Source: Malacoraja senta
Taxonomy: Eukaryota
DNA length: 64,000 bases
NCBI GenBank assembly: GCA_038087875.1
Contig: CM075978.1
Coordinates: 179,862,001-179,926,000, forward strand
Direction of reading: 5' to 3'
Positions within the stretch are counted from its first letter, which is position 1. Each line of letters starts with the position of its first letter. Both the position numbers and the translations under genes were made by a program. The notes under the pieces are model-generated. The model saw nothing but the letters and a program-made list of their open reading frames with translations, ran no database searches and was not told the origin of the DNA. Below are positions 1 through 64,000 of this stretch, one piece after another.

Positions 1-569
1 GGGTAGGAGGCGAGGGGAGAGAAGAGGGAGGGTGAAGACGAGGGGGGTGTAGTGTATGAGCCATGCCTGTGCAGTTGGGCCAAATGGGTGAGTGGTGGAA
101 TATTGCATTGGGGAACAGATTACGTTGGGGGAACGGGTGAGTGGTGGTAATGTGTTTGCATTGGGGAAACAGATGAGTGGTGGAATAGTGCAATTTCGTT
201 CAAACCATTCTGTTTGAATGACAACAAAAGGCATTCTATTCTATTCTATTCTATATTGCGTGTGGGAGCGGGGCCCAACGGGTCAGGTTGGTAAGGAGGG
301 CAGAGGGGTTATGGAGGGTGGGAGGGAGTGACTGAGGGTCGGGCAAGGAGAAGGAGGGAGAGGTGAGGGAGGGAGTCATGGAGGGGAGGAGGAGGAGAGG
401 GGAGAGAAGAGGGAGGGTGAAGAGGAGGGGTGGGAGTGTTAGGGATGAGGGGAAATGAGCCGCGCCCAGGGGCGGAAACCACTATCAAAACGTGGGGGGG
501 ACACATTTCTTTGCTGGCCCCGCGCATGCGCAAGCACGCACGCACGCGAACGCATGCGCGCGCACGCAC

Positions 570-615
<46 letters not shown>
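1..615. repeat. GA-rich low-complexity tract, (ATTCT)n and (CA)n microsatellites (copy at 40319-40930)
   Basis: Directly visible. The (CA)n is 4 nt shorter in copy 2. Confidence 0.9.
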
Positions 616-639
616 GAGGCTTTGGAGGCTTCAGCCGTG

Positions 640-890
640 GGCCCTGTGAACTGTAACATCGGAGCTGACCTGTTTAAGAAAGAACTGCAGATGCTGGAAT
701 AATCGAAGGTTGACAAAAATGCAGGTGAGACGGCATCTATGTAGAGAAGGAATAGTTGACATTTCGGCTCGAAATCCTTCTACAGACCAGATCTGAGGAA
801 GGGTCTCGACCCAAAACGTAACCCATTCTTTCGCTCCATAGATGCAGCCTCACCCGCTGAGTTTCTCCAGCATTTTTGTCTACCTTCGGG
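640..890. mobile_element. Palindromic cassette made of Penelope-like element termini (copy at ~40955-41205)
   Basis: Arms gaactgcagatgctgg/gacaaaaatgc ... gcatttttgtc are inverted. A degenerate CTGAGGAAGGGTCTCGACCCAAAACGT core sits in the middle. The same terminal sequence follows the GIY-YIG fragment at 36330-36800. Confidence 0.6.
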
Positions 891-1249
891 AGCTGACCTG
901 GTTGGTGACCGAATCTGAACTCCAGCAACAGCAGCTTCATCCGCCCCGAATCGTGGGGCTTGAATCAACCCGTTTGCGGGGCCTTTTGTCGCCCGGCGCG
1001 ACTTTAAATCGGCCGGCGGAGGCTTCAACATCAGGAGCCTCGATGGCCTCGATGCAGCAGATTGATTTTAAGCCACGCTGGGCGATGAAAGGCCCTGCGA
1101 ACGGGCCGATTCAGCCATTAGAAAGCGTCTGATACCCACTTGAATCTTTCAAAAGCTACGTTGTGATAAATAACACAAACAAATAAAACTGAAGCTAATA
1201 AAGGTAAACAGAAGAACCAACCTTGGAGGGGGGAGAGAGAGAGAGAGAT

Positions 1250-1783
1250 GGTAAAAACATACTAAAAACGTGAGTGACCTGAATGAGGGACCTGCCTGCA
1301 AGCCAGCCAGGAAACCCATTCGACCGGAGCCTAATGACCTGACCCTTTTAAATCCGATGCTCGTTTAAATCTTTCCCATCAACGAATACATCCAATTAAT
1401 TCAAATGGTAATTGTACCCGCATCAGGCAGCTTTAAGAAATTCTCCATGAATACCTTCAGTAATACTTGTAGGTCAAAACACAATTGGTGACACATCGTG
1501 TTAATACGATGTTAATGGAGGCATTTAACAAGCGCTTAACAGTGACACCCCTGACTGTTTCGCGGAAAGCAGAGATTTTAATAGATTTTTTTCACCAAAT
1601 TTCGAAATCCAGATTACAAAACATGGGGGGGATTGTCTCCCACCTCTCAAAACATGGAGGGGGCGTGTCCCCTGTCCTCCTGGGATTTCCGCCCGTGCCC
1701 ACGCCTGCACGGTTGGGGGAATGGGTGAGTGGTGGATTATTACATTGGGGGAACGGGGCCCAACGCATCCCACTTGGTCCAGT
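1250..1783 (+). mobile_element. 3' part of a non-autonomous Helitron/HINE-like element (copy at ~41565-42097; likely begins near 39700)
   Basis: Ends in a GC-rich hairpin-like ggggcccaacgcatccc, then acttggtCCAG|T, resembling the hairpin + CTRR Helitron end. A (GTCY)n microsatellite is present at 39710-39775. Confidence 0.4.
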
Positions 1784-1785
1784 AT

Positions 1786-1934
1786 NNNNNNNNNNNNNNN
1801 NNNNNNNNNNNNNNNNNNNNNNNNNNNNNNNNNNNNNNNNNNNNNNNNNNNNNNNNNNNNNNNNNNNNNNNNNNNNNNNNNNNNNNNNNNNNNNNNNNNN
1901 NNNNNNNNNNNNNNNNNNNNNNNNNNNNNNNNNN
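1786..1934. other. N-run of 149 nt; homologous N-run of 153 nt at 42100-42252
   Basis: Flanks are identical in both copies but lengths differ. Confidence 0.95.
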
Positions 1935-2230
1935 ACTTCCAGTCTCTGTTGTAATTAAATTTGCGCAAAAAACCTACATTGCTGGATTTTTGCCACCTTA
2001 CTCACTGTTCTCCTCTGCTCCAAGCCACCAAGTTTTGTTCCGGTCGGTGAAAAATGAGAAAAGCTATGAAGGTTTTAAAAATCGTGAGATCAGCAGATTG
2101 GTCTTCTCGCCTGTCAGTCACAATGAAGATAACGCCCCTTCCAGCACCCGCTGGATAATAAAGCCGGGACTTTATAATAATAGAGGCGGGGCTGAGTAAA
2201 CAAGCCGTGCTGATTGAGACCGCAAGAGTG

Positions 2231-2490
2231 GAGTCGGAAAAAGGCGCTGTGTGGGGTCGAGTAAGCCGCTGTGTGGAGTCGGGAAAGCCGCTGTGCGGAG
2301 TCGGGGAAGCCGCTGTGCAGAGTCGGGAAAGCCGCTGTGTGGAGCCGGGAAAGCTGCTGTGTGGAGCCGGGAAAGCCGCTGTGCGGGGTCGGGAAAGCCG
2401 CTGTGTGGAGTCGGGAAAGCCGCTGTGTGGAGTCGGGAAAGCCGATGTGTGGAGTCGGGTAAGCTGCAGTGTAGAGTCGGGAGGTGCTGT
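2231..2490. repeat. Minisatellite, 22-bp unit GAGTCGGGAAAGCCGCTGTGTG, ~12 copies (copy at 42549-42808)
   Basis: Head-to-tail units with point variants and no spacers. Confidence 0.95.
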
Positions 2491-2647
2491 GTCGGGAGCA
2501 CCCCCTCCCCCACACCCCCTTCCCCCACACCCCCCTTCCCCACACAAACCCCTTCCCACACACACACACACCCCTACCCTACTCCCCACACCCTCCCCCA
2601 AACCCCCCTCCCACACACACACCCTCCCCCACTCCCCCACACCCAAG

Positions 2648-2778
2648 TCTGGGGATATGGTGAGAAGGCAGGAACGGGGTACTGATTGGGGATGATCAGC
2701 CATGATCACATTGAATGGCAGTGCTGGCTCGAAGGGCCGAATGGCCTACTCCTGCACCTATTATCTATTGTCTATTGT
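2648..2778 (+). mobile_element. CR1 LINE 3' end fragment with CTATTGT tail (copy at 42966-43096)
   Basis: ggggatgatcagccatgatcacattgaatggc...gaagggccgaatggcctactcctgcacctatt, followed by ctattgt repeats. Confidence 0.85.
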
Positions 2779-3529
2779 ATCACAAAACCCCGCCAAAATG
2801 GTACACGACAGTGCTACAATGTTTGGCACACCTTACTCAACATTGTCCTGGGATGTAAATGAAACAAGTTTTGTTTGGATTGATGTTATATGTTACAAGT
2901 TATTGACATTTTAATCTTTACAAAAATCACTTTTCAAACCACTTTTCCACTGGCCCAGCCGGTCAGCCGCGTTCGACGTCACAATGACGTCACTATGTGA
3001 TCCGGAATCTGATTTACATTTAAAAATCGCGATTTTCAAAAGAACTCAATCAAATTCTTCCGTTTTCATTAACAGCTAACATTATGTTTAGATTATTTTA
3101 AAGAAAAAAAAACGCGATTTTCATTGAGAATTTAATTTGAAAAAACATCGCGAATTTCATTGTGGTGGGGTAGGGGTGGTGAGGAGTGGGGGAGCAGGGG
3201 ATAGAGGGAGAGGAGGGGGCTAGGAAGGGGAGAGGGGATATGGAGGGAGGGAGAGAGTGGCTGTGGGTAGGGGAAAGGAGTGGGAGGGAGAGGTGAGGGA
3301 GGGAGTGCTGGGGCAAGAGGGGGAATAGAGGAGGATAGGGGTAGGACGAGGGATGGCGAGGCGCAGTTGTGGGAGGGTTGCCATGAATCGCGTCACAACG
3401 GGGATCTCTAGCGTCACAACGGGAACCCCTCAGCCGCGCCTGCGCAGTTGGGGGATATGGGTCAGTGGCGGAATATCGCCTTGGGGGACGGGCCTGGTCT
3501 TGTCTCCTATAAACGTTGCCCCTGTCGAC

Positions 3530-3970
3530 TTAATACTATGTCCCTATTCTTTGATAGTGCTATCCTGGCAAAAAGATTCTGACTGGCTACACTATCTATG
3601 TCTCTCATGATTTTGTATACTTCTATCAGGTCTCCCTTCAATCTTCCACATGTTTGTTCAATCTCCCCTTGCAGCAAATGCCCCTTAATCTAGGCAAAAT
3701 TTGTGTAAACTTCTTCACATCCTTCCTGTAATGAGACGGCAATAACTGCACGTAATATTACAAATGCTTTCTAGCTAAAGCGCTAGGGAGCCGGATCATG
3801 ACTCCCCGACTAATGTTCAATGCCGCGACCAATGAAGGCAAACATGCCAGCCGAACACGCCTTCTTTATCACTCTTTCTGCTGGTGTTGTCACTTTCAGG
3901 AAGCTATTGATCAGGACCCCAAAATTCATCTGTATTATTGTAAAGGGCCTTGCCATTAACTGTATACTTT
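3530..3970 (-). mobile_element. Old degenerate CR1 RT 3' fragment (copy at ~43850-44290)
   Basis: Resembles the reverse complement of the younger CR1 RT 3' region in this window. Confidence 0.5.
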
Positions 3971-4948
3971 CCCTTTACATTTAACCCTGAAATATATCGA
4001 TTTAAAATTGCATCTGGCGATTGTTAATTGAGATATCGAATTTAGCTATCAATTTTATAAACAATGGTGGGAACAAATTCTCCAGTTTTCCAATAATGTA
4101 ACACTCTCCCTTCCCCGTATTTCTTTCGTGTGCCACTCCCCCCATCCCAGTACGCACACATTTCTTCCGCTGTTCCGCCCTTCTCTCCCCTACCCCCCCG
4201 CCCCACTGTCTTCCAACTATATCCCTCCACCTGGCTTTACATTTCATTCCTGTTCTATCTTTAACTGTCAGCCTTTTATCTGCATTTTATTTCCAGCCAT
4301 TCCCCACCACCAGCTTCTAATACAACCCCCTTCATCTGTGTCCGCTTAGGTCTTTTCCAGCTTTCTCCCTCTACTACAACGCATTTAAAGAAGTGTCCCA
4401 ACCCAAACCTATCTATTTTTCCGTAGATGCCGGCTGGCCTGTTGAGTTACTCTAGCATTTGTGTTGTTCTCAAGACCCGTTTATGCAGTTCCTTATATTT
4501 GCGTTGTTTTTGTTTGCATGTGTGGGGCTTGACAAAAATCCTAGTTCTACCACGGCGTGCCGACTTCCATATTGATTCACCAGCATTCTCATTTGAACAA
4601 GCGCACCGTTGAGCAAATGGAATTCGGTGATTGTCACTATTTTTTGCCATTCACTGCTTTGCACTGAAAAACGCGGACCAACTGTGACTTTCCCTGAGGA
4701 AAGACCATAAGGGAAGTTGCGTATACCGTCCTGCATTAGGTTCAGCAAAGCAACTATTTCATTTTCCACAGCTGCTAATTATTCGAAGCTCGATTAAGAA
4801 TCTCCCTGTTCACTCCGGTGAAGAATAATTTCCTCAGAATAGTTTCCCAAGCAGACATCGTTTCTATACTCAGAAATAATTAACTAGCACAAGTTTCACC
4901 AATACACACACACACACGGGAATTAATCTGCTCCTATTATTTCTGCAG

Positions 4949-5054
4949 TTAATGCTTTCGCCTTCCACATTAGACATGCTCTGGCCTCTCTGGTGCTCCT
5001 GATCCTGATTGGTGTCGTTATTGGGACGCACTGTCAGTTGCCGTTTTATAAAAG
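4949..5054 (+). CDS. Transmembrane exon of IgSF receptor paralogue B (upstream copy): (V)NAFAFHIRHALASLVLLILIGVVIGTHCQLPFYK(R)
   Basis: Acceptor tatttctgcAG and donor GTACGT. The 106-nt exon is phase 1 to phase 2, open, and encodes a ~19-aa hydrophobic stretch preceded by Arg. Confidence 0.8.
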
Positions 5055-6090
5055 GTACGTTATATATGAAAACAATATGTTCGTACAATATTTCATGGAA
5101 TTAGGAAAGATATATGCGAGAGTTTATGTATTGCGCAGAGGATCATAAATATAATTATAATTTAAACCTGAAGGACGTGGATTGTGACTGTCAATTCTTT
5201 GAAATGCCAATATATTCTTGGCAACTTAGCATGAAGAAGTAAGAAGATCTGGATGCAAGTAAATTAATAATTAGCATCCGTGAATGCTCAAGTTGTTTAT
5301 TCTGGTTAAATCCAATGAGCTGGCAAGGAATCCAAGAGCCGGTAAGACCACGCTCCCTCTCATGCAACTTTTTTCTTCAAACATTCTTCGCCGGTAATAT
5401 TCAATATTGAAGAGTGTTGAAGCGCAGATATTTTATCAAACGCAAAAAGTAAAGTTTCATGTTTATCTAAAGTCTGCATCCAGACTGATGAAACATGCAA
5501 GTCATGCAAGATGCATATTTTCCAGGAGAAGGTGCTAATATCCGTCGTCTTTTCACTCTCAATTTTAAATTATTTCCCGCAGAATAGGCGAATGTAGTGT
5601 AAAATTACCTGCAAAATCCTTATCATTTGTGTCTATGTTCCGCAATTGCAATTAAACCTAAAATGCAGAGATAACAAACCGGCATTAATAAAATAAAACT
5701 TGAAAGAAATTCAGTGGTTCAGCCAGACCCAGATTCCCCCTCTCCCTCCCCTCTCTCTTGCTCCCTCTCAATCCGGGTTTTCAACCAGCAATGTAAACTG
5801 ATGACTTCAGTCTCTACAAATTTTACTTCATGCGATGAGTCCATTCACTCTTTTTTAAAACTTAAAATGCTTACGGTATTCAATCCCTTTGGAGTAAATG
5901 GGATAAAAGTAAACTTCTGTCTTTACTGAAATTGTACCCATTTATAAATGTGATGTTATTTCTAATTGTTGAATATATTTTATCCGCCTAAAAAAGTATC
6001 CTTAAATTATCTTCTATAGAACAAATGTTTGCATAATTAAATTGTACCTATAGTTAGCAAGGTTTTCTCCACCCTCTCTTGTTTGTGCAG

Positions 6091-6166
6091 GGTCTATGTA
6101 AGAAAAAGCCATAAAGTAGAGAGTGTTGGAAACCTCAAGCAGGATCAACGAAGCGACACCCAATGA
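6091..6166 (+). CDS. Cytoplasmic-tail (last coding) exon, paralogue B upstream copy: (R)VYVRKSHKVESVGNLKQDQRSDTQ*
   Basis: Acceptor ctctcttgtttgtgcAG. The phase matches the TM exon and the frame stays open to TGA at 6164-6166. Confidence 0.75.
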
Positions 6167-6414
6167 ACCTGGCCACCGTTGAAGCACCAGCCTTCCAGCG
6201 AATACTGTATGGCTACCCAAGATGATTGTAATTGCAAGATGTGCCTACACAGTAGCCTACAAAACTTAAACATTAATAATTTTGAAATTCATCCCACAGG
6301 CGAATTAGATATGGGCACTGAAATTCTGGGAAAAATAATATGTTCAGTATCGGTCGACGTACTCACGGCTACATTATTGACTGTGAGTTACTTGTGGGAT
6401 TAATGATTAAATAT

Positions 6415-9400
6415 ATATATATATATTACATTTATTTATTAGAAACAAATGTACAAAAGTAGAACAAACGGCATATAAAATTATACAGTTATTGTACAGC
6501 TTCAATTTTGACTTTTTAGCTTTGAATTAGAAGAAAAGAAAAGAGAAAAAGCAAGAAAGAGAAAAAGTGAGACTGAAAAGATAGGACCCCTAGACTACCA
6601 AAGTAGTGTGGCCAAAGAGTGGGTAAAAAAAAGAAAGAAAAGAGGAATAGAAAAAAAAGCACATAAAGAAAAAGAGAAAGAAAAGTCGTGGTATACCTGC
6701 CTCTCGTCCCTCACCACCCACCTCACCCAGCCCATAGTTAGATTTAAATCCAAAGTTGTGTTGCGCCATACTATCCTTGTAAGAAATCGATGAAGGGTGT
6801 CCATGTCTTGGAAAAATGATCTGTTTTTTCTGCCAAGACAAGTCTAATATTTTCAAGATGTAGTGTCTCGGACATGTTTATAATCCACATCCACAAGATC
6901 CATAATCCACAAGAGTAGGGACTGATGTATGTTTCCAAAATTTAATATTAATTTTTTCGTGGTTATCAGGCCATAATTAAGGAAACATCTTTGAAATAGT
7001 GATAGTTCAGAACAGGCTTCTGAAGTACCTAGAGTGATCAGTTCCGTGTCGGGATCCAATTTTATTTTTAATGTTTTAGAAAAAATTTCAAACATTCCTC
7101 TCCAGAAATTATGTAACTTTATACAAGAGGTAAAGGAATGGGTTATAGTTGCTTCCTGAAGGAGACATTTATCACAAATAGGAGAAACATTTGGAAAGAT
7201 ATTCAGTTTAGACTTTGAATAATAGAGTCTGTGCGGTATTTTAAATTGAATTAACGAATGCCTAACGTTAAGAGAACAGTTATGTATGTATAGAAGGCTT
7301 TCCTCCCATCTGTCTTTAAAAAATTTTAGGCCAAGTTCATCTTCGCAAGCTCTTCTAATTACTTCTGACAATGGGGTTTGTATATTTAAAAGGGTATTAC
7401 ACAGATATGATATTAACTTGTTTGAATCCGAATTTTTATTCATACATTCGTCTAATGTGTCTGGCAACATAAATTGAAAGTCTTGGATATATGATTTCAG
7501 ATAGTCTCGTATTGGAAGGTATCTAAAGTATTGGCTACCTTTCAGATGATATTTCGACTGTAATTCTTGAAATGAGAGAAGAGTTCCCATCTCATAAAGA
7601 TCTCCCAGTTTTTTAATTCCTAATCTTTCCCAATGTGTGAACGTTTTGTCTAAAATAGACGGCTTGAACGCAGGATTGTTGGCAATTGGTGAAAGAAGAG
7701 ATACATTTCTCAGTTTAAGGTTTGACCACTTGTTTCCAGATTCGTATGGTGCTGTGGATAATCGAATTTTTCTCATATAGTGTTTTCTTCAAATTTATTG
7801 GAGAGAGAAGAATCGTGCCTATATTAAAAGGCGCACAATCCTCTCTCTCCATTATTAACCATTTTACCTGTTGGCATGTGTTGTCCATCCAATAGATTAC
7901 ATTTTTAATATTCGTTGCCCAAAAATTGGGGAGAGCCAATCTGCCAATTTCTTTGGGTTTACATAGATGTCGTTTATGGATTCTGTGTGTTTTATAACCC
8001 CAAATAAAGTTTGTGATCAGAGAGTCAAAAAAAAAATTTAGGGAGATAAATCGGTATTGATTGAAATAAGTACAGGATTTGTGGAAGGAAGATCATCTTT
8101 ATGGCATTTATTCTGCCTATGAGAGACATCGGAAGCGTTTTCCAAAATTGAGTAAGGGCATTTAGTTTGGTAATTAATGGAGGAAAGTTTGCTTGAAATA
8201 GAGAAATGTATTTTCTAGTTACGTAACCTCCAAGGTATTTAAATTTTTCCGTAGCAATTCTAAAAGGGAATTTTAGAAGGTGTGCCGGATCTTGAGGTTT
8301 TATTGACATGATTTCACTTTTGTTCCAATTTATTCTATATCCTGAAAAGGAACCGAATTCCTCTATAAGATTTAGTATACTTGGAATGCTAACCTGGGAA
8401 TTGGTGAGATAAAGTAATACATCATCTGCATATAATGATATTTTATTATTAGAATATTTAGTATTATAGCCGTAAATATTCGGGTGTACTCTTATACTTT
8501 CTGCTAAAGGTTCAATCGCAAGGGCAAATAACAGGGGTGATAATGCACATCGTTGTCTATTGCCCCTGGATAGCTGAAATTTAGGTGAGAGTATATGATT
8601 AGTCAGTATTCTGGCATACGGTTTGTCATATAGCAATTTTATCCATGAAATAAAATTTTCTCCCAACTGGAATTTTTGCAATACTATAAAAAGATATTTC
8701 CATTCTACTTGGTCCAATGCTTTTTCTGCATCTAATGAAATAATTGAGAAGTCTTCCTGTATCGTTCTGTGTGAGTACATTATATTAAACAGGCGTCTCT
8801 AATTATTAAACGAGTGTCTCTTGGGTATAAACCCAGTTTAATCAGAATGTATTAATTTATTAACGTATTTACTTAATCTTCTTGCCAGGGTTTTAGCTAA
8901 TATTTTCTGATCTGTATTTAACAGGGCAATTGCTCTGTATGATCCCTGGTCTTCCAGATCTTTATCTTTTTTGGGTATCAGTGTAATAGTTGATTCGGCT
9001 AAGGTTTGTGGTAGCGTCTGTTCTTTAAATACGTGTATATAAAGGTTATGTTAACGCGGGGAGATTACATCATAATTTTTTTAATAAAATTAATTACTAA
9101 ACCCGTCTGGGCCTGGTGTTTTGCCATTCTTCAATGAATTGATAGTCTCTTTGATTTCTTTAATTGTAATCTGTGCTCCTAATTCATCACGTTCCGCCAC
9201 GTTAAGTAAGGAAAGATTACAGTTATCAAGGAACTTTGTAATTTTTCTCATTTCTGTTGATGTTTTGGATGTATATAAATTTTGATAGAATTGGGCAAAT
9301 CTTTCGTTAATATCTTTTGGAAGTGTGAACTGTTCACCTTTTTCTGATCTGATTTTTTGAATAGTATGATCCTTTCCACTTTTCTCAACTGACGTGTAGA

Positions 9401-10030
9401 AGTTTATGCGGTTTGTCGCCAAATTCAAAGTTCTCCTGTTTAGTAATTTGAAATAGCCTGATAACTCTTGCAGAGAGAATTCGATTTAGTTTGAATTTTA
9501 ATACTGCCAAATTATTATGTTTATCCATAGACGGATCTGTCGCATTTTCGGAATCCAGCTGTCTGATCTATTCTTCTAATTGCAATTGTTCCATCCTGTT
9601 CTTTTTGTTTTGATATGCTTGATATGAAATGATAGAGCCTCTAATAAAGGCCGTAAAAGATTCCCATAATAACGAAGCCGAAATACCTGGAGTATCATTG
9701 GTCTCAAAAAAGAATTCCATCTGTTGTTTTAAATATTCACAGCAAACTGCGTTAGTTAGTATCTGGGGATTAAACCTCCAGAACGATTTGTTATTGTACA
9801 TTCCTTCTAGTTTTAAGGAGAAGGTTAGCAGGGATGATTGGAAATAATACTATTATGATATTTGGGATTAGTTGTAAAAGGTATTCATTTTGTGTCCACC
9901 GGAAAATAGTCAATACGTGTATAAGTTTTATGTACGGATGAATAAAAGGAATATTCTCTTCCGGATGGATTTGCAATCTTCCATGCGTCTGTTATATTTG
10001 TATTTTTTATATACGTATTTAGGAGTTCGT
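6415..10030 (-). mobile_element. 5'-truncated, decayed L1-clade LINE (ORF2 post-endonuclease, RT, C-terminal CCHC); copy at 46733-50355
   Basis: ORF pieces contain WRFNPQIL..LWESFTAFIRG, KTPGPDGF, SLDAEKALD, LYADD and CDKC..EATITHSFTSC. An 11-bp TSD TGATTAAATAT lies at 6404-6414 and 10031-10041. The empty site is in the paralogous region at 28291-28301. Confidence 0.95.
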
Positions 10031-11537
10031 TGATTAAATATTTGATGCCTTGCTTTACTACTATGAAAATTAATACATATTTTGAAATATGTGTTGTGTT
10101 GTGATAAAGTAACTTTCCAAACGCTTTGAATTACGTTATTATTGTCAGTCACATAACTAAAATATACGTTTTATGGTTACTTCTGATCGCTCGGTCATTT
10201 TCAATGTATTTGTTATTTCCGAAAGAAAAAACTGCGAGGCGAGGGATTTAGGCCCTATATCATTCTGTCCCGTCTCGTCTCATTCTGACCTAAATACAGA
10301 CAGTTTTCAGCATACCAAAGTCTATAGACACTTTATTTTTCACAACAACCACCACACGTTTTGTCGAGAGTTTGAGATGTGATCAATTTCCATTGAAATC
10401 TATTCTGGAAGAATATTTTTTTTAAGCATTTATACTACGACCATTGTACTACGGAGGTATTTTAGAAGACGGTGGAGCGTATATAATTCCGAGGCAATAA
10501 ACAATAGTTTAATTATTAGAAATTACATTAAAAAGAACCAAATGCATGGTAGTGCAGGAGGTGGTCCGTAGTGTTCTGCTGTCAAGGTAGGATCATGGGT
10601 TTCCAAGCACTTTGAGGAACCTAATCGTTGTAGGAGAATAGCGAATTGAATCTGGCATTGTGCGCTTCAGTACCCCCTGCCTGATAGTTGCAGTGAAACG
10701 CGGGAATGGCGCGGTTAATAGAGGTTCAGATCCAGAGCACTATATTCATATGATTTGTTAACATGTACAGTATGTAACGAAATGTCTTCTGATCACCGGT
10801 GTGTATATATTACCAATCGCGTTGAGGCCTCTTATTCTCCACGTCACAAGGCGTTGAGCTCCTTATCTACTCTGTTCAGTCGCTTTATATGCATTTAGAC
10901 TCAACATTGATGAAGTAATTTGCAACAATCAAAATCACCTTTTTTTTGCAATGTGTTAATAAGACCATTGGTCTGTCATTTTCTTCATAAGCATTGAGAC
11001 CATTTCCCCCATTAATCTTTGATTCCACCTCCAGCTGAATGCAAGTTGATGTCAGGTTTATATTTTCGCTACTGTAACATTTTATTCGTCAAATGAAATG
11101 ATGGCCAGTGGAGCAAGATGGCAATGGTTTTTATCATTGCATTAGACAGTGAGCAGAATATTGTAAATGACTCTTCACAGCAGTGCCGTTGATATTCGTC
11201 CACATCATCAAATGTCCCGGCGGCAATTAGCCATATAGGATGCGTCCAATCTTTGCAAACATGACGAACCTGGGTAATATAGTTAATTAACGAGAAAACC
11301 GCTGCCACCATAATTTGATCCAGGTTCATGAAATTCCTGCATATCCCATTTCCGCCCAACCAGCATGCAAAGAACAAATTAATACATTTACCTGGAATAA
11401 AAACACCATTGACAGTATTAAAAAATAAACCTGCCGGTACTTCTAAAAGGCTTTTCCATGAAATTCGCCAGAATGTCTTGCTACAGTTTGACTCCAGCTC
11501 CACCATTTTCAACACAGTAAAGAGATGGAGAAGTAGA

Positions 11538-11883
11538 CAATAGACAATAGACAATAGACAATAGGTGCATGAGTAGGCCATTCGGCCCTTCGAGCCAGCA
11601 CCGCCATTCAATGTGATCATGGCTAATCATCCCCAATCAGCACCCCGTTCCTACCTTCTCCCCATTTCCCCTGACTCCGCTATTTTTATGCGCCCTACCT
11701 AGCTCTCTCTTGAAAGCATCCAGAGAACCTGCCTCCACTACCCAATGAGGCAGAGAATTCCACAGACTCACCACTCTCTGTGAGAAAAAGTTCCTCGTCT
11801 CCGTTCTAAATGGCTTACTCCTTATTCTGAAACTGTGGCCCCTGGTTCTGGTCTCCCGCAACATCGGGAACATGTTTCCTGAC
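11538..11883 (-). mobile_element. CR1 3' fragment (~350 bp) with (ACAATAG)n tail; copy at 51863-52208
   Basis: RTRGHSFRIRSKPFRTETRNFFSQRVVSLWNSLP. AGTAGA flanks both ends, and the empty site is at 29786-29791. Confidence 0.9.
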
Positions 11884-12074
11884 AGTAGATCATTTGGCAT
11901 GTTTTGCTGCTCTGTCATCCAGCATAATCCCGAATAATCACCGCCACTTTCCTGCATTATTCTTATTTAATTCGAATACATTAATGTATAACGTATTGTT
12001 CCTGTCTGGAATACACGTGGACACGTGTACACTAAGATTTCAAAGTCCACATGAACAGAGAATTCCCAATATTA

Positions 12075-13750
12075 TTGATCTTTTGTTCCGCTTCTCTCCA
12101 ACAGGCTTTTACAAAAATGTTTCAAATTATTTGGCCTCAGATCTTCTACAAATCATAAACACGTCCCTTCTCTCAGGTGTCTTCCCAAAGGCCCTGAAAA
12201 CTGCAGTCATCAAGCCACTCTTAAAAAAGGACAATCTAGACACGTCACTAATGTGCAAATGCTGGCCCATATCAAACTTTCCATTTTAAATAAACTTTGA
12301 AAAAGCTGTTTTTCAACAGCTTAACAAATTCTTGTCACTAAACAACTGCTTTGATGTCTTCCAGTCGGGTTTTCGACCGCACCAAAGCACTGAAACTGTT
12401 CTTGTTAAGGTCTTCAATGACATCCACTTATATACAGACAAAATACAGGCAAATTTTCAGTCATCGTATTACTGGATCTCAGTGCTGCATTTGACACAGT
12501 CGACCACACCATATTACTAGACCGATTGGAAAACTGGGTTGGACTTTCTGGTACAGTACTAAACTGCTTTTAATCCTACTTAAAGAACAGGGATTACTTT
12601 GTGTCTTTAGGTAATTACACATCAGAGTGGGCAAATATGACATGTGGAGTTCTGGGGCCTCTTCTGTTTAACATCTACATGCTCCCACTGGTTCAGATTA
12701 TGGAAAACAACGAAATAAGTTACAATAATTATGCAGACGACACAAAAATTTAGATAACTATATCACCAGGGGGACTATGGTCCAATGCAAATACTGAGTA
12801 GGTGCATCGAACAAATCAAGGATTGGCTGTGCCAAAACTTTCTTCAATTAAATGAAGACAAAACTGAGGCCGTTTTTTTTTTAGCCAAAGAGGATCGATT
12901 AAAAGTCAGTGCTCAGCTTCAACCGGCAATGTTATAAACCACGGACAAAGCCAGAACTCTTGGTGTAGTCATGAACTCAGACCTGAACATCAATAGCCAC
13001 TTTACGACAATTACAAAGTCAGCCTACTATAACCTTAAGAATATATCGAGGGTTAAAGGACTAATGGTTTTGCAGGATTTGGAAAAACTTGTCCATGCAT
13101 TTATCTTCAGTAGACTTGACTACCGTAATGCTGTCTTCACAGGTCTCCCCAAAAAAAATCGATTAGACAGCTGCAGCAGATTCAGAAAGCTGCTGCTCGA
13201 GTCCTCTCTAAGACCAAGAAAGTGGATCACATCACTCCAGTTTTGAGGTCTTTACTGTTAAAGAATTGATTTCAAAATATTACTGTTGCTTTATAAATCA
13301 TGCATGGTCTGGGCCAAAATGCATTTCTGGTCTTCTGCTATATTATGAACCATCCAGACCTCTGAGATCGTCAGGGACAGGTCTGCTTTCTGTCCCAAGA
13401 GTCAGAACTAAACTTGGAGAAGCAGCGTTTAGTTTTTATGCACCACATATATGGAACAAACTTCCAGAAAAATGCAGGTCCGCTCCAACTCTCAGTTCTT
13501 TTAAATCGGGGCTGAAGACTTTTCTGTTTGACGTTGCCTTTGATTAAATAAAATAATTATTCATTCTTACACTGCGCTGTAACTTTTATTCTTGTATTTT
13601 ATACTTGTCTTATTTTATTTTAGCTTGTTTTTATTTTCTATTCTTTATAATAACTGTTTTTTAATTACATTGATTGCTCTTTAATACTTTGTATAAAGCA
13701 CTTTGAATTGCCTTGTTGCTGAAATGTGCTATATAAATAAACTTGTTTGC
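12075..13750 (+). mobile_element. 5'-truncated decayed L2-clade LINE (RT C-half and 3' UTR); copy at ~52400-54075
   Basis: LKTAVIKPLLKK, FQSGFRPHQSTET, (D)LSAAFDTVDH, YADDT and RLDY.NA motifs. The 3' end reads gcactttgaattgcc...gtgctatataaataaacttg. Confidence 0.9.
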
Positions 13751-13879
13751 TTGCTCTGAACACTACATGGAAGTCAAAATAAACAATGTCCAATATTAGC
13801 TGAATACACCCTGTACATCCTGAATAATACTCTCAATGGCAAAATGATTTTCTTTCACAAATTCACATTCAGATGCTGA

Positions 13880-15244
13880 CTCATCCTTCTAAATTCCAGT
13901 GAATACAAGCCCAGTCTTTCCAATCTTGCAACAAATGACAGTCCCGCCATCCCACGGATGAACCTTGTGAACCTACCTCAATAGCAAGGATGTTGTTCCT
14001 CAAATTAGGAGACCAAACTGGCACACAATACTCCAGATGTGGTCTCACCAGTGCTCTGTACAACTGCAGAATGACCTCTTTACTCAAATTAATCCTTTAC
14101 CACCTCACTCAAAAGTCACCCTGCAACCTCCTAGCATCCTCTTCGCAGTTCACATTTTTGTGTCATCTGCAAATCTGCTAGTGTTACTTTTAATCCCATC
14201 ATCTAAATCATTAATATATATTGTAAATAGTTGCGGCACTCCACTCGCCACTGCCTGTTAATCTGACAGGTACCCGTTTATTCCTACTCTTTGTTTCCTG
14301 TCTGCGAACCAATTCTCTATCCTTGTCAATATCCTACCCCCAATACCATGTGCTCTAATTTTGCCCACTCATCTCCTGTGTGGAATCGGAGTGAAGCCAG
14401 AACTAAAGTACCTGTTCAACTCTTCTGTCATTTCTTTGTTCCCCATAATAATTTCACCTGTTTCTGCCTTTAAGGGACCCACATTTGTCTTTACTAATCT
14501 TTTTCTCTTAACATACCTAAATAAGCTTTTACTATCCTTCTTTATATTCTTGGCCAGCTTACCCTCGTACTTCATCTTTTTACCGCATATTGCCCTTTTT
14601 GTTACCTTCAGTTGTCCTTTGAAAGTGTTCCAATCCTCTGGCTACCTGCTACTCTTTGCTATGTTATACACCTTTTCCTTTAGTTTTATTCCACCGCTAA
14701 CTTCCCTTGTCAGCCACGGTTGCCTCTTACTCCCCTTAGAATCTTTCTTCCTCTTTGGAATGAAATGATCCTGCATCTTCTGGATTATGTCCAGAAATTC
14801 CTATCATTCCTGTTCCACCGTCATTCCTGCTAGGATCCCTTTCCAGTCGACCTTGGTCAGCTCCTCTCTCATGCTTTAATAGTCCCATTTGTTTAACTGC
14901 AACACTGACACTTTTGATTTAACCTTCTCCCTCTCAAATTGCAGATTAAACCATATCATATTATGATCACCACCTCCTAGCGGTTCCTTTACATTAAGTT
15001 CCCTTATTAAATCTGGTTCATTGGACAACACTAAATCCAGAATTGCCTTCTCTCTGGTAGGCTCCAGTCCAAGCTGCTCTAAGAATCCATCTTGTATGCA
15101 CTCTACAAACTCCCTTTCTTGGCGTCCAAAACCAACCTGATTTTCCCAGTCTACCTGCATATTGAAATCTCCCATAACCACAGTGGCATTACCTTTGTTA
15201 CTTGCCAATTTTAACTCCTGCTGCAACTTGCACGTATCTCCAGG
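13880..15244 (-). mobile_element. Older CR1 LINE with internal deletions (RT and APE C-half), left part of an element split by a younger CR1; copy at 54205-55569
   Basis: [27 protein letters not shown] and VVMGDFNMQVDW..EFVEC..DGFLEQ. Confidence 0.9.
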
Positions 15245-17840
15245 AGAAATGGGAAAGATGTAGCAACACTTATAGGGGTGTATTATAGACTGCCTAATGG
15301 GGAGCGAGAATTGGAAGAACAAATATGTAAGGAGATAGCAGATATTAGTAGTAAGCACAAGGTAGTGATTGTGGGAGATTTCAATTTTCCACACATAGGC
15401 TGGGAAACACATTCTGTAAAAGGGCTGGATGGTTTGGAGTTTGTAAAATGTGTGCAGGATCGTTTTTTGCAGCAATACATAGAGGCACCTACTAGAGAAG
15501 GGGCAGTGCTGGACGTCCTGTTAGGAAATGAGACAGGTCAGGTGGCGGAGGTATGTTTTGGGGAGCACTTCGGGTCCAGTGATCACAATACCATTAGTTT
15601 CAATATAATTATGGAGAAGGTCAGAACTGGACCAGGGGTTGAGGTTTTTGATTGGAGAAAGGCTAACTTTGAGGAGATGCGAAAGGATTTAAAAGGAGTG
15701 AATTGGGAGATTTTGTTTTATGGGAAGGATGTAGAAGAGAAATGGAGGACATTTAAAGGTGAAATTTTAAGAGTACAGAATTTTTATGTCCCTGTTCGGT
15801 TGAAAGGAAAGAGTAATAATTGGAAAGAGCCATGGTTTTCAAGGGAAATTGGACACGGTTCGGAAAAAGAGAGAGATCTACAATAATTATAGGCAGCATG
15901 GAGTAAATGAGGTGCTTGAGGAGTATAAAGAATGTAAAAAGAATCTTAAGAAAGAAATTAGAAAAGCTGAAAGAAGATATGAGGTTGCTTTGGAAAGTAA
16001 GATGAAAGTAAATCCAAAGGGTTTCTACAGCTATATTAATAGCAAAAGGATATCGAGGGATAAAATTGGTCCATTAGAGAGTCAGAGTGGACAGCTATCT
16101 GCAGAGCCAAAAGAGATGGTGGAGATATTGAACAATTTATTTTCGTCAGTATTCACCAAGGGGAAGGATATTGAACTATGTGAGGTTAGGGAAACAAGTA
16201 GAGTAGCTATGGAAACTATGAGGATCAAAGAAGAGGAAGTACTGACTCTTTAAAAAAATATAAACGTGGATAAGTCTCCGGGTCCTGACAGGATATTCCC
16301 TAGGAGATTGAGGGAAGTTAGTGTAGAAATAGCAGCGGCTATGACAGAAATATTTCAAATGTCATTAGAAACGGGAATGGTGCCGGAGGATTGGCGTACT
16401 GCGCATGTTGTTCCATTGTTTAAAAAGGGTTCTAAGAGTAAACCTGCCAATTATAGACCTGTTAGTTTGACGTCAGTGGTGGGAAAATTAATGGAAAGGA
16501 AACTTAGAGATAATATATATAATCATCTGGATAAACAGGGTCTGATTAGGAACAGTCAACATGGATTTGTGCCTGGAAGGTCATGTTTGACTAATCTTCT
16601 TGAATTTTTTGAAGAGGTTACTAGGGAAATTGATGAGGGTAAAGCGGTGCATGTTGTCTATATGGACTTCATTAAGGCCTTTGACAAGGTTCCACATGGA
16701 AGGTTGGTTAAGAAGGTTCAATTGTTGGGTATTAATAGTGGAGTAGCAAGATGGATTCAACAGTGGCTGAATGGGAGATACCAGAGAGTAATGGTGGATA
16801 ACTGTTTGTCAGGTTGGAGGCTGGTGACTAGTGGGGTGCCTCAGGGATCTGTGTTGGGTTCACTGTTGTTTGTCATATACATCAATGATCTGGATGATGG
16901 TGTGGTAAATTGGATTAGTAAGTATGCAGATGATACTAAGATAGGTGGTGTTGTGGATAATGAAGTAGATTTTCAAAGTCTACAGAGAGATTTAGGCCAT
17001 TTGGAAGAGTGGGCTGAAAGATGGCAGATGGAGTTTAATGCTGATAAGTGTGAGGTGCTACATCTTGGCAGGACAAATCAAAATAGGACGTACATGGTAA
17101 ATGGTAGCGAATTGAGGAATGCAGTTGAACAGAGGGATCTAGGAATAACTGTGCATAGTTCCCTGAAGGTGGAATCTCATGTAGATAGGGTGGTAAAGAA
17201 AGCTTTTGGTGTGCTGGCCTTTATAAATCAGAGCATTGAGTATAGAAGTTGGGATGTAATGTTAAAATTGTACAAGGCATTGGTGAGGCCAATTCTGGGG
17301 TATGATGTACAATTTTGGTCGCCAAATTTTAGGAAAGATGTCAACAAAATAGAGAGAGTACAGAGGAGATTTACTAGAATGTTGTCTGGGTTTCAGCACC
17401 TAAGTTACAGAGAAAGGTTGAACAAGTTAGGTCTTTATTCTTTGGAGCGCAGAAGGTTAAGGGGGGACTTGATAGAGGTCTTTAAAATTATGAGAGGGAT
17501 AGACAGAGTTGACGCGGATAAGCTTTTCCATTGAGAGTAGGGAAGATTCAAACAAGAGGACATAGTTTGAGAATTAAGGGACAAAAGTTTAGGGGTAACA
17601 TGAGGGGGAACTTCTTTACTCAGAGAGTGGTAGCTGTGTGGAATGAGCATCCAGTGGAAGTGGTGGAGGCAGGTTCGATTTTATCATTTAAAAATAAATT
17701 GGATAGGTATATGGACGGAAAAGGAATGGAGGGTTATGGTCTGTGTGCAGGTAGATGGGACTAGGTGAGAGTAAGTGTTCGGCACGGACTAGAAGGGTCG
17801 AGATGGCCTGTTTTCGTGCTGTAATTGTTGTATGGTTATA
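15245..17840 (+). mobile_element. Younger 5'-truncated CR1 LINE (APE + RT ORF2 broken by two frameshifts and an in-frame stop); copy at 55570-58165
   Basis: ORFs 15278-15886, 15849-16253, 16266-17534 and 17531-17764 contain VGDFN, SDHN, KSPGPD, QHGF, DF.KAFD and YADD, followed by a CR1 3' UTR. Confidence 0.97.
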
Positions 17841-18050
17841 TACTGTTTGGGGGCCTGTAGATAACTCCCATCAGTGTCTTCTTAGCTTTACAATTGCTCA
17901 ATTCTATCCACAGCGAATCGACATCATCAGTCCCTATGTCACCCCTCGCAGGGGACTGAATTTCATCCCTCACCAACAGAGCCACCCCACCTTCTCCGCC
18001 CACCTTCCTGTCCTTTCCATAGGACGTATAACCCTGAATATTCAGAATAT
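17841..18050 (-). mobile_element. Right part (APE N-half) of the older CR1; copy at 58166-58375
   Basis: Minus strand reads LNIQGYTSYGKDRKVGGEGGVALLVRDEI...LWIELSNCKAKKTLMGVIYRPPNS, which continues into CKLQQELKL at 15244. Confidence 0.9.
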
Positions 18051-18442
18051 TCCGTGAAATAATCCTGATTAGCCGTTCAAACTACTGTATTACAATCCCA
18101 ACAGTATTATATTCCAGCATTTCCCAAATGCTACAGCCTTGCAAATACTCGTTTTCTCAATCTTATTCTGTTTTTAAATAGTGGGATAACAGTTTCTACA
18201 TTTTTTTTAGAATTGTTTGAGATCACTAGGACTTTTGCGCGACTGACAAAATCATCCATGATTTCGTTTCCACATGTGGTATTAATAGACGTAATAAGAA
18301 ATTGCTGGAGAGGATTCTGAGATATAATATCGACATATTTGAATAAAGAGGGGATGAGTAGACATAACCAGGATGGTTAGCTACATGTGAGATTGTGTCC
18401 CACAAATTTGATTGAGTTTCCTGAAGAAATAACCAAGAACAT

Positions 18443-18724
18443 GAGCGGCAAGGTGGTTTAGCGGTAGAGCTACTGCCTTACAGAGACCTGGGTTCGATCC
18501 TGACCGCGGGTGCTTCACGGAGTTTGTACTTCTCCCCGTGACCTGCGTGTATTTTCTCCAAGATCTTAGGTTTCCTCTCACACTCCAAATACGTAGAAGT
18601 TTGAAGGTTAATTGGCTTGGAATCAATGTAAAACGTGTCACCAGTATGTGCAGGATAATGTTAATGTGCGGTCGTAGGTCGGCGCGGACTCGGTGGGCCA
18701 AAGAACGCTGTATCTCGAAACTAA
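18443..18724 (+). mobile_element. tRNA-derived V-SINE (HE1-like); copy at 58767-59048
   Basis: Pol III A box (tggtttagcgg), B box (ggttcgatcc), central ttctccccgtgacctgcgtg...tttcctc.cacactccaaa domain and a CR1-like tail. Confidence 0.8.
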
Positions 18725-18744
18725 GGACAAGGCTGCAGAAGGGC

Positions 18745-18965
18745 CTTTGATACTGTTTTGCATCATATTATCTACATCACTGGTGACCATCGGACTATCT
18801 TTGATTCGGACTTTGCTGGCTTTACCTTGCACTAAACGTTATTCTCGTAACATTTACCTCCACACTAAATGGGTCAATTGTAATCATGTATTGCCTTTCC
18901 GCTGACTGGATAACAAGCAACAAAAGCTTTTCACTGTACCTCGGTACACGTGACAATAAACTAAA
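18745..18965 (+). mobile_element. Non-LTR retroelement 3'-UTR fragment (possibly Rex1/Babar type); copy at ~59070-59290
   Basis: Ends aaagcttttcactgtacctcggtacacgtgacaataaactaaa. The family assignment is from recall only. Confidence 0.4.
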
Positions 18966-19639
18966 GTGAAACTTATGGCTGACTATATTCCTTCATATCA
19001 ACCAGAATAAAAAATAAAAAGGGGAGAATGCGGAGTCAAATATTTTATTGATAAACATTACTCCAGATGCGTGAAGTTAATAAAAAGTGATATTTTCTTT
19101 TAATTCTGGCTCCGTTTTGCGCAAACTGTTCACGACTCTGAAATACATCGTTCAACGTTTATCAAGAGAGAAATAAAAATCGTTTTTTGACATGTGTTTC
19201 AATTACAGATTAAAGTGAAAGAAAATTGCCATATCATTCCCCTAATCCAATAAAATTGAAATAGCCAGTGTGGAACAACCAAAGAACACATATATATTTC
19301 ACACCGAGCAGACGAAATTCTTGATCATCATTTTCATATTAGATAATATGTAATCAGCAGAACGAATGCACTTGATAATGTTAGGAATTCACTTACAGTT
19401 TTCAAAGTTTTGCTTAAGTCATGAATACCGCGCATTAGAAACTGATCAGTTAATAGTTATACGAGCACAACCACCAATCAGTATTGTTTCCATAAACGAT
19501 GTTTTGCACGCATAAACTATTTATTCGCGTTGTTCAATCCGCCGTAAGATGATTACGTTGGTCGGTCGTTAGAGAAGCGAAGCTGTTCTAACGGCTGGGA
19601 ATGATTATCTGAGCTGTGTGAAGTTGAAGGATGCAATGA

Positions 19640-20043
19640 GTCTTTCGGCGATCGTTTCGCTGAACACCTCCGCTTAGTCCGCCTTAACCTACCTGATTTC
19701 CCGGTTGCTCAGCACTTTAACTTCCCCTCCCATTCCCAATCTGACCTTTCTGTCCTGGGGCTACTCCATTGTCAGAGCGAGGCCCAGCGCAAACTTCTAC
19801 TTCTATAACTTCAAATAGCCCTTGCTTTCCCTCTCTCTCCATCTCATCCCCTTTCCCAGTTCTCCCACCAGTCTTACTGACTCCGACTACATTCTATCTC
19901 TGTCCCGCCCATTCCCCTGACATCAGTCTGAAGAAGGGTCTCGACCCGAAACGTCACCCATTCCTCCTCTCCAGAGATGCTGCCTGTCTCGCTGAGTTAC
20001 TCCAGCACCTTCGAATTATCCCAGCATCTGCAGTTCTTTCCTA
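19640..20043 (+). mobile_element. Penelope-like element 3' fragment (GIY-YIG C-terminus and terminal region); copy at 61384-61787
   Basis: ggcgatcgtttcgctgaacacctccgc encodes GDRFAEHLR, as in the fragment at 36330-36800. Confidence 0.8.
19928..19955 (+). ncRNA. Minimal type-I hammerhead ribozyme-like motif (copy at 61672-61699)
   Basis: CUGAAGA-A-[GGGUC UC GACCC]-GAAA-CGUC, with palindromic ACGU as helix III. It lies within the PLE terminus. Confidence 0.6.
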
Positions 20044-20854
20044 GACGATCCAACGAGAATCCGGCTTGATCAACGCTCGGTCCCAGTGCCTCTGCCCAAC
20101 CGCCCACTGAATCACGACCGGGAACACAAGTGATCACAAGTGACATATAAGCAGATGCTGATCGATGGAGCACACGTTCGAGTCAACAACCAGCGTATCG
20201 TGCATTTATTTTATGCAGTCTGCGAAAAAATCCTACTTACTATTGATAAATTGATTTTGAATATCGATGACAGTTCAAACGATGCAAAAAATTGGTATTA
20301 ACGAACTACATTGTGGACATAAATGGGGCATGTCTGCTTGAAATCTTGCCAATTTTCTGTGTCGTCATTTCTATGTCTTATATGATCGAGAATGAAATTT
20401 AAGATTGAGAGTAGGAGTAAAGCACGCACTAAGAAGAATAAAATTTAAATGATAATTTCCACTACTTTGCTACGTGCGGCCGATTTGATTTTAGAAGACG
20501 TTCGAAATCCAACCAGTCAAATTATATTTGCAACCTTCGGTTACAGGATATGAATCATCCTTCATCGGCTGTAAACCACGCCTCACTTTACATTTGCCAA
20601 CGCTGCTTTCTGCAGACAAACTAGTTGTAGCTGGTGGCCGGAATGGAAACCAGTATGATATTTCACTTACTGCCAGTCGTTGGGAATATTTGCAGAGGTA
20701 CGACTTTGATCGTTGTTCCATCTGCTTTGGTTGTAAAATAATTACAGACACGTTGACACCTTAATGTAGCTACTTGTAAGGTTGTCCCTTTTATTCTACC
20801 GTCCGTATGCCGTCATCAACATAATCACCTTTCCGTGACTGTGTTTCCTAACAG

Positions 20855-21149
20855 GTGGGGAACAGATTTCAAACAACTTACAGCAAATGCCCAAAGAAGT
20901 GATTTTACACAAAGGAGGGAACACCACATTCTACTGCATATTCCCTATTTCTCGAGACCAATCTCGGGTAATAGTCAAATGGTGGAAACAAGGCGAGAAT
21001 GAATGCCAACGTGCAAGTACCGACGACAGGAAAAGTTTTGGCGTGAGTGGTCGAGCAAGCGGGTACTTTGAGTTGAAGAATGCAAAGATCCAAGATTCGT
21101 ATAGGAATGGCTCCAAGAAATTCAACCGGATCACGTCTAATAGTATATG
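20855..21149 (+). pseudogene. VJ-type IgV exon of paralogue A, disrupted by a net 26-nt deletion that removes the F-strand YWC
   Basis: Acceptor tttcctaacAG and donor GTAAGC. Phase-1 reading gives GEQISNNLQQMPKEVILHKGGNTTFYC..KWW..FELKNAKIQDS, then a frameshift. Aligns to V exon B. Confidence 0.9.
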
Positions 21150-21734
21150 GTAAGCGAAAAATAATTGGAGAAGGGAGAATTCATTGTGGAATATAATGGT
21201 TTGGTAAACCGAATCACTGTGAAGATGTCCTTTAATGCCTTTTGTGTATGTTATGTTCAGTATATCTGTTCTATCGCTCTATCTACATTCTGCGAACAAG
21301 AGGGTTGAAACTCCGCATGCCTATCCTCCTTTATGAAATTCGGCTCCACTTCACTCATCTCGCCAAAATTGGAAACGCGACGTGCGATTTTATAAAATCA
21401 AATTAATATTTTTAAAATTCCTTCAAAGTTCATCATGGATCTCTAACCTATGAAAGTCCAATAAGTGCAAGAAAATATTTCCTTGAATGTTCATTGAGTT
21501 GCAGTCGGTTGAATTGTGCAGTTTTGCCCAAACCAGGATGCAATCGCTCCAGTGTTGTCAGCATTAACTGAAAGTGAACAAATGCCCATGTTCTACTTCT
21601 TTAGTTGGAGAATGTTACTCAGATCACATATTTTAAATGACCTTGGCCAATTCACTCTGGCATCACCTAATTAATCTCCCTAAATTTTATAATTCTGACG
21701 TGAAGCGCAATGGAACTTAATATACAAAGTTCGT

Positions 21735-22460
21735 AAATTCATTTCGTTGCCTGCAGTCATACATATAATAATAAATGACAAAACACACAATAAACACAAA
21801 TTAACATCCACCACAGTGAGTTCACCAGGTACCTCCTCACTGTGATGGAGGCAAAAGTCTTAAAGTCTCTGTCTCTTCCCGCTTTCTTCTCCCTCTGCGC
21901 TGAGGCGATCCAGGCTTCTGATGCTGTGGCCCCGCCGGGCGACGGTAAGCCAGTCCAGCGGCCGAATCCGTGCTCCGCGACGGGCCGGCTCAAACTCCGC
22001 GGCCCGGGGTGGTCGAAGCTGCCGAAGCTACCGCCCTCCAGTCCAGCGGACGCAGCTGTAGTTGCGGGAGCCCCAGAAAAACAGGTCACCAACCTGTGAC
22101 CTGCGCGCTCCCGACGATGTCGTCGGGCCGAGCCTCCGGATTCAGGTCGCCACCAGTGTCCTCGGTCGCCACCGCCGGAACGCCACCGCAGCCCCGAAGT
22201 TGGCCAGCCTCGCGCTCCCGAAGATGCCGTCCACTGGGCCAGCTGCGGCCGAGCCTCCGGATTCAGGTCGCCACCGCCGGAACGCCACCGCAGCTCCGAA
22301 GCCGGCCAGCCTCGCGCTCCCGAAGATGTCGTCCACTGGGCCAGCTGCGGCCGAGCCTCCGGATTCAGGTCGCCACCAGTGTCCTCGGTCGCCACCGCCG
22401 GAACGCCACCGCCACCGCCGGAACGCCACCACAGCCCCGAAGTTGGCCAGCCTCGCGCTG
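21735..22460 (-). mobile_element. GC/CpG-rich non-autonomous retroelement-like insertion with an internal 102/121-bp VNTR; copy at 63479-64000 (truncated)
   Basis: gagcctccggattcaggtcgccacc recurs at 22130, 22251 and 22353. The AT-rich tail-like end lies at the left. It is absent from paralogue B's V-C1 intron. Confidence 0.6.
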
Positions 22461-22489
22461 GTAAGCATAGTCATAGGAGCAGACTAAGA

Positions 22490-22930
22490 CAATTCGACCC
22501 ATAGAGGCTACTGGGCCTTTCAATCATGGCTGGTCAATATTTCCATTTCAACCTCATTTTCCTGTATTCGACTGATAACCTTTCACATACATACTAAATC
22601 AATAATCAATACATACAAATACTGTCCACATCCATTCTATCCAGGTCTTTCACTATTTGGTAAGTTTCAATAAGGTCCCCCCCATATACCTCTAAACTAC
22701 AGATTGTATAGGCCCAGAACCGTCAATCGCTCAATATACGTTTACCCAATCGTCCCCTGGATAATTCTCGTAAATATCCTCTGAACTCTTTTCAACGCCA
22801 GAACACCCCTCCTCAGATATGAGGGCCCAAAACTGTTTACAATACTCAAACGCGGTCTGACGATTGCCTTATGAAGCCTCAGCATTACATCACTGTTTTT
22901 GTTTATATTCCATTCCTCTCACAATAAATG
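22490..22930 (-). mobile_element. Degenerate CR1 3' fragment
   Basis: Similar to the reverse complement of CR1 3' RT/UTR elsewhere in the window. Confidence 0.6.
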
Positions 22931-23014
22931 CTAACGTTTTTAGTTACCATATATTCGATTTTAAAGAGGTTGATAAACATCTGCTATTGTATTGGGAAAT
23001 TATGATAAATCAAT

Positions 23015-23500
23015 GTCAATAGACAATAGACAATAGGTGGAGGAGTAGGACATTCGGCCCCCTTCGAGTCAGCACCGCCATTCTCTGTGATCATGGTTGA
23101 TCTTACACAATCAGTACCCTGTTCCTGCCATCTCCCCATATCCCTTGACTCCACTATCTTTAATAGCTATATCTAACTCTCTCTTGAAAGCATCCAGAAA
23201 ATCGGCCTCCACTGTCTTCTGAGGTAGAGAATTCCACAGATTCACTACTCTGGGTGAAAAAGGTTTTCCTCATCTCGGTTCTAAATGGCCAACGCCTTAT
23301 TCTTAAACTGCGGCCCCTGGTACTGGACTCCACCAACATCGGCAAAATGTTTCCTGTCTATAACATGTCCAATCCATTAATAATCTTCTATGTTTCAATA
23401 AGATCCACCCTCATCCTTCTACATTTCAGTGTATACAAGTCGCAGTATACAGTCACTCCATTCTTTCAACATAGGACTGTCCCGCCATCCCGGGAGTTAA
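23015..23500 (-). mobile_element. CR1 3' fragment with (ACAATAG) tail
   Basis: caatagacaatagacaatagg...; minus strand STRGRSLRIRRWPFRTEMRKTFFTQ. Confidence 0.85.
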
Positions 23501-23689
23501 CCTTCGTCACAAAAATAGTGTCGAAATATTAGCAGAGTAAAACACAAATCCTGCCACCTATTCACATTACAATAGTAGAAGAAAAGGAAACGTACGTCTC
23601 AAGAACATTCACTTGAAAACGTTTCTCATCATAAACACGGTCTGAACATATTGCTACTACGGAGTCTCAGAGTTGCACAGCACAGGAAC

Positions 23690-24360
23690 AGCCTTCCGGT
23701 CCGCCACGTCCATCCGACCTATTTTTCCATCTAGACGAATTCAATTTTTAGGCCCTTAGCTACTACGAGTTGCCTATTAGAATGTCTGTGAATTCCTATT
23801 AACCTGGTGATTTTATCTGACTACAGCACCTACGCTGGATGCCAATTGCAGATAGCAACCTCTCTGTGTAAAAATCGTCCTTTCAGATTCCCTTTGAAAA
23901 CCCCTGTCCTTTAATTTTGGCATAAGCCTTCTACGATGGAAAAAAAACGTTCCATGTATCGTCCATTTATGCTTCTTGTAACTTGATATACGTCCACCAG
24001 ATCACACCACGGTTGTGTTCGCACCAGGGAAACAAACCGGGCTCAATCCCGGCAAATTCAAAATTCATACGGAATCTCTTCTGTACCTCCCCCCCTTCCC
24101 CTCCAAGGACAACCACGACGGGGACAATCACGACTTTCGTACAATGTGGAATCCAGAACTGCCGCGAAAACTCTAAATGTTAATTTAACGCTTTTGGTAA
24201 AGTTCTTACATAAGGTCCCAACATTTATATTTTATGTCCTCGCCTATGAAGGTATGTCGTCTGCACCATCTTGCCTATCCCTGTTGCCATATTCGCGGAA
24301 CCTTGGAGTTGAATCCAAAGGTCTCTCCATTGATCAACATTCCTTAGCGCTCTAATATAT
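23690..24360 (-). mobile_element. Old CR1 fragments
   Basis: Degenerate CR1 RT/3'-UTR similarity. Confidence 0.45.
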
Positions 24361-25063
24361 ACTGAATATTTCCACCATATTCGACTTCACAATGCGCATC
24401 ACCAGGCAGTTTTCGGGTGTACATTGCATTTGACTACGCTCAACCACTTCCCAGCTGATCTCTGACAGGCTACATTTCTGTTTAAAATTCTTGATGAGAA
24501 ATACAGCTGGTGTGAGGGGTTAAAAAGCCAGCAAGCTATTCACTGCTTGTCAACTGATTAGCGTAGAGAGCTGATGTGTGCAAAAACTCAAACACCAACC
24601 GCACTCTCCTGAAAGAGTTGATATAGTTCGCAGGATGTAATGTGTTGGTGAAAGAACATATTCTCCTCACCATTTTCTGTGCTCCTGCTCTGCTTCTTCT
24701 GCAAAACCGACTCGCTTTCTCACTTGATCAATAATGATGTGCAGAAAACTCATCGTTATCTTTGAGTAAAAAACTCAGAGAATCCCATCGTGGTAACATA
24801 TGTCGAGTTGTATTTGATTTATTATTCAAACTCTAATAAGATAAACCTACATAAATATTTGAAGAAAGCGTCATTAGCACTGAATTGGCAAGACTCGTGA
24901 AACACCGGCCTGGAAGAGAGATTTGGATCAGGTATGAGCACCTGGTCTAGGTAATATCAAATACATTTTCCAATGCGTCATTATAACAACGCACTCGAGG
25001 TTAATAATAGCAACCCGTCAACGGCGTAATGTGATTTAATTGTGTTCATGTTCTGTTCCGCAG

Positions 25064-25408
25064 CACTTCCAACTCCACTGAAAATTTTCACCAAGACTCG
25101 TGTAATGAATCCAGCCGCGAGTTGTATTCATGTGTGTGAAACAGCTGCATTCTATCCCGAGAATTTCACGCTTAATTGGTATACAAATGGGGTCGAAACA
25201 ACATCGGAAATACAGATCGAAACAAAGAAGAACGCCGAAGGACTGTATACGGTTTCTAGCTCTTTGATCGCGTTGCCGCCATTTCAGAGCGACAACAAAT
25301 ATACCTGTTTAATATCTCACGTCTTCCGCAATACATCAGCCCAGGCTGTCATCGCTGGTTCCGAATGTACCCAAGCTACGCTGCCAACAAAGCTATCTCG
25401 TACCCAAG
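25064..25408 (+). CDS. C1-set Ig exon plus stalk of paralogue A (open, 345 nt, phase 1-1)
   Basis: Acceptor ttctgttccgcAG. Reads (A)LPTPLKIF..CIHVCETAAFYPENFTLNWYTNG..GLYTVSSSL..YTCLISH..GSECTQATLPTKLSRTQ, with both canonical Cys and Trp. Donor GT at 25409. Confidence 0.85.
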
Positions 25409-25589
25409 GTACGATGCCAACAAAGCCATTACTTAAATGTAAACTACTATTTCTATTTTTTCCTGTCCGCGAGGAAAATTCACCTTAGTTCAATTAAAAG
25501 TTGCAGTTCTCTTTAATTAAAACAATGAAACCCAATCTCTTGCAAGACCGGATACAACAAACCTATTATCAATTACGTTTAAGAAAGAA

Positions 25590-25755
25590 CTGCAAATGCT
25601 GGAAAATCGGAGGTAGACAAAAATGCTGGAGAAACTCAGCGGGTGAGGCAGCATCTATGGAGCGAAGGAATGGGTGTCGTTTCGGGTCGAGACCCTTCTT
25701 CAGACTGATGTGAAGAAGGGTCTCGTCTGAGGAAGGGTCTCGACCGGAAACTTCT
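25590..25755. mobile_element. Penelope-terminus cassette with a minus-strand hammerhead-like motif (25676-25703) head-to-head with two partial plus-strand copies
   Basis: gtcgtttcgggtcgagacccttcttcag, then tgaagaagggtctcg and tctgaggaagggtctcgaccggaaac. Confidence 0.65.
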
Positions 25756-26865
25756 ATTATCAATCACATTCGTTTTCAATGAAAATGTCTTATTTGTTCT
25801 CCAAAATAGAAAAACAAATTTAAACATTTTGCCTTTCTACTGGGTAGTGTTGATGTTTCTTTCATGTTGCTTTAAAAAAGGTTTCCTAATGCACCGTTGA
25901 TTCCACACTTGGCGGCGCAACTGATTTCAGGTGCTTAGGTTTTCCCTCACGCTTCCTCGGTTTTTATCCTGATGCAGAATCTTTGCTTCACCGTGCTCAC
26001 CCTCGTTAAAATCGAACTACCCATCCTCCCTAAATTCCTTGGTACGTCATCCACTCCCACTGCCACCGTGACAAATTCAAGTACGGACCTAAAAGTAACG
26101 CCTTTCTAAACTGAAAGGACACCTTTAGCAGATTAAAACCGACAATTATGTTGTGTTATAATTGAAGAGAGGCTTCGATTGAGGCGTCCAACACTGCATT
26201 TCCCCCCAGCCTTTACTGACCACCAGCTTCTAATCAAACCACCTTCACCTGTATCCGCTTAGGTCTTTTCCAGCTTTCTCCCTCTACAACAACACATTTG
26301 AAGAAGGGTCTCAACTCAAATTGTCACCTATCCATTTTTCCGTAGATGCCAGTTGGCCTGTTGAGTTACTCCAGCATTTGGGTTGTTCTCAAGATCCGTT
26401 TATGCAGTTCCTTATATCTGCGTTGTTTTTGTTTGCATGTGTGTAGCTTGACAAAAATCTTAGTTCTACCACGGCGTGCCGACTTCCATATTGATTCACT
26501 AGCATTCTCATTAGAACAAGCGCACCGTTGAGCAAATGGAATTCGGCGATTGTCACTATTTTTTTTGCCATTCACTGCTTTGCACTGAAAAACGCGAACC
26601 ACCTGTGACTTTCCCTGAGGAAAGACCATAAGGTAAGTTGCGTATACCGTCCTGTATTGGGTTCAGCAAAGCAACTATTTCATTGTCCACAGCTGCTAAT
26701 TATTCGAAGCTCGATTAAGAATCTCCCCGTTCACTCCGGTGAAGAATAATCTCCTCAGAATAGTTTCCCAAGCAGACATCGTTTCTATACTCAGAAATAA
26801 TTAGCACAAGTTTCACCAATACACACACACACACTGGAATTAATCTGCTCCTATTATTTCTGCAG

Positions 26866-26971
26866 TTAATGCTTTCGCCTTCCACATTAGACATGCTCTG
26901 GCCTCTCTGGTGCCCCTGATCCTGATTGGTGTCGTTATTGGGACGCACTGTCAGTTGCCGTTTTATAAAAG
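26866..26971 (+). CDS. TM exon of paralogue A: (V)NAFAFHIRHALASLVPLILIGVVIGTHCQLPFYK(R)
   Basis: Same 106-nt exon and splice sites as 4949-5054, with a ctc>ccc (L>P) change in the helix. Confidence 0.8.
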
Positions 26972-27982
26972 GTACGTTATATATGAAAAAAATATGCTCG
27001 TACAATATCTCATGGAATTAGGAAAGATATTTGCGAGAGTTTATGTATTGCGCAGAGGATCATAAATATAATTATAATTTAAACCTGAAGGACGTGGACT
27101 GGGACTGTTAATTCTTTGAAATGCCAATGTATTCTTGGCAACTTAGCACGAAGAAGTAAGAAGATCTGGATGCAAGTAAATTAATAATAAGCATCCGTGA
27201 ATGCTCAAGTTGTTAATTCTCGTTAAATCCAATGAGCTGGCAAGGAATCCAAGAGCCGGTAAGATCACGCTCCCTCTCGTGCAACCTTTTTCTTCAATCA
27301 TTCGTCGCCGGTAATATTCAATATTGAAGAGTGTTGAAGCGCAGATATTTTATCAAACGCAAATGTTTCTCTAAAGTCTGCATCCAGACTGCTGAAACAT
27401 GCAAGTCATGCCAAGATGCATATTTTCCAGGAGAAGATGCGAATATCCGTCGTCTTTTCACTTTCAATTTGAAATTATTTCCCGAAGAATAGGCGAATAT
27501 AGTGTAAAATTACCTGTAAAATCATTATCATTTGTTTCTATGTTCCGCAATTGTATTTAAACCTAAAATGCAGAGATAAAAAACCGGCATAAATAAAATA
27601 AAACTTGAAAGAAATTCAGTGGTTCAGCCACCAGACCCAGATTCCCCCTCCCCCCTTCCCTCCCTCTTGCTCCCTCTCAATCCGGGTTTTCAACCAGCAA
27701 TGTAAACTGATGACTTCAGTCTCTACACATTTTACTTCACTCTTTTTTTAAACTTAAAATACTTACGGGTTTCAATCCCTTTGGAGTAAATGGGATAAAA
27801 GTAAACTTATGTCTTTACTGAAATTGTACCCATTTATAAATGTGATGTTATTTCTAACTGTTGAATATATTTTATCCGCCTGAGAAAGCATCCTTAAATT
27901 ATCTTCTATAGAACAAATGTTTGCATAATTAAATTGTACCTATAGTTAGCAAGGGTTTCTCCACCCTCTCTTGTTTGTGCAG

Positions 27983-28007
27983 GGTCTATGAAAAAGCCAT
28001 AAAGTAG
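27983..28007 (+). CDS. Tail exon of paralogue A, shortened by a 4-nt deletion: (R)VYEKAIK*
   Basis: Homologous to 6091-6166, but lacks TAAG, giving TAG at 28005-28007. Confidence 0.7.
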
Positions 28008-28747
28008 AGAGTGCTGGAAATCTCAAGCAGGATCAACCAAGCGACACCCAATGAACCTGACCACCATTGAAGCACCAGCCTTCCAGCGAATACTGTATGG
28101 CTACCCAAGATGATTGTAATTGTAAGATGTGCCTACCACAGCAGCCTACAAAAAGTAAACGTTAATATTTTGAAGTTCATCCTACAGACGAATTAGATAT
28201 AGGCACTGAAATTCAGGAAAAATAATATGTTCAGTATCGTTCGACGTACTCACGGCTACATTATTGACTGTGAGTTACTTGTGGGATTAATGATTACATA
28301 TTTGACGCCTTGCTTTACTACTATGAAAATTAATGCATATTTTGAAATATGTGTTGTGTTTAACTGATAAAGTAACTTTCCAAACGCTTTGAATTACGTT
28401 ATTATTATTAGTTACATAACTAAAATAGACGTTTTATGGTTACTTCTGATCGCTCGGTGATTTTCAATGTATTTGTTATTTCCGAAAGAAAAACTGTGAG
28501 GCGAGGGATTTAGGCACTATATTGTTCTGTCGCATCTCATTGTGACCTAAATACAAACAGTTTTCAGCATACCAAAGACTATAGACACTTTATTTTTCAC
28601 AACAACCACCACAACGTTTTGTCGAGAGTTTGATCAATTTCCATTGAAATCTATTCTGACAAAAATATATTTTTAACGCATTTATACTATAACCATTGTA
28701 CTACCGAGGTATTTTCTAAGATGGTAGAGCGTATATAATTCCGAGGC

Positions 28748-28753
28748 AATAAA
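28748..28753 (+). promoter_or_regulatory. Candidate poly(A) signal of paralogue A (homologue at 10496-10501)
   Basis: First AATAAA I found downstream of the stop codon. It is conserved in both paralogues. Confidence 0.3.
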
Positions 28754-29906
28754 CAATAGTTTAATTATTAGAAATTACCTTAAAAAGAACCAAATGCATG
28801 GTAGTGCAGGAGGTGGTCCGTAGTGTTCTGCTGTTAAGGTAGGATCATTAGTTTCCAAGCACTTTCAGGAACCTGATCGTTGTAGGAGAATAGCGAATTG
28901 AATCTGGCAATGTGCGCTTCAGTACCCCATGCCTAATAGTTGCAGTGAAACGCGGGAATGGCGCGGTTAATAGGGGTTCAGATCCAAAGCACTATATTCA
29001 TATGATTTGTTAACATGTACAGTATGTAACGAAATGTCTTCTGATCACCGCGGTGTATATATTACCGATCGCGTTGAGGCCACTTATTCTCCACGTCACA
29101 ACAAGGGGTCGTTGAGCTCCTTATCTACTCTGTTCAGTCGCTTTATATGCATTTAGACTCAACATTGATGAAGTAATTTGCAACAATCAAAATCACCTTT
29201 TTTTGCAATGTGTTAATAAAACCATTGGTCTGTCATTTTCTTCATACGCCTTGAGACCATTTCCCCCATTAATCTTTGGTTCCACCTACAGTTAAATGCA
29301 AGTTGATGTCAGGTTTATATTTTCGCTACCATTACATTTTATTCGTCAAATGTAATGAAGGCCCGTGGAGCAAGATGGCAATGATTGTATCATTGCATTA
29401 GTCAGTGAGCAGAATATTGTAAATGACTCTTCACAGCAGTGCTGTTGATATTCGACCACATCATCAAATGTTCCGACGGCAATTACCCATATAGGATGTG
29501 TCCAATCTTTGCAAACATGGGTAATATAGTTAATTAACGAGAAAACGGCTGCCACACAATAATTTGATCCAGCGTCATGAAATTCCTGCATATCCCATTT
29601 CCGCCCAACCAGCATGCAAAGATCAAATTAATACATTTACCTGGAAAAAAAACACCCTTGACAGTATTAAAAATAAACCTGCCGGTACTTCTAGAAGGCT
29701 TTTCCATGAAATTCGCCAGAATGTCTTGCTCCAGTGTTCATTTGACTCCAGCTCCACCATTTTCAACACAGTAAAGAGGTGGAGAAGTAGACCATTTGGT
29801 ATGTTTCGCTGCTCTTTCATCCAGCATAACGCCGAATAATCAGTGCCAACTTCCTGCATTATTCTTATTTAATTCGAATACATTCATGCATAACGTATTG
29901 TTCCTG

Positions 29907-30038
29907 NNNNNNNNNNNNNNNNNNNNNNNNNNNNNNNNNNNNNNNNNNNNNNNNNNNNNNNNNNNNNNNNNNNNNNNNNNNNNNNNNNNNNNNNNNNNNN
30001 NNNNNNNNNNNNNNNNNNNNNNNNNNNNNNNNNNNNNN
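29907..30038. other. N-run (132 nt) abutting the 3' tail of a Rex1/Babar element
   Basis: Seen directly. Confidence 0.9.
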
Positions 30039-31037
30039 TATTCACATACAATGAATTTCCCTTGGTGCTCCGCCCACAAGTAACAACATGACATACAGTG
30101 ACAGTTACGAATGACTCAGAAAACACTAAACATTAATAATAATAAAACATTAATGATAAAACACCATCGATCAAGCATGTGAACCAACAAAATGCCAGAT
30201 CAAAGGGAGGCTACAGAGTTTTGGCTGTTGAGTAGAGCAACTACTCGTGGATAAAAAGTGTTTTTATGTCTGACTGTGGCAGCTTTGACAGTCCGGAGTC
30301 GCCTTTCAGAGGGAAGTGATTCAAAGAGTTTGTGGCCAGGGTGAGAGGGGTTAGTGATGATCTTGCCCACTCGCTTCCTGGCCTTTGCAGTGTACAGCTC
30401 ATCAATGGAGGGAAGGTTGCAGCCAATAACCTTCTCAGCTGATCGGACGATTCGCTGCAGCTTCTAGGTGTCGTGCTTGGTGGCTGAGCCAAACCAGACC
30501 ATGATGGAGAAAGTGAGAACAGACTCTATGATGGCCGTGTAGAATTGGACCATCATTGCTCGTGGCAGATTGTGTTTCCTCAGCTGCCATAGGAAGTACA
30601 TCCTCTGTTGTGCCTTTTTGACTGTGGAGTCGATAGTAGCCCCCCACTTAAGGTCCTTGGAGATGATGGTTCCCAGGAACTTAAAAGACTCCACAGATTT
30701 GACTCTGGTGTTTTTGATAGTGAGTGGGGTGAGGGGAGGGGGAGCTCTCCTAAAGTCTACAATCAATTCCACTGTCTTAAGAGCATTGAGTTCTAGGTTG
30801 TTGCGATGGCACCAGTATGCCAGCTGTGACACTTCCTGTCTGTAGGCAGATTCCTCCCCATCCTGGATCATTCCAATCAGGGTTGTGTCATCCGCAAACT
30901 TGAGAAGCTTGACAGAGGTGTCTGTGGAGGTGCAGTCATTGGTGTAGAGGAGAGGAGAGAGTATGCAGCCTTGCGGTGCTCCTATGCTGAGTGTTTGCGG
31001 GTCCGAGATGTGCTTTCCCAGCCTAACATGCTGCTTC
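30039..31037 (-). mobile_element. Rex1/Babar-clade LINE 3' fragment (RT C-terminus and 3' UTR), cut by a gap
   Basis: KLLKFADDTTLIG..DGEESAYRQEV..WC..NNLELNALKTVELIVDFR..KFLG..VKKAQQRMYFL. Confidence 0.85.
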
Positions 31038-31237
31038 NNNNNNNNNNNNNNNNNNNNNNNNNNNNNNNNNNNNNNNNNNNNNNNNNNNNNNNNNNNNNNN
31101 NNNNNNNNNNNNNNNNNNNNNNNNNNNNNNNNNNNNNNNNNNNNNNNNNNNNNNNNNNNNNNNNNNNNNNNNNNNNNNNNNNNNNNNNNNNNNNNNNNNN
31201 NNNNNNNNNNNNNNNNNNNNNNNNNNNNNNNNNNNNN
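31038..31237. other. 200-N gap, probably a fixed-size scaffolding join
   Basis: Exactly 200 N. The two flanks are unrelated repeats (Rex1/Babar on the left, a SINE 3' half on the right). Confidence 0.8.
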
Positions 31238-31350
31238 CAGGTTAATTAGCCATCAAACATTGCTTGGAGTGTGCTGGAAGCTGACGAAAACAAGGAGAGA
31301 ATAAAACAGGATTAGTGTAAGTGGCTGATTAATGGTTAGCATCGACTAAT
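31238..31350 (+). mobile_element. V-SINE 3' half
   Basis: gttaattagc...aggattagtgtaagtggctgattaatggttagc resembles the 3' half of 18443-18724. Confidence 0.45.
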
Positions 31351-31515
31351 TAAATTGCTTTAAATGGTCCGCCCATTGCTTTATTACACTATGCCTCTGC
31401 AACTCCTCTGCGGTTGACACATCTAAACGTGAACGTGAGATTTGGTGCATTTAGTTAAATCTTAAGTGCACGTGAGATTTAGCACTCGTTTGCTCTAAAA
31501 TTGGCAAACATACAG

Positions 31516-31654
31516 CATAATACATTTCATTTTATTACGCACATGGTGCTTTCAAGTCTTCAAGCTCCTCTTATTTTAGTCATGTTTTGGTGTTTCAGAT
31601 ATTCCTGTTTATTAATGGGACCATCATTGGGTGCAATGCCACTGATTTATAAAG
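31516..31654 (+). pseudogene. Diverged TM-exon-like relic of a third paralogue
   Basis: NTFHFITHMVLSSLQAPLIL...PLIYK|GTACGT resembles the TM exon. The downstream intron 31655-32220 aligns with 5055-5600. Confidence 0.55.
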
Positions 31655-33097
31655 GTACGTTCATTATGAAAAATAATTTTTATACAATATTTCATAGTTA
31701 CGAAATATTTTTGCGAGTTCACAATTATGTAATACAATAGGATAGAATAGAATAGTATCTCCGAACTAAACTAAATTAAACAGGAATTTGACTATTTATA
31801 TAGAGGAATTGTTTCGAGATTGTCAATTCTTCCAAATGTCAGCTGAGCCTTCAATTTAGATTTCAGAATTATAAACGCAATTTAAAGTAAGTGCGGGTAA
31901 TTAACGACATGCGTTTCTGTAAATCGTCATATGCGTCAGTAATTAATTCTTGTTAATTTCCCATTACTTTGCACAGTGGATGATTTCTTAAGGTCCAGCT
32001 CAGGCCTGTGGAACTTATTTCTTCAATCATTCACCACTGATAATGTTCAAATTTGAAGAACATTAGTATGCAGATAATTTAAAATGTGCAGAAAGAAACG
32101 TTGCATATATCTCTGAAATCTGCGTGCAGGTTGATGGAAAGATACAATTACGCAGAGATCATATTTTCCTGTACGTGGCAAAATACATCACAGGGAATAG
32201 GCGAATATAATGTAATGTGTCCGTAGAATCGTTATCGGGGCTCAATTTATCAATTTAATGACAAATCCGAAGACAAAAGAAATTGCAGATGCTGGAATCT
32301 GGAAAAAAGAAACTGGAGAGGAACTCTGTGGTTTAGATACCAGACTCCCACTAGACCAGAGGTCACTATTCTCATTGTATTGAGCTGCAAGAAAACAAAA
32401 TGGCATGAAATGCTGGGCAAGTTAGATGCGACTTGACATGACGCATATTTGCAGCATTTTGTTTCCATTTTAGATTTCAAAAACCTGAATCCTTTCTTTA
32501 TTTCCTCAAAATTGTGTCTTGTGAAATATTAACTACCACACCTGGTCGCATGATCTCCTGCTCTCTTGTCACCGATATATATATATTTTTAAACCTTTGA
32601 ACAATGCATAGATTAATAAATATCAACCATCCCTGCAGATGAGCTTCAACATCTGAATGACAAAGTAAAACTTTATTGGCCGATGCACTTTTGGACAATA
32701 ACGGGCAACAGGCTGGTTTTATTTTCGCTCTGGCATACACGGATTGATCACGAAATCCCGTCCATCAGCCATCTTTTATAAACAGGGAAACAAATAACTC
32801 TTAATCGGCATGCGTATTAATTACAAATTAAAGTCATAGAAATATATCAAATGACCAAATGACCAAAACCAATAAAATGGAAATTACTCGAGATCCGATC
32901 AAGCTAGGAGAAAGTACATTTTATCCCAAGCCGATGAAATTATTTATCTATGTTCACATATTAGGAAATATGTCCTCAATAGACGTTATTCTTATACGTC
33001 CGTTACACGTTTGTGAATTGATACTTAAGTGGTTCAATACAACGATTTTTTATCATGCGATTGTACTTATTAGAAGCTGATCACTTAATAAGTGTAC

Positions 33098-33158
33098 ATG
33101 CATAACGACCATTCCGGGGTTTTTTTCCTGCAATGTTTCACACACTTATTGCTTCACC
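33098..33158 (+). CDS. Candidate leader exon of paralogue B: MHNDHSGVFFLQCFTHLLLH
   Basis: ATG, 61 nt, phase-1 end, perfect GTAAGT donor and a hydrophobic core, 1.45 kb upstream of the V exon. The homologous site in A (~19463) lacks the ATG and donor. Confidence 0.35.
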
Positions 33159-34060
33159 GTAAGTGTTCCTTCTCGTTGTTCAACGCGCCATTAAACGATA
33201 GCGCTAACTAGGCTGATGTGTCAAGCGGTCAAACCGCAAGGAAACAGCGCCGAAGATCTTTCAAGCCGAACGACGTTACCAGGGACCAGAATGATCGACG
33301 CTGGATCCGAGCGCCTCCGTTGAACCAGCGAATTACTAACCTAAAACAAAAGTGCAATAAACCTGATAGGTTAATAAATGTTGATCCATGAAACACACGT
33401 CTGATCAGCAACCAGCACATCACTCCTTTTCCTAAAAGTTCTCCTTGTTATTCAAATATTGTTTGTAATGATCCATTACAGGGTAAATAATGCAAAGATT
33501 TGGCATTTTTGATTTGTTAGGTCTATCCACATTATTCCACCAGCATGTGCGTTTCAAATCTTGCGAAATTTCGGAATCTCCATTTCTGTATCTTAAATAA
33601 CCAAAAAATAATATAAAGTTTCAAAGTTGTAAAGACAATAGTAAGAAAAATAAAAATAAATTAGAATTTTTTCCACTGTGATTCCCGCGGCTGATCTGAA
33701 CGTAATAGACATTAGCATACGTTTTATCCATGGAACTCAGTTATCGGATTTGAATCAACATTCGTACAATGTAAAACACGTCCTTACTTAACAGTTGCAA
33801 ACGCGAACTTCTGCAGACTACTTACTTTAATATATTGATCAGAACGCTAGCCACTATAATGTTTCACCTGTGGTTGGGAACATTCCCCTGGGTAAAGCAT
33901 TGTTCCATTTCCACCTGCCTTCATTTGTAAACTAAGTTCTGGCTAGCTTTCAACTTGGAGCTAAATGCAATTCGTCCTCGAGATTGTCTGTTTTAACCTA
34001 CCATCTAAACGTCGTTTTTTAAAAACATAATTGCATTTTCTTGACAGTGTTTTCCAAGAG

Positions 34061-34151
34061 TTGTTGAACAGATTTCGTTCAATGTAATGCAACTGCCCGA
34101 AGAAGTGGTTTTATCCAAAGGGGGTGAACATTACCTACTGCATATTCCCCA
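34061..34151 (+). pseudogene. Truncated V-exon relic (5' third): EQISFNVMQLPEEVVLSKGG..YCIFP
   Basis: Homologous to the V exon starts, and preceded by a copy of the pre-V intron (33720-34060). Confidence 0.8.
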
Positions 34152-34611
34152 ACGGATCAAATTATTCTTGCAACCCTCAGTTACAAGATACAAATCATCC
34201 TTCATATAATGTAAACCACGCCCTGATAGGACGTAATAAGAATACCCTTTAATTATAATTTTCACCACTCTGCTATCTGCGGCCGATTTGATTCTAGAAG
34301 ACATAGCGAATCCAACGGATCAAATGATACTAGCAACCTCTATTACAGGATGTGAATCATCCTTCATAGAATGTAAACCACGCCCTCACTTAACAGTTGC
34401 CAAAGCAGCTTTCTGCGGACAAATTTGTTGTAGCTGTTGGCCGGAATGGAAATCGGTATAATATTTAACTTACTGATCATCGGTGGGAATATTTACATAG
34501 GTACAGCTTTGTTCATTATTCCATGTGCTTATTTATAAACTAATTGTAAGGTCTACCGTCCGTATGCCGTCATCAACTGAATTACCTTTCCTTGGTTGTG
34601 TTTCCTAACAG

Positions 34612-34931
34612 GCGGGGAACAGATTTCATACATGTAGAGCAAGTGCCCAAAGAAGTGGTTTTACTCAAAGGAGGGAACGTCACATTCTACTGCATATTCC
34701 CCATCTCTCAAGACCAATCTTGGGTAAGAGTCAAATGGTGGAAACAGGGCGAGAATGAATACCAACGTGCAAGTACCGACGACAGGAAACAATCTGGTGT
34801 GATAGGTCGAGCAAGCGGGTACTTCGAGTTAAAGAATGTAAAGATCCAAGATTCTGGAGTGTATTGGTGTTCGGTGACGCGAAATGGAATGGCTCCAAGA
34901 AATTCAACCGGATCACGTCTAATAGTATATG
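34612..34931 (+). CDS. VJ-type IgV exon of paralogue B. The domain is intact, but a 1-nt deletion near the 5' end leaves it in frame only from the second AG (exon start 34623).
   Basis: FIHVEQVPKEVVLLKGGNVTFYCIFP..VKWWKQG..YFELKNVKIQDSGVYWCSVTRNGMAPRNSTGSRLIVY has Cys, Trp, DxGxYxC and a J-like G strand. Donor GTAAGC. Confidence 0.9.
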
Positions 34932-35278
34932 GTAAGCGAAAAATACTTGGAGAAGGAGGTATTTATTATGGAATATAATAGGTGGCAATACCGATTCACT
35001 ATGTAGTCGTCCTTTAATACGATGTTTGTATATTATGATGAGCATAAGGGTGGAATGGTAACCGAAAATAATTGAGGGGTGAACCATAATGTTATATATA
35101 TCAAATATAACATGCGGTAAAACCCATTCACTGTGAAGATATATTTTGATACCTTTGTCGATATTATGTTTAATAAATAAGTATGCGACTAAGAGAAAGG
35201 TTGAAGCTCCGCACTGCGTTTCTAAATTCACACAATGTTTGACCATCTTCGCTCTTCTCGTCAACACTGGTTACCTGA

Positions 35279-35470
35279 TAGACAGACACGAAATGCTGGA
35301 GTAACTCGGCGGATCAGGCAGCATCTCTGGGGAAATGAATAGGTGACATTTCTATTCCCTCTAATAGGTGAAACGTCACCTATTCCATTTCCCCCGAGAT
35401 GTTGCCTGACTCGCTGAGTTACTCCAGCATTTTGTGTCTATCTTCGGCGTAAACCAGCATCTGCAGTTCA
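35279..35470. mobile_element. Fold-back (MITE-like) cassette of Penelope termini
   Basis: gacacgaaatgctggagtaactc...gaataggtgac is inverted to gtcacctattc...gagttactccagcattttgtgtc. Confidence 0.7.
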
Positions 35471-35899
35471 TTTCGACACGCCGGTTACCCGAAGTCTAGC
35501 TTTTAGGGTTCAAAGCCTTAATTTTTTAATTCCTTCGTTGTTCCCCGTGTATCTTTAAACTATAGAAATCCAATATATCAAATACATATATAAATAAATA
35601 AAAGGACGTCCTTTGGAGGTTCAATGGTTTGCAGTGGGTGGATGCAATCGCTCCCATAATGACGGCAGAAACTCAGAGCGAACAATTCGGAAATCTCTGA
35701 TGCATTTTTTGTAGTTTTAGAATGATTATCAAACCATATGTTCAAACAAACATTAGTCAACTCCTTGAGTGTCCCTGACTTTTGATAACGCTCATGAAAC
35801 GCATTGGAACTTAATTTGTTAGGTTAAAGAGATATATGAACGATTATTCTTGCTGATGTGAGAACAATATTCCATTTAGCTCCACTATCTATGCCTCTT

Positions 35900-36160
35900 A
35901 TATTTGAGATACGTCCATTAGGTCACCACATAGTCTTCTTCGCACTAGGCAATCGCTTACTTATCATATCCAAACCAATCGTATCCATTCCACCCTCATT
36001 ACCAAAGCCCGTAATCCAAGCAGAATTATAGTGAATCTCTTCTGCAGTCCATCCAACACAATCGCATCCTTCGTATAATTTGAGATCCAGTATTGAACAA
36101 ATTGCGTCGAATGCCAATTAATCAATCTTTGTATAGACCCCACATACGCTTCCAACATTT
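35900..36160 (-). mobile_element. Old CR1 RT fragment
   Basis: QFVQYWISNYTKDAIVLDGLQKRFT on the minus strand. Confidence 0.55.
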
Positions 36161-36800
36161 ATATTTTGTGTCGTGACATATGAAAACATTCATATTTGGT
36201 GTCGTGGCCAAGCAGAACGTATGGCCTCTGTACCATCTGTGCTCCCACACTTGGGAACCACGGACATACACGCAATGGTACACCTGTTCGTCAACATTCC
36301 TCAACAATCTATCATTTACTCCCTCCGGTCGGTCCGCATGATCTACATCGGTGAGACCAAGCGGAGGCTTGGCGATCGTTTCGCCGAACACCTCCGGTCG
36401 GTCCGCAATAACCACTTGACCTCCCGGTGGCTCAGCACTTCAACTCCCCCTCCCATTCCGTATCTGACCTCTCTGTCCTGGGTCTCCTCCCATGGCCACA
36501 GCGAGCAACACCGTAAATTGGAGGAAATGCACCTCATATTCCGCTTGGGCAGTCTACATCCTGGGGCTTGAACATTGAATTCTCCCAATTCTGCTAGCCC
36601 TTGCCTTCCCTTCATCAGCCCTCTGGTTGTCTCCTCCCCTCCCCCAGCCCTCAGGCTCCTCCTCCGCCTTTTTCCTTTTTTCCTTTCTTCTCCCCACCCC
36701 CTATCAGTCTGAAGAAAGGTTTCGGCCGAAACGTTGCCTATTTCATTCGCTCCATAGATGCTGCTGCACCCGCTGAGTTTCTCCAGCATTTTTGTGTACC
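36160..36800 (+). mobile_element. Penelope-like element 3' part (GIY-YIG) with a hammerhead-like motif at 36709-36735
   Basis: IYIGETKRRLGDRFAEHLRSV..RKLEEMHLIFRLGSLHP; CUGAAGA-AA-[GGU UUCG GCC]-GAAA-CGUU. Confidence 0.85.
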
Positions 36801-37523
36801 TACCATTTACTCTCTATTTTTCTCCCCTATGTGACCTCACGATATAATCACCTGGTACGTTTCGAGGTTAAATTTCATTTGACGACACTCCAACCAAAAG
36901 TTCAGCTGCTTTCTGATAGATTACATTGCTGCTAGAGATTCTTGGATAAGATTAATGTGAGGGGTTTCAAAGCCCGCAAGTTACCCACTGGTGGTCAATT
37001 TCTTGGCTCAGCGAAATGAAGTGCGAAGAAAATTCAAAATTTTGTCGCGCCAAACTGCAATAACTGATATAGGAGGTATGGTGTTGATATATTCCGTTTC
37101 TAAAATAATATATTCCTTTCACCAATTTATGTGCCCCCTCTCCCTCTCCTGTGTGCTTTTTTTGTTGCAAATCCTACTGGCTTTCTCATTTGATCATCAA
37201 CGAAATGCTGAATATTTTTCACTGTGCTCAAGAAACAGAGAGTATCGGCGTGGTAGCCGATCTCGAGGTTTATTTGGTTTATTACCTGAACTCCAAGAAA
37301 AGAAACCTAAATCGGTATTTGAAGTAGCTTCATTATCGCTGGGTGAGCGAACTCCGTAAATACCGGCCTCAAAGTGAGATTTAGATCGGGCATCAGTACT
37401 TGGTCTAGGTAACAACAAAACCATTTTCAAACTGCGCCATTATAATTAACTGGCTCGTGGTTAATAAAATCAATCTTTCAATGACGCAAATTCATATAAT
37501 GTTGTGCCCTTTCTGTTCCGCAG

Positions 37524-37836
37524 CTCTTCCAACCCCACTGAAGATTTTCGCCAAGACCCCCGAAATGAATTCAGCCGGGACTTGTATCCTTGTGTGTGAA
37601 ACGGCTGCATTTCATCCCAGGAATTTGACACTTACCTGGTATAAGAACGGCGTCGAAACTACATTGGAAATATTTACTGAAACAACGCAGAACTCCGAGG
37701 GACTGCATGAGGTTACCAGCTCCTTAATCGAGACGCAGCCAGTGCAGAACGACGCCAAATATACGTGTTTAGGATCACATGCCCTCTCTCTATACTTCAG
37801 CAAAGGCTAACATTTCTGTTTCCAAATGTCGCCAAG
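37524..37836 (+). CDS. C1-set Ig exon of paralogue B, with a +1 frameshift near the 3' end (stop at 37808-37810)
   Basis: (A)LPTPLKIF..CILVCETAAFHPRNLTLTWYKNG..YTCLGSHALS. The exon is 313 nt versus 312 nt for A's ancestral exon. Donor GTAAGA at 37837. Confidence 0.85.
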
Positions 37837-37941
37837 GTAAGAGGCCAACGGAGATATTTCTTGCTAAGTTAGCAGAGATGAATCATACTTGTTCGCGAAG
37901 AAAATGCACCTTAATTCAATTGGAAATATCAACTAGAGCGT

Positions 37942-38018
37942 GAAATTAACGTTTAATATTTAATATCAGCCACTCTTGGACCAAGAGTGTCTGATATTAA
38001 ATATTAAACGTTAATTTC
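37942..38018. repeat. 77-bp near-perfect palindrome
   Basis: 38-bp arms with 1 mismatch and a single-base centre. Confidence 0.95.
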
Positions 38019-38289
38019 GGAAACGGAATTTCGGAAACGTCTTGGTGCAATACCGAATGCAACAAAACGGTTAACAATTACATTAGTTTGCATTCTAAAT
38101 CTTACATTTATCCTCTAAAGTATTCCTCACAATTTATATTTATTAGCATGTAATATTAAGACACCCTTTGTGTTCCTTTAAAAAAATCTACACACGCCAT
38201 GAACGTAAAACATAGAAAGATACTGCACAGAAACGGCCCATCGGCCCGTTATGCGTCGGAAACAATGCCACGATAAACTAATCGGAGAT

Positions 38290-38385
38290 GTCCTGATTCT
38301 TTAGGGAATGGGGGTTCCCCTCTTCCATTCTAGGTGAGGCTCTCACTAGGGTCTCCTCGATATCCCGCAGCTCCGCTCTTCCTCT
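38290..38385 (+). mobile_element. Penelope-like RT-thumb fragment
   Basis: Reads [28 protein letters not shown]. Confidence 0.5.
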
Positions 38386-38394
38386 TTATAACAA

Positions 38395-39006
38395 GAGGAA
38401 TCGAATATGGGAGCAAAGAGGTCCTTCTGAAGTTGTACAGAGCCCTAGTGAGACCACACCTGGAGTATTGTGTGCAGTTTTGGTCCCTAATTTGAGGAAG
38501 GATATTCTTGCTAGTGAGGGAGTGCAGCGTAGGTTTACAAGGGATGGCGGGCCTGTCATATGCGGAGAGAATGGAGCAGCTGGGCTTGTACACTCTGGAG
38601 TTTAGAAGGATGAGAGGGTATCTCATTGAAGCAATATAAGATTGTTAAGGGTTTGGACGAGCTAGAGGCAGGAAACATGTTTCCGATGTTGGGGGAGTCC
38701 AGAACCAGGGCCACAGTTTAAGAATACGGAGTAAGCCATTTAGAACGGAGACGAGGGAACACTTTTTCTAACAGAGAGTTGTGAGTCTGTGGAATTCTCT
38801 GCCTCAGAGGGTGGTGGAGGCATGTTCTCTGGATGCTTTCAGAGAGGGCTAGATAGGGCTCTTAATAATAGCGGAGTCAGGGATATGGGGAGAAGGGAGG
38901 GATGGGGTACTGATTGGGGATGATCAGCTATGATCACATTGAATGGTGGTGCTGGCTCGAAGGGCCGAATGACCTACTCCTGCACCTATTGTCTATTGTC
39001 TATTGT
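38395..39006 (+). mobile_element. CR1 3' fragment with (CTATTGT)n tail
   Basis: [19 protein letters not shown], followed by a CR1 3' UTR. Confidence 0.9.
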
Positions 39007-39029
39007 CTACCCCCCCCCCATCCGTAACA

Positions 39030-39530
39030 AGGACAGAGCCCCCCTTGTCCCCACCCAGGAGTCCTGTCCTGGGCCTCCTCCATTGTCAGAGTGAGGCCCA
39101 GTGCAAATTGGAGGAACAGCATCTCATATTTCGCTTGGGTAGTTTGCACCCCAGCGGTATGAACGTTGATTTCTCTAATTTCAGATAGCCCTTGCATTCT
39201 CCCTCCTTCCGCTCCCCTTCCCAGTTCTCCTACTAGTCCTACTGTCTCCGCTTACTTTCTATATTTTTCCCGCTCCACCCCACACCAGTCTGAAGAAGGG
39301 TCTCGACCCAAAGCATCACCCAATCTTTATCTCAGATGCTGCGCACCCAATGAGTTATTCCAACATTTTGTGTCCCCTGCTAGTCCTACTGTCTCTGCCT
39401 ACTTTCTATCTTTGTCCAGCCCCCTCTCCCGACATCAGTCTGAAGAAGGGGCTCGACCTGAAACGTCACCCATTCCTTCTCTCCATTGAATTGCCTCACC
39501 CGCTGAATTACTCAAACGTTTTGTGTCTTC
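39030..39530 (+). mobile_element. Penelope-like 3' fragment with tandemly repeated terminus (two hammerhead-like copies; 39440-39467 is the better one)
   Basis: KLEEQHLIFRLGSLHP, then a ~150-bp tandem duplication containing agtctgaagaaggg. Confidence 0.75.
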
Positions 39531-40887
39531 CATGATAAACTAATCTCATTTGCTTGCACATGGTCCATATCACTGCATTCCCAGCATAATAATTTGGCTA
39601 TCAAAAAGCCTTTTGCATGCCACTATCGTATCTGCCTCCATCGCCCCACCTAGAAGCTCGTTCCATGCACCCACCATTCACTGTGTCAAAAATCTTGCAC
39701 CGCAGATCTGTTTGTCTGTCTGTCCGTCCGTCCGTCCGTCCGTACGTACGTCCGTACGTACGTCCGTCTATCTGTGTTTGCCCATGTGATCCTGGAACTA
39801 CACCAAAACGGTACACGGCACCACCTTACTCACCATTGTCCTGCGGTCGTTTGTGTCAACTCGTTCAGATTGATGTTATATTTCACGTTATTGACATTTA
39901 AAAATTTACAAAACCCCACTTTGAGAACAATAACTTGGCAGTTGCTGTACCAGCTGCTGAGAGATTCTGGCAGTTTCCAGCTATGGCATCACAATTGGCT
40001 CTTGCAGTCCTCCACCAGACAATGACATCACAATGGGATCTCATTTATATAAGCTGCTGTTAACAGTCCTCCACCCGAGAATGACATCACAATGGGATCT
40101 CAGCTGCCAATCAACAGTGTTGGGATAAGCTCCACCCAGTGCAATGAGAGATTTCTTACATTGTTGTAAGGAGACAGAGGTGTGGGGGAGGGGAGGAGAA
40201 GAAATGTTATTTAAACATTGTGTTTAGTGGGGGAGTGCGATAGGGGAGAGGTGAGGGAGGGAGTGACTAAGGGGAGGGAAAAGGAGAGGGAGGGAGAGGT
40301 GAGGTAGGGAGTGGAGGAGGGTAGGAGGCGAGGGGAGAGAAGAGGGAGGGTGAAGACGAGGGGGGTGTAGTGTATGAGCCATGCCTGTGCAGTTGGGCCA
40401 AATGGGTGAGTGGTGGAATATTGCATTGGGGAACAGATTACGTTGGGGGAACGGGTGAGTGGTGGTAATGTGTTTGCATTGGGGAAACAGATGAGTGGTG
40501 GAATAGTGCAATTTCGTTCAAACCATTCTGTTTGAATGACAACAAAAGGCATTCTATTCTATTCTATTCTATATTGCGTGTGGGAGCGGGGCCCAACGGG
40601 TCAGGTTGGTAAGGAGGGCAGAGGGGTTATGGAGGGTGGGAGGGAGTGACTGAGGGTCGGGCAAGGAGAAGGAGGGAGAGGTGAGGGAGGGAGTCATGGA
40701 GGGGAGGAGGAGGAGAGGGGAGAGAAGAGGGAGGGTGAAGAGGAGGGGTGGGAGTGTTAGGGATGAGGGGAAATGAGCCGCGCCCAGGGGCGGAAACCAC
40801 TATCAAAACGTGGGGGGGACACATTTCTTTGCTGGCCCCGCGCATGCGCAAGCACGCACGCACGCGAACGCATGCGCGCGCACGCAC

Positions 40888-40929
<42 letters not shown>

Positions 40930-43900
40930 GAGGCTTTGGAGGCTTCAGCCGTGGGCCCTGTGAACTGTAACATCGGAGCTGACCTGTTTAAGAAAGAACT
41001 GCAGATGCTGGAATAATCGAAGGTTGACAAAAATGCAGGTGAGACTGCATCTATGTAGAGAAGGAATAGTTGACATTTCGGCTCGAAATCCTTCTACAGA
41101 CCAGATCTGAGGAAGGGTCTCGACCCAAAACGTAACCCATTCTTTCGCTCCATAGATGCAGCCTCACCCGCTGAGTTTCTCCAGCATTTTTGTCTACCTT
41201 CGGGAGCTGACCTGGTTGGTGACCGAATCTGAACTCCAGCAACAGCAGCTTCATCCGCCCCGAATCGTGGGGCTTGAATCAACCCGTTTGCGGGGCCTTT
41301 TGTCGCCCGGCGCGACTTTAAATCGGCCGGCGGAGGCTTCAACATCAGGAGCCTCGATGGCCTCGATGCAGCAGATTGATTTTAAGCCACGCTGGGCGAT
41401 GAAAGGCCCTGCGAACGGGCCGATTCAGCCATTAGAAAGCGTCTGATACCCACTTGAATCTTTCAAAAGCTACGTTGTGATAAATAACACAAACAAATAA
41501 AACTGAAGCTAATAAAGGTAAACAGAAGAACCAACCTTGGAGGGGGGAGAGAGAGAGAGAGATGGGAAAAACATACTAAAAACGTGAGTGACCTGAATGA
41601 GGGACCTGCCTGCAAGCCAGCCAGGAAACCCATTCGACCGGAGCCTAATGACCTGACCCTTTTAAATCCGATGCTCGTTTAAATCTTTCCCATCAACGAA
41701 TACATCCAATTAATTCAAATGGTAATTGTACCCGCATCAGGCAGCTTTAAGAAATTCTCCATGAATACCTTCAGTAATACTTGTAGGTCAAAACACAATT
41801 GGTGACACATCGTGTTAATACGATGTTAATGGAGGCATTTAACAAGCGCTTAACAGTGACACCCCTGACTGTTTCGCGGAAAGCAGAGATTTTAATAGAT
41901 TTTTTTCACCAAATTTCGAAATCCAGATTACAAAACATGGGGGGGATTGTCTCCCACCTCTCAAAACATGGAGGGGGCGTGTCCCCTGTCCTCCTGGGAT
42001 TTCCGCCCGTGCCCACGCCTGCACGGTTGGGGGAATGGGTGAGTGGTGGATTATTACATTGGGGGAACGGGGCCCAACGCATCCCACTTGGTCCAGTATN
42101 NNNNNNNNNNNNNNNNNNNNNNNNNNNNNNNNNNNNNNNNNNNNNNNNNNNNNNNNNNNNNNNNNNNNNNNNNNNNNNNNNNNNNNNNNNNNNNNNNNNN
42201 NNNNNNNNNNNNNNNNNNNNNNNNNNNNNNNNNNNNNNNNNNNNNNNNNNNNACTTCCAGTCTCTGTTGTAATTAAATTTGCGCAAAAAACCTACATTGC
42301 TGGATTTTTGCCACCTTACTCACTGTTCTCCTCTGCTCCAAGCCACCAAGTTTTGTTCCGGTCGGTGAAAAATGAGAAAAGCTATGAAGGTTTTAAAAAT
42401 CGTGAGATCAGCAGATTGGTCTTCTCGCCTGTCAGTCACAATGAAGATAACGCCCCTTCCAGCACCCGCTGGATAATAAAGCCGGGACTTTATAATAATA
42501 GAGGCGGGGCTGAGTAAACAAGCCGTGCTGATTGAGACCGCAAGAGTGGAGTCGGAAAAAGGCGCTGTGTGGGGTCGAGTAAGCCGCTGTGTGGAGTCGG
42601 GAAAGCCGCTGTGCGGAGTCGGGGAAGCCGCTGTGCAGAGTCGGGAAAGCCGCTGTGTGGAGCCGGGAAAGCTGCTGTGTGGAGCCGGGAAAGCCGCTGT
42701 GCGGGGTCGGGAAAGCCGCTGTGTGGAGTCGGGAAAGCCGCTGTGTGGAGTCGGGAAAGCCGATGTGTGGAGTCGGGTAAGCTGCAGTGTAGAGTCGGGA
42801 GGTGCTGTGTCGGGAGCACCCCCTCCCCCACACCCCCTTCCCCCACACCCCCCTTCCCCACACAAACCCCTTCCCACACACACACACACCCCTACCCTAC
42901 TCCCCACACCCTCCCCCAAACCCCCCTCCCACACACACACCCTCCCCCACTCCCCCACACCCAAGTCTGGGGATATGGTGAGAAGGCAGGAACGGGGTAC
43001 TGATTGGGGATGATCAGCCATGATCACATTGAATGGCAGTGCTGGCTCGAAGGGCCGAATGGCCTACTCCTGCACCTATTATCTATTGTCTATTGTATCA
43101 CAAAACCCCGCCAAAATGGTACACGACAGTGCTACAATGTTTGGCACACCTTACTCAACATTGTCCTGGGATGTAAATGAAACAAGTTTTGTTTGGATTG
43201 ATGTTATATGTTACAAGTTATTGACATTTTAATCTTTACAAAAATCACTTTTCAAACCACTTTTCCACTGGCCCAGCCGGTCAGCCGCGTTCGACGTCAC
43301 AATGACGTCACTATGTGATCCGGAATCTGATTTACATTTAAAAATCGCGATTTTCAAAAGAACTCAATCAAATTCTTCCGTTTTCATTAACAGCTAACAT
43401 TATGTTTAGATTATTTTAAAGAAAAAAAAACGCGATTTTCATTGAGAATTTAATTTGAAAAAACATCGCGAATTTCATTGTGGTGGGGTAGGGGTGGTGA
43501 GGAGTGGGGGAGCAGGGGATAGAGGGAGAGGAGGGGGCTAGGAAGGGGAGAGGGGATATGGAGGGAGGGAGAGAGTGGCTGTGGGTAGGGGAAAGGAGTG
43601 GGAGGGAGAGGTGAGGGAGGGAGTGCTGGGGCAAGAGGGGGAATAGAGGAGGATAGGGGTAGGACGAGGGATGGCGAGGCGCAGTTGTGGGAGGGTTGCC
43701 ATGAATCGCGTCACAACGGGGATCTCTAGCGTCACAACGGGAACCCCTCAGCCGCGCCTGCGCAGTTGGGGGATATGGGTCAGTGGCGGAATATCGCCTT
43801 GGGGGACGGGCCTGGTCTTGTCTCCTATAAACGTTGCCCCTGTCGACTTAATACTATGTCCCTATTCTTTGATAGTGCTATCCTGGCAAAAAGATTCTGA

Positions 43901-45266
43901 CTGGCTACACTATCTATGTCTCTCATGATTTTGTATACTTCTATCAGGTCTCCCTTCAATCTTCCACATGTTTGTTCAATCTCCCCTTGCAGCAAATGCC
44001 CCTTAATCTAGGCAAAATTTGTGTAAACTTCTTCACATCCTTCCTGTAATGAGACGGCAATAACTGCACGTAATATTACAAATGCTTTCTAGCTAAAGCG
44101 CTAGGGAGCCGGATCATGACTCCCCGACTAATGTTCAATGCCGCGACCAATGAAGGCAAACATGCCAGCCGAACACCCCTTCTTTATCACTCTTTCTGCT
44201 GGTGTTGTCACTTTCAGGAAGCTATTGATCAGGACCCCAAAATTCATCTGTATTATTGTAAAGGGCCTTGCCATTAACTGTATACTTTCCCTTTACATTT
44301 AACCCTGAAATATATCGATTTAAAATTGCATCTGGCGATTGTTAATTGAGATATCGAATTTAGCTATCAATTTTATAAACAATGGTGGGAACAAATTCTC
44401 CAGTTTTCCAATAATGTAACACTCTCCCTTCCCCGTATTTCTTTCGTGTGCCACTCCCCCCATCCCAGTACGCACACATTTCTTCCGCTGTTCCGCCCTT
44501 CTCTCCCCTACCCCCCCGCCCCACTGTCTTCCAACTATATCCCTCCACCTGGCTTTACATTTCATTCCTGTTCTATCTTTAACTGTCAGCCTTTTATCTG
44601 CATTTTATTTCCAGCCATTCCCCACCACCAGCTTCTAATACAACCCCCTTCATCTGTGTCCGCTTAGGTCTTTTCCAGCTTTCTCCCTCTACTACAACGC
44701 ATTTAAAGAAGTGTCCCAACCCAAACCTATCTATTTTTCCGTAGATGCCGGCTGGCCTGTTGAGTTACTCTAGCATTTGTGTTGTTCTCAAGACCCGTTT
44801 ATGCAGTTCCTTATATTTGCGTTGTTTTTGTTTGCATGTGTGGGGCTTGACAAAAATCCTAGTTCTACCACGGCGTGCCGACTTCCATATTGATTCACCA
44901 GCATTCTCATTTGAACAAGCGCACCGTTGAGCAAATGGAATTCGGTGATTGTCACTATTTTTTGCCATTCACTGCTTTGCACTGAAAAACGCGGACCAAC
45001 TGTGACTTTCCCTGAGGAAAGACCATAAGGGAAGTTGCGTATACCGTCCTGCATTAGGTTCAGCAAAGCAACTATTTCATTTTCCACAGCTGCTAATTAT
45101 TCGAAGCTCGATTAAGAATCTCCCTGTTCACTCCGGTGAAGAATAATTTCCTCAGAATAGTTTCCCAAGCAGACATCGTTTCTATACTCAGAAATAATTA
45201 ACTAGCACAAGTTTCACCAATACACACACACACACGGGAATTAATCTGCTCCTATTATTTCTGCAG

Positions 45267-45372
45267 TTAATGCTTTCGCCTTCCACATTAGACATGCTCT
45301 GGCCTCTCTGGTGCTCCTGATCCTGATTGGTGTCGTTATTGGGACGCACTGTCAGTTGCCGTTTTATAAAAG
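45267..45372 (+). CDS. TM exon of paralogue B
   Basis: Same exon as 4949-5054. It joins the C1 exon donor (37836) in phase 1. Confidence 0.8.
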
Positions 45373-46408
45373 GTACGTTATATATGAAAACAATATGTTC
45401 GTACAATATTTCATGGAATTAGGAAAGATATATGCGAGAGTTTATGTATTGCGCAGAGGATCATAAATATAATTATAATTTAAACCTGAAGGACGTGGAT
45501 TGTGACTGTCAATTCTTTGAAATGCCAATATATTCTTGGCAACTTAGCATGAAGAAGTAAGAAGATCTGGATGCAAGTAAATTAATAATTAGCATCCGTG
45601 AATGCTCAAGTTGTTTATTCTGGTTAAATCCAATGAGCTGGCAAGGAATCCAAGAGCCGGTAAGACCACGCTCCCTCTCATGCAACTTTTTTCTTCAAAC
45701 ATTCTTCGCCGGTAATATTCAATATTGAAGAGTGTTGAAGCGCAGATATTTTATCAAACGCAAAAAGTAAAGTTTCATGTTTATCTAAAGTCTGCATCCA
45801 GACTGATGAAACATGCAAGTCATGCAAGATGCATATTTTCCAGGAGAAGGTGCTAATATCCGTCGTCTTTTCACTCTCAATTTTAAATTATTTCCCGCAG
45901 AATAGGCGAATGTAGTGTAAAATTACCTGCAAAATCCTTATCATTTGTGTCTATGTTCCGCAATTGCAATTAAACCTAAAATGCAGAGATAACAAACCGG
46001 CATTAATAAAATAAAACTTGAAAGAAATTCAGTGGTTCAGCCAGACCCAGATTCCCCCTCTCCCTCCCCTCTCTCTTGCTCCCTCTCAATCCGGGTTTTC
46101 AACCAGCAATGTAAACTGATGACTTCAGTCTCTACAAATTTTACTTCATGCGATGAGTCCATTCACTCTTTTTTAAAACTTAAAATGCTTACGGTATTCA
46201 ATCCCTTTGGAGTAAATGGGATAAAAGTAAACTTCTGTCTTTACTGAAATTGTACCCATTTATAAATGTGATGTTATTTCTAATTGTTGAATATATTTTA
46301 TCCGCCTAAAAAAGTATCCTTAAATTATCTTCTATAGAACAAATGTTTGCATAATTAAATTGTACCTATAGTTAGCAAGGTTTTCTCCACCCTCTCTTGT
46401 TTGTGCAG

Positions 46409-46484
46409 GGTCTATGTAAGAAAAAGCCATAAAGTAGAGAGTGTTGGAAACCTCAAGCAGGATCAACGAAGCGACACCCAATGA
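46409..46484 (+). CDS. Cytoplasmic-tail exon of paralogue B (24 aa plus stop)
   Basis: Same exon as 6091-6166. Confidence 0.75.
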
Positions 46485-49400
46485 ACCTGGCCACCGTTGA
46501 AGCACCAGCCTTCCAGCGAATACTGTATGGCTACCCAAGATGATTGTAATTGCAAGATGTGCCTACACAGTAGCCTACAAAACTTAAACATTAATAATTT
46601 TGAAATTCATCCCACAGGCGAATTAGATATGGGCACTGAAATTCTGGGAAAAATAATATGTTCAGTATCGGTCGACGTACTCACGGCTACATTATTGACT
46701 GTGAGTTACTTGTGGGATTAATGATTAAATATATATATATATATTACATTTATTTATTAGAAACAAATGTACAAAAGTAGAACAAACGGCATATAAAATT
46801 ATACAGTTATTGTACAGCTTCAATTTTGACTTTTTAGCTTTGAATTAGAAGAAAAGAAAAGAGAAAAAGCAAGAAAGAGAAAAAGTGAGACTGAAAAGAT
46901 AGGACCCCTAGACTACCAAAGTAGTGTGGCCAAAGAGTGGGTAAAAAAAAGAAAGAAAAGAGGAATAGAAAAAAAAGCACATAAAGAAAAAGAGAAAGAA
47001 AAGTCGTGGTATACCTGCCTCTCGTCCCTCACCACCCACCTCACCCAGCCCATAGTTAGATTTAAATCCAAAGTTGTGTTGCGCCATACTATCCTTGTAA
47101 GAAATCGATGAAGGGTGTCCATGTCTTGGAAAAATGATCTGTTTTTTCTGCCAAGACAAGTCTAATATTTTCAAGATGTAGTGTCTCGGACATGTTTATA
47201 ATCCACATCCACAAGATCCATAATCCACAAGAGTAGGGACTGATGTATGTTTCCAAAATTTAATATTAATTTTTTCGTGGTTATCAGGCCATAATTAAGG
47301 AAACATCTTTGAAATAGTGATAGTTCAGAACAGGCTTCTGAAGTACCTAGAGTGATCAGTTCCGTGTCGGGATCCAATTTTATTTTTAATGTTTTAGAAA
47401 AAATTTCAAACATTCCTCTCCAGAAATTATGTAACTTTATACAAGAGGTAAAGGAATGGGTTATAGTTGCTTCCTGAAGGAGACATTTATCACAAATAGG
47501 AGAAACATTTGGAAAGATATTCAGTTTAGACTTTGAATAATAGAGTCTGTGCGGTATTTTAAATTGAATTAACGAATGCCTAACGTTAAGAGAACAGTTA
47601 TGTATGTATAGAAGGCTTTCCTCCCATCTGTCTTTAAAATTTTTTAGGCCAAGTTCATCTTCGCAAGCTCTTCTAATTACTTCTGACAATGGGGTTTGTA
47701 TATTTAAAAGGGTATTACACAGATATGATATTAACTTGTTTGAATCCGAATTTTTATTCATACATTCGTCTAATGTGTCTGGCAACATAAATTGAAAGTC
47801 TTGGATATATGATTTCAGATAGTCTCGTATTGGAAGGTATCTAAAGTATTGGCTACCTTTCAGATGATATTTCGACTGTAATTCTTGAAATGAGAGAAGA
47901 GTTCCCATCTCATAAAGATCTCCCAGTTTTTTAATTCCTAATCTTTCCCAATGTGTGAACGTTTTGTCTAAAATAGACGGCTTGAACGCAGGATTGTTGG
48001 CAATTGGTGAAAGAAGAGATACATTTCTCAGTTTAAGGTTTGACCACTTGTTTCCAGATTCGTATGGTGCTGTGGATAATCGAATTTTTCTCATATAGTG
48101 TTTTCTTCAAATTTATTGGAGAGAGAAGAATCGTGCCTATATTAAAAGGCGCACAATCCTCTCTCTCCATTATTAACCATTTTACCTGTTGGCATGTGTT
48201 GTCCATCCAATAGATTACATTTTTAATATTCGTTGCCCAAAAATTGGGGAGAGCCAATCTGCCAATTTCTTTGGGTTTACATAGATGTCGTTTATGGATT
48301 CTGTGTGTTTTATAATCCCAAATAAAGTTTGTGATCAGAGAGTCAAGATTTAAAAAAAAAATTTAGGGAGATAAATCGGTATTGATTGAAATAAGTACAG
48401 GATTTGTGGAAGGAAGATCATCTTTATGGCATTTATTCTGCCTATGAGAGACATCGGAAGCGTTTTCCAAAATTGAGTAAGGGCATTTAGTTTGGTAATT
48501 AATGGAGGAAAGTTTGCTTGAAATAGAGAAATGTATTTTCTAGTTACGTAACCTCCAAGGTATTTAAATTTTTCCGTAGCAATTCTAAAAGGGAATTTTA
48601 GAAGGTGTGCCGGATCTTGAGGTTTTATTGACATGATTTCACTTTTGTTCCAATTTATTCTATATCCTGAAAAGGAACCGAATTCCTCTATAAGATTTAG
48701 TATACTTGGAATGCTAACCTGGGAATTGGTGAGATAAAGTAATACATCATCTGCATATAATGATATTTTATTATTAGAATATTTAGTATTATAGCCGTAA
48801 ATATTCGGGTGTACTCTTATACTTTCTGCTAAAGGTTCAATCGCAAGGGCAAATAACAGGGGTGATAATGCACATCGTTGTCTATTGCCCCTGGATAGCT
48901 GAAATTTAGGTGAGAGTATATGATTAGTCAGTATTCTGGCATACGGTTTGTCATATAGCAATTTTATCCATGAAATAAAATTTTCTCCCAACTGGAATTT
49001 TTGCAATACTATAAAAAGATATTTCCATTCTACTTGGTCCAATGCTTTTTCTGCATCTAATGAAATAATTGAGAAGTCTTCCTGTATCGTTCTGTGTGAG
49101 TACATTATATTAAACAGGCGTCTCTAATTATTAAACGAGTGTCTCTTGGGTATAAACCCAGTTTAATCAGAATGTATTAATTTATTAACGTATTTACTTA
49201 ATCTTCTTGCCAGGGTTTTAGCTAATATTTTCTGATCTGTATTTAACAGGGCAATTGCTCTGTATGATCCCTGGTCTTCCAGATCTTTATCTTTTTTGGG
49301 TATCAGTGTAATAGTTGATTCGGCTAAGGTTTGTGGTAGCGTCTGTTCTTTAAATACGTGTATATAAAGGTTATGTTAACGCGGGGAGATTACATCATAA

Positions 49401-52400
49401 TTTTTTAAATAAAATTAATTACTAAACCCGTCTGGGCCTGGTGTTTTGCCATTCTTCAATGAATTGATAGTCTCTTTGATTTCTTTAATTGTAATCTGTG
49501 CTCCTAATTCATCACGTTCCGCCACGTTAAGTAAGGAAAGATTACAGTTATCAAGGAACTTTGTAATTTTTCTCATTTCTGTTGATGTTTTGGATGTATA
49601 TAAATTTTGATAGAATTGGGCAAATCTTTCGTTAATATCTTTTGGAAGTGTGAACTGTTCACCTTTTTCTGATCTGATTTTTTGAATAGTATGATCCTTT
49701 CCACTTTTCTCAACTGACGTGTAGAAGTTTATGCGGTTTGTCGCCAAATTCAAAGTTCTCCTGTTTAGTAATTTGAAATAGCCTGATAACTCTTGCAGAG
49801 AGAATTCGATTTAGTTTGAATTTTAATACTGCCAAATTATTATGTTTATCCATAGACGGATCTGTCGCATTTTCGGAATCCAGCTGTCTGATCTATTCTT
49901 CTAATTGCAATTGTTCCATCCTGTTCTTTTTGTTTTGATATGCTTGATATGAAATGATAGAGCCTCTAATAAAGGCCGTAAAAGATTCCCATAATAACGA
50001 AGCCGAAATACCTGGAGTATCATTGGTCTCAAAAAAGAATTCCATCTGTTGTTTTAAATATTCACAGCAAACTGCGTTAGTTAGTATCTGGGGATTAAAC
50101 CTCCAGAACGATTTGTTATTGTACATTCCTTCTAGTTTTAAGGAGAAGGTTAGCAGGGATGATTGGAAATAATACTATTATGATATTTGGGATTAGTTGT
50201 AAAAGGTATTAATTTTGTGTCCACCGGAAAATAGTCAATACGTGTATAAGTTTTATGTACGGATGAATAAAAGGAATATTCTCTTCCGGATGGATTTGCA
50301 ATCTTCCATGCGTCTGTTATATTTGTATTTTTTATATACGTATTTAGGAGTTCGTTGATTAAATATTTGATGCCTTGCTTTACTACTATGAAAATTAATA
50401 CATATTTTGAAATATGTGTTGTGTTGTGATAAAGTAACTTTCCAAACGCTTTGAATTACGTTATTATTGTCAGTCACATAACTAAAATATACGTTTTATG
50501 GTTACTTCTGATCGCTCGGTCATTTTCAATGTATTTGTTATTTCCGAAAGAAAAAACTGCGAGGCGAGGGATTTAGGCCCTATATCATTCTGTCCCGTCT
50601 CGTCTCATTCTGACCTAAATACAGACAGTTTTCAGCATACCAAAGTCTATAGACACTTTATTTTTCACAACAACCACCACACGTTTTGTCGAGAGTTTGA
50701 GATGTGATCAATTTCCATTGAAATCTATTCTGGAAGAATATTTTTTTTAAGCATTTATACTACGACCATTGTACTACGGAGGTATTTTAGAAGACGGTGG
50801 AGCGTATATAATTCCGAGGCAATAAACAATAGTTTAATTATTAGAAATTACATTAAAAAGAACCAAATGCATGGTAGTGCAGGAGGTGGTCCGTAGTGTT
50901 CTGCTGTCAAGGTAGGATCATGGGTTTCCAAGCACTTTGAGGAACCTAATCGTTGTAGGAGAATAGCGAATTGAATCTGGCATTGTGCGCTTCAGTACCC
51001 CCTGCCTGATAGTTGCAGTGAAACGCGGGAATGGCGCGGTTAATAGAGGTTCAGATCCAGAGCACTATATTCATATGATTTGTTAACATGTACAGTATGT
51101 AACGAAATGTCTTCTGATCACCGGTGTGTATATATTACCAATCGCGTTGAGGGCTCTTATTCTCCACGTCACAAGGCGTTGAGCTCCTTATCTACTCTGT
51201 TCAGTCGCTTTATATGCATTTAGACTCAACATTGATGAAGTAATTTGCAACAATCAAAATCACCTTTTTTTTGCAATGTGTTAATAAGACCATTGGTCTG
51301 TCATTTTCTTCATAAGCATTGAGACCATTTCCCCCATTAATCTTTGATTCCACCTCCAGCTGAATGCAAGTTGATGTCAGGTTTATATTTTCGCTACTGT
51401 AACATTTTATTCGTCAAATGAAATGATGGCCAGTGGAGCAAGATGGCAATGGTTTTTATCATTGCATTAGACAGTGAGCAGAATATTGTAAATGACTCTT
51501 CACAGCAGTGCCGTTGATATTCGTCCACATCATCAAATGTCCCGGCGGCAATTAGCCATATAGGATGCGTCCAATCTTTGCAAACATGACGAACCTGGGT
51601 AATATAGTTAATTAACGAGAAAACCGCTGCCACCATAATTTGATCCAGCGTCATGAAATTCCTGCATATCCCATTTCCGCCCAACCAGCATGCAAAGAAC
51701 AAATTAATACATTTACCTGGAATAAAAACACCATTGACAGTATTAAAAAATAAACCTGCCGGTACTTCTAAAAGGCTTTTCCATGAAATTCGCCAGAATG
51801 TCTTGCTACAGTTTGACTCCAGCTCCACCATTTTCAACACAGTAAAGAGATGGAGAAGTAGACAATAGACAATAGACAATAGACAATAGGTGCATGAGTA
51901 GGCCATTCGGCCCTTCGAGCCAGCACCGCCATTCAATGTGATCATGGCTAATCATCCCCAATCAGCACCCCGTTCCTACCTTCTCCCCATTTCCCCTGAC
52001 TCCGCTATTTTTATGCGCCCTACCTAGCTCTCTCTTGAAAGCATCCAGAGAACCTGCCTCCACTACCCAATGAGGCAGAGAATTCCACAGACTCACCACT
52101 CTCTGTGAGAAAAAGTTCCTCGTCTCCGTTCTAAATGGCTTACTCCTTATTCTGAAACTGTGGCCCCTGGTTCTGGTCTCCCGCAACATCGGGAACATGT
52201 TTCCTGACAGTAGATCATTTGGCATGTTTTGCTGCTCTGTCATCCAGCATAATCCCGAATAATCACCGCCACTTTCCTGCATTATTCTTATTTAATTCGA
52301 ATACATTAATGTATAACGTATTGTTCCTGTCTGGAATACACGTGGACACGTGTACACTAAGATTTCAAAGTCCACATGAACAGAGAATTCCCAATATTAT

Positions 52401-55400
52401 TGATCTTTTGTTCCGCTTCTCTCCAACAGGCTTTTACAAAAATGTTTCAAATTATTTGGCCTCAGATCTTCTACAAATCATAAACACGTCCCTTCTCTCA
52501 GGTGTCTTCCCAAAGGCCCTGAAAACTGCAGTCATCAAGCCACTCTTAAAAAAGGACAATCTAGACACGTCACTAATGTGCAAATGCTGGCCCATATCAA
52601 ACTTTCCATTTTAAATAAACTTTGAAAAAGCTGTTTTTCAACAGCTTAACAAATTCTTGTCACTAAACAACTGCTTTGATGTCTTCCAGTCGGGTTTTCG
52701 ACCGCACCAAAGCACTGAAACTGTTCTTGTTAAGGTCTTCAATGACATCCACTTATATACAGACAAAATACAGGCAAATTTTCAGTCATCGTATTACTGG
52801 ATCTCAGTGCTGCATTTGACACAGTCGACCACACCATATCACTAGACCGATTGGAAAACTGGGTTGGACTTTCTGGTACAGTACTAAACTGCTTTTAATC
52901 CTACTTAAAGAACAGGGATTACTTTGTGTCTTTAGGTAATTACACATCAGAGTGGGCAAATATGACATGTGGAGTTCTGGGGCCTCTTCTGTTTAACATC
53001 TACATGCTCCCACTGGTTCAGATTATGGAAAACAACGAAATAAGTTACAATAATTATGCAGACGACACAAAAATTTAGATAACTATATCACCAGGGGGAC
53101 TATGGTCCAATGCAAATACTGAGTAGGTGCATCGAACAAATCAAGGATTGGCTGTGCCAAAACTTTCTTCAATTAAATGAAGACAAAACTGAGGCCGTTT
53201 TTTTTTTAGCCAAAGAGGATCGATTAAAAGTCAGTGCTCAGCTTCAACCGGCAATGTTATAAACCACGGACAAAGCCAGAACTCTTGGTGTAGTCATGAA
53301 CTCAGACCTGAACATCAATAGCCACTTTACGACAATTACAAAGTCAGCCTACTATAACCTTAAGAATATATCGAGGGTTAAAGGACTAATGGTTTTGCAG
53401 GATTTGGAAAAACTTGTCCATGCATTTATCTTCAGTAGACTTGACTACCGTAATGCTGTCTTCACAGGTCTCCCCAAAAAAAATCGATTAGACAGCTGCA
53501 GCAGATTCAGAAAGCTGCTGCTCGAGTCCTCTCTAAGACCAAGAAAGTGGATCACATCACTCCAGTTTTGAGGTCTTTACTGTTAAAGAATTGATTTCAA
53601 AATATTACTGTTGCTTTATAAATCATGCATGGTCTGGGCCAAAATGCATTTCTGGTCTTCTGCTATATTATGAACCATCCAGACCTCTGAGATCGTCAGG
53701 GACAGGTCTGCTTTCTGTCCCAAGAGTCAGAACTAAACTTGGAGAAGCAGCGTTTAGTTTTTATGCACCACATATATGGAACAAACTTCCAGAAAAATGC
53801 AGGTCCGCTCCAACTCTCAGTTCTTTTAAATCGGGGCTGAAGACTTTTCTGTTTGACGTTGCCTTTGATTAAATAAAATAATTATTCATTCTTACACTGC
53901 GCTGTAACTTTTATTCTTGTATTTTATACTTGTCTTATTTTATTTTAGCTTGTTTTTATTTTCTATTCTTTATAATAACTGTTTTTTAATTACATTGATT
54001 GCTCTTTAATACTTTGTATAAAGCACTTTGAATTGCCTTGTTGCTGAAATGTGCTATATAAATAAACTTGTTTGCTTGCTCTGAACACTACATGGAAGTC
54101 AAAATAAACAATGTCCAATATTAGCTGAATACACCCTGTACATCCTGAATAATACTCTCAATGGCAAAATGATTTTCTTTCACAAATTCACATTCAGATG
54201 CTGACTCATCCTTCTAAATTCCAGTGAATACAAGCCCAGTCTTTCCAATCTTGCAACAAATGACAGTCCCGCCATCCCACGGATGAACCTTGTGAACCTA
54301 CCTCAATAGCAAGGATGTTGTTCCTCAAATTAGGAGACCAAACTGGCACACAATACTCCAGATGTGGTCTCACCAGTGCTCTGTACAACTGCAGAATGAC
54401 CTCTTTACTCAAATTAATCCTTTACCACCTCACTCAAAAGTCACCCTGCAACCTCCTAGCATCCTCTTCGCAGTTCACATTTTTGTGTCATCTGCAAATC
54501 TGCTAGTGTTACTTTTAATCCCATCATCTAAATCATTAATATATATTGTAAATAGTTGCGGCACTCCACTCGCCACTGCCTGTTAATCTGACAGGTACCC
54601 GTTTATTCCTACTCTTTGTTTCCTGTCTGCGAACCAATTCTCTATCCTTGTCAATATCCTACCCCCAATACCATGTGCTCTAATTTTGCCCACTCATCTC
54701 CTGTGTGGAATCGGAGTGAAGCCAGAACTAAAGTACCTGTTCAACTCTTCTGTCATTTCTTTGTTCCCCATAATAATTTCACCTGTTTCTGCCTTTAAGG
54801 GACCCACATTTGTCTTTACTAATCTTTTTCTCTTAACATACCTAAATAAGCTTTTACTATCCTTCTTTATATTCTTGGCCAGCTTACCCTCGTACTTCAT
54901 CTTTTTACCGCATATTGCCCTTTTTGTTACCTTCAGTTGTCCTTTGAAAGTGTTCCAATCCTCTGGCTACCTGCTACTCTTTGCTATGTTATACACCTTT
55001 TCCTTTAGTTTTATTCCACCGCTAACTTCCCTTGTCAGCCACGGTTGCCTCTTACTCCCCTTAGAATCTTTCTTCCTCTTTGGAATGAAATGATCCTGCA
55101 TCTTCTGGATTATGTCCAGAAATTCCTATCATTCCTGTTCCACCGTCATTCCTGCTAGGATCCCTTTCCAGTCGACCTTGGTCAGCTCCTCTCTCATGCT
55201 TTAATAGTCCCATTTGTTTAACTGCAACACTGACACTTTTGATTTAACCTTCTCCCTCTCAAATTGCAGATTAAACCGTATCATATTATGATCACCACCT
55301 CCTAGCGGTTCCTTTACATTAAGTTCCCTTATTAAATCTGGTTCATTGGACAACACTAAATCCAGAATTGCCTTCTCTCTGGTAGGCTCCAGTCCAAGCT

Positions 55401-58400
55401 GCTCTAAGAATCCATCTTGTATGCACTCTACAAACTCCCTTTCTTGGCGTCCAAAACCAACCTGATTTTCCCAGTCTACCTGCATATTGAAATCTCCCAT
55501 AACCACAGTGGCATTACCTTTGTTACTTGCCAATTTTAACTCCTGCTGCAACTTGCACGTATCTCCAGGAGAAATGGGAAAGATGTAGCAACACTTATAG
55601 GGGTGTATTATAGACTGCCTAATGGGGAGCGAGAATTGGAAGAACAAATATGTAAGGAGATAGCAGATATTAGTAGTAAGCACAAGGTAGTGATTGTGGG
55701 AGATTTCAATTTTCCACACATAGGCTGGGAAACACATTCTGTAAAAGGGCTGGATGGTTTGGAGTTTGTAAAATGTGTGCAGGATCGTTTTTTGCAGCAA
55801 TACATAGAGGCACCTACTAGAGAAGGGGCAGTGCTGGACGTCCTGTTAGGAAATGAGACAGGTCAGGTGGCGGAGGTATGTTTTGGGGAGCACTTCGGGT
55901 CCAGTGATCACAATACCATTAGTTTCAATATAATTATGGAGAAGGTCAGAACTGGACCAGGGGTTGAGGTTTTTGATTGGAGAAAGGCTAACTTTGAGGA
56001 GATGCGAAAGGATTTAAAAGGAGCGAATTGGGAGATTTTGTTTTATGGGAAGGATGTAGAAGAGAAATGGAGGACATTTAAAGGTGAAATTTTAAGAGTA
56101 CAGAATTTTTATGTCCCTGTTCGGTTGAAAGGAAAGAGTAATAATTGGAAAGAGCCATGGTTTTCAAGGGAAATTGGACACGGTTCGGAAAAAGAGAGAG
56201 ATCTACAATAATTATAGGCAGCATGGAGTAAATGAGGTGCTTGAGGAGTATAAAGAATGTAAAAAGAATCTTAAGAAAGAAATTAGAAAAGCTGAAAGAA
56301 GATATGAGGTTGCTTTGGAAAGTAAGATGAAAGTAAATCCAAAGGGTTTCTACAGCTATATTAATAGCAAAAGGATATCGAGGGATAAAATTGGTCCATT
56401 AGAGAGTCAGAGTGGACAGCTATCTGCAGAGCCAAAAGAGATGGTGGAGATATTGAACAATTTATTTTCGTCAGTATTCACCAAGGGGAAGGATATTGAA
56501 CTATGTGAGGTTAGGGAAACAAGTAGAGTAGCTATGGAAACTATGAGGATCAAAGAAGAGGAAGTACTGACTCTTTAAAAAAATATAAACGTGGATAAGT
56601 CTCCGGGTCCTGACAGGATATTCCCTAGGAGATTGAGGGAAGTTAGTGTAGAAATAGCAGCGGCTATGACAGAAATATTTCAAATGTCATTAGAAACGGG
56701 AATGGTGCCGGAGGATTGGCGTACTGCGCATGTTGTTCCATTGTTTAAAAAGGGTTCTAAGAGTAAACCTGCCAATTATAGACCTGTTAGTTTGACGTCA
56801 GTGGTGGGAAAATTAATGGAAAGGAAACTTAGAGATAATATATATAATCATCTGGATAAACAGGGTCTGATTAGGAACAGTCAACATGGATTTGTGCCTG
56901 GAAGGTCATGTTTGACTAATCTTCTTGAATTTTTTGAAGAGGTTACTAGGGAAATTGATGAGGGTAAAGCGGTGCATGTTGTCTATATGGACTTCATTAA
57001 GGCCTTTGACAAGGTTCCACATGGAAGGTTGGTTAAGAAGGTTCAATTGTTGGGTATTAATAGTGGAGTAGCAAGATGGATTCAACAGTGGCTGAATGGG
57101 AGATACCAGAGAGTAATGGTGGATAACTGTTTGTCAGGTTGGAGGCTGGTGACTAGTGGGGTGCCTCAGGGATCTGTGTTGGGTTCACTGTTGTTTGTCA
57201 TATACATCAATGATCTGGATGATGGTGTGGTAAATTGGATTAGTAAGTATGCAGATGATACTAAGATAGGTGGTGTTGTGGATAATGAAGTAGATTTTCA
57301 AAGTCTACAGAGAGATTTAGGCCATTTGGAAGAGTGGGCTGAAAGATGGCAGATGGAGTTTAATGCTGATAAGTGTGAGGTGCTACATCTTGGCAGGACA
57401 AATCAAAATAGGACGTACATGGTAAATGGTAGCGAATTGAGGAATGCAGTTGAACAGAGGGATCTAGGAATAACTGTGCATAGTTCCCTGAAGGTGGAAT
57501 CTCATGTAGATAGGGTGGTAAAGAAAGCTTTTGGTGTGCTGGCCTTTATAAATCAGAGCATTGAGTATAGAAGTTGGGATGTAATGTTAAAATTGTACAA
57601 GGCATTGGTGAGGCCAATTCTGGGGTATGATGTACAATTTTGGTCGCCAAATTTTAGGAAAGATGTCAACAAAATAGAGAGAGTACAGAGGAGATTTACT
57701 AGAATGTTGTCTGGGTTTCAGCACCTAAGTTACAGAGAAAGGTTGAACAAGTTAGGTCTTTATTCTTTGGAGCGCAGAAGGTTAAGGGGGGACTTGATAG
57801 AGGTCTTTAAAATTATGAGAGGGATAGACAGAGTTGACGCGGATAAGCTTTTCCATTGAGAGTAGGGAAGATTCAAACAAGAGGACATAGTTTGAGAATT
57901 AAGGGACAAAAGTTTAGGGGTAACATGAGGGGGAACTTCTTTACTCAGAGAGTGGTAGCTGTGTGGAATGAGCATCCAGTGGAAGTGGTGGAGGCAGGTT
58001 CGATTTTATCATTTAAAAATAAATTGGATAGGTATATGGACGGAAAAGGAATGGAGGGTTATGGTCTGTGTGCAGGTAGATGGGACTAGGTGAGAGTAAG
58101 TGTTCGGCACGGACTAGAAGGGTCGAGATGGCCTGTTTCCGTGCTGTAATTGTTGTATGGTTATATACTGTTTGGGGGCCTGTAGATAACTCCCATCAGT
58201 GTCTTCTTAGCTTTACAATTGCTCAATTCTATCCACAGCGAATCGACATCATCAGTCCCTATGTCACCCCTCGCAGGGGACTGAATTTCATCCCTCACCA
58301 ACAGAGCCACCCCACCTTCTCCGCCCACCTGCCTGTCCTTTCCATAGGACGTATAACCCTGAATATTCAGAATATTCCGTGAAATAATCCTGATTAGCCG

Positions 58401-59854
58401 TTCAAACTACTGTATTACAATCCCAACAGTATTATATTCCAGCATTTCCCAAATGCTACAGCCTTGCAAATACTCGTTTTCTCAATCTTATTCTGTTTTT
58501 AAATAGTGGGATAACAGTTTCTACATTTTTTTAGAATTGTTTGAGATCACTAGGACTTTTGCGCGACTGACAAAATCATCCATGATTTCGTTTCCACATG
58601 TGGTATTAATAGACGTAATAAGAAATTGCTGGAGAGGATTCTGAGATATAATATCGACATATTTGAATAAAGAGGGGCTGAGTAGACATAACCAGGATGG
58701 TTAGCTACATGTGAGATTGTGTCCCACAAATTTGATTGAGTTTCCTGAAGAAATAACCAAGAACATGAGCGGCAAGGTGGTTTAGCGGTAGAGCTACTGC
58801 CTTACAGAGACCTGGGTTCGATCCTGACCGCGGGTGCTTCACGGAGTTTGTACTTCTCCCCGTGACCTGCGTGTATTTTCTCCAAGATCTTAGGTTTCCT
58901 CTCACACTCCAAATACGTAGAAGTTTGAAGGTTAATTGGCTTGGAATCAATGTAAAACGTGTCACCAGTATGTGCAGGATAATGTTAATGTGCGGTCGTA
59001 GGTCGGCGCGGACTCGGTGGGCCAAAGAACGCTGTATCTCGAAACTAAGGACAAGGCTGCAGAAGGGCCTTTGATACTGTTTTGCATCATATTATCTACA
59101 TCACTGGTGACCATCGGACTATCTTTGATTCGGACTTTGCTGGCTTTACCTTGCACTAAACGTTATTCTCGTAACATTTACCTCCACACTAAATGGGTCA
59201 ATTGTAATCATGTATTGCCTTTCCGCTGACTGGATAACAAGCAACAAAAGCTTTTCACTGTACCTCGGTACACGTGACAATAAACTAAAGTGAAACTTAT
59301 GGCTGACTATATTCCTTCATATCAACCAGAATAAAAAATAAAAAGGGGAGAATGCGGAGTCAAATATTTTATTGATAAACATTACTCCAGATGCGTGAAG
59401 TTAATAAAAGTGATATTTTCTTTTAATTCTGGCTCCGTTTTGCGCAAACTGTTCACGACTCTGAAATACATCGTTCAACGTTTATCAAGAGAGAAATAAA
59501 AATCGTTTTTTGACATGTGTTTCAATTACAGATTAAAGTGAAAGAAAATTGCCATATCATTCCCCTAATCCAATAAAATTGAAATAGCCAGTGTGGAACA
59601 ACCAAAGAACACATATATATTTCACACCGAGCAGACGAAATTCTTGATCATCATTTTCATATTAGATAATATGTAATCAGCAGAACGAATGCACTTGATA
59701 ATGTTAGGAATTCACTTACAGTTTTCAAAGTTTTGCTTAAGTCATGAATACCGCGCATTAGAAACTGATCAGTTAATAGTTATACGAGCACAACCACCAA
59801 TCAGTATTGTTTCCATAAACGATGTTTTGCACGCATAAACTATTTATTCGCGTT

Positions 59855-59858
<4 letters not shown>

Positions 59859-59890
<32 letters not shown>

Positions 59891-61264
59891 TTTTTTATTT
59901 TTTAGAAGTACGGTAGATTACAGTAATGTACAACACGTATATATTAATACATTTTTTGTACCGCTTCACTTTTTTAAACTTTAAGAAAGAAAAAGAAAGA
60001 AGTAAGAAAAGTGAAGAAAGTGCGCAAAGGTTGTGAAGTGCAAAAGAGTGTTGGGAAAAGAAAGCCCCTTAGAAAAGAGGTTAGAGAAGGAAGTAAAGTT
60101 AGAAAATAGACCCTAGAAAAAAAAGAGAAAGAAAGAAGGAACAATCGCTCTATTATGACTCTTATACCATACTTCATAGAGAAGGAACTACCAACCAAGT
60201 CTATTTTTATTTTACCTCCCATTACCAGGTCCAGATACCTTTTATTTATTTATTTGTTTTTCTAAATTACTATTGCACCTCATGCTTGTAATAGGTCCAA
60301 AAACGTAGACCACGTCTTTTGAAATTGATCTGCTTTGCCTACTAGGAGGAATCTCATCTCTTCCAGATGTAATGTTTCCAACATATTTGATGTCCACATT
60401 TTTATTGTTGGTGTGGGCGCATTTTTCCAGAATTTAAGTATAAGCTTTTTTCCCATTATTAGCCCATAATTGAGTAAATTCTTCTGATACACGTTTAATT
60501 CAGGAATACCTTCCGATATTCCAAAAATAATCCATTCTGGTTTTGGTACCAGTTTTATTTTGATTAATTTTGAAAAAATATCAAATATTTCAAACCAGAA
60601 TTTTTGGATTTTTGTACAAAAAACAAAAGAATGTGCTATGGTAGCTTCTTGACATATACATTTATCACAGATTGGTGAGACGTTAGGAAAGATTTTATTT
60701 AGTTTGGTTTTTGAATAATATAATCTATGTAATGTTTTAAATTGGATAAGCGTATGTCGTACGTTGATCGAGCATTTATGCACCTGTAATAAATGATTAT
60801 CCCAACTCTCTTTTGAAATTTTTATACCTAGATCTTGTTCCCAATCTCTTCTAATTCCATCTGTTGTGGGTATTTCTATATTTAAAATGATATTATATAA
60901 GTATGATATTAAATTAGCTGATTCCGCCTTTGTCTTCATTGCTTCATCTAGTAAGTCGGAAGGCATATTATAATAATCTTTTGTGTGTGTTTTCAAATAG
61001 TCACAGATTTGTATATATTTAAAATATTGATTATTTTTCAAATTATATTTCAGTTGTAGTTGTTGGAATGATAGTAATTTTTCTAATTCATACAGATCTT
61101 CGAGCGTTTTAATTCCCATTCTTTCCCATTGTATAAATGCTTTATCTATGATTGAAGGTTTAAACGATGGGTTATTGACTATTGGTATTAAGAGAGATAG
61201 GTTTCTTAATTTTAGATTCTGTTTTATTTGCTTCCATGTTCTAATAGTGCTATATATAATTGGA
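59859..61264 (-). mobile_element. Young 5'-truncated L1 insertion (1406 bp, poly(A) of 29 nt, 15-bp TSD)
   Basis: TSD TTATTCGCGTTGTTC at 59844-59858 and 61265-61279. An uninterrupted 333-codon ORF2 C-terminus contains CDKC..EATIAHSFVFC. The empty site is at 19521-19535. Confidence 0.98.
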
Positions 61265-62598
61265 TTATTCGCGTTGTTCAATCCGCCGTAAGATGATTAC
61301 GTTGGTCGGTCGTTAGAGAAGCGAAGCTGTTCTAACGGCTGGGAATGATTATCTGAGCTGTGTGAAGTTGAAGGATGCAATGAGTCTTTCGGCGATCGTT
61401 TCGCTGAACACCTCCGCTTAGTCCGCCTTAACCTACCTGATTTCCCGGTTGCTCAGCACTTTAACTTCCCCTCCCATTCCCAATCTGACCTTTCTGTCCT
61501 GGGGCTACTCCATTGTCAGAGCGAGGCCCAGCGCAAACTTCTACTTCTATAACTTCAAATAGCCCTTGCTTTCCCTCTCTCTCCATCTCATCCCCTTTCC
61601 CAGTTCTCCCACCAGTCTTACTGACTCCGACTACATTCTATCTCTGTCCCGCCCATTCCCCTGACATCAGTCTGAAGAAGGGTCTCGACCCGAAACGTCA
61701 CCCATTCCTCCTCTCCAGAGATGCTGCCTGTCTCGCTGAGTTACTCCAGCACCTTCGAATTATCCCAGCATCTGCAGTTCTTTCCTAGACGATCCAACGA
61801 GAATCCGGCTTGATCAACGCTCGGTCCCAGTGCCTCTGCCCAACCGCCCACTGAATCACGACCGGGAACACAAGTGATCACAAGTGACATATAAGCAGAT
61901 GCTGATCGATGGAGCACACGTTCGAGTCAACAACCAGCGTATCGTGCATTTATTTTATGCAGTCTGCGAAAAAATCCTACTTACTATTGATAAATTGATT
62001 TTGAATATCGATGACAGTTCAAACGATGCAAAAAATTGGTATTAACGAACTACATTGTGGACATAAATGGGGCATGTCTGCTTGAAATCTTGCCAATTTT
62101 CTGTGTCGTCATTTCTATGTCTTATATGATCGAGAATGAAATTTAAGATTGAGAGTAGGAGTAAAGCACGCACTAAGAAGAATAAAATTTAAATGATAAT
62201 TTCCACTACTTTGCTACGTGCGGCCGATTTGATTTTAGAAGACGTTCGAAATCCAACCAGTCAAATTATATTTGCAACCTTCGGTTACAGGATATGAATC
62301 ATCCTTCATCGGCTGTAAATGACGCCTCACTTTACATTTGCCAACGCTGCTTTCTGCAGACAAACTAGTTGTAGCTGGTGGCCGGAATGGAAACCAGTAT
62401 GATATTTCACTTACTGCCAGTCGTTGGGAATATTTGCAGAGGTACGACTTTGATCGTTGTTCCATCTGCTTTGGTTGTAAAATAATTACAGACACGTTGA
62501 CACCTTAATGTAGCTACTTGTAAGGTTGTCCCTTTTATTCTACCGTCCGTATGCCGTCATCAACATAATCACCTTTCCGTGACTGTGTTTCCTAACAG

Positions 62599-62893
62599 GT
62601 GGGGAACAGATTTCAAACAACTTACAGCAAATGCCCAAAGAAGTGATTTTACACAAAGGAGGGAACACCACATTCTACTGCATATTCCCTATTTCTCGAG
62701 ACCAATCTCGGGTAATAGTCAAATGGTGGAAACAAGGCGAGAATGAATGCCAACGTGCAAGTACCGACGACAGGAAAAGTTTTGGCGTGAGTGGTCGAGC
62801 AAGCGGGTACTTTGAGTTGAAGAATGCAAAGATCCAAGATTCGTATAGGAATGGCTCCAAGAAATTCAACCGGATCACGTCTAATAGTATATG
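62599..62893 (+). pseudogene. Second copy of the disrupted V exon of paralogue A
   Basis: Same sequence and deletion as 20855-21149. Confidence 0.9.
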
Positions 62894-64000
62894 GTAAGCG
62901 AAAAATAATTGGAGAAGGGAGAATTCATTGTGGAATATAATGGTTTGGTAAACCGAATCACTGTGAAGATGTCCTTTAATGCCTTTTGTGTATGTTATGT
63001 TCAGTATATCTGTTCTATCGCTCTATCTACATTCTGCGAACAAGAGGGTTGAAACTCCGCATGCCTATCCTCCTTTATGAAATTCGGCTCCACTTCACTC
63101 ATCTCGCCAAAATTGGAAACGCGACGTGCGATTTTATAAAATCAAATTAATATTTTTAAAATTCCTTCAAAGTTCATCATGGATCTCTAACCTATGAAAG
63201 TCCAATAAGTGCAAGAAAATATTTCCTTGAATGTTCATTGAGTTGCAGTCGGTTGAATTGTGCAGTTTTGCCCAAACCAGGATGCAATCGCTCCAGTGTT
63301 GTCAGCATTAACTGAAAGTGAACAAATGCCCATGTTCTACTTCTTTAGTTGGAGAATGTTACTCAGATCACATATTTTAAATGACCTTGGCCAATTCACT
63401 CTGGCATCACCTAATTAATCTCCCTAAATTTTATAATTCTGACGTGAAGCGCAATGGAACTTAATATACAAAGTTCGTAAATTCATTTCGTTGCCTGCAG
63501 TCATACATATAATAATAAATGACAAAACACACAATAAACACAAATTAACATCCACCACAGTGAGTTCACCAGGTACCTCCTCACTGTGATGGAGGCAAAA
63601 GTCTTAAAGTCTCTGTCTCTTCCCGCTTTCTTCTCCCTCTGCGCTGAGGCGATCCAGGCTTCTGATGCTGTGGCCCCGCCGGGCGACGGTAAGCCAGTCC
63701 AGCGGCCGAATCCGTGCTCCGCGACGGGCCGGCTCAAACTCCGCGGCCCGGGGTGGTCGAAGCTGCCGAAGCTACCGCCCTCCAGTCCAGCGGACGCAGC
63801 TGTAGTTGCGGGAGCCCCAGAAAAACAGGTCACCAACCTGTGACCTGCGCGCTCCCGACGATGTCGTCGGGCCGAGCCTCCGGATTCAGGTCGCCACCAG
63901 TGTCCTCGGTCGCCACCGCCGGAACGCCACCGCAGCCCCGAAGTTGGCCAGCCTCGCGCTCCCGAAGATGCCGTCCACTGGGCCAGCTGCGGCCGAGCCT

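Follow-up and report, generated by a model that had tools for sequence, protein, structure and literature searches.

Cartilaginous fish are the oldest lineage with both non-rearranging VJ-C1 genes and the system of immunoglobulins (Ig) and T cell receptors (TCR), and the innate receptors of sharks and rays are poorly known. In SIRP-beta, a lysine sits in the middle of the transmembrane (TM) segment, while receptors with a TM arginine, NKp30 among them, pair with FcR-gamma or CD3-zeta. Non-rearranging VJ-C1 genes serve as raw material in models of the origin of Ig and TCR (PMC10751288, PMC12227049). UrIg is antibody-like, and UrIg2 has 9 to 11 C domains (PMC12227049). For the PRARP genes, known from chicken and further non-mammalian vertebrates, PMC10751288 cites Fu et al. 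2019.

The locus described here lies in a 64-kb window, i.e. the whole stretch of Malacoraja senta DNA that was analysed. We consider it likely that the span from 20643 to 46484 consists of two tandem paralogues, gene A and gene B, of a chondrichthyan family of non-rearranging Ig-superfamily (IgSF) receptors. Judged by sequence, both belong with the non-rearranging VJ-C1 IgSF genes, a class that takes in SIRP, UrIg and PRARP. Gene B is laid out as follows:

34446-34500, plus strand: leader exon, MEIGIIFNLLIIGGNIYI plus 1 base, GT donor, phase 1
34623-34931, plus strand: V exon, intact, 309 nt, phases 1-1
37524-37836, plus strand: C1-set exon, 313 nt as assembled, 312 nt with phases 1-1 by the reads
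42100-42252, no strand: N gap within the C1-TM intron
45267-45372, plus strand: TM exon of 106 nt, phases 1-2, NAFAFHIRHALASLVLLILIGVVIGTHCQLPFYK, containing an embedded Arg
46409-46484, plus strand: tail exon, (R)VYVRKSHKVESVGNLKQDQRSDTQ then stop, phase 2, TGA at 46482-46484

Once a homopolymer error is removed, gene B (34446-46484) is intact, and its corrected mRNA of 858 nt (285 codons and a stop) encodes a predicted type I membrane glycoprotein of 285 aa. The leader is split from the V exon by an intron of 122 nt, and its 'GGNIYI' resembles the 'SGNIYIA' of the signal peptides of two Hypanus relatives, P0002 and P0014; the TM segment is likewise homologous to that of P0002. The existence of V-set and C1-set exons, put forward in the earlier note, was confirmed with Pfam: V-set gave 34.9 bits and C1-set 35.9 to 37.5 bits (cut-off 21 for C1-set), all above cut-off; in the six-frame translation, matches of the family profile were confined to these exons. 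The I-set model also passes its own cut-off on the V domain. The C1 domain carries FYP and YTCxVSH motifs, and neither an ITIM nor an ITAM is present in the tail.

The 3′ end of the V exon (34901-34930) encodes a J-like G strand, NSTGSRLIVY. No RSS, in any combination of heptamer, 12/23 spacer and nonamer, was found anywhere in the window, nor any heptamer within or adjoining the V exons. The V segment and a J-like G strand are thus carried by a single exon lacking an RSS, as had been claimed, and support was found for the proposed gene form, a non-rearranging VJ-type V followed by C1, stalk, TM and short tail. Both a split leader and phase 1 domain exons are present in gene B. Among 29 aligned relatives, the G-strand motif NG(T/S)G(S/T)xLxV hardly varies; in the skate subfamily of gene B, Ser takes the place of the first Gly in the GxG bulge, a residue that is near-invariant in the remaining relatives. 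The V domain is short, with about 14 residues in the C′-C″ region in the model of the closest relative.

The homopolymer error is one extra C at 37782, in a CCC run (37782-37784) of the C1 exon, which causes a frameshift and a premature stop in gene B as assembled. This base is missing from all three read contigs, X1 and X2 representing the same organism in two samples and X3 a related organism, and we therefore take the exon to be 312 nt long, with phases 1-1. Every indel difference between reads and assembly was located in a homopolymer. The reads also show a G to T change at 37773, giving YTCLVSH. Alternatively, the individual that was assembled could truly carry the extra C, as a null allele. 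The homopolymer error has probably kept gene B out of annotation, and one-base errors of this type can make intact immune genes look pseudogenic in this assembly.

The C1 and TM exons of gene B flank the N gap at 42100-42252, and the window alone does not bridge them. The spliced X3 contig (821 nt) is 96% identical to gene B over the C1 exon, and it runs out at one end in the final 30 nt of the V exon and at the other in the opening nucleotides of the TM exon. Spliced reads joining the exons had been proposed as a check, and this contig provides both the V-C1 and the C1-TM junctions at the gene B boundaries, with the proviso that it comes from a public run of a related organism, with a library type that is not on record, and might in principle be a processed copy. 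Only genome-like runs, and no RNA runs, were found for the same organism in the run searches.

Gene A (20643-28007) is a pseudogene in the assembly. Its parts, the neighbouring gaps and the copies in the adjacent repeat units are:

20643-20697, plus strand: gene A leader exon, METSMIFHLLPVVGNICR, at 80% identity with its gene B counterpart
20866-21149, plus strand: gene A V exon, broken, 284 nt
25064-25408, plus strand: gene A C1-set exon, intact, 345 nt, phases 1-1
26866-26971, plus strand: gene A TM exon, at 99% identity with that of gene B
27983-28007, plus strand: gene A tail, (R)VYEKAIK then stop
29907-30038 and 31038-31237: N gaps, intergenic, between the gene A stop (28007) and the gene B leader (34446)
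62387-62893, plus strand: copy A′ in the next repeat unit, with leader at 62387-62441 and broken V at 62610-62893, the same sequence as in gene A
4949-6166, plus strand: gene B copy in the preceding unit, with TM exon (4949-5054) and tail exon (6091-6166)

The V exon of gene A has lost DSGVYWCSVT, and with it the F-strand Cys, to a deletion of 26 bp, and a 1-bp insertion lies near the 5′ end, so that its phases are not consistent. The deletion is found in both assembled copies, gene A and A′. At the 3′ end of the C1 exon, a 33-bp tandem duplication gives a longer stalk that contains SEC, and the tail, compared with that of gene B, is cut short by the loss of 4 bp. The consistent splice phases described earlier hold for V (1-1), TM (1-2) and tail (2) in gene B and for C1 (1-1) in gene A, but not for the 284-nt V exon of gene A, nor for the C1 exon of gene B as assembled, where only the reads restore 312 nt and phases 1-1.

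The window contains 1.6 copies of a 40.3-kb unit that carries the gene pair and is tandemly repeated in the assembly, and all exons are at least 1.9 kb away from the nearest N gap. When its six frames were searched with the family profile, V exons were matched only at 20.9, 34.6 and 62.6 kb, and C1 exons only at 25.0 and 37.5 kb. The V exon at 62.6 kb is a 100% copy of the one at 20.9 kb, within the repeat unit; the count of at least three paralogues in the span, given in the earlier note, is consequently reduced to two distinct ones. A third paralogue in the form of a divergent Ig exon was ruled out by the six-frame profile search at E≤10. The window has no ITIM-type tail exons, no TM exons beyond the three known ones and no conserved flanking genes, and no protein from it is present in the protein database searched.

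Relatives of these genes are numerous. About 100 were found with the V-C1 architecture and the conserved G-strand motif, in agreement with the idea of an expanded, lineage-specific family. The proposed HMMER check against protein sets, run as an exhaustive search with the V domain, returned 62 matches at E≤1e-10. Apart from distant multi-V proteins, all 44 of the 44 clusters with a source read were chondrichthyan, and word-index searches with the family alignment and the C1 alignment gave only chondrichthyan proteins among the matches listed. The closest relative is Hypanus sabinus XP_059849417 (66% identity in V, 50% in C1), whose AF2 model consists of V, C1 and a TM helix (mean pLDDT 82); a distant skate relative, P0021, is V-C1-C1. 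The automatic names range from SIRP-like, 'SIRP beta-1-like' and 'tyrosine-protein phosphatase non-receptor type substrate 1-like' to tapasin-related-like, Ig lambda-like, CD276, NCR3LG1, MHC II beta and PD-L1-like. With database names this inconsistent, and no paper describing the chondrichthyan V-C1 family found in the literature searched, the suggestion that the family may be unnamed stands.

The phylogeny places gene B among ray sequences, with shark sequences as the sister group. The gene B subclade thus roughly follows the species tree (skate, rays, sharks), as expected of a conserved lineage and not of a young product of birth-and-death evolution; gene B looks like a member of such a lineage. 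The family also extends past elasmobranchs, to the chimaera Callorhinchus. Of the earlier picture of an elasmobranch birth-and-death family, the expansion is retained, the range widens to a chimaera, and gene B itself fits a conserved lineage better.

The tails point to a family of the paired type: ITIM/ITSM tails are found in many members (LTYAxL or TEYAxL in some), while others combine an embedded Arg and a short tail. The ITIM is absent in 12 of the 16 relatives with an embedded basic residue, a weak link in a crude count (Fisher p ∼0.05) on sequences that are related by descent. Gene A and gene B both carry the TM-Arg module, and no inhibitory partner is present in the window. The Arg of gene B lies in the outer third of the helix (HIRHALASLV...), followed by a tail of 31 residues. 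Because an embedded Arg and a short tail occur here without an ITIM, gene B is predicted to act as an activating-type receptor within a paired family. Through the TM Arg and short tail it would engage an ITAM adaptor like FcR-gamma, CD3-zeta or DAP12; the opposing signal would come from relatives whose long tails carry ITIM/ITSM, and the free Cys of the short stalk, Cys223, may form disulfide-linked dimers.

Could both genes instead be decaying pseudogenes, and the near-identical units an assembly artefact made of haplotypes or repeats placed in tandem? Gene A is clearly broken and gene B is frameshifted as assembled; the unit copies share 99.7 to 99.9% identity, and their N gaps fall at matching positions; and the lack of a database protein and of an RNA run from the same organism fits as well. 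The near-identical units may indeed be such an artefact. Yet a LINE insertion of 1.4 kb is unique to copy 2, which indicates that the unit copies are distinct molecules, three independent read sets restore the frame of gene B, and its V, C1, TM and tail exons are otherwise open and conserved. The dN/dS ratio of gene A versus gene B in C1 (0.38) and the spliced, transcript-like contig go in the same direction, and we regard this explanation as quite unlikely.

Two further explanations accept the genes and change their identity. That they are the SIRP-family orthologues (SIRP-beta-like) of cartilaginous fish is suggested by the SIRP-type names that NCBI gave automatically to many relatives, by the occurrence of ITIM and basic-TM forms in the family, by the V-C1-C1 relative P0021, and by a VPPT-L linker motif and GxGTxLxV in common. 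The family profile, run against V-C pairs, gave 61.7 bits with SIRP-alpha D1-D2 (48 with D3). However, Ig lambda (68.1 bits) and Ig kappa (67.6) scored slightly above it, so that no specific affinity for SIRP is seen, the gene has one C1 domain and not two as in SIRP, and the automatic names point as well to tapasin-related, Ig lambda, CD276, NCR3LG1, MHC II beta and PD-L1. We judge this orthology unlikely. A ligand of the B7/butyrophilin type, in place of a receptor, would account for the best single-domain solved matches of the gene B V domain, which are PD-L1 V domains (E ∼7e-6 to 1e-4), for the names CD276, NCR3LG1 and PD-L1-like of some relatives, and for the best Swiss-Prot structural matches by TM-score (PD-L1, B7-H6, CD276, butyrophilins, TM 0.55-0.62), a ranking driven largely by the angle between the domains in a predicted model. 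The C domain, on the contrary, scores 36 bits as C1-set, above the CD80-like C2-set_2 (23) and the butyrophilin C2-set_3 (19), the G strand has a J-like motif, and a TM-embedded Arg, like ITIM/ITSM tails, marks a receptor; ligands of this type are very unlikely.

Two tandem paralogues of a non-rearranging receptor family therefore remain our preferred reading. A special kinship with the pre-RAG antigen receptor, which the earlier note had touched on, did not emerge, as the profile scores about equally with Ig lambda, Ig kappa, SIRP-alpha and UrIg2 (56.1 bits for its V-C1). In V-only and C1-only profile searches of solved structures, the scores of multi-domain chains add up and the families are left unranked. 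It is distinctly improbable, in our opinion, that the family is a chondrichthyan-wide, undescribed VJ-C1 lineage that split off from a pre-RAG stock shared with Ig/TCR and UrIg and even now forms disulfide-linked, ITAM-coupled dimers resembling antigen receptors; if true, it would be a living model of the antigen receptor before the RAG transposon split the V exon. In any case, a large paired-type VJ-C1-TM family across chondrichthyans would make a third gene set beside UrIg/UrIg2 and NKp30, and it gives testable candidates for innate receptors, of the NK or myeloid type, in sharks and rays.

How does gene B compare with the known systems? Like gene B, SIRP has a non-rearranging V with a J-like G strand and C1-set domains in a type I membrane protein, and like the chondrichthyan family it includes ITIM forms and basic-TM forms with a short tail. 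It differs by two C1 domains, compared to one C1 exon in each of gene A and gene B, and the TM Arg of gene B is near the outer end, in contrast to the mid-membrane Lys of SIRP-beta. NKp30 (NCR3) also has a non-rearranging VJ-type domain, an outer-TM Arg and a short tail, but lacks the C1 domain of which gene B has one.

Ig light and TCR chains share with gene B the V-C1 layout, phase 1 exons, a split leader, a membrane-proximal Cys and a GxGxxLxV-like G strand, in which the first bulge Gly is Ser in gene B, and light chains are the best Foldseek PDB matches. The rearranging Ig/TCR genes, with ∼20% identity, have separate V and J with RSS, where a single exon without RSS is found here. UrIg and UrIg2 of elasmobranchs (Flajnik et al. 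2023; PMC12227049) come close in gene form: neither rearranges, V and J are joined in the germline within one exon, and both have a canonical split leader and C1-set domains. The V-C1 of UrIg2 is among the best solved-structure matches (56 bits). The UrIg family has several C domains, as opposed to the single C1, TM and short tail of gene B, and UrIg is a single gene, whereas the chondrichthyan V-C1 receptors form a large multigene family.

A profile of 28 relatives, run against all six frames of the window, detected five Ig exons only: V exons at 20.9, 34.6 and 62.6 kb, and C1 exons at 25.0 and 37.5 kb. Because the V exon at 62.6 kb is identical to the one at 20.9 kb, the span holds two distinct paralogues, genes A and B, and not the three or more that the earlier note had counted. 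Their exons and the neighbouring gaps are as follows.

Features of genes A and B and of the sequence between them
20643-20697, + strand: gene A leader exon, open
20866-21149, + strand: gene A V exon, broken
25064-25408, + strand: gene A C1 exon, 345 nt, phases 1-1, open
26866-26971, + strand: gene A TM exon, open
29907-30038 and 31038-31237: N gaps between the gene A stop and the gene B leader
30464-30871, − strand: retroelement ORF fragment matching PF09004, flanked by these two gaps
34446-34500, + strand: gene B leader exon, MEIGIIFNLLIIGGNIYI plus one base; GT donor, phase 1
34623-34931, + strand: gene B V exon, 309 nt, phases 1-1
37524-37836, + strand: gene B C1 exon, 313 nt as assembled
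42100-42252: N gap in the C1-TM intron of gene B
45267-45372, + strand: gene B TM exon, 106 nt, phases 1-2
46409-46484, + strand: gene B tail exon, ending in TGA

Every exon is at least 1.9 kb away from a gap. The gene B leader, separated from the V exon by a split-leader intron of 122 nt, is similar to the signal peptides of the closest relatives.

As assembled, the gene B C1 exon reaches a stop after YTCLGSHALSLYFSKG. Contigs from public reads were placed on 36900-38150: X1 and X2, from two samples of the same organism A (99+% alike), and X3, from a related organism B. In all three, one base of the CCC run at 37782 is missing, and position 37773 is a T where the assembly has a G. Between 34000 and 38150, 100% of the indel differences of X1/X2 with the window fall in homopolymers (reads and assembly differ at 34020, 34247, 35902, 36252, 37029, 37096, 37156 and 37782). 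Indels so confined are the signature of long-read consensus error, and one-base frameshifts in this assembly should be compared with reads before they are taken for pseudogenisation. With both read-supported changes, spliced gene B is 858 nt long (285 codons and a stop), and its F-G region, YTCLVSHASLYTSAKANISVSKCRQ, aligns with gene A and the family of chondrichthyan relatives. The protein database contains no protein from the window, as would be expected if the frameshift in the assembly had thwarted annotation. The consistent exon phases described previously thus hold for gene B once its C1 exon is corrected, but neither for that exon as assembled nor for the broken V exon of gene A.

For splicing, X3 provided one 821-nt contig covering exactly the gene B C1 exon, at 96% identity, with both ends diverging from the genome beyond it. 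The 5′ continuation, AATTCAACCGGATCACGTCTAATAGTATAT, corresponds to the final bases of the V exon, and the 3′ continuation, TGCTTTCGCCTTCCACATTAGACATGCTCT, to the beginning of the TM exon. We conclude that the proposed V to C1 to TM splicing occurs at the predicted boundaries in a close relative, the contig being from another organism and from a run whose library type is not on record. Since the TM sequence is common to A and B, this contig leaves the choice of the gene B TM exon, across a gapped 7.4-kb intron, unproven.

In the V exon of gene A, a deletion of 26 bp takes out DSGVYWCSVT and with it the canonical F-strand Cys, and a 1-bp insertion lies near the 5′ end; these defects are found in both assembled copies. 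Homopolymer error does not account for a deletion of 26 bp, and gene A is therefore most likely a real pseudogene. Its tail is cut to (R)VYEKAIK, followed by a stop, through a 4-bp deletion. A tandem duplication of 33 bp (25376-25441) at the 3′ end of the C1 exon displaced the splice donor and added 11 residues to the stalk.

Compared with each other, A and B are a mosaic of differently diverged segments. Identity is 80% in the leader, 91% in the V exon, 77% in the C1 exon, 99% in the TM exon and 95% in the TM-tail intron; dS is 0.18 in V and 0.53 in C1, with a C1 dN/dS of 0.38. The module made of TM, tail and 3′ flank, introns included, is 92-99% identical (26206-29792 in gene A versus 44611-46732 plus 50356-51863 in gene B). 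The mosaic means that duplication or conversion of the 3′ signalling module is far more recent than that of the C1 exon, which fits exon-block exchange within the tandem cluster. The gene B module is interrupted by a 3.6-kb insertion with a retroelement ORF (47171-48094, − strand).

At a larger scale, 1-22256 matches 40319-64000 at 99.7-99.9% identity in a self-comparison, so that a 40.3-kb tandem unit is present 1.6 times in the window. Each copy has an N gap at the corresponding position (1786-1934 and 42100-42252). Copy 2 alone carries a 1.4-kb 5′-truncated LINE starting with poly(T) (59858-61265; compare 19521-19535 in copy 1), and this private insertion means that the copies are separate molecules, being either the products of a very recent tandem duplication or two haplotypes that were placed one after the other. 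The same LINE is ~70% similar to an element at 47374-48028. A GC-rich 22-bp minisatellite of 11.5 copies (2228-2482 and 42546-42800) adjoins the N gap in the gene B C1-TM intron, and a 102-bp repeat of 2.1 copies (22164-22377) lies downstream of the gene A V exon; both generate long spurious ORFs on both strands. Strong G-over-C skew (0.37-0.46) marks 16001-18000 and 56001-58000, where no tandem repeat was detected.

The V domain passes Pfam V-set at 34.9 bits (cut-off 26) and also I-set, while C1-set is passed at 35.9 and 37.5 bits (cut-off 21). Hypanus sabinus XP_059849417 is the closest relative (V 66%, C1 50% identity to gene B), and the C′-C″ region in its AF2 model is short, which makes this a compact V domain. 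Among 29 aligned family V domains, the G strand bears a nearly invariant J-like motif, N-G-(T/S)-G-(S/T)-x-L-x-V. Its first Gly is Ser (NSTGSRLIV) in gene B, gene A and the X3 transcript, so the bulge motif is degenerate in the skate gene. No CACAGTG was found in or adjoining any V exon, and no combination of heptamer, 12/23 spacer and nonamer in the whole window; the fusion of V with a J-like strand, without RSS, is confirmed.

An exhaustive HMMER search with the gene B V domain retrieved 253 proteins at E≤0.001, 62 of them at E≤1e-10. About 100 of the retrieved sequences carry a V domain and then a C1 domain in a single stretch, in most cases with the J motif as well. Chondrichthyans are the source of every family member for which the source was examined: rays (Hypanus, Hemitrygon, Mobula, Narcine), skates (Amblyraja, Leucoraja), sharks (Scyliorhinus, Mustelus, Heterodontus, Heptranchias, Chiloscyllium, Stegostoma, Hemiscyllium, Carcharodon) and a chimaera (Callorhinchus). 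The nearest matches outside this class are reptile and amphibian multi-V receptors, not V-C1. Automatic names conflict (SIRP-alpha-like, SIRP-beta-like, tapasin-related-like, Ig lambda-like, CD276, NCR3LG1-like, MHC II beta-like, PD-L1-like, TCR beta-like). A FastTree of ectodomains groups gene B with ray sequences, as sister to shark sequences; on this tree gene B looks like a conserved elasmobranch lineage within a much larger, multi-clade family. One Amblyraja radiata protein (XP_032892405, P0021) has a duplicated C1, hence V-C1-C1, SIRP-like, and an ITIM tail of 153 residues.

In the TM segment of gene B, AFAFHIRHALASLVLLILIGVVIGTHC, an Arg sits roughly seven residues inside the helix; the closest relative shares this feature (WILRCAMGVL), in a stretch that is helical in its AF2 model. 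The tail has 31 residues, without ITIM or ITAM, and a free Cys lies in the stalk (SKCRQ; SECTQ in gene A). Two forms are seen in the family, one with a long tail bearing LTYAxL or TEYAxL (ITIM/ITSM) and one with a short tail and an embedded Arg: the pattern of paired receptors. ITIM is absent in 12 of the 16 members with an embedded basic residue (Fisher p ~0.05, by a crude rule and on related sequences). By this pattern, gene B would be an activating-type member, signalling via an ITAM adaptor.

How does the family relate to known ones? Against solved proteins, and over V-C1, its profile scores 68.1 bits for Ig lambda, 67.6 for Ig kappa, 61.7 for SIRP-alpha D1-D2 and 56.1 for UrIg2, values that do not discriminate between families; SIRP-alpha D3 gives a further 48 bits. 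The AF2 model, searched with Foldseek, adjoins antibody light chains in the PDB and has PD-L1, B7-H6, TCR beta, SIRP-alpha, TAPBPR and butyrophilins nearby in Swiss-Prot, neighbours that form the generic V-C two-domain class. The earlier note's observation is for the most part right, with corrections due to its number of paralogues and to the intactness of the genes. Of the initial interpretation, the expanded family stands; no special link with the ancestor of antigen receptors is demonstrated. Since, in addition, UrIg and UrIg2 each have many C domains, unlike genes A and B, we place these genes among the non-rearranging VJ-C1 receptors, with a SIRP-like design, and not among the SIRPs.
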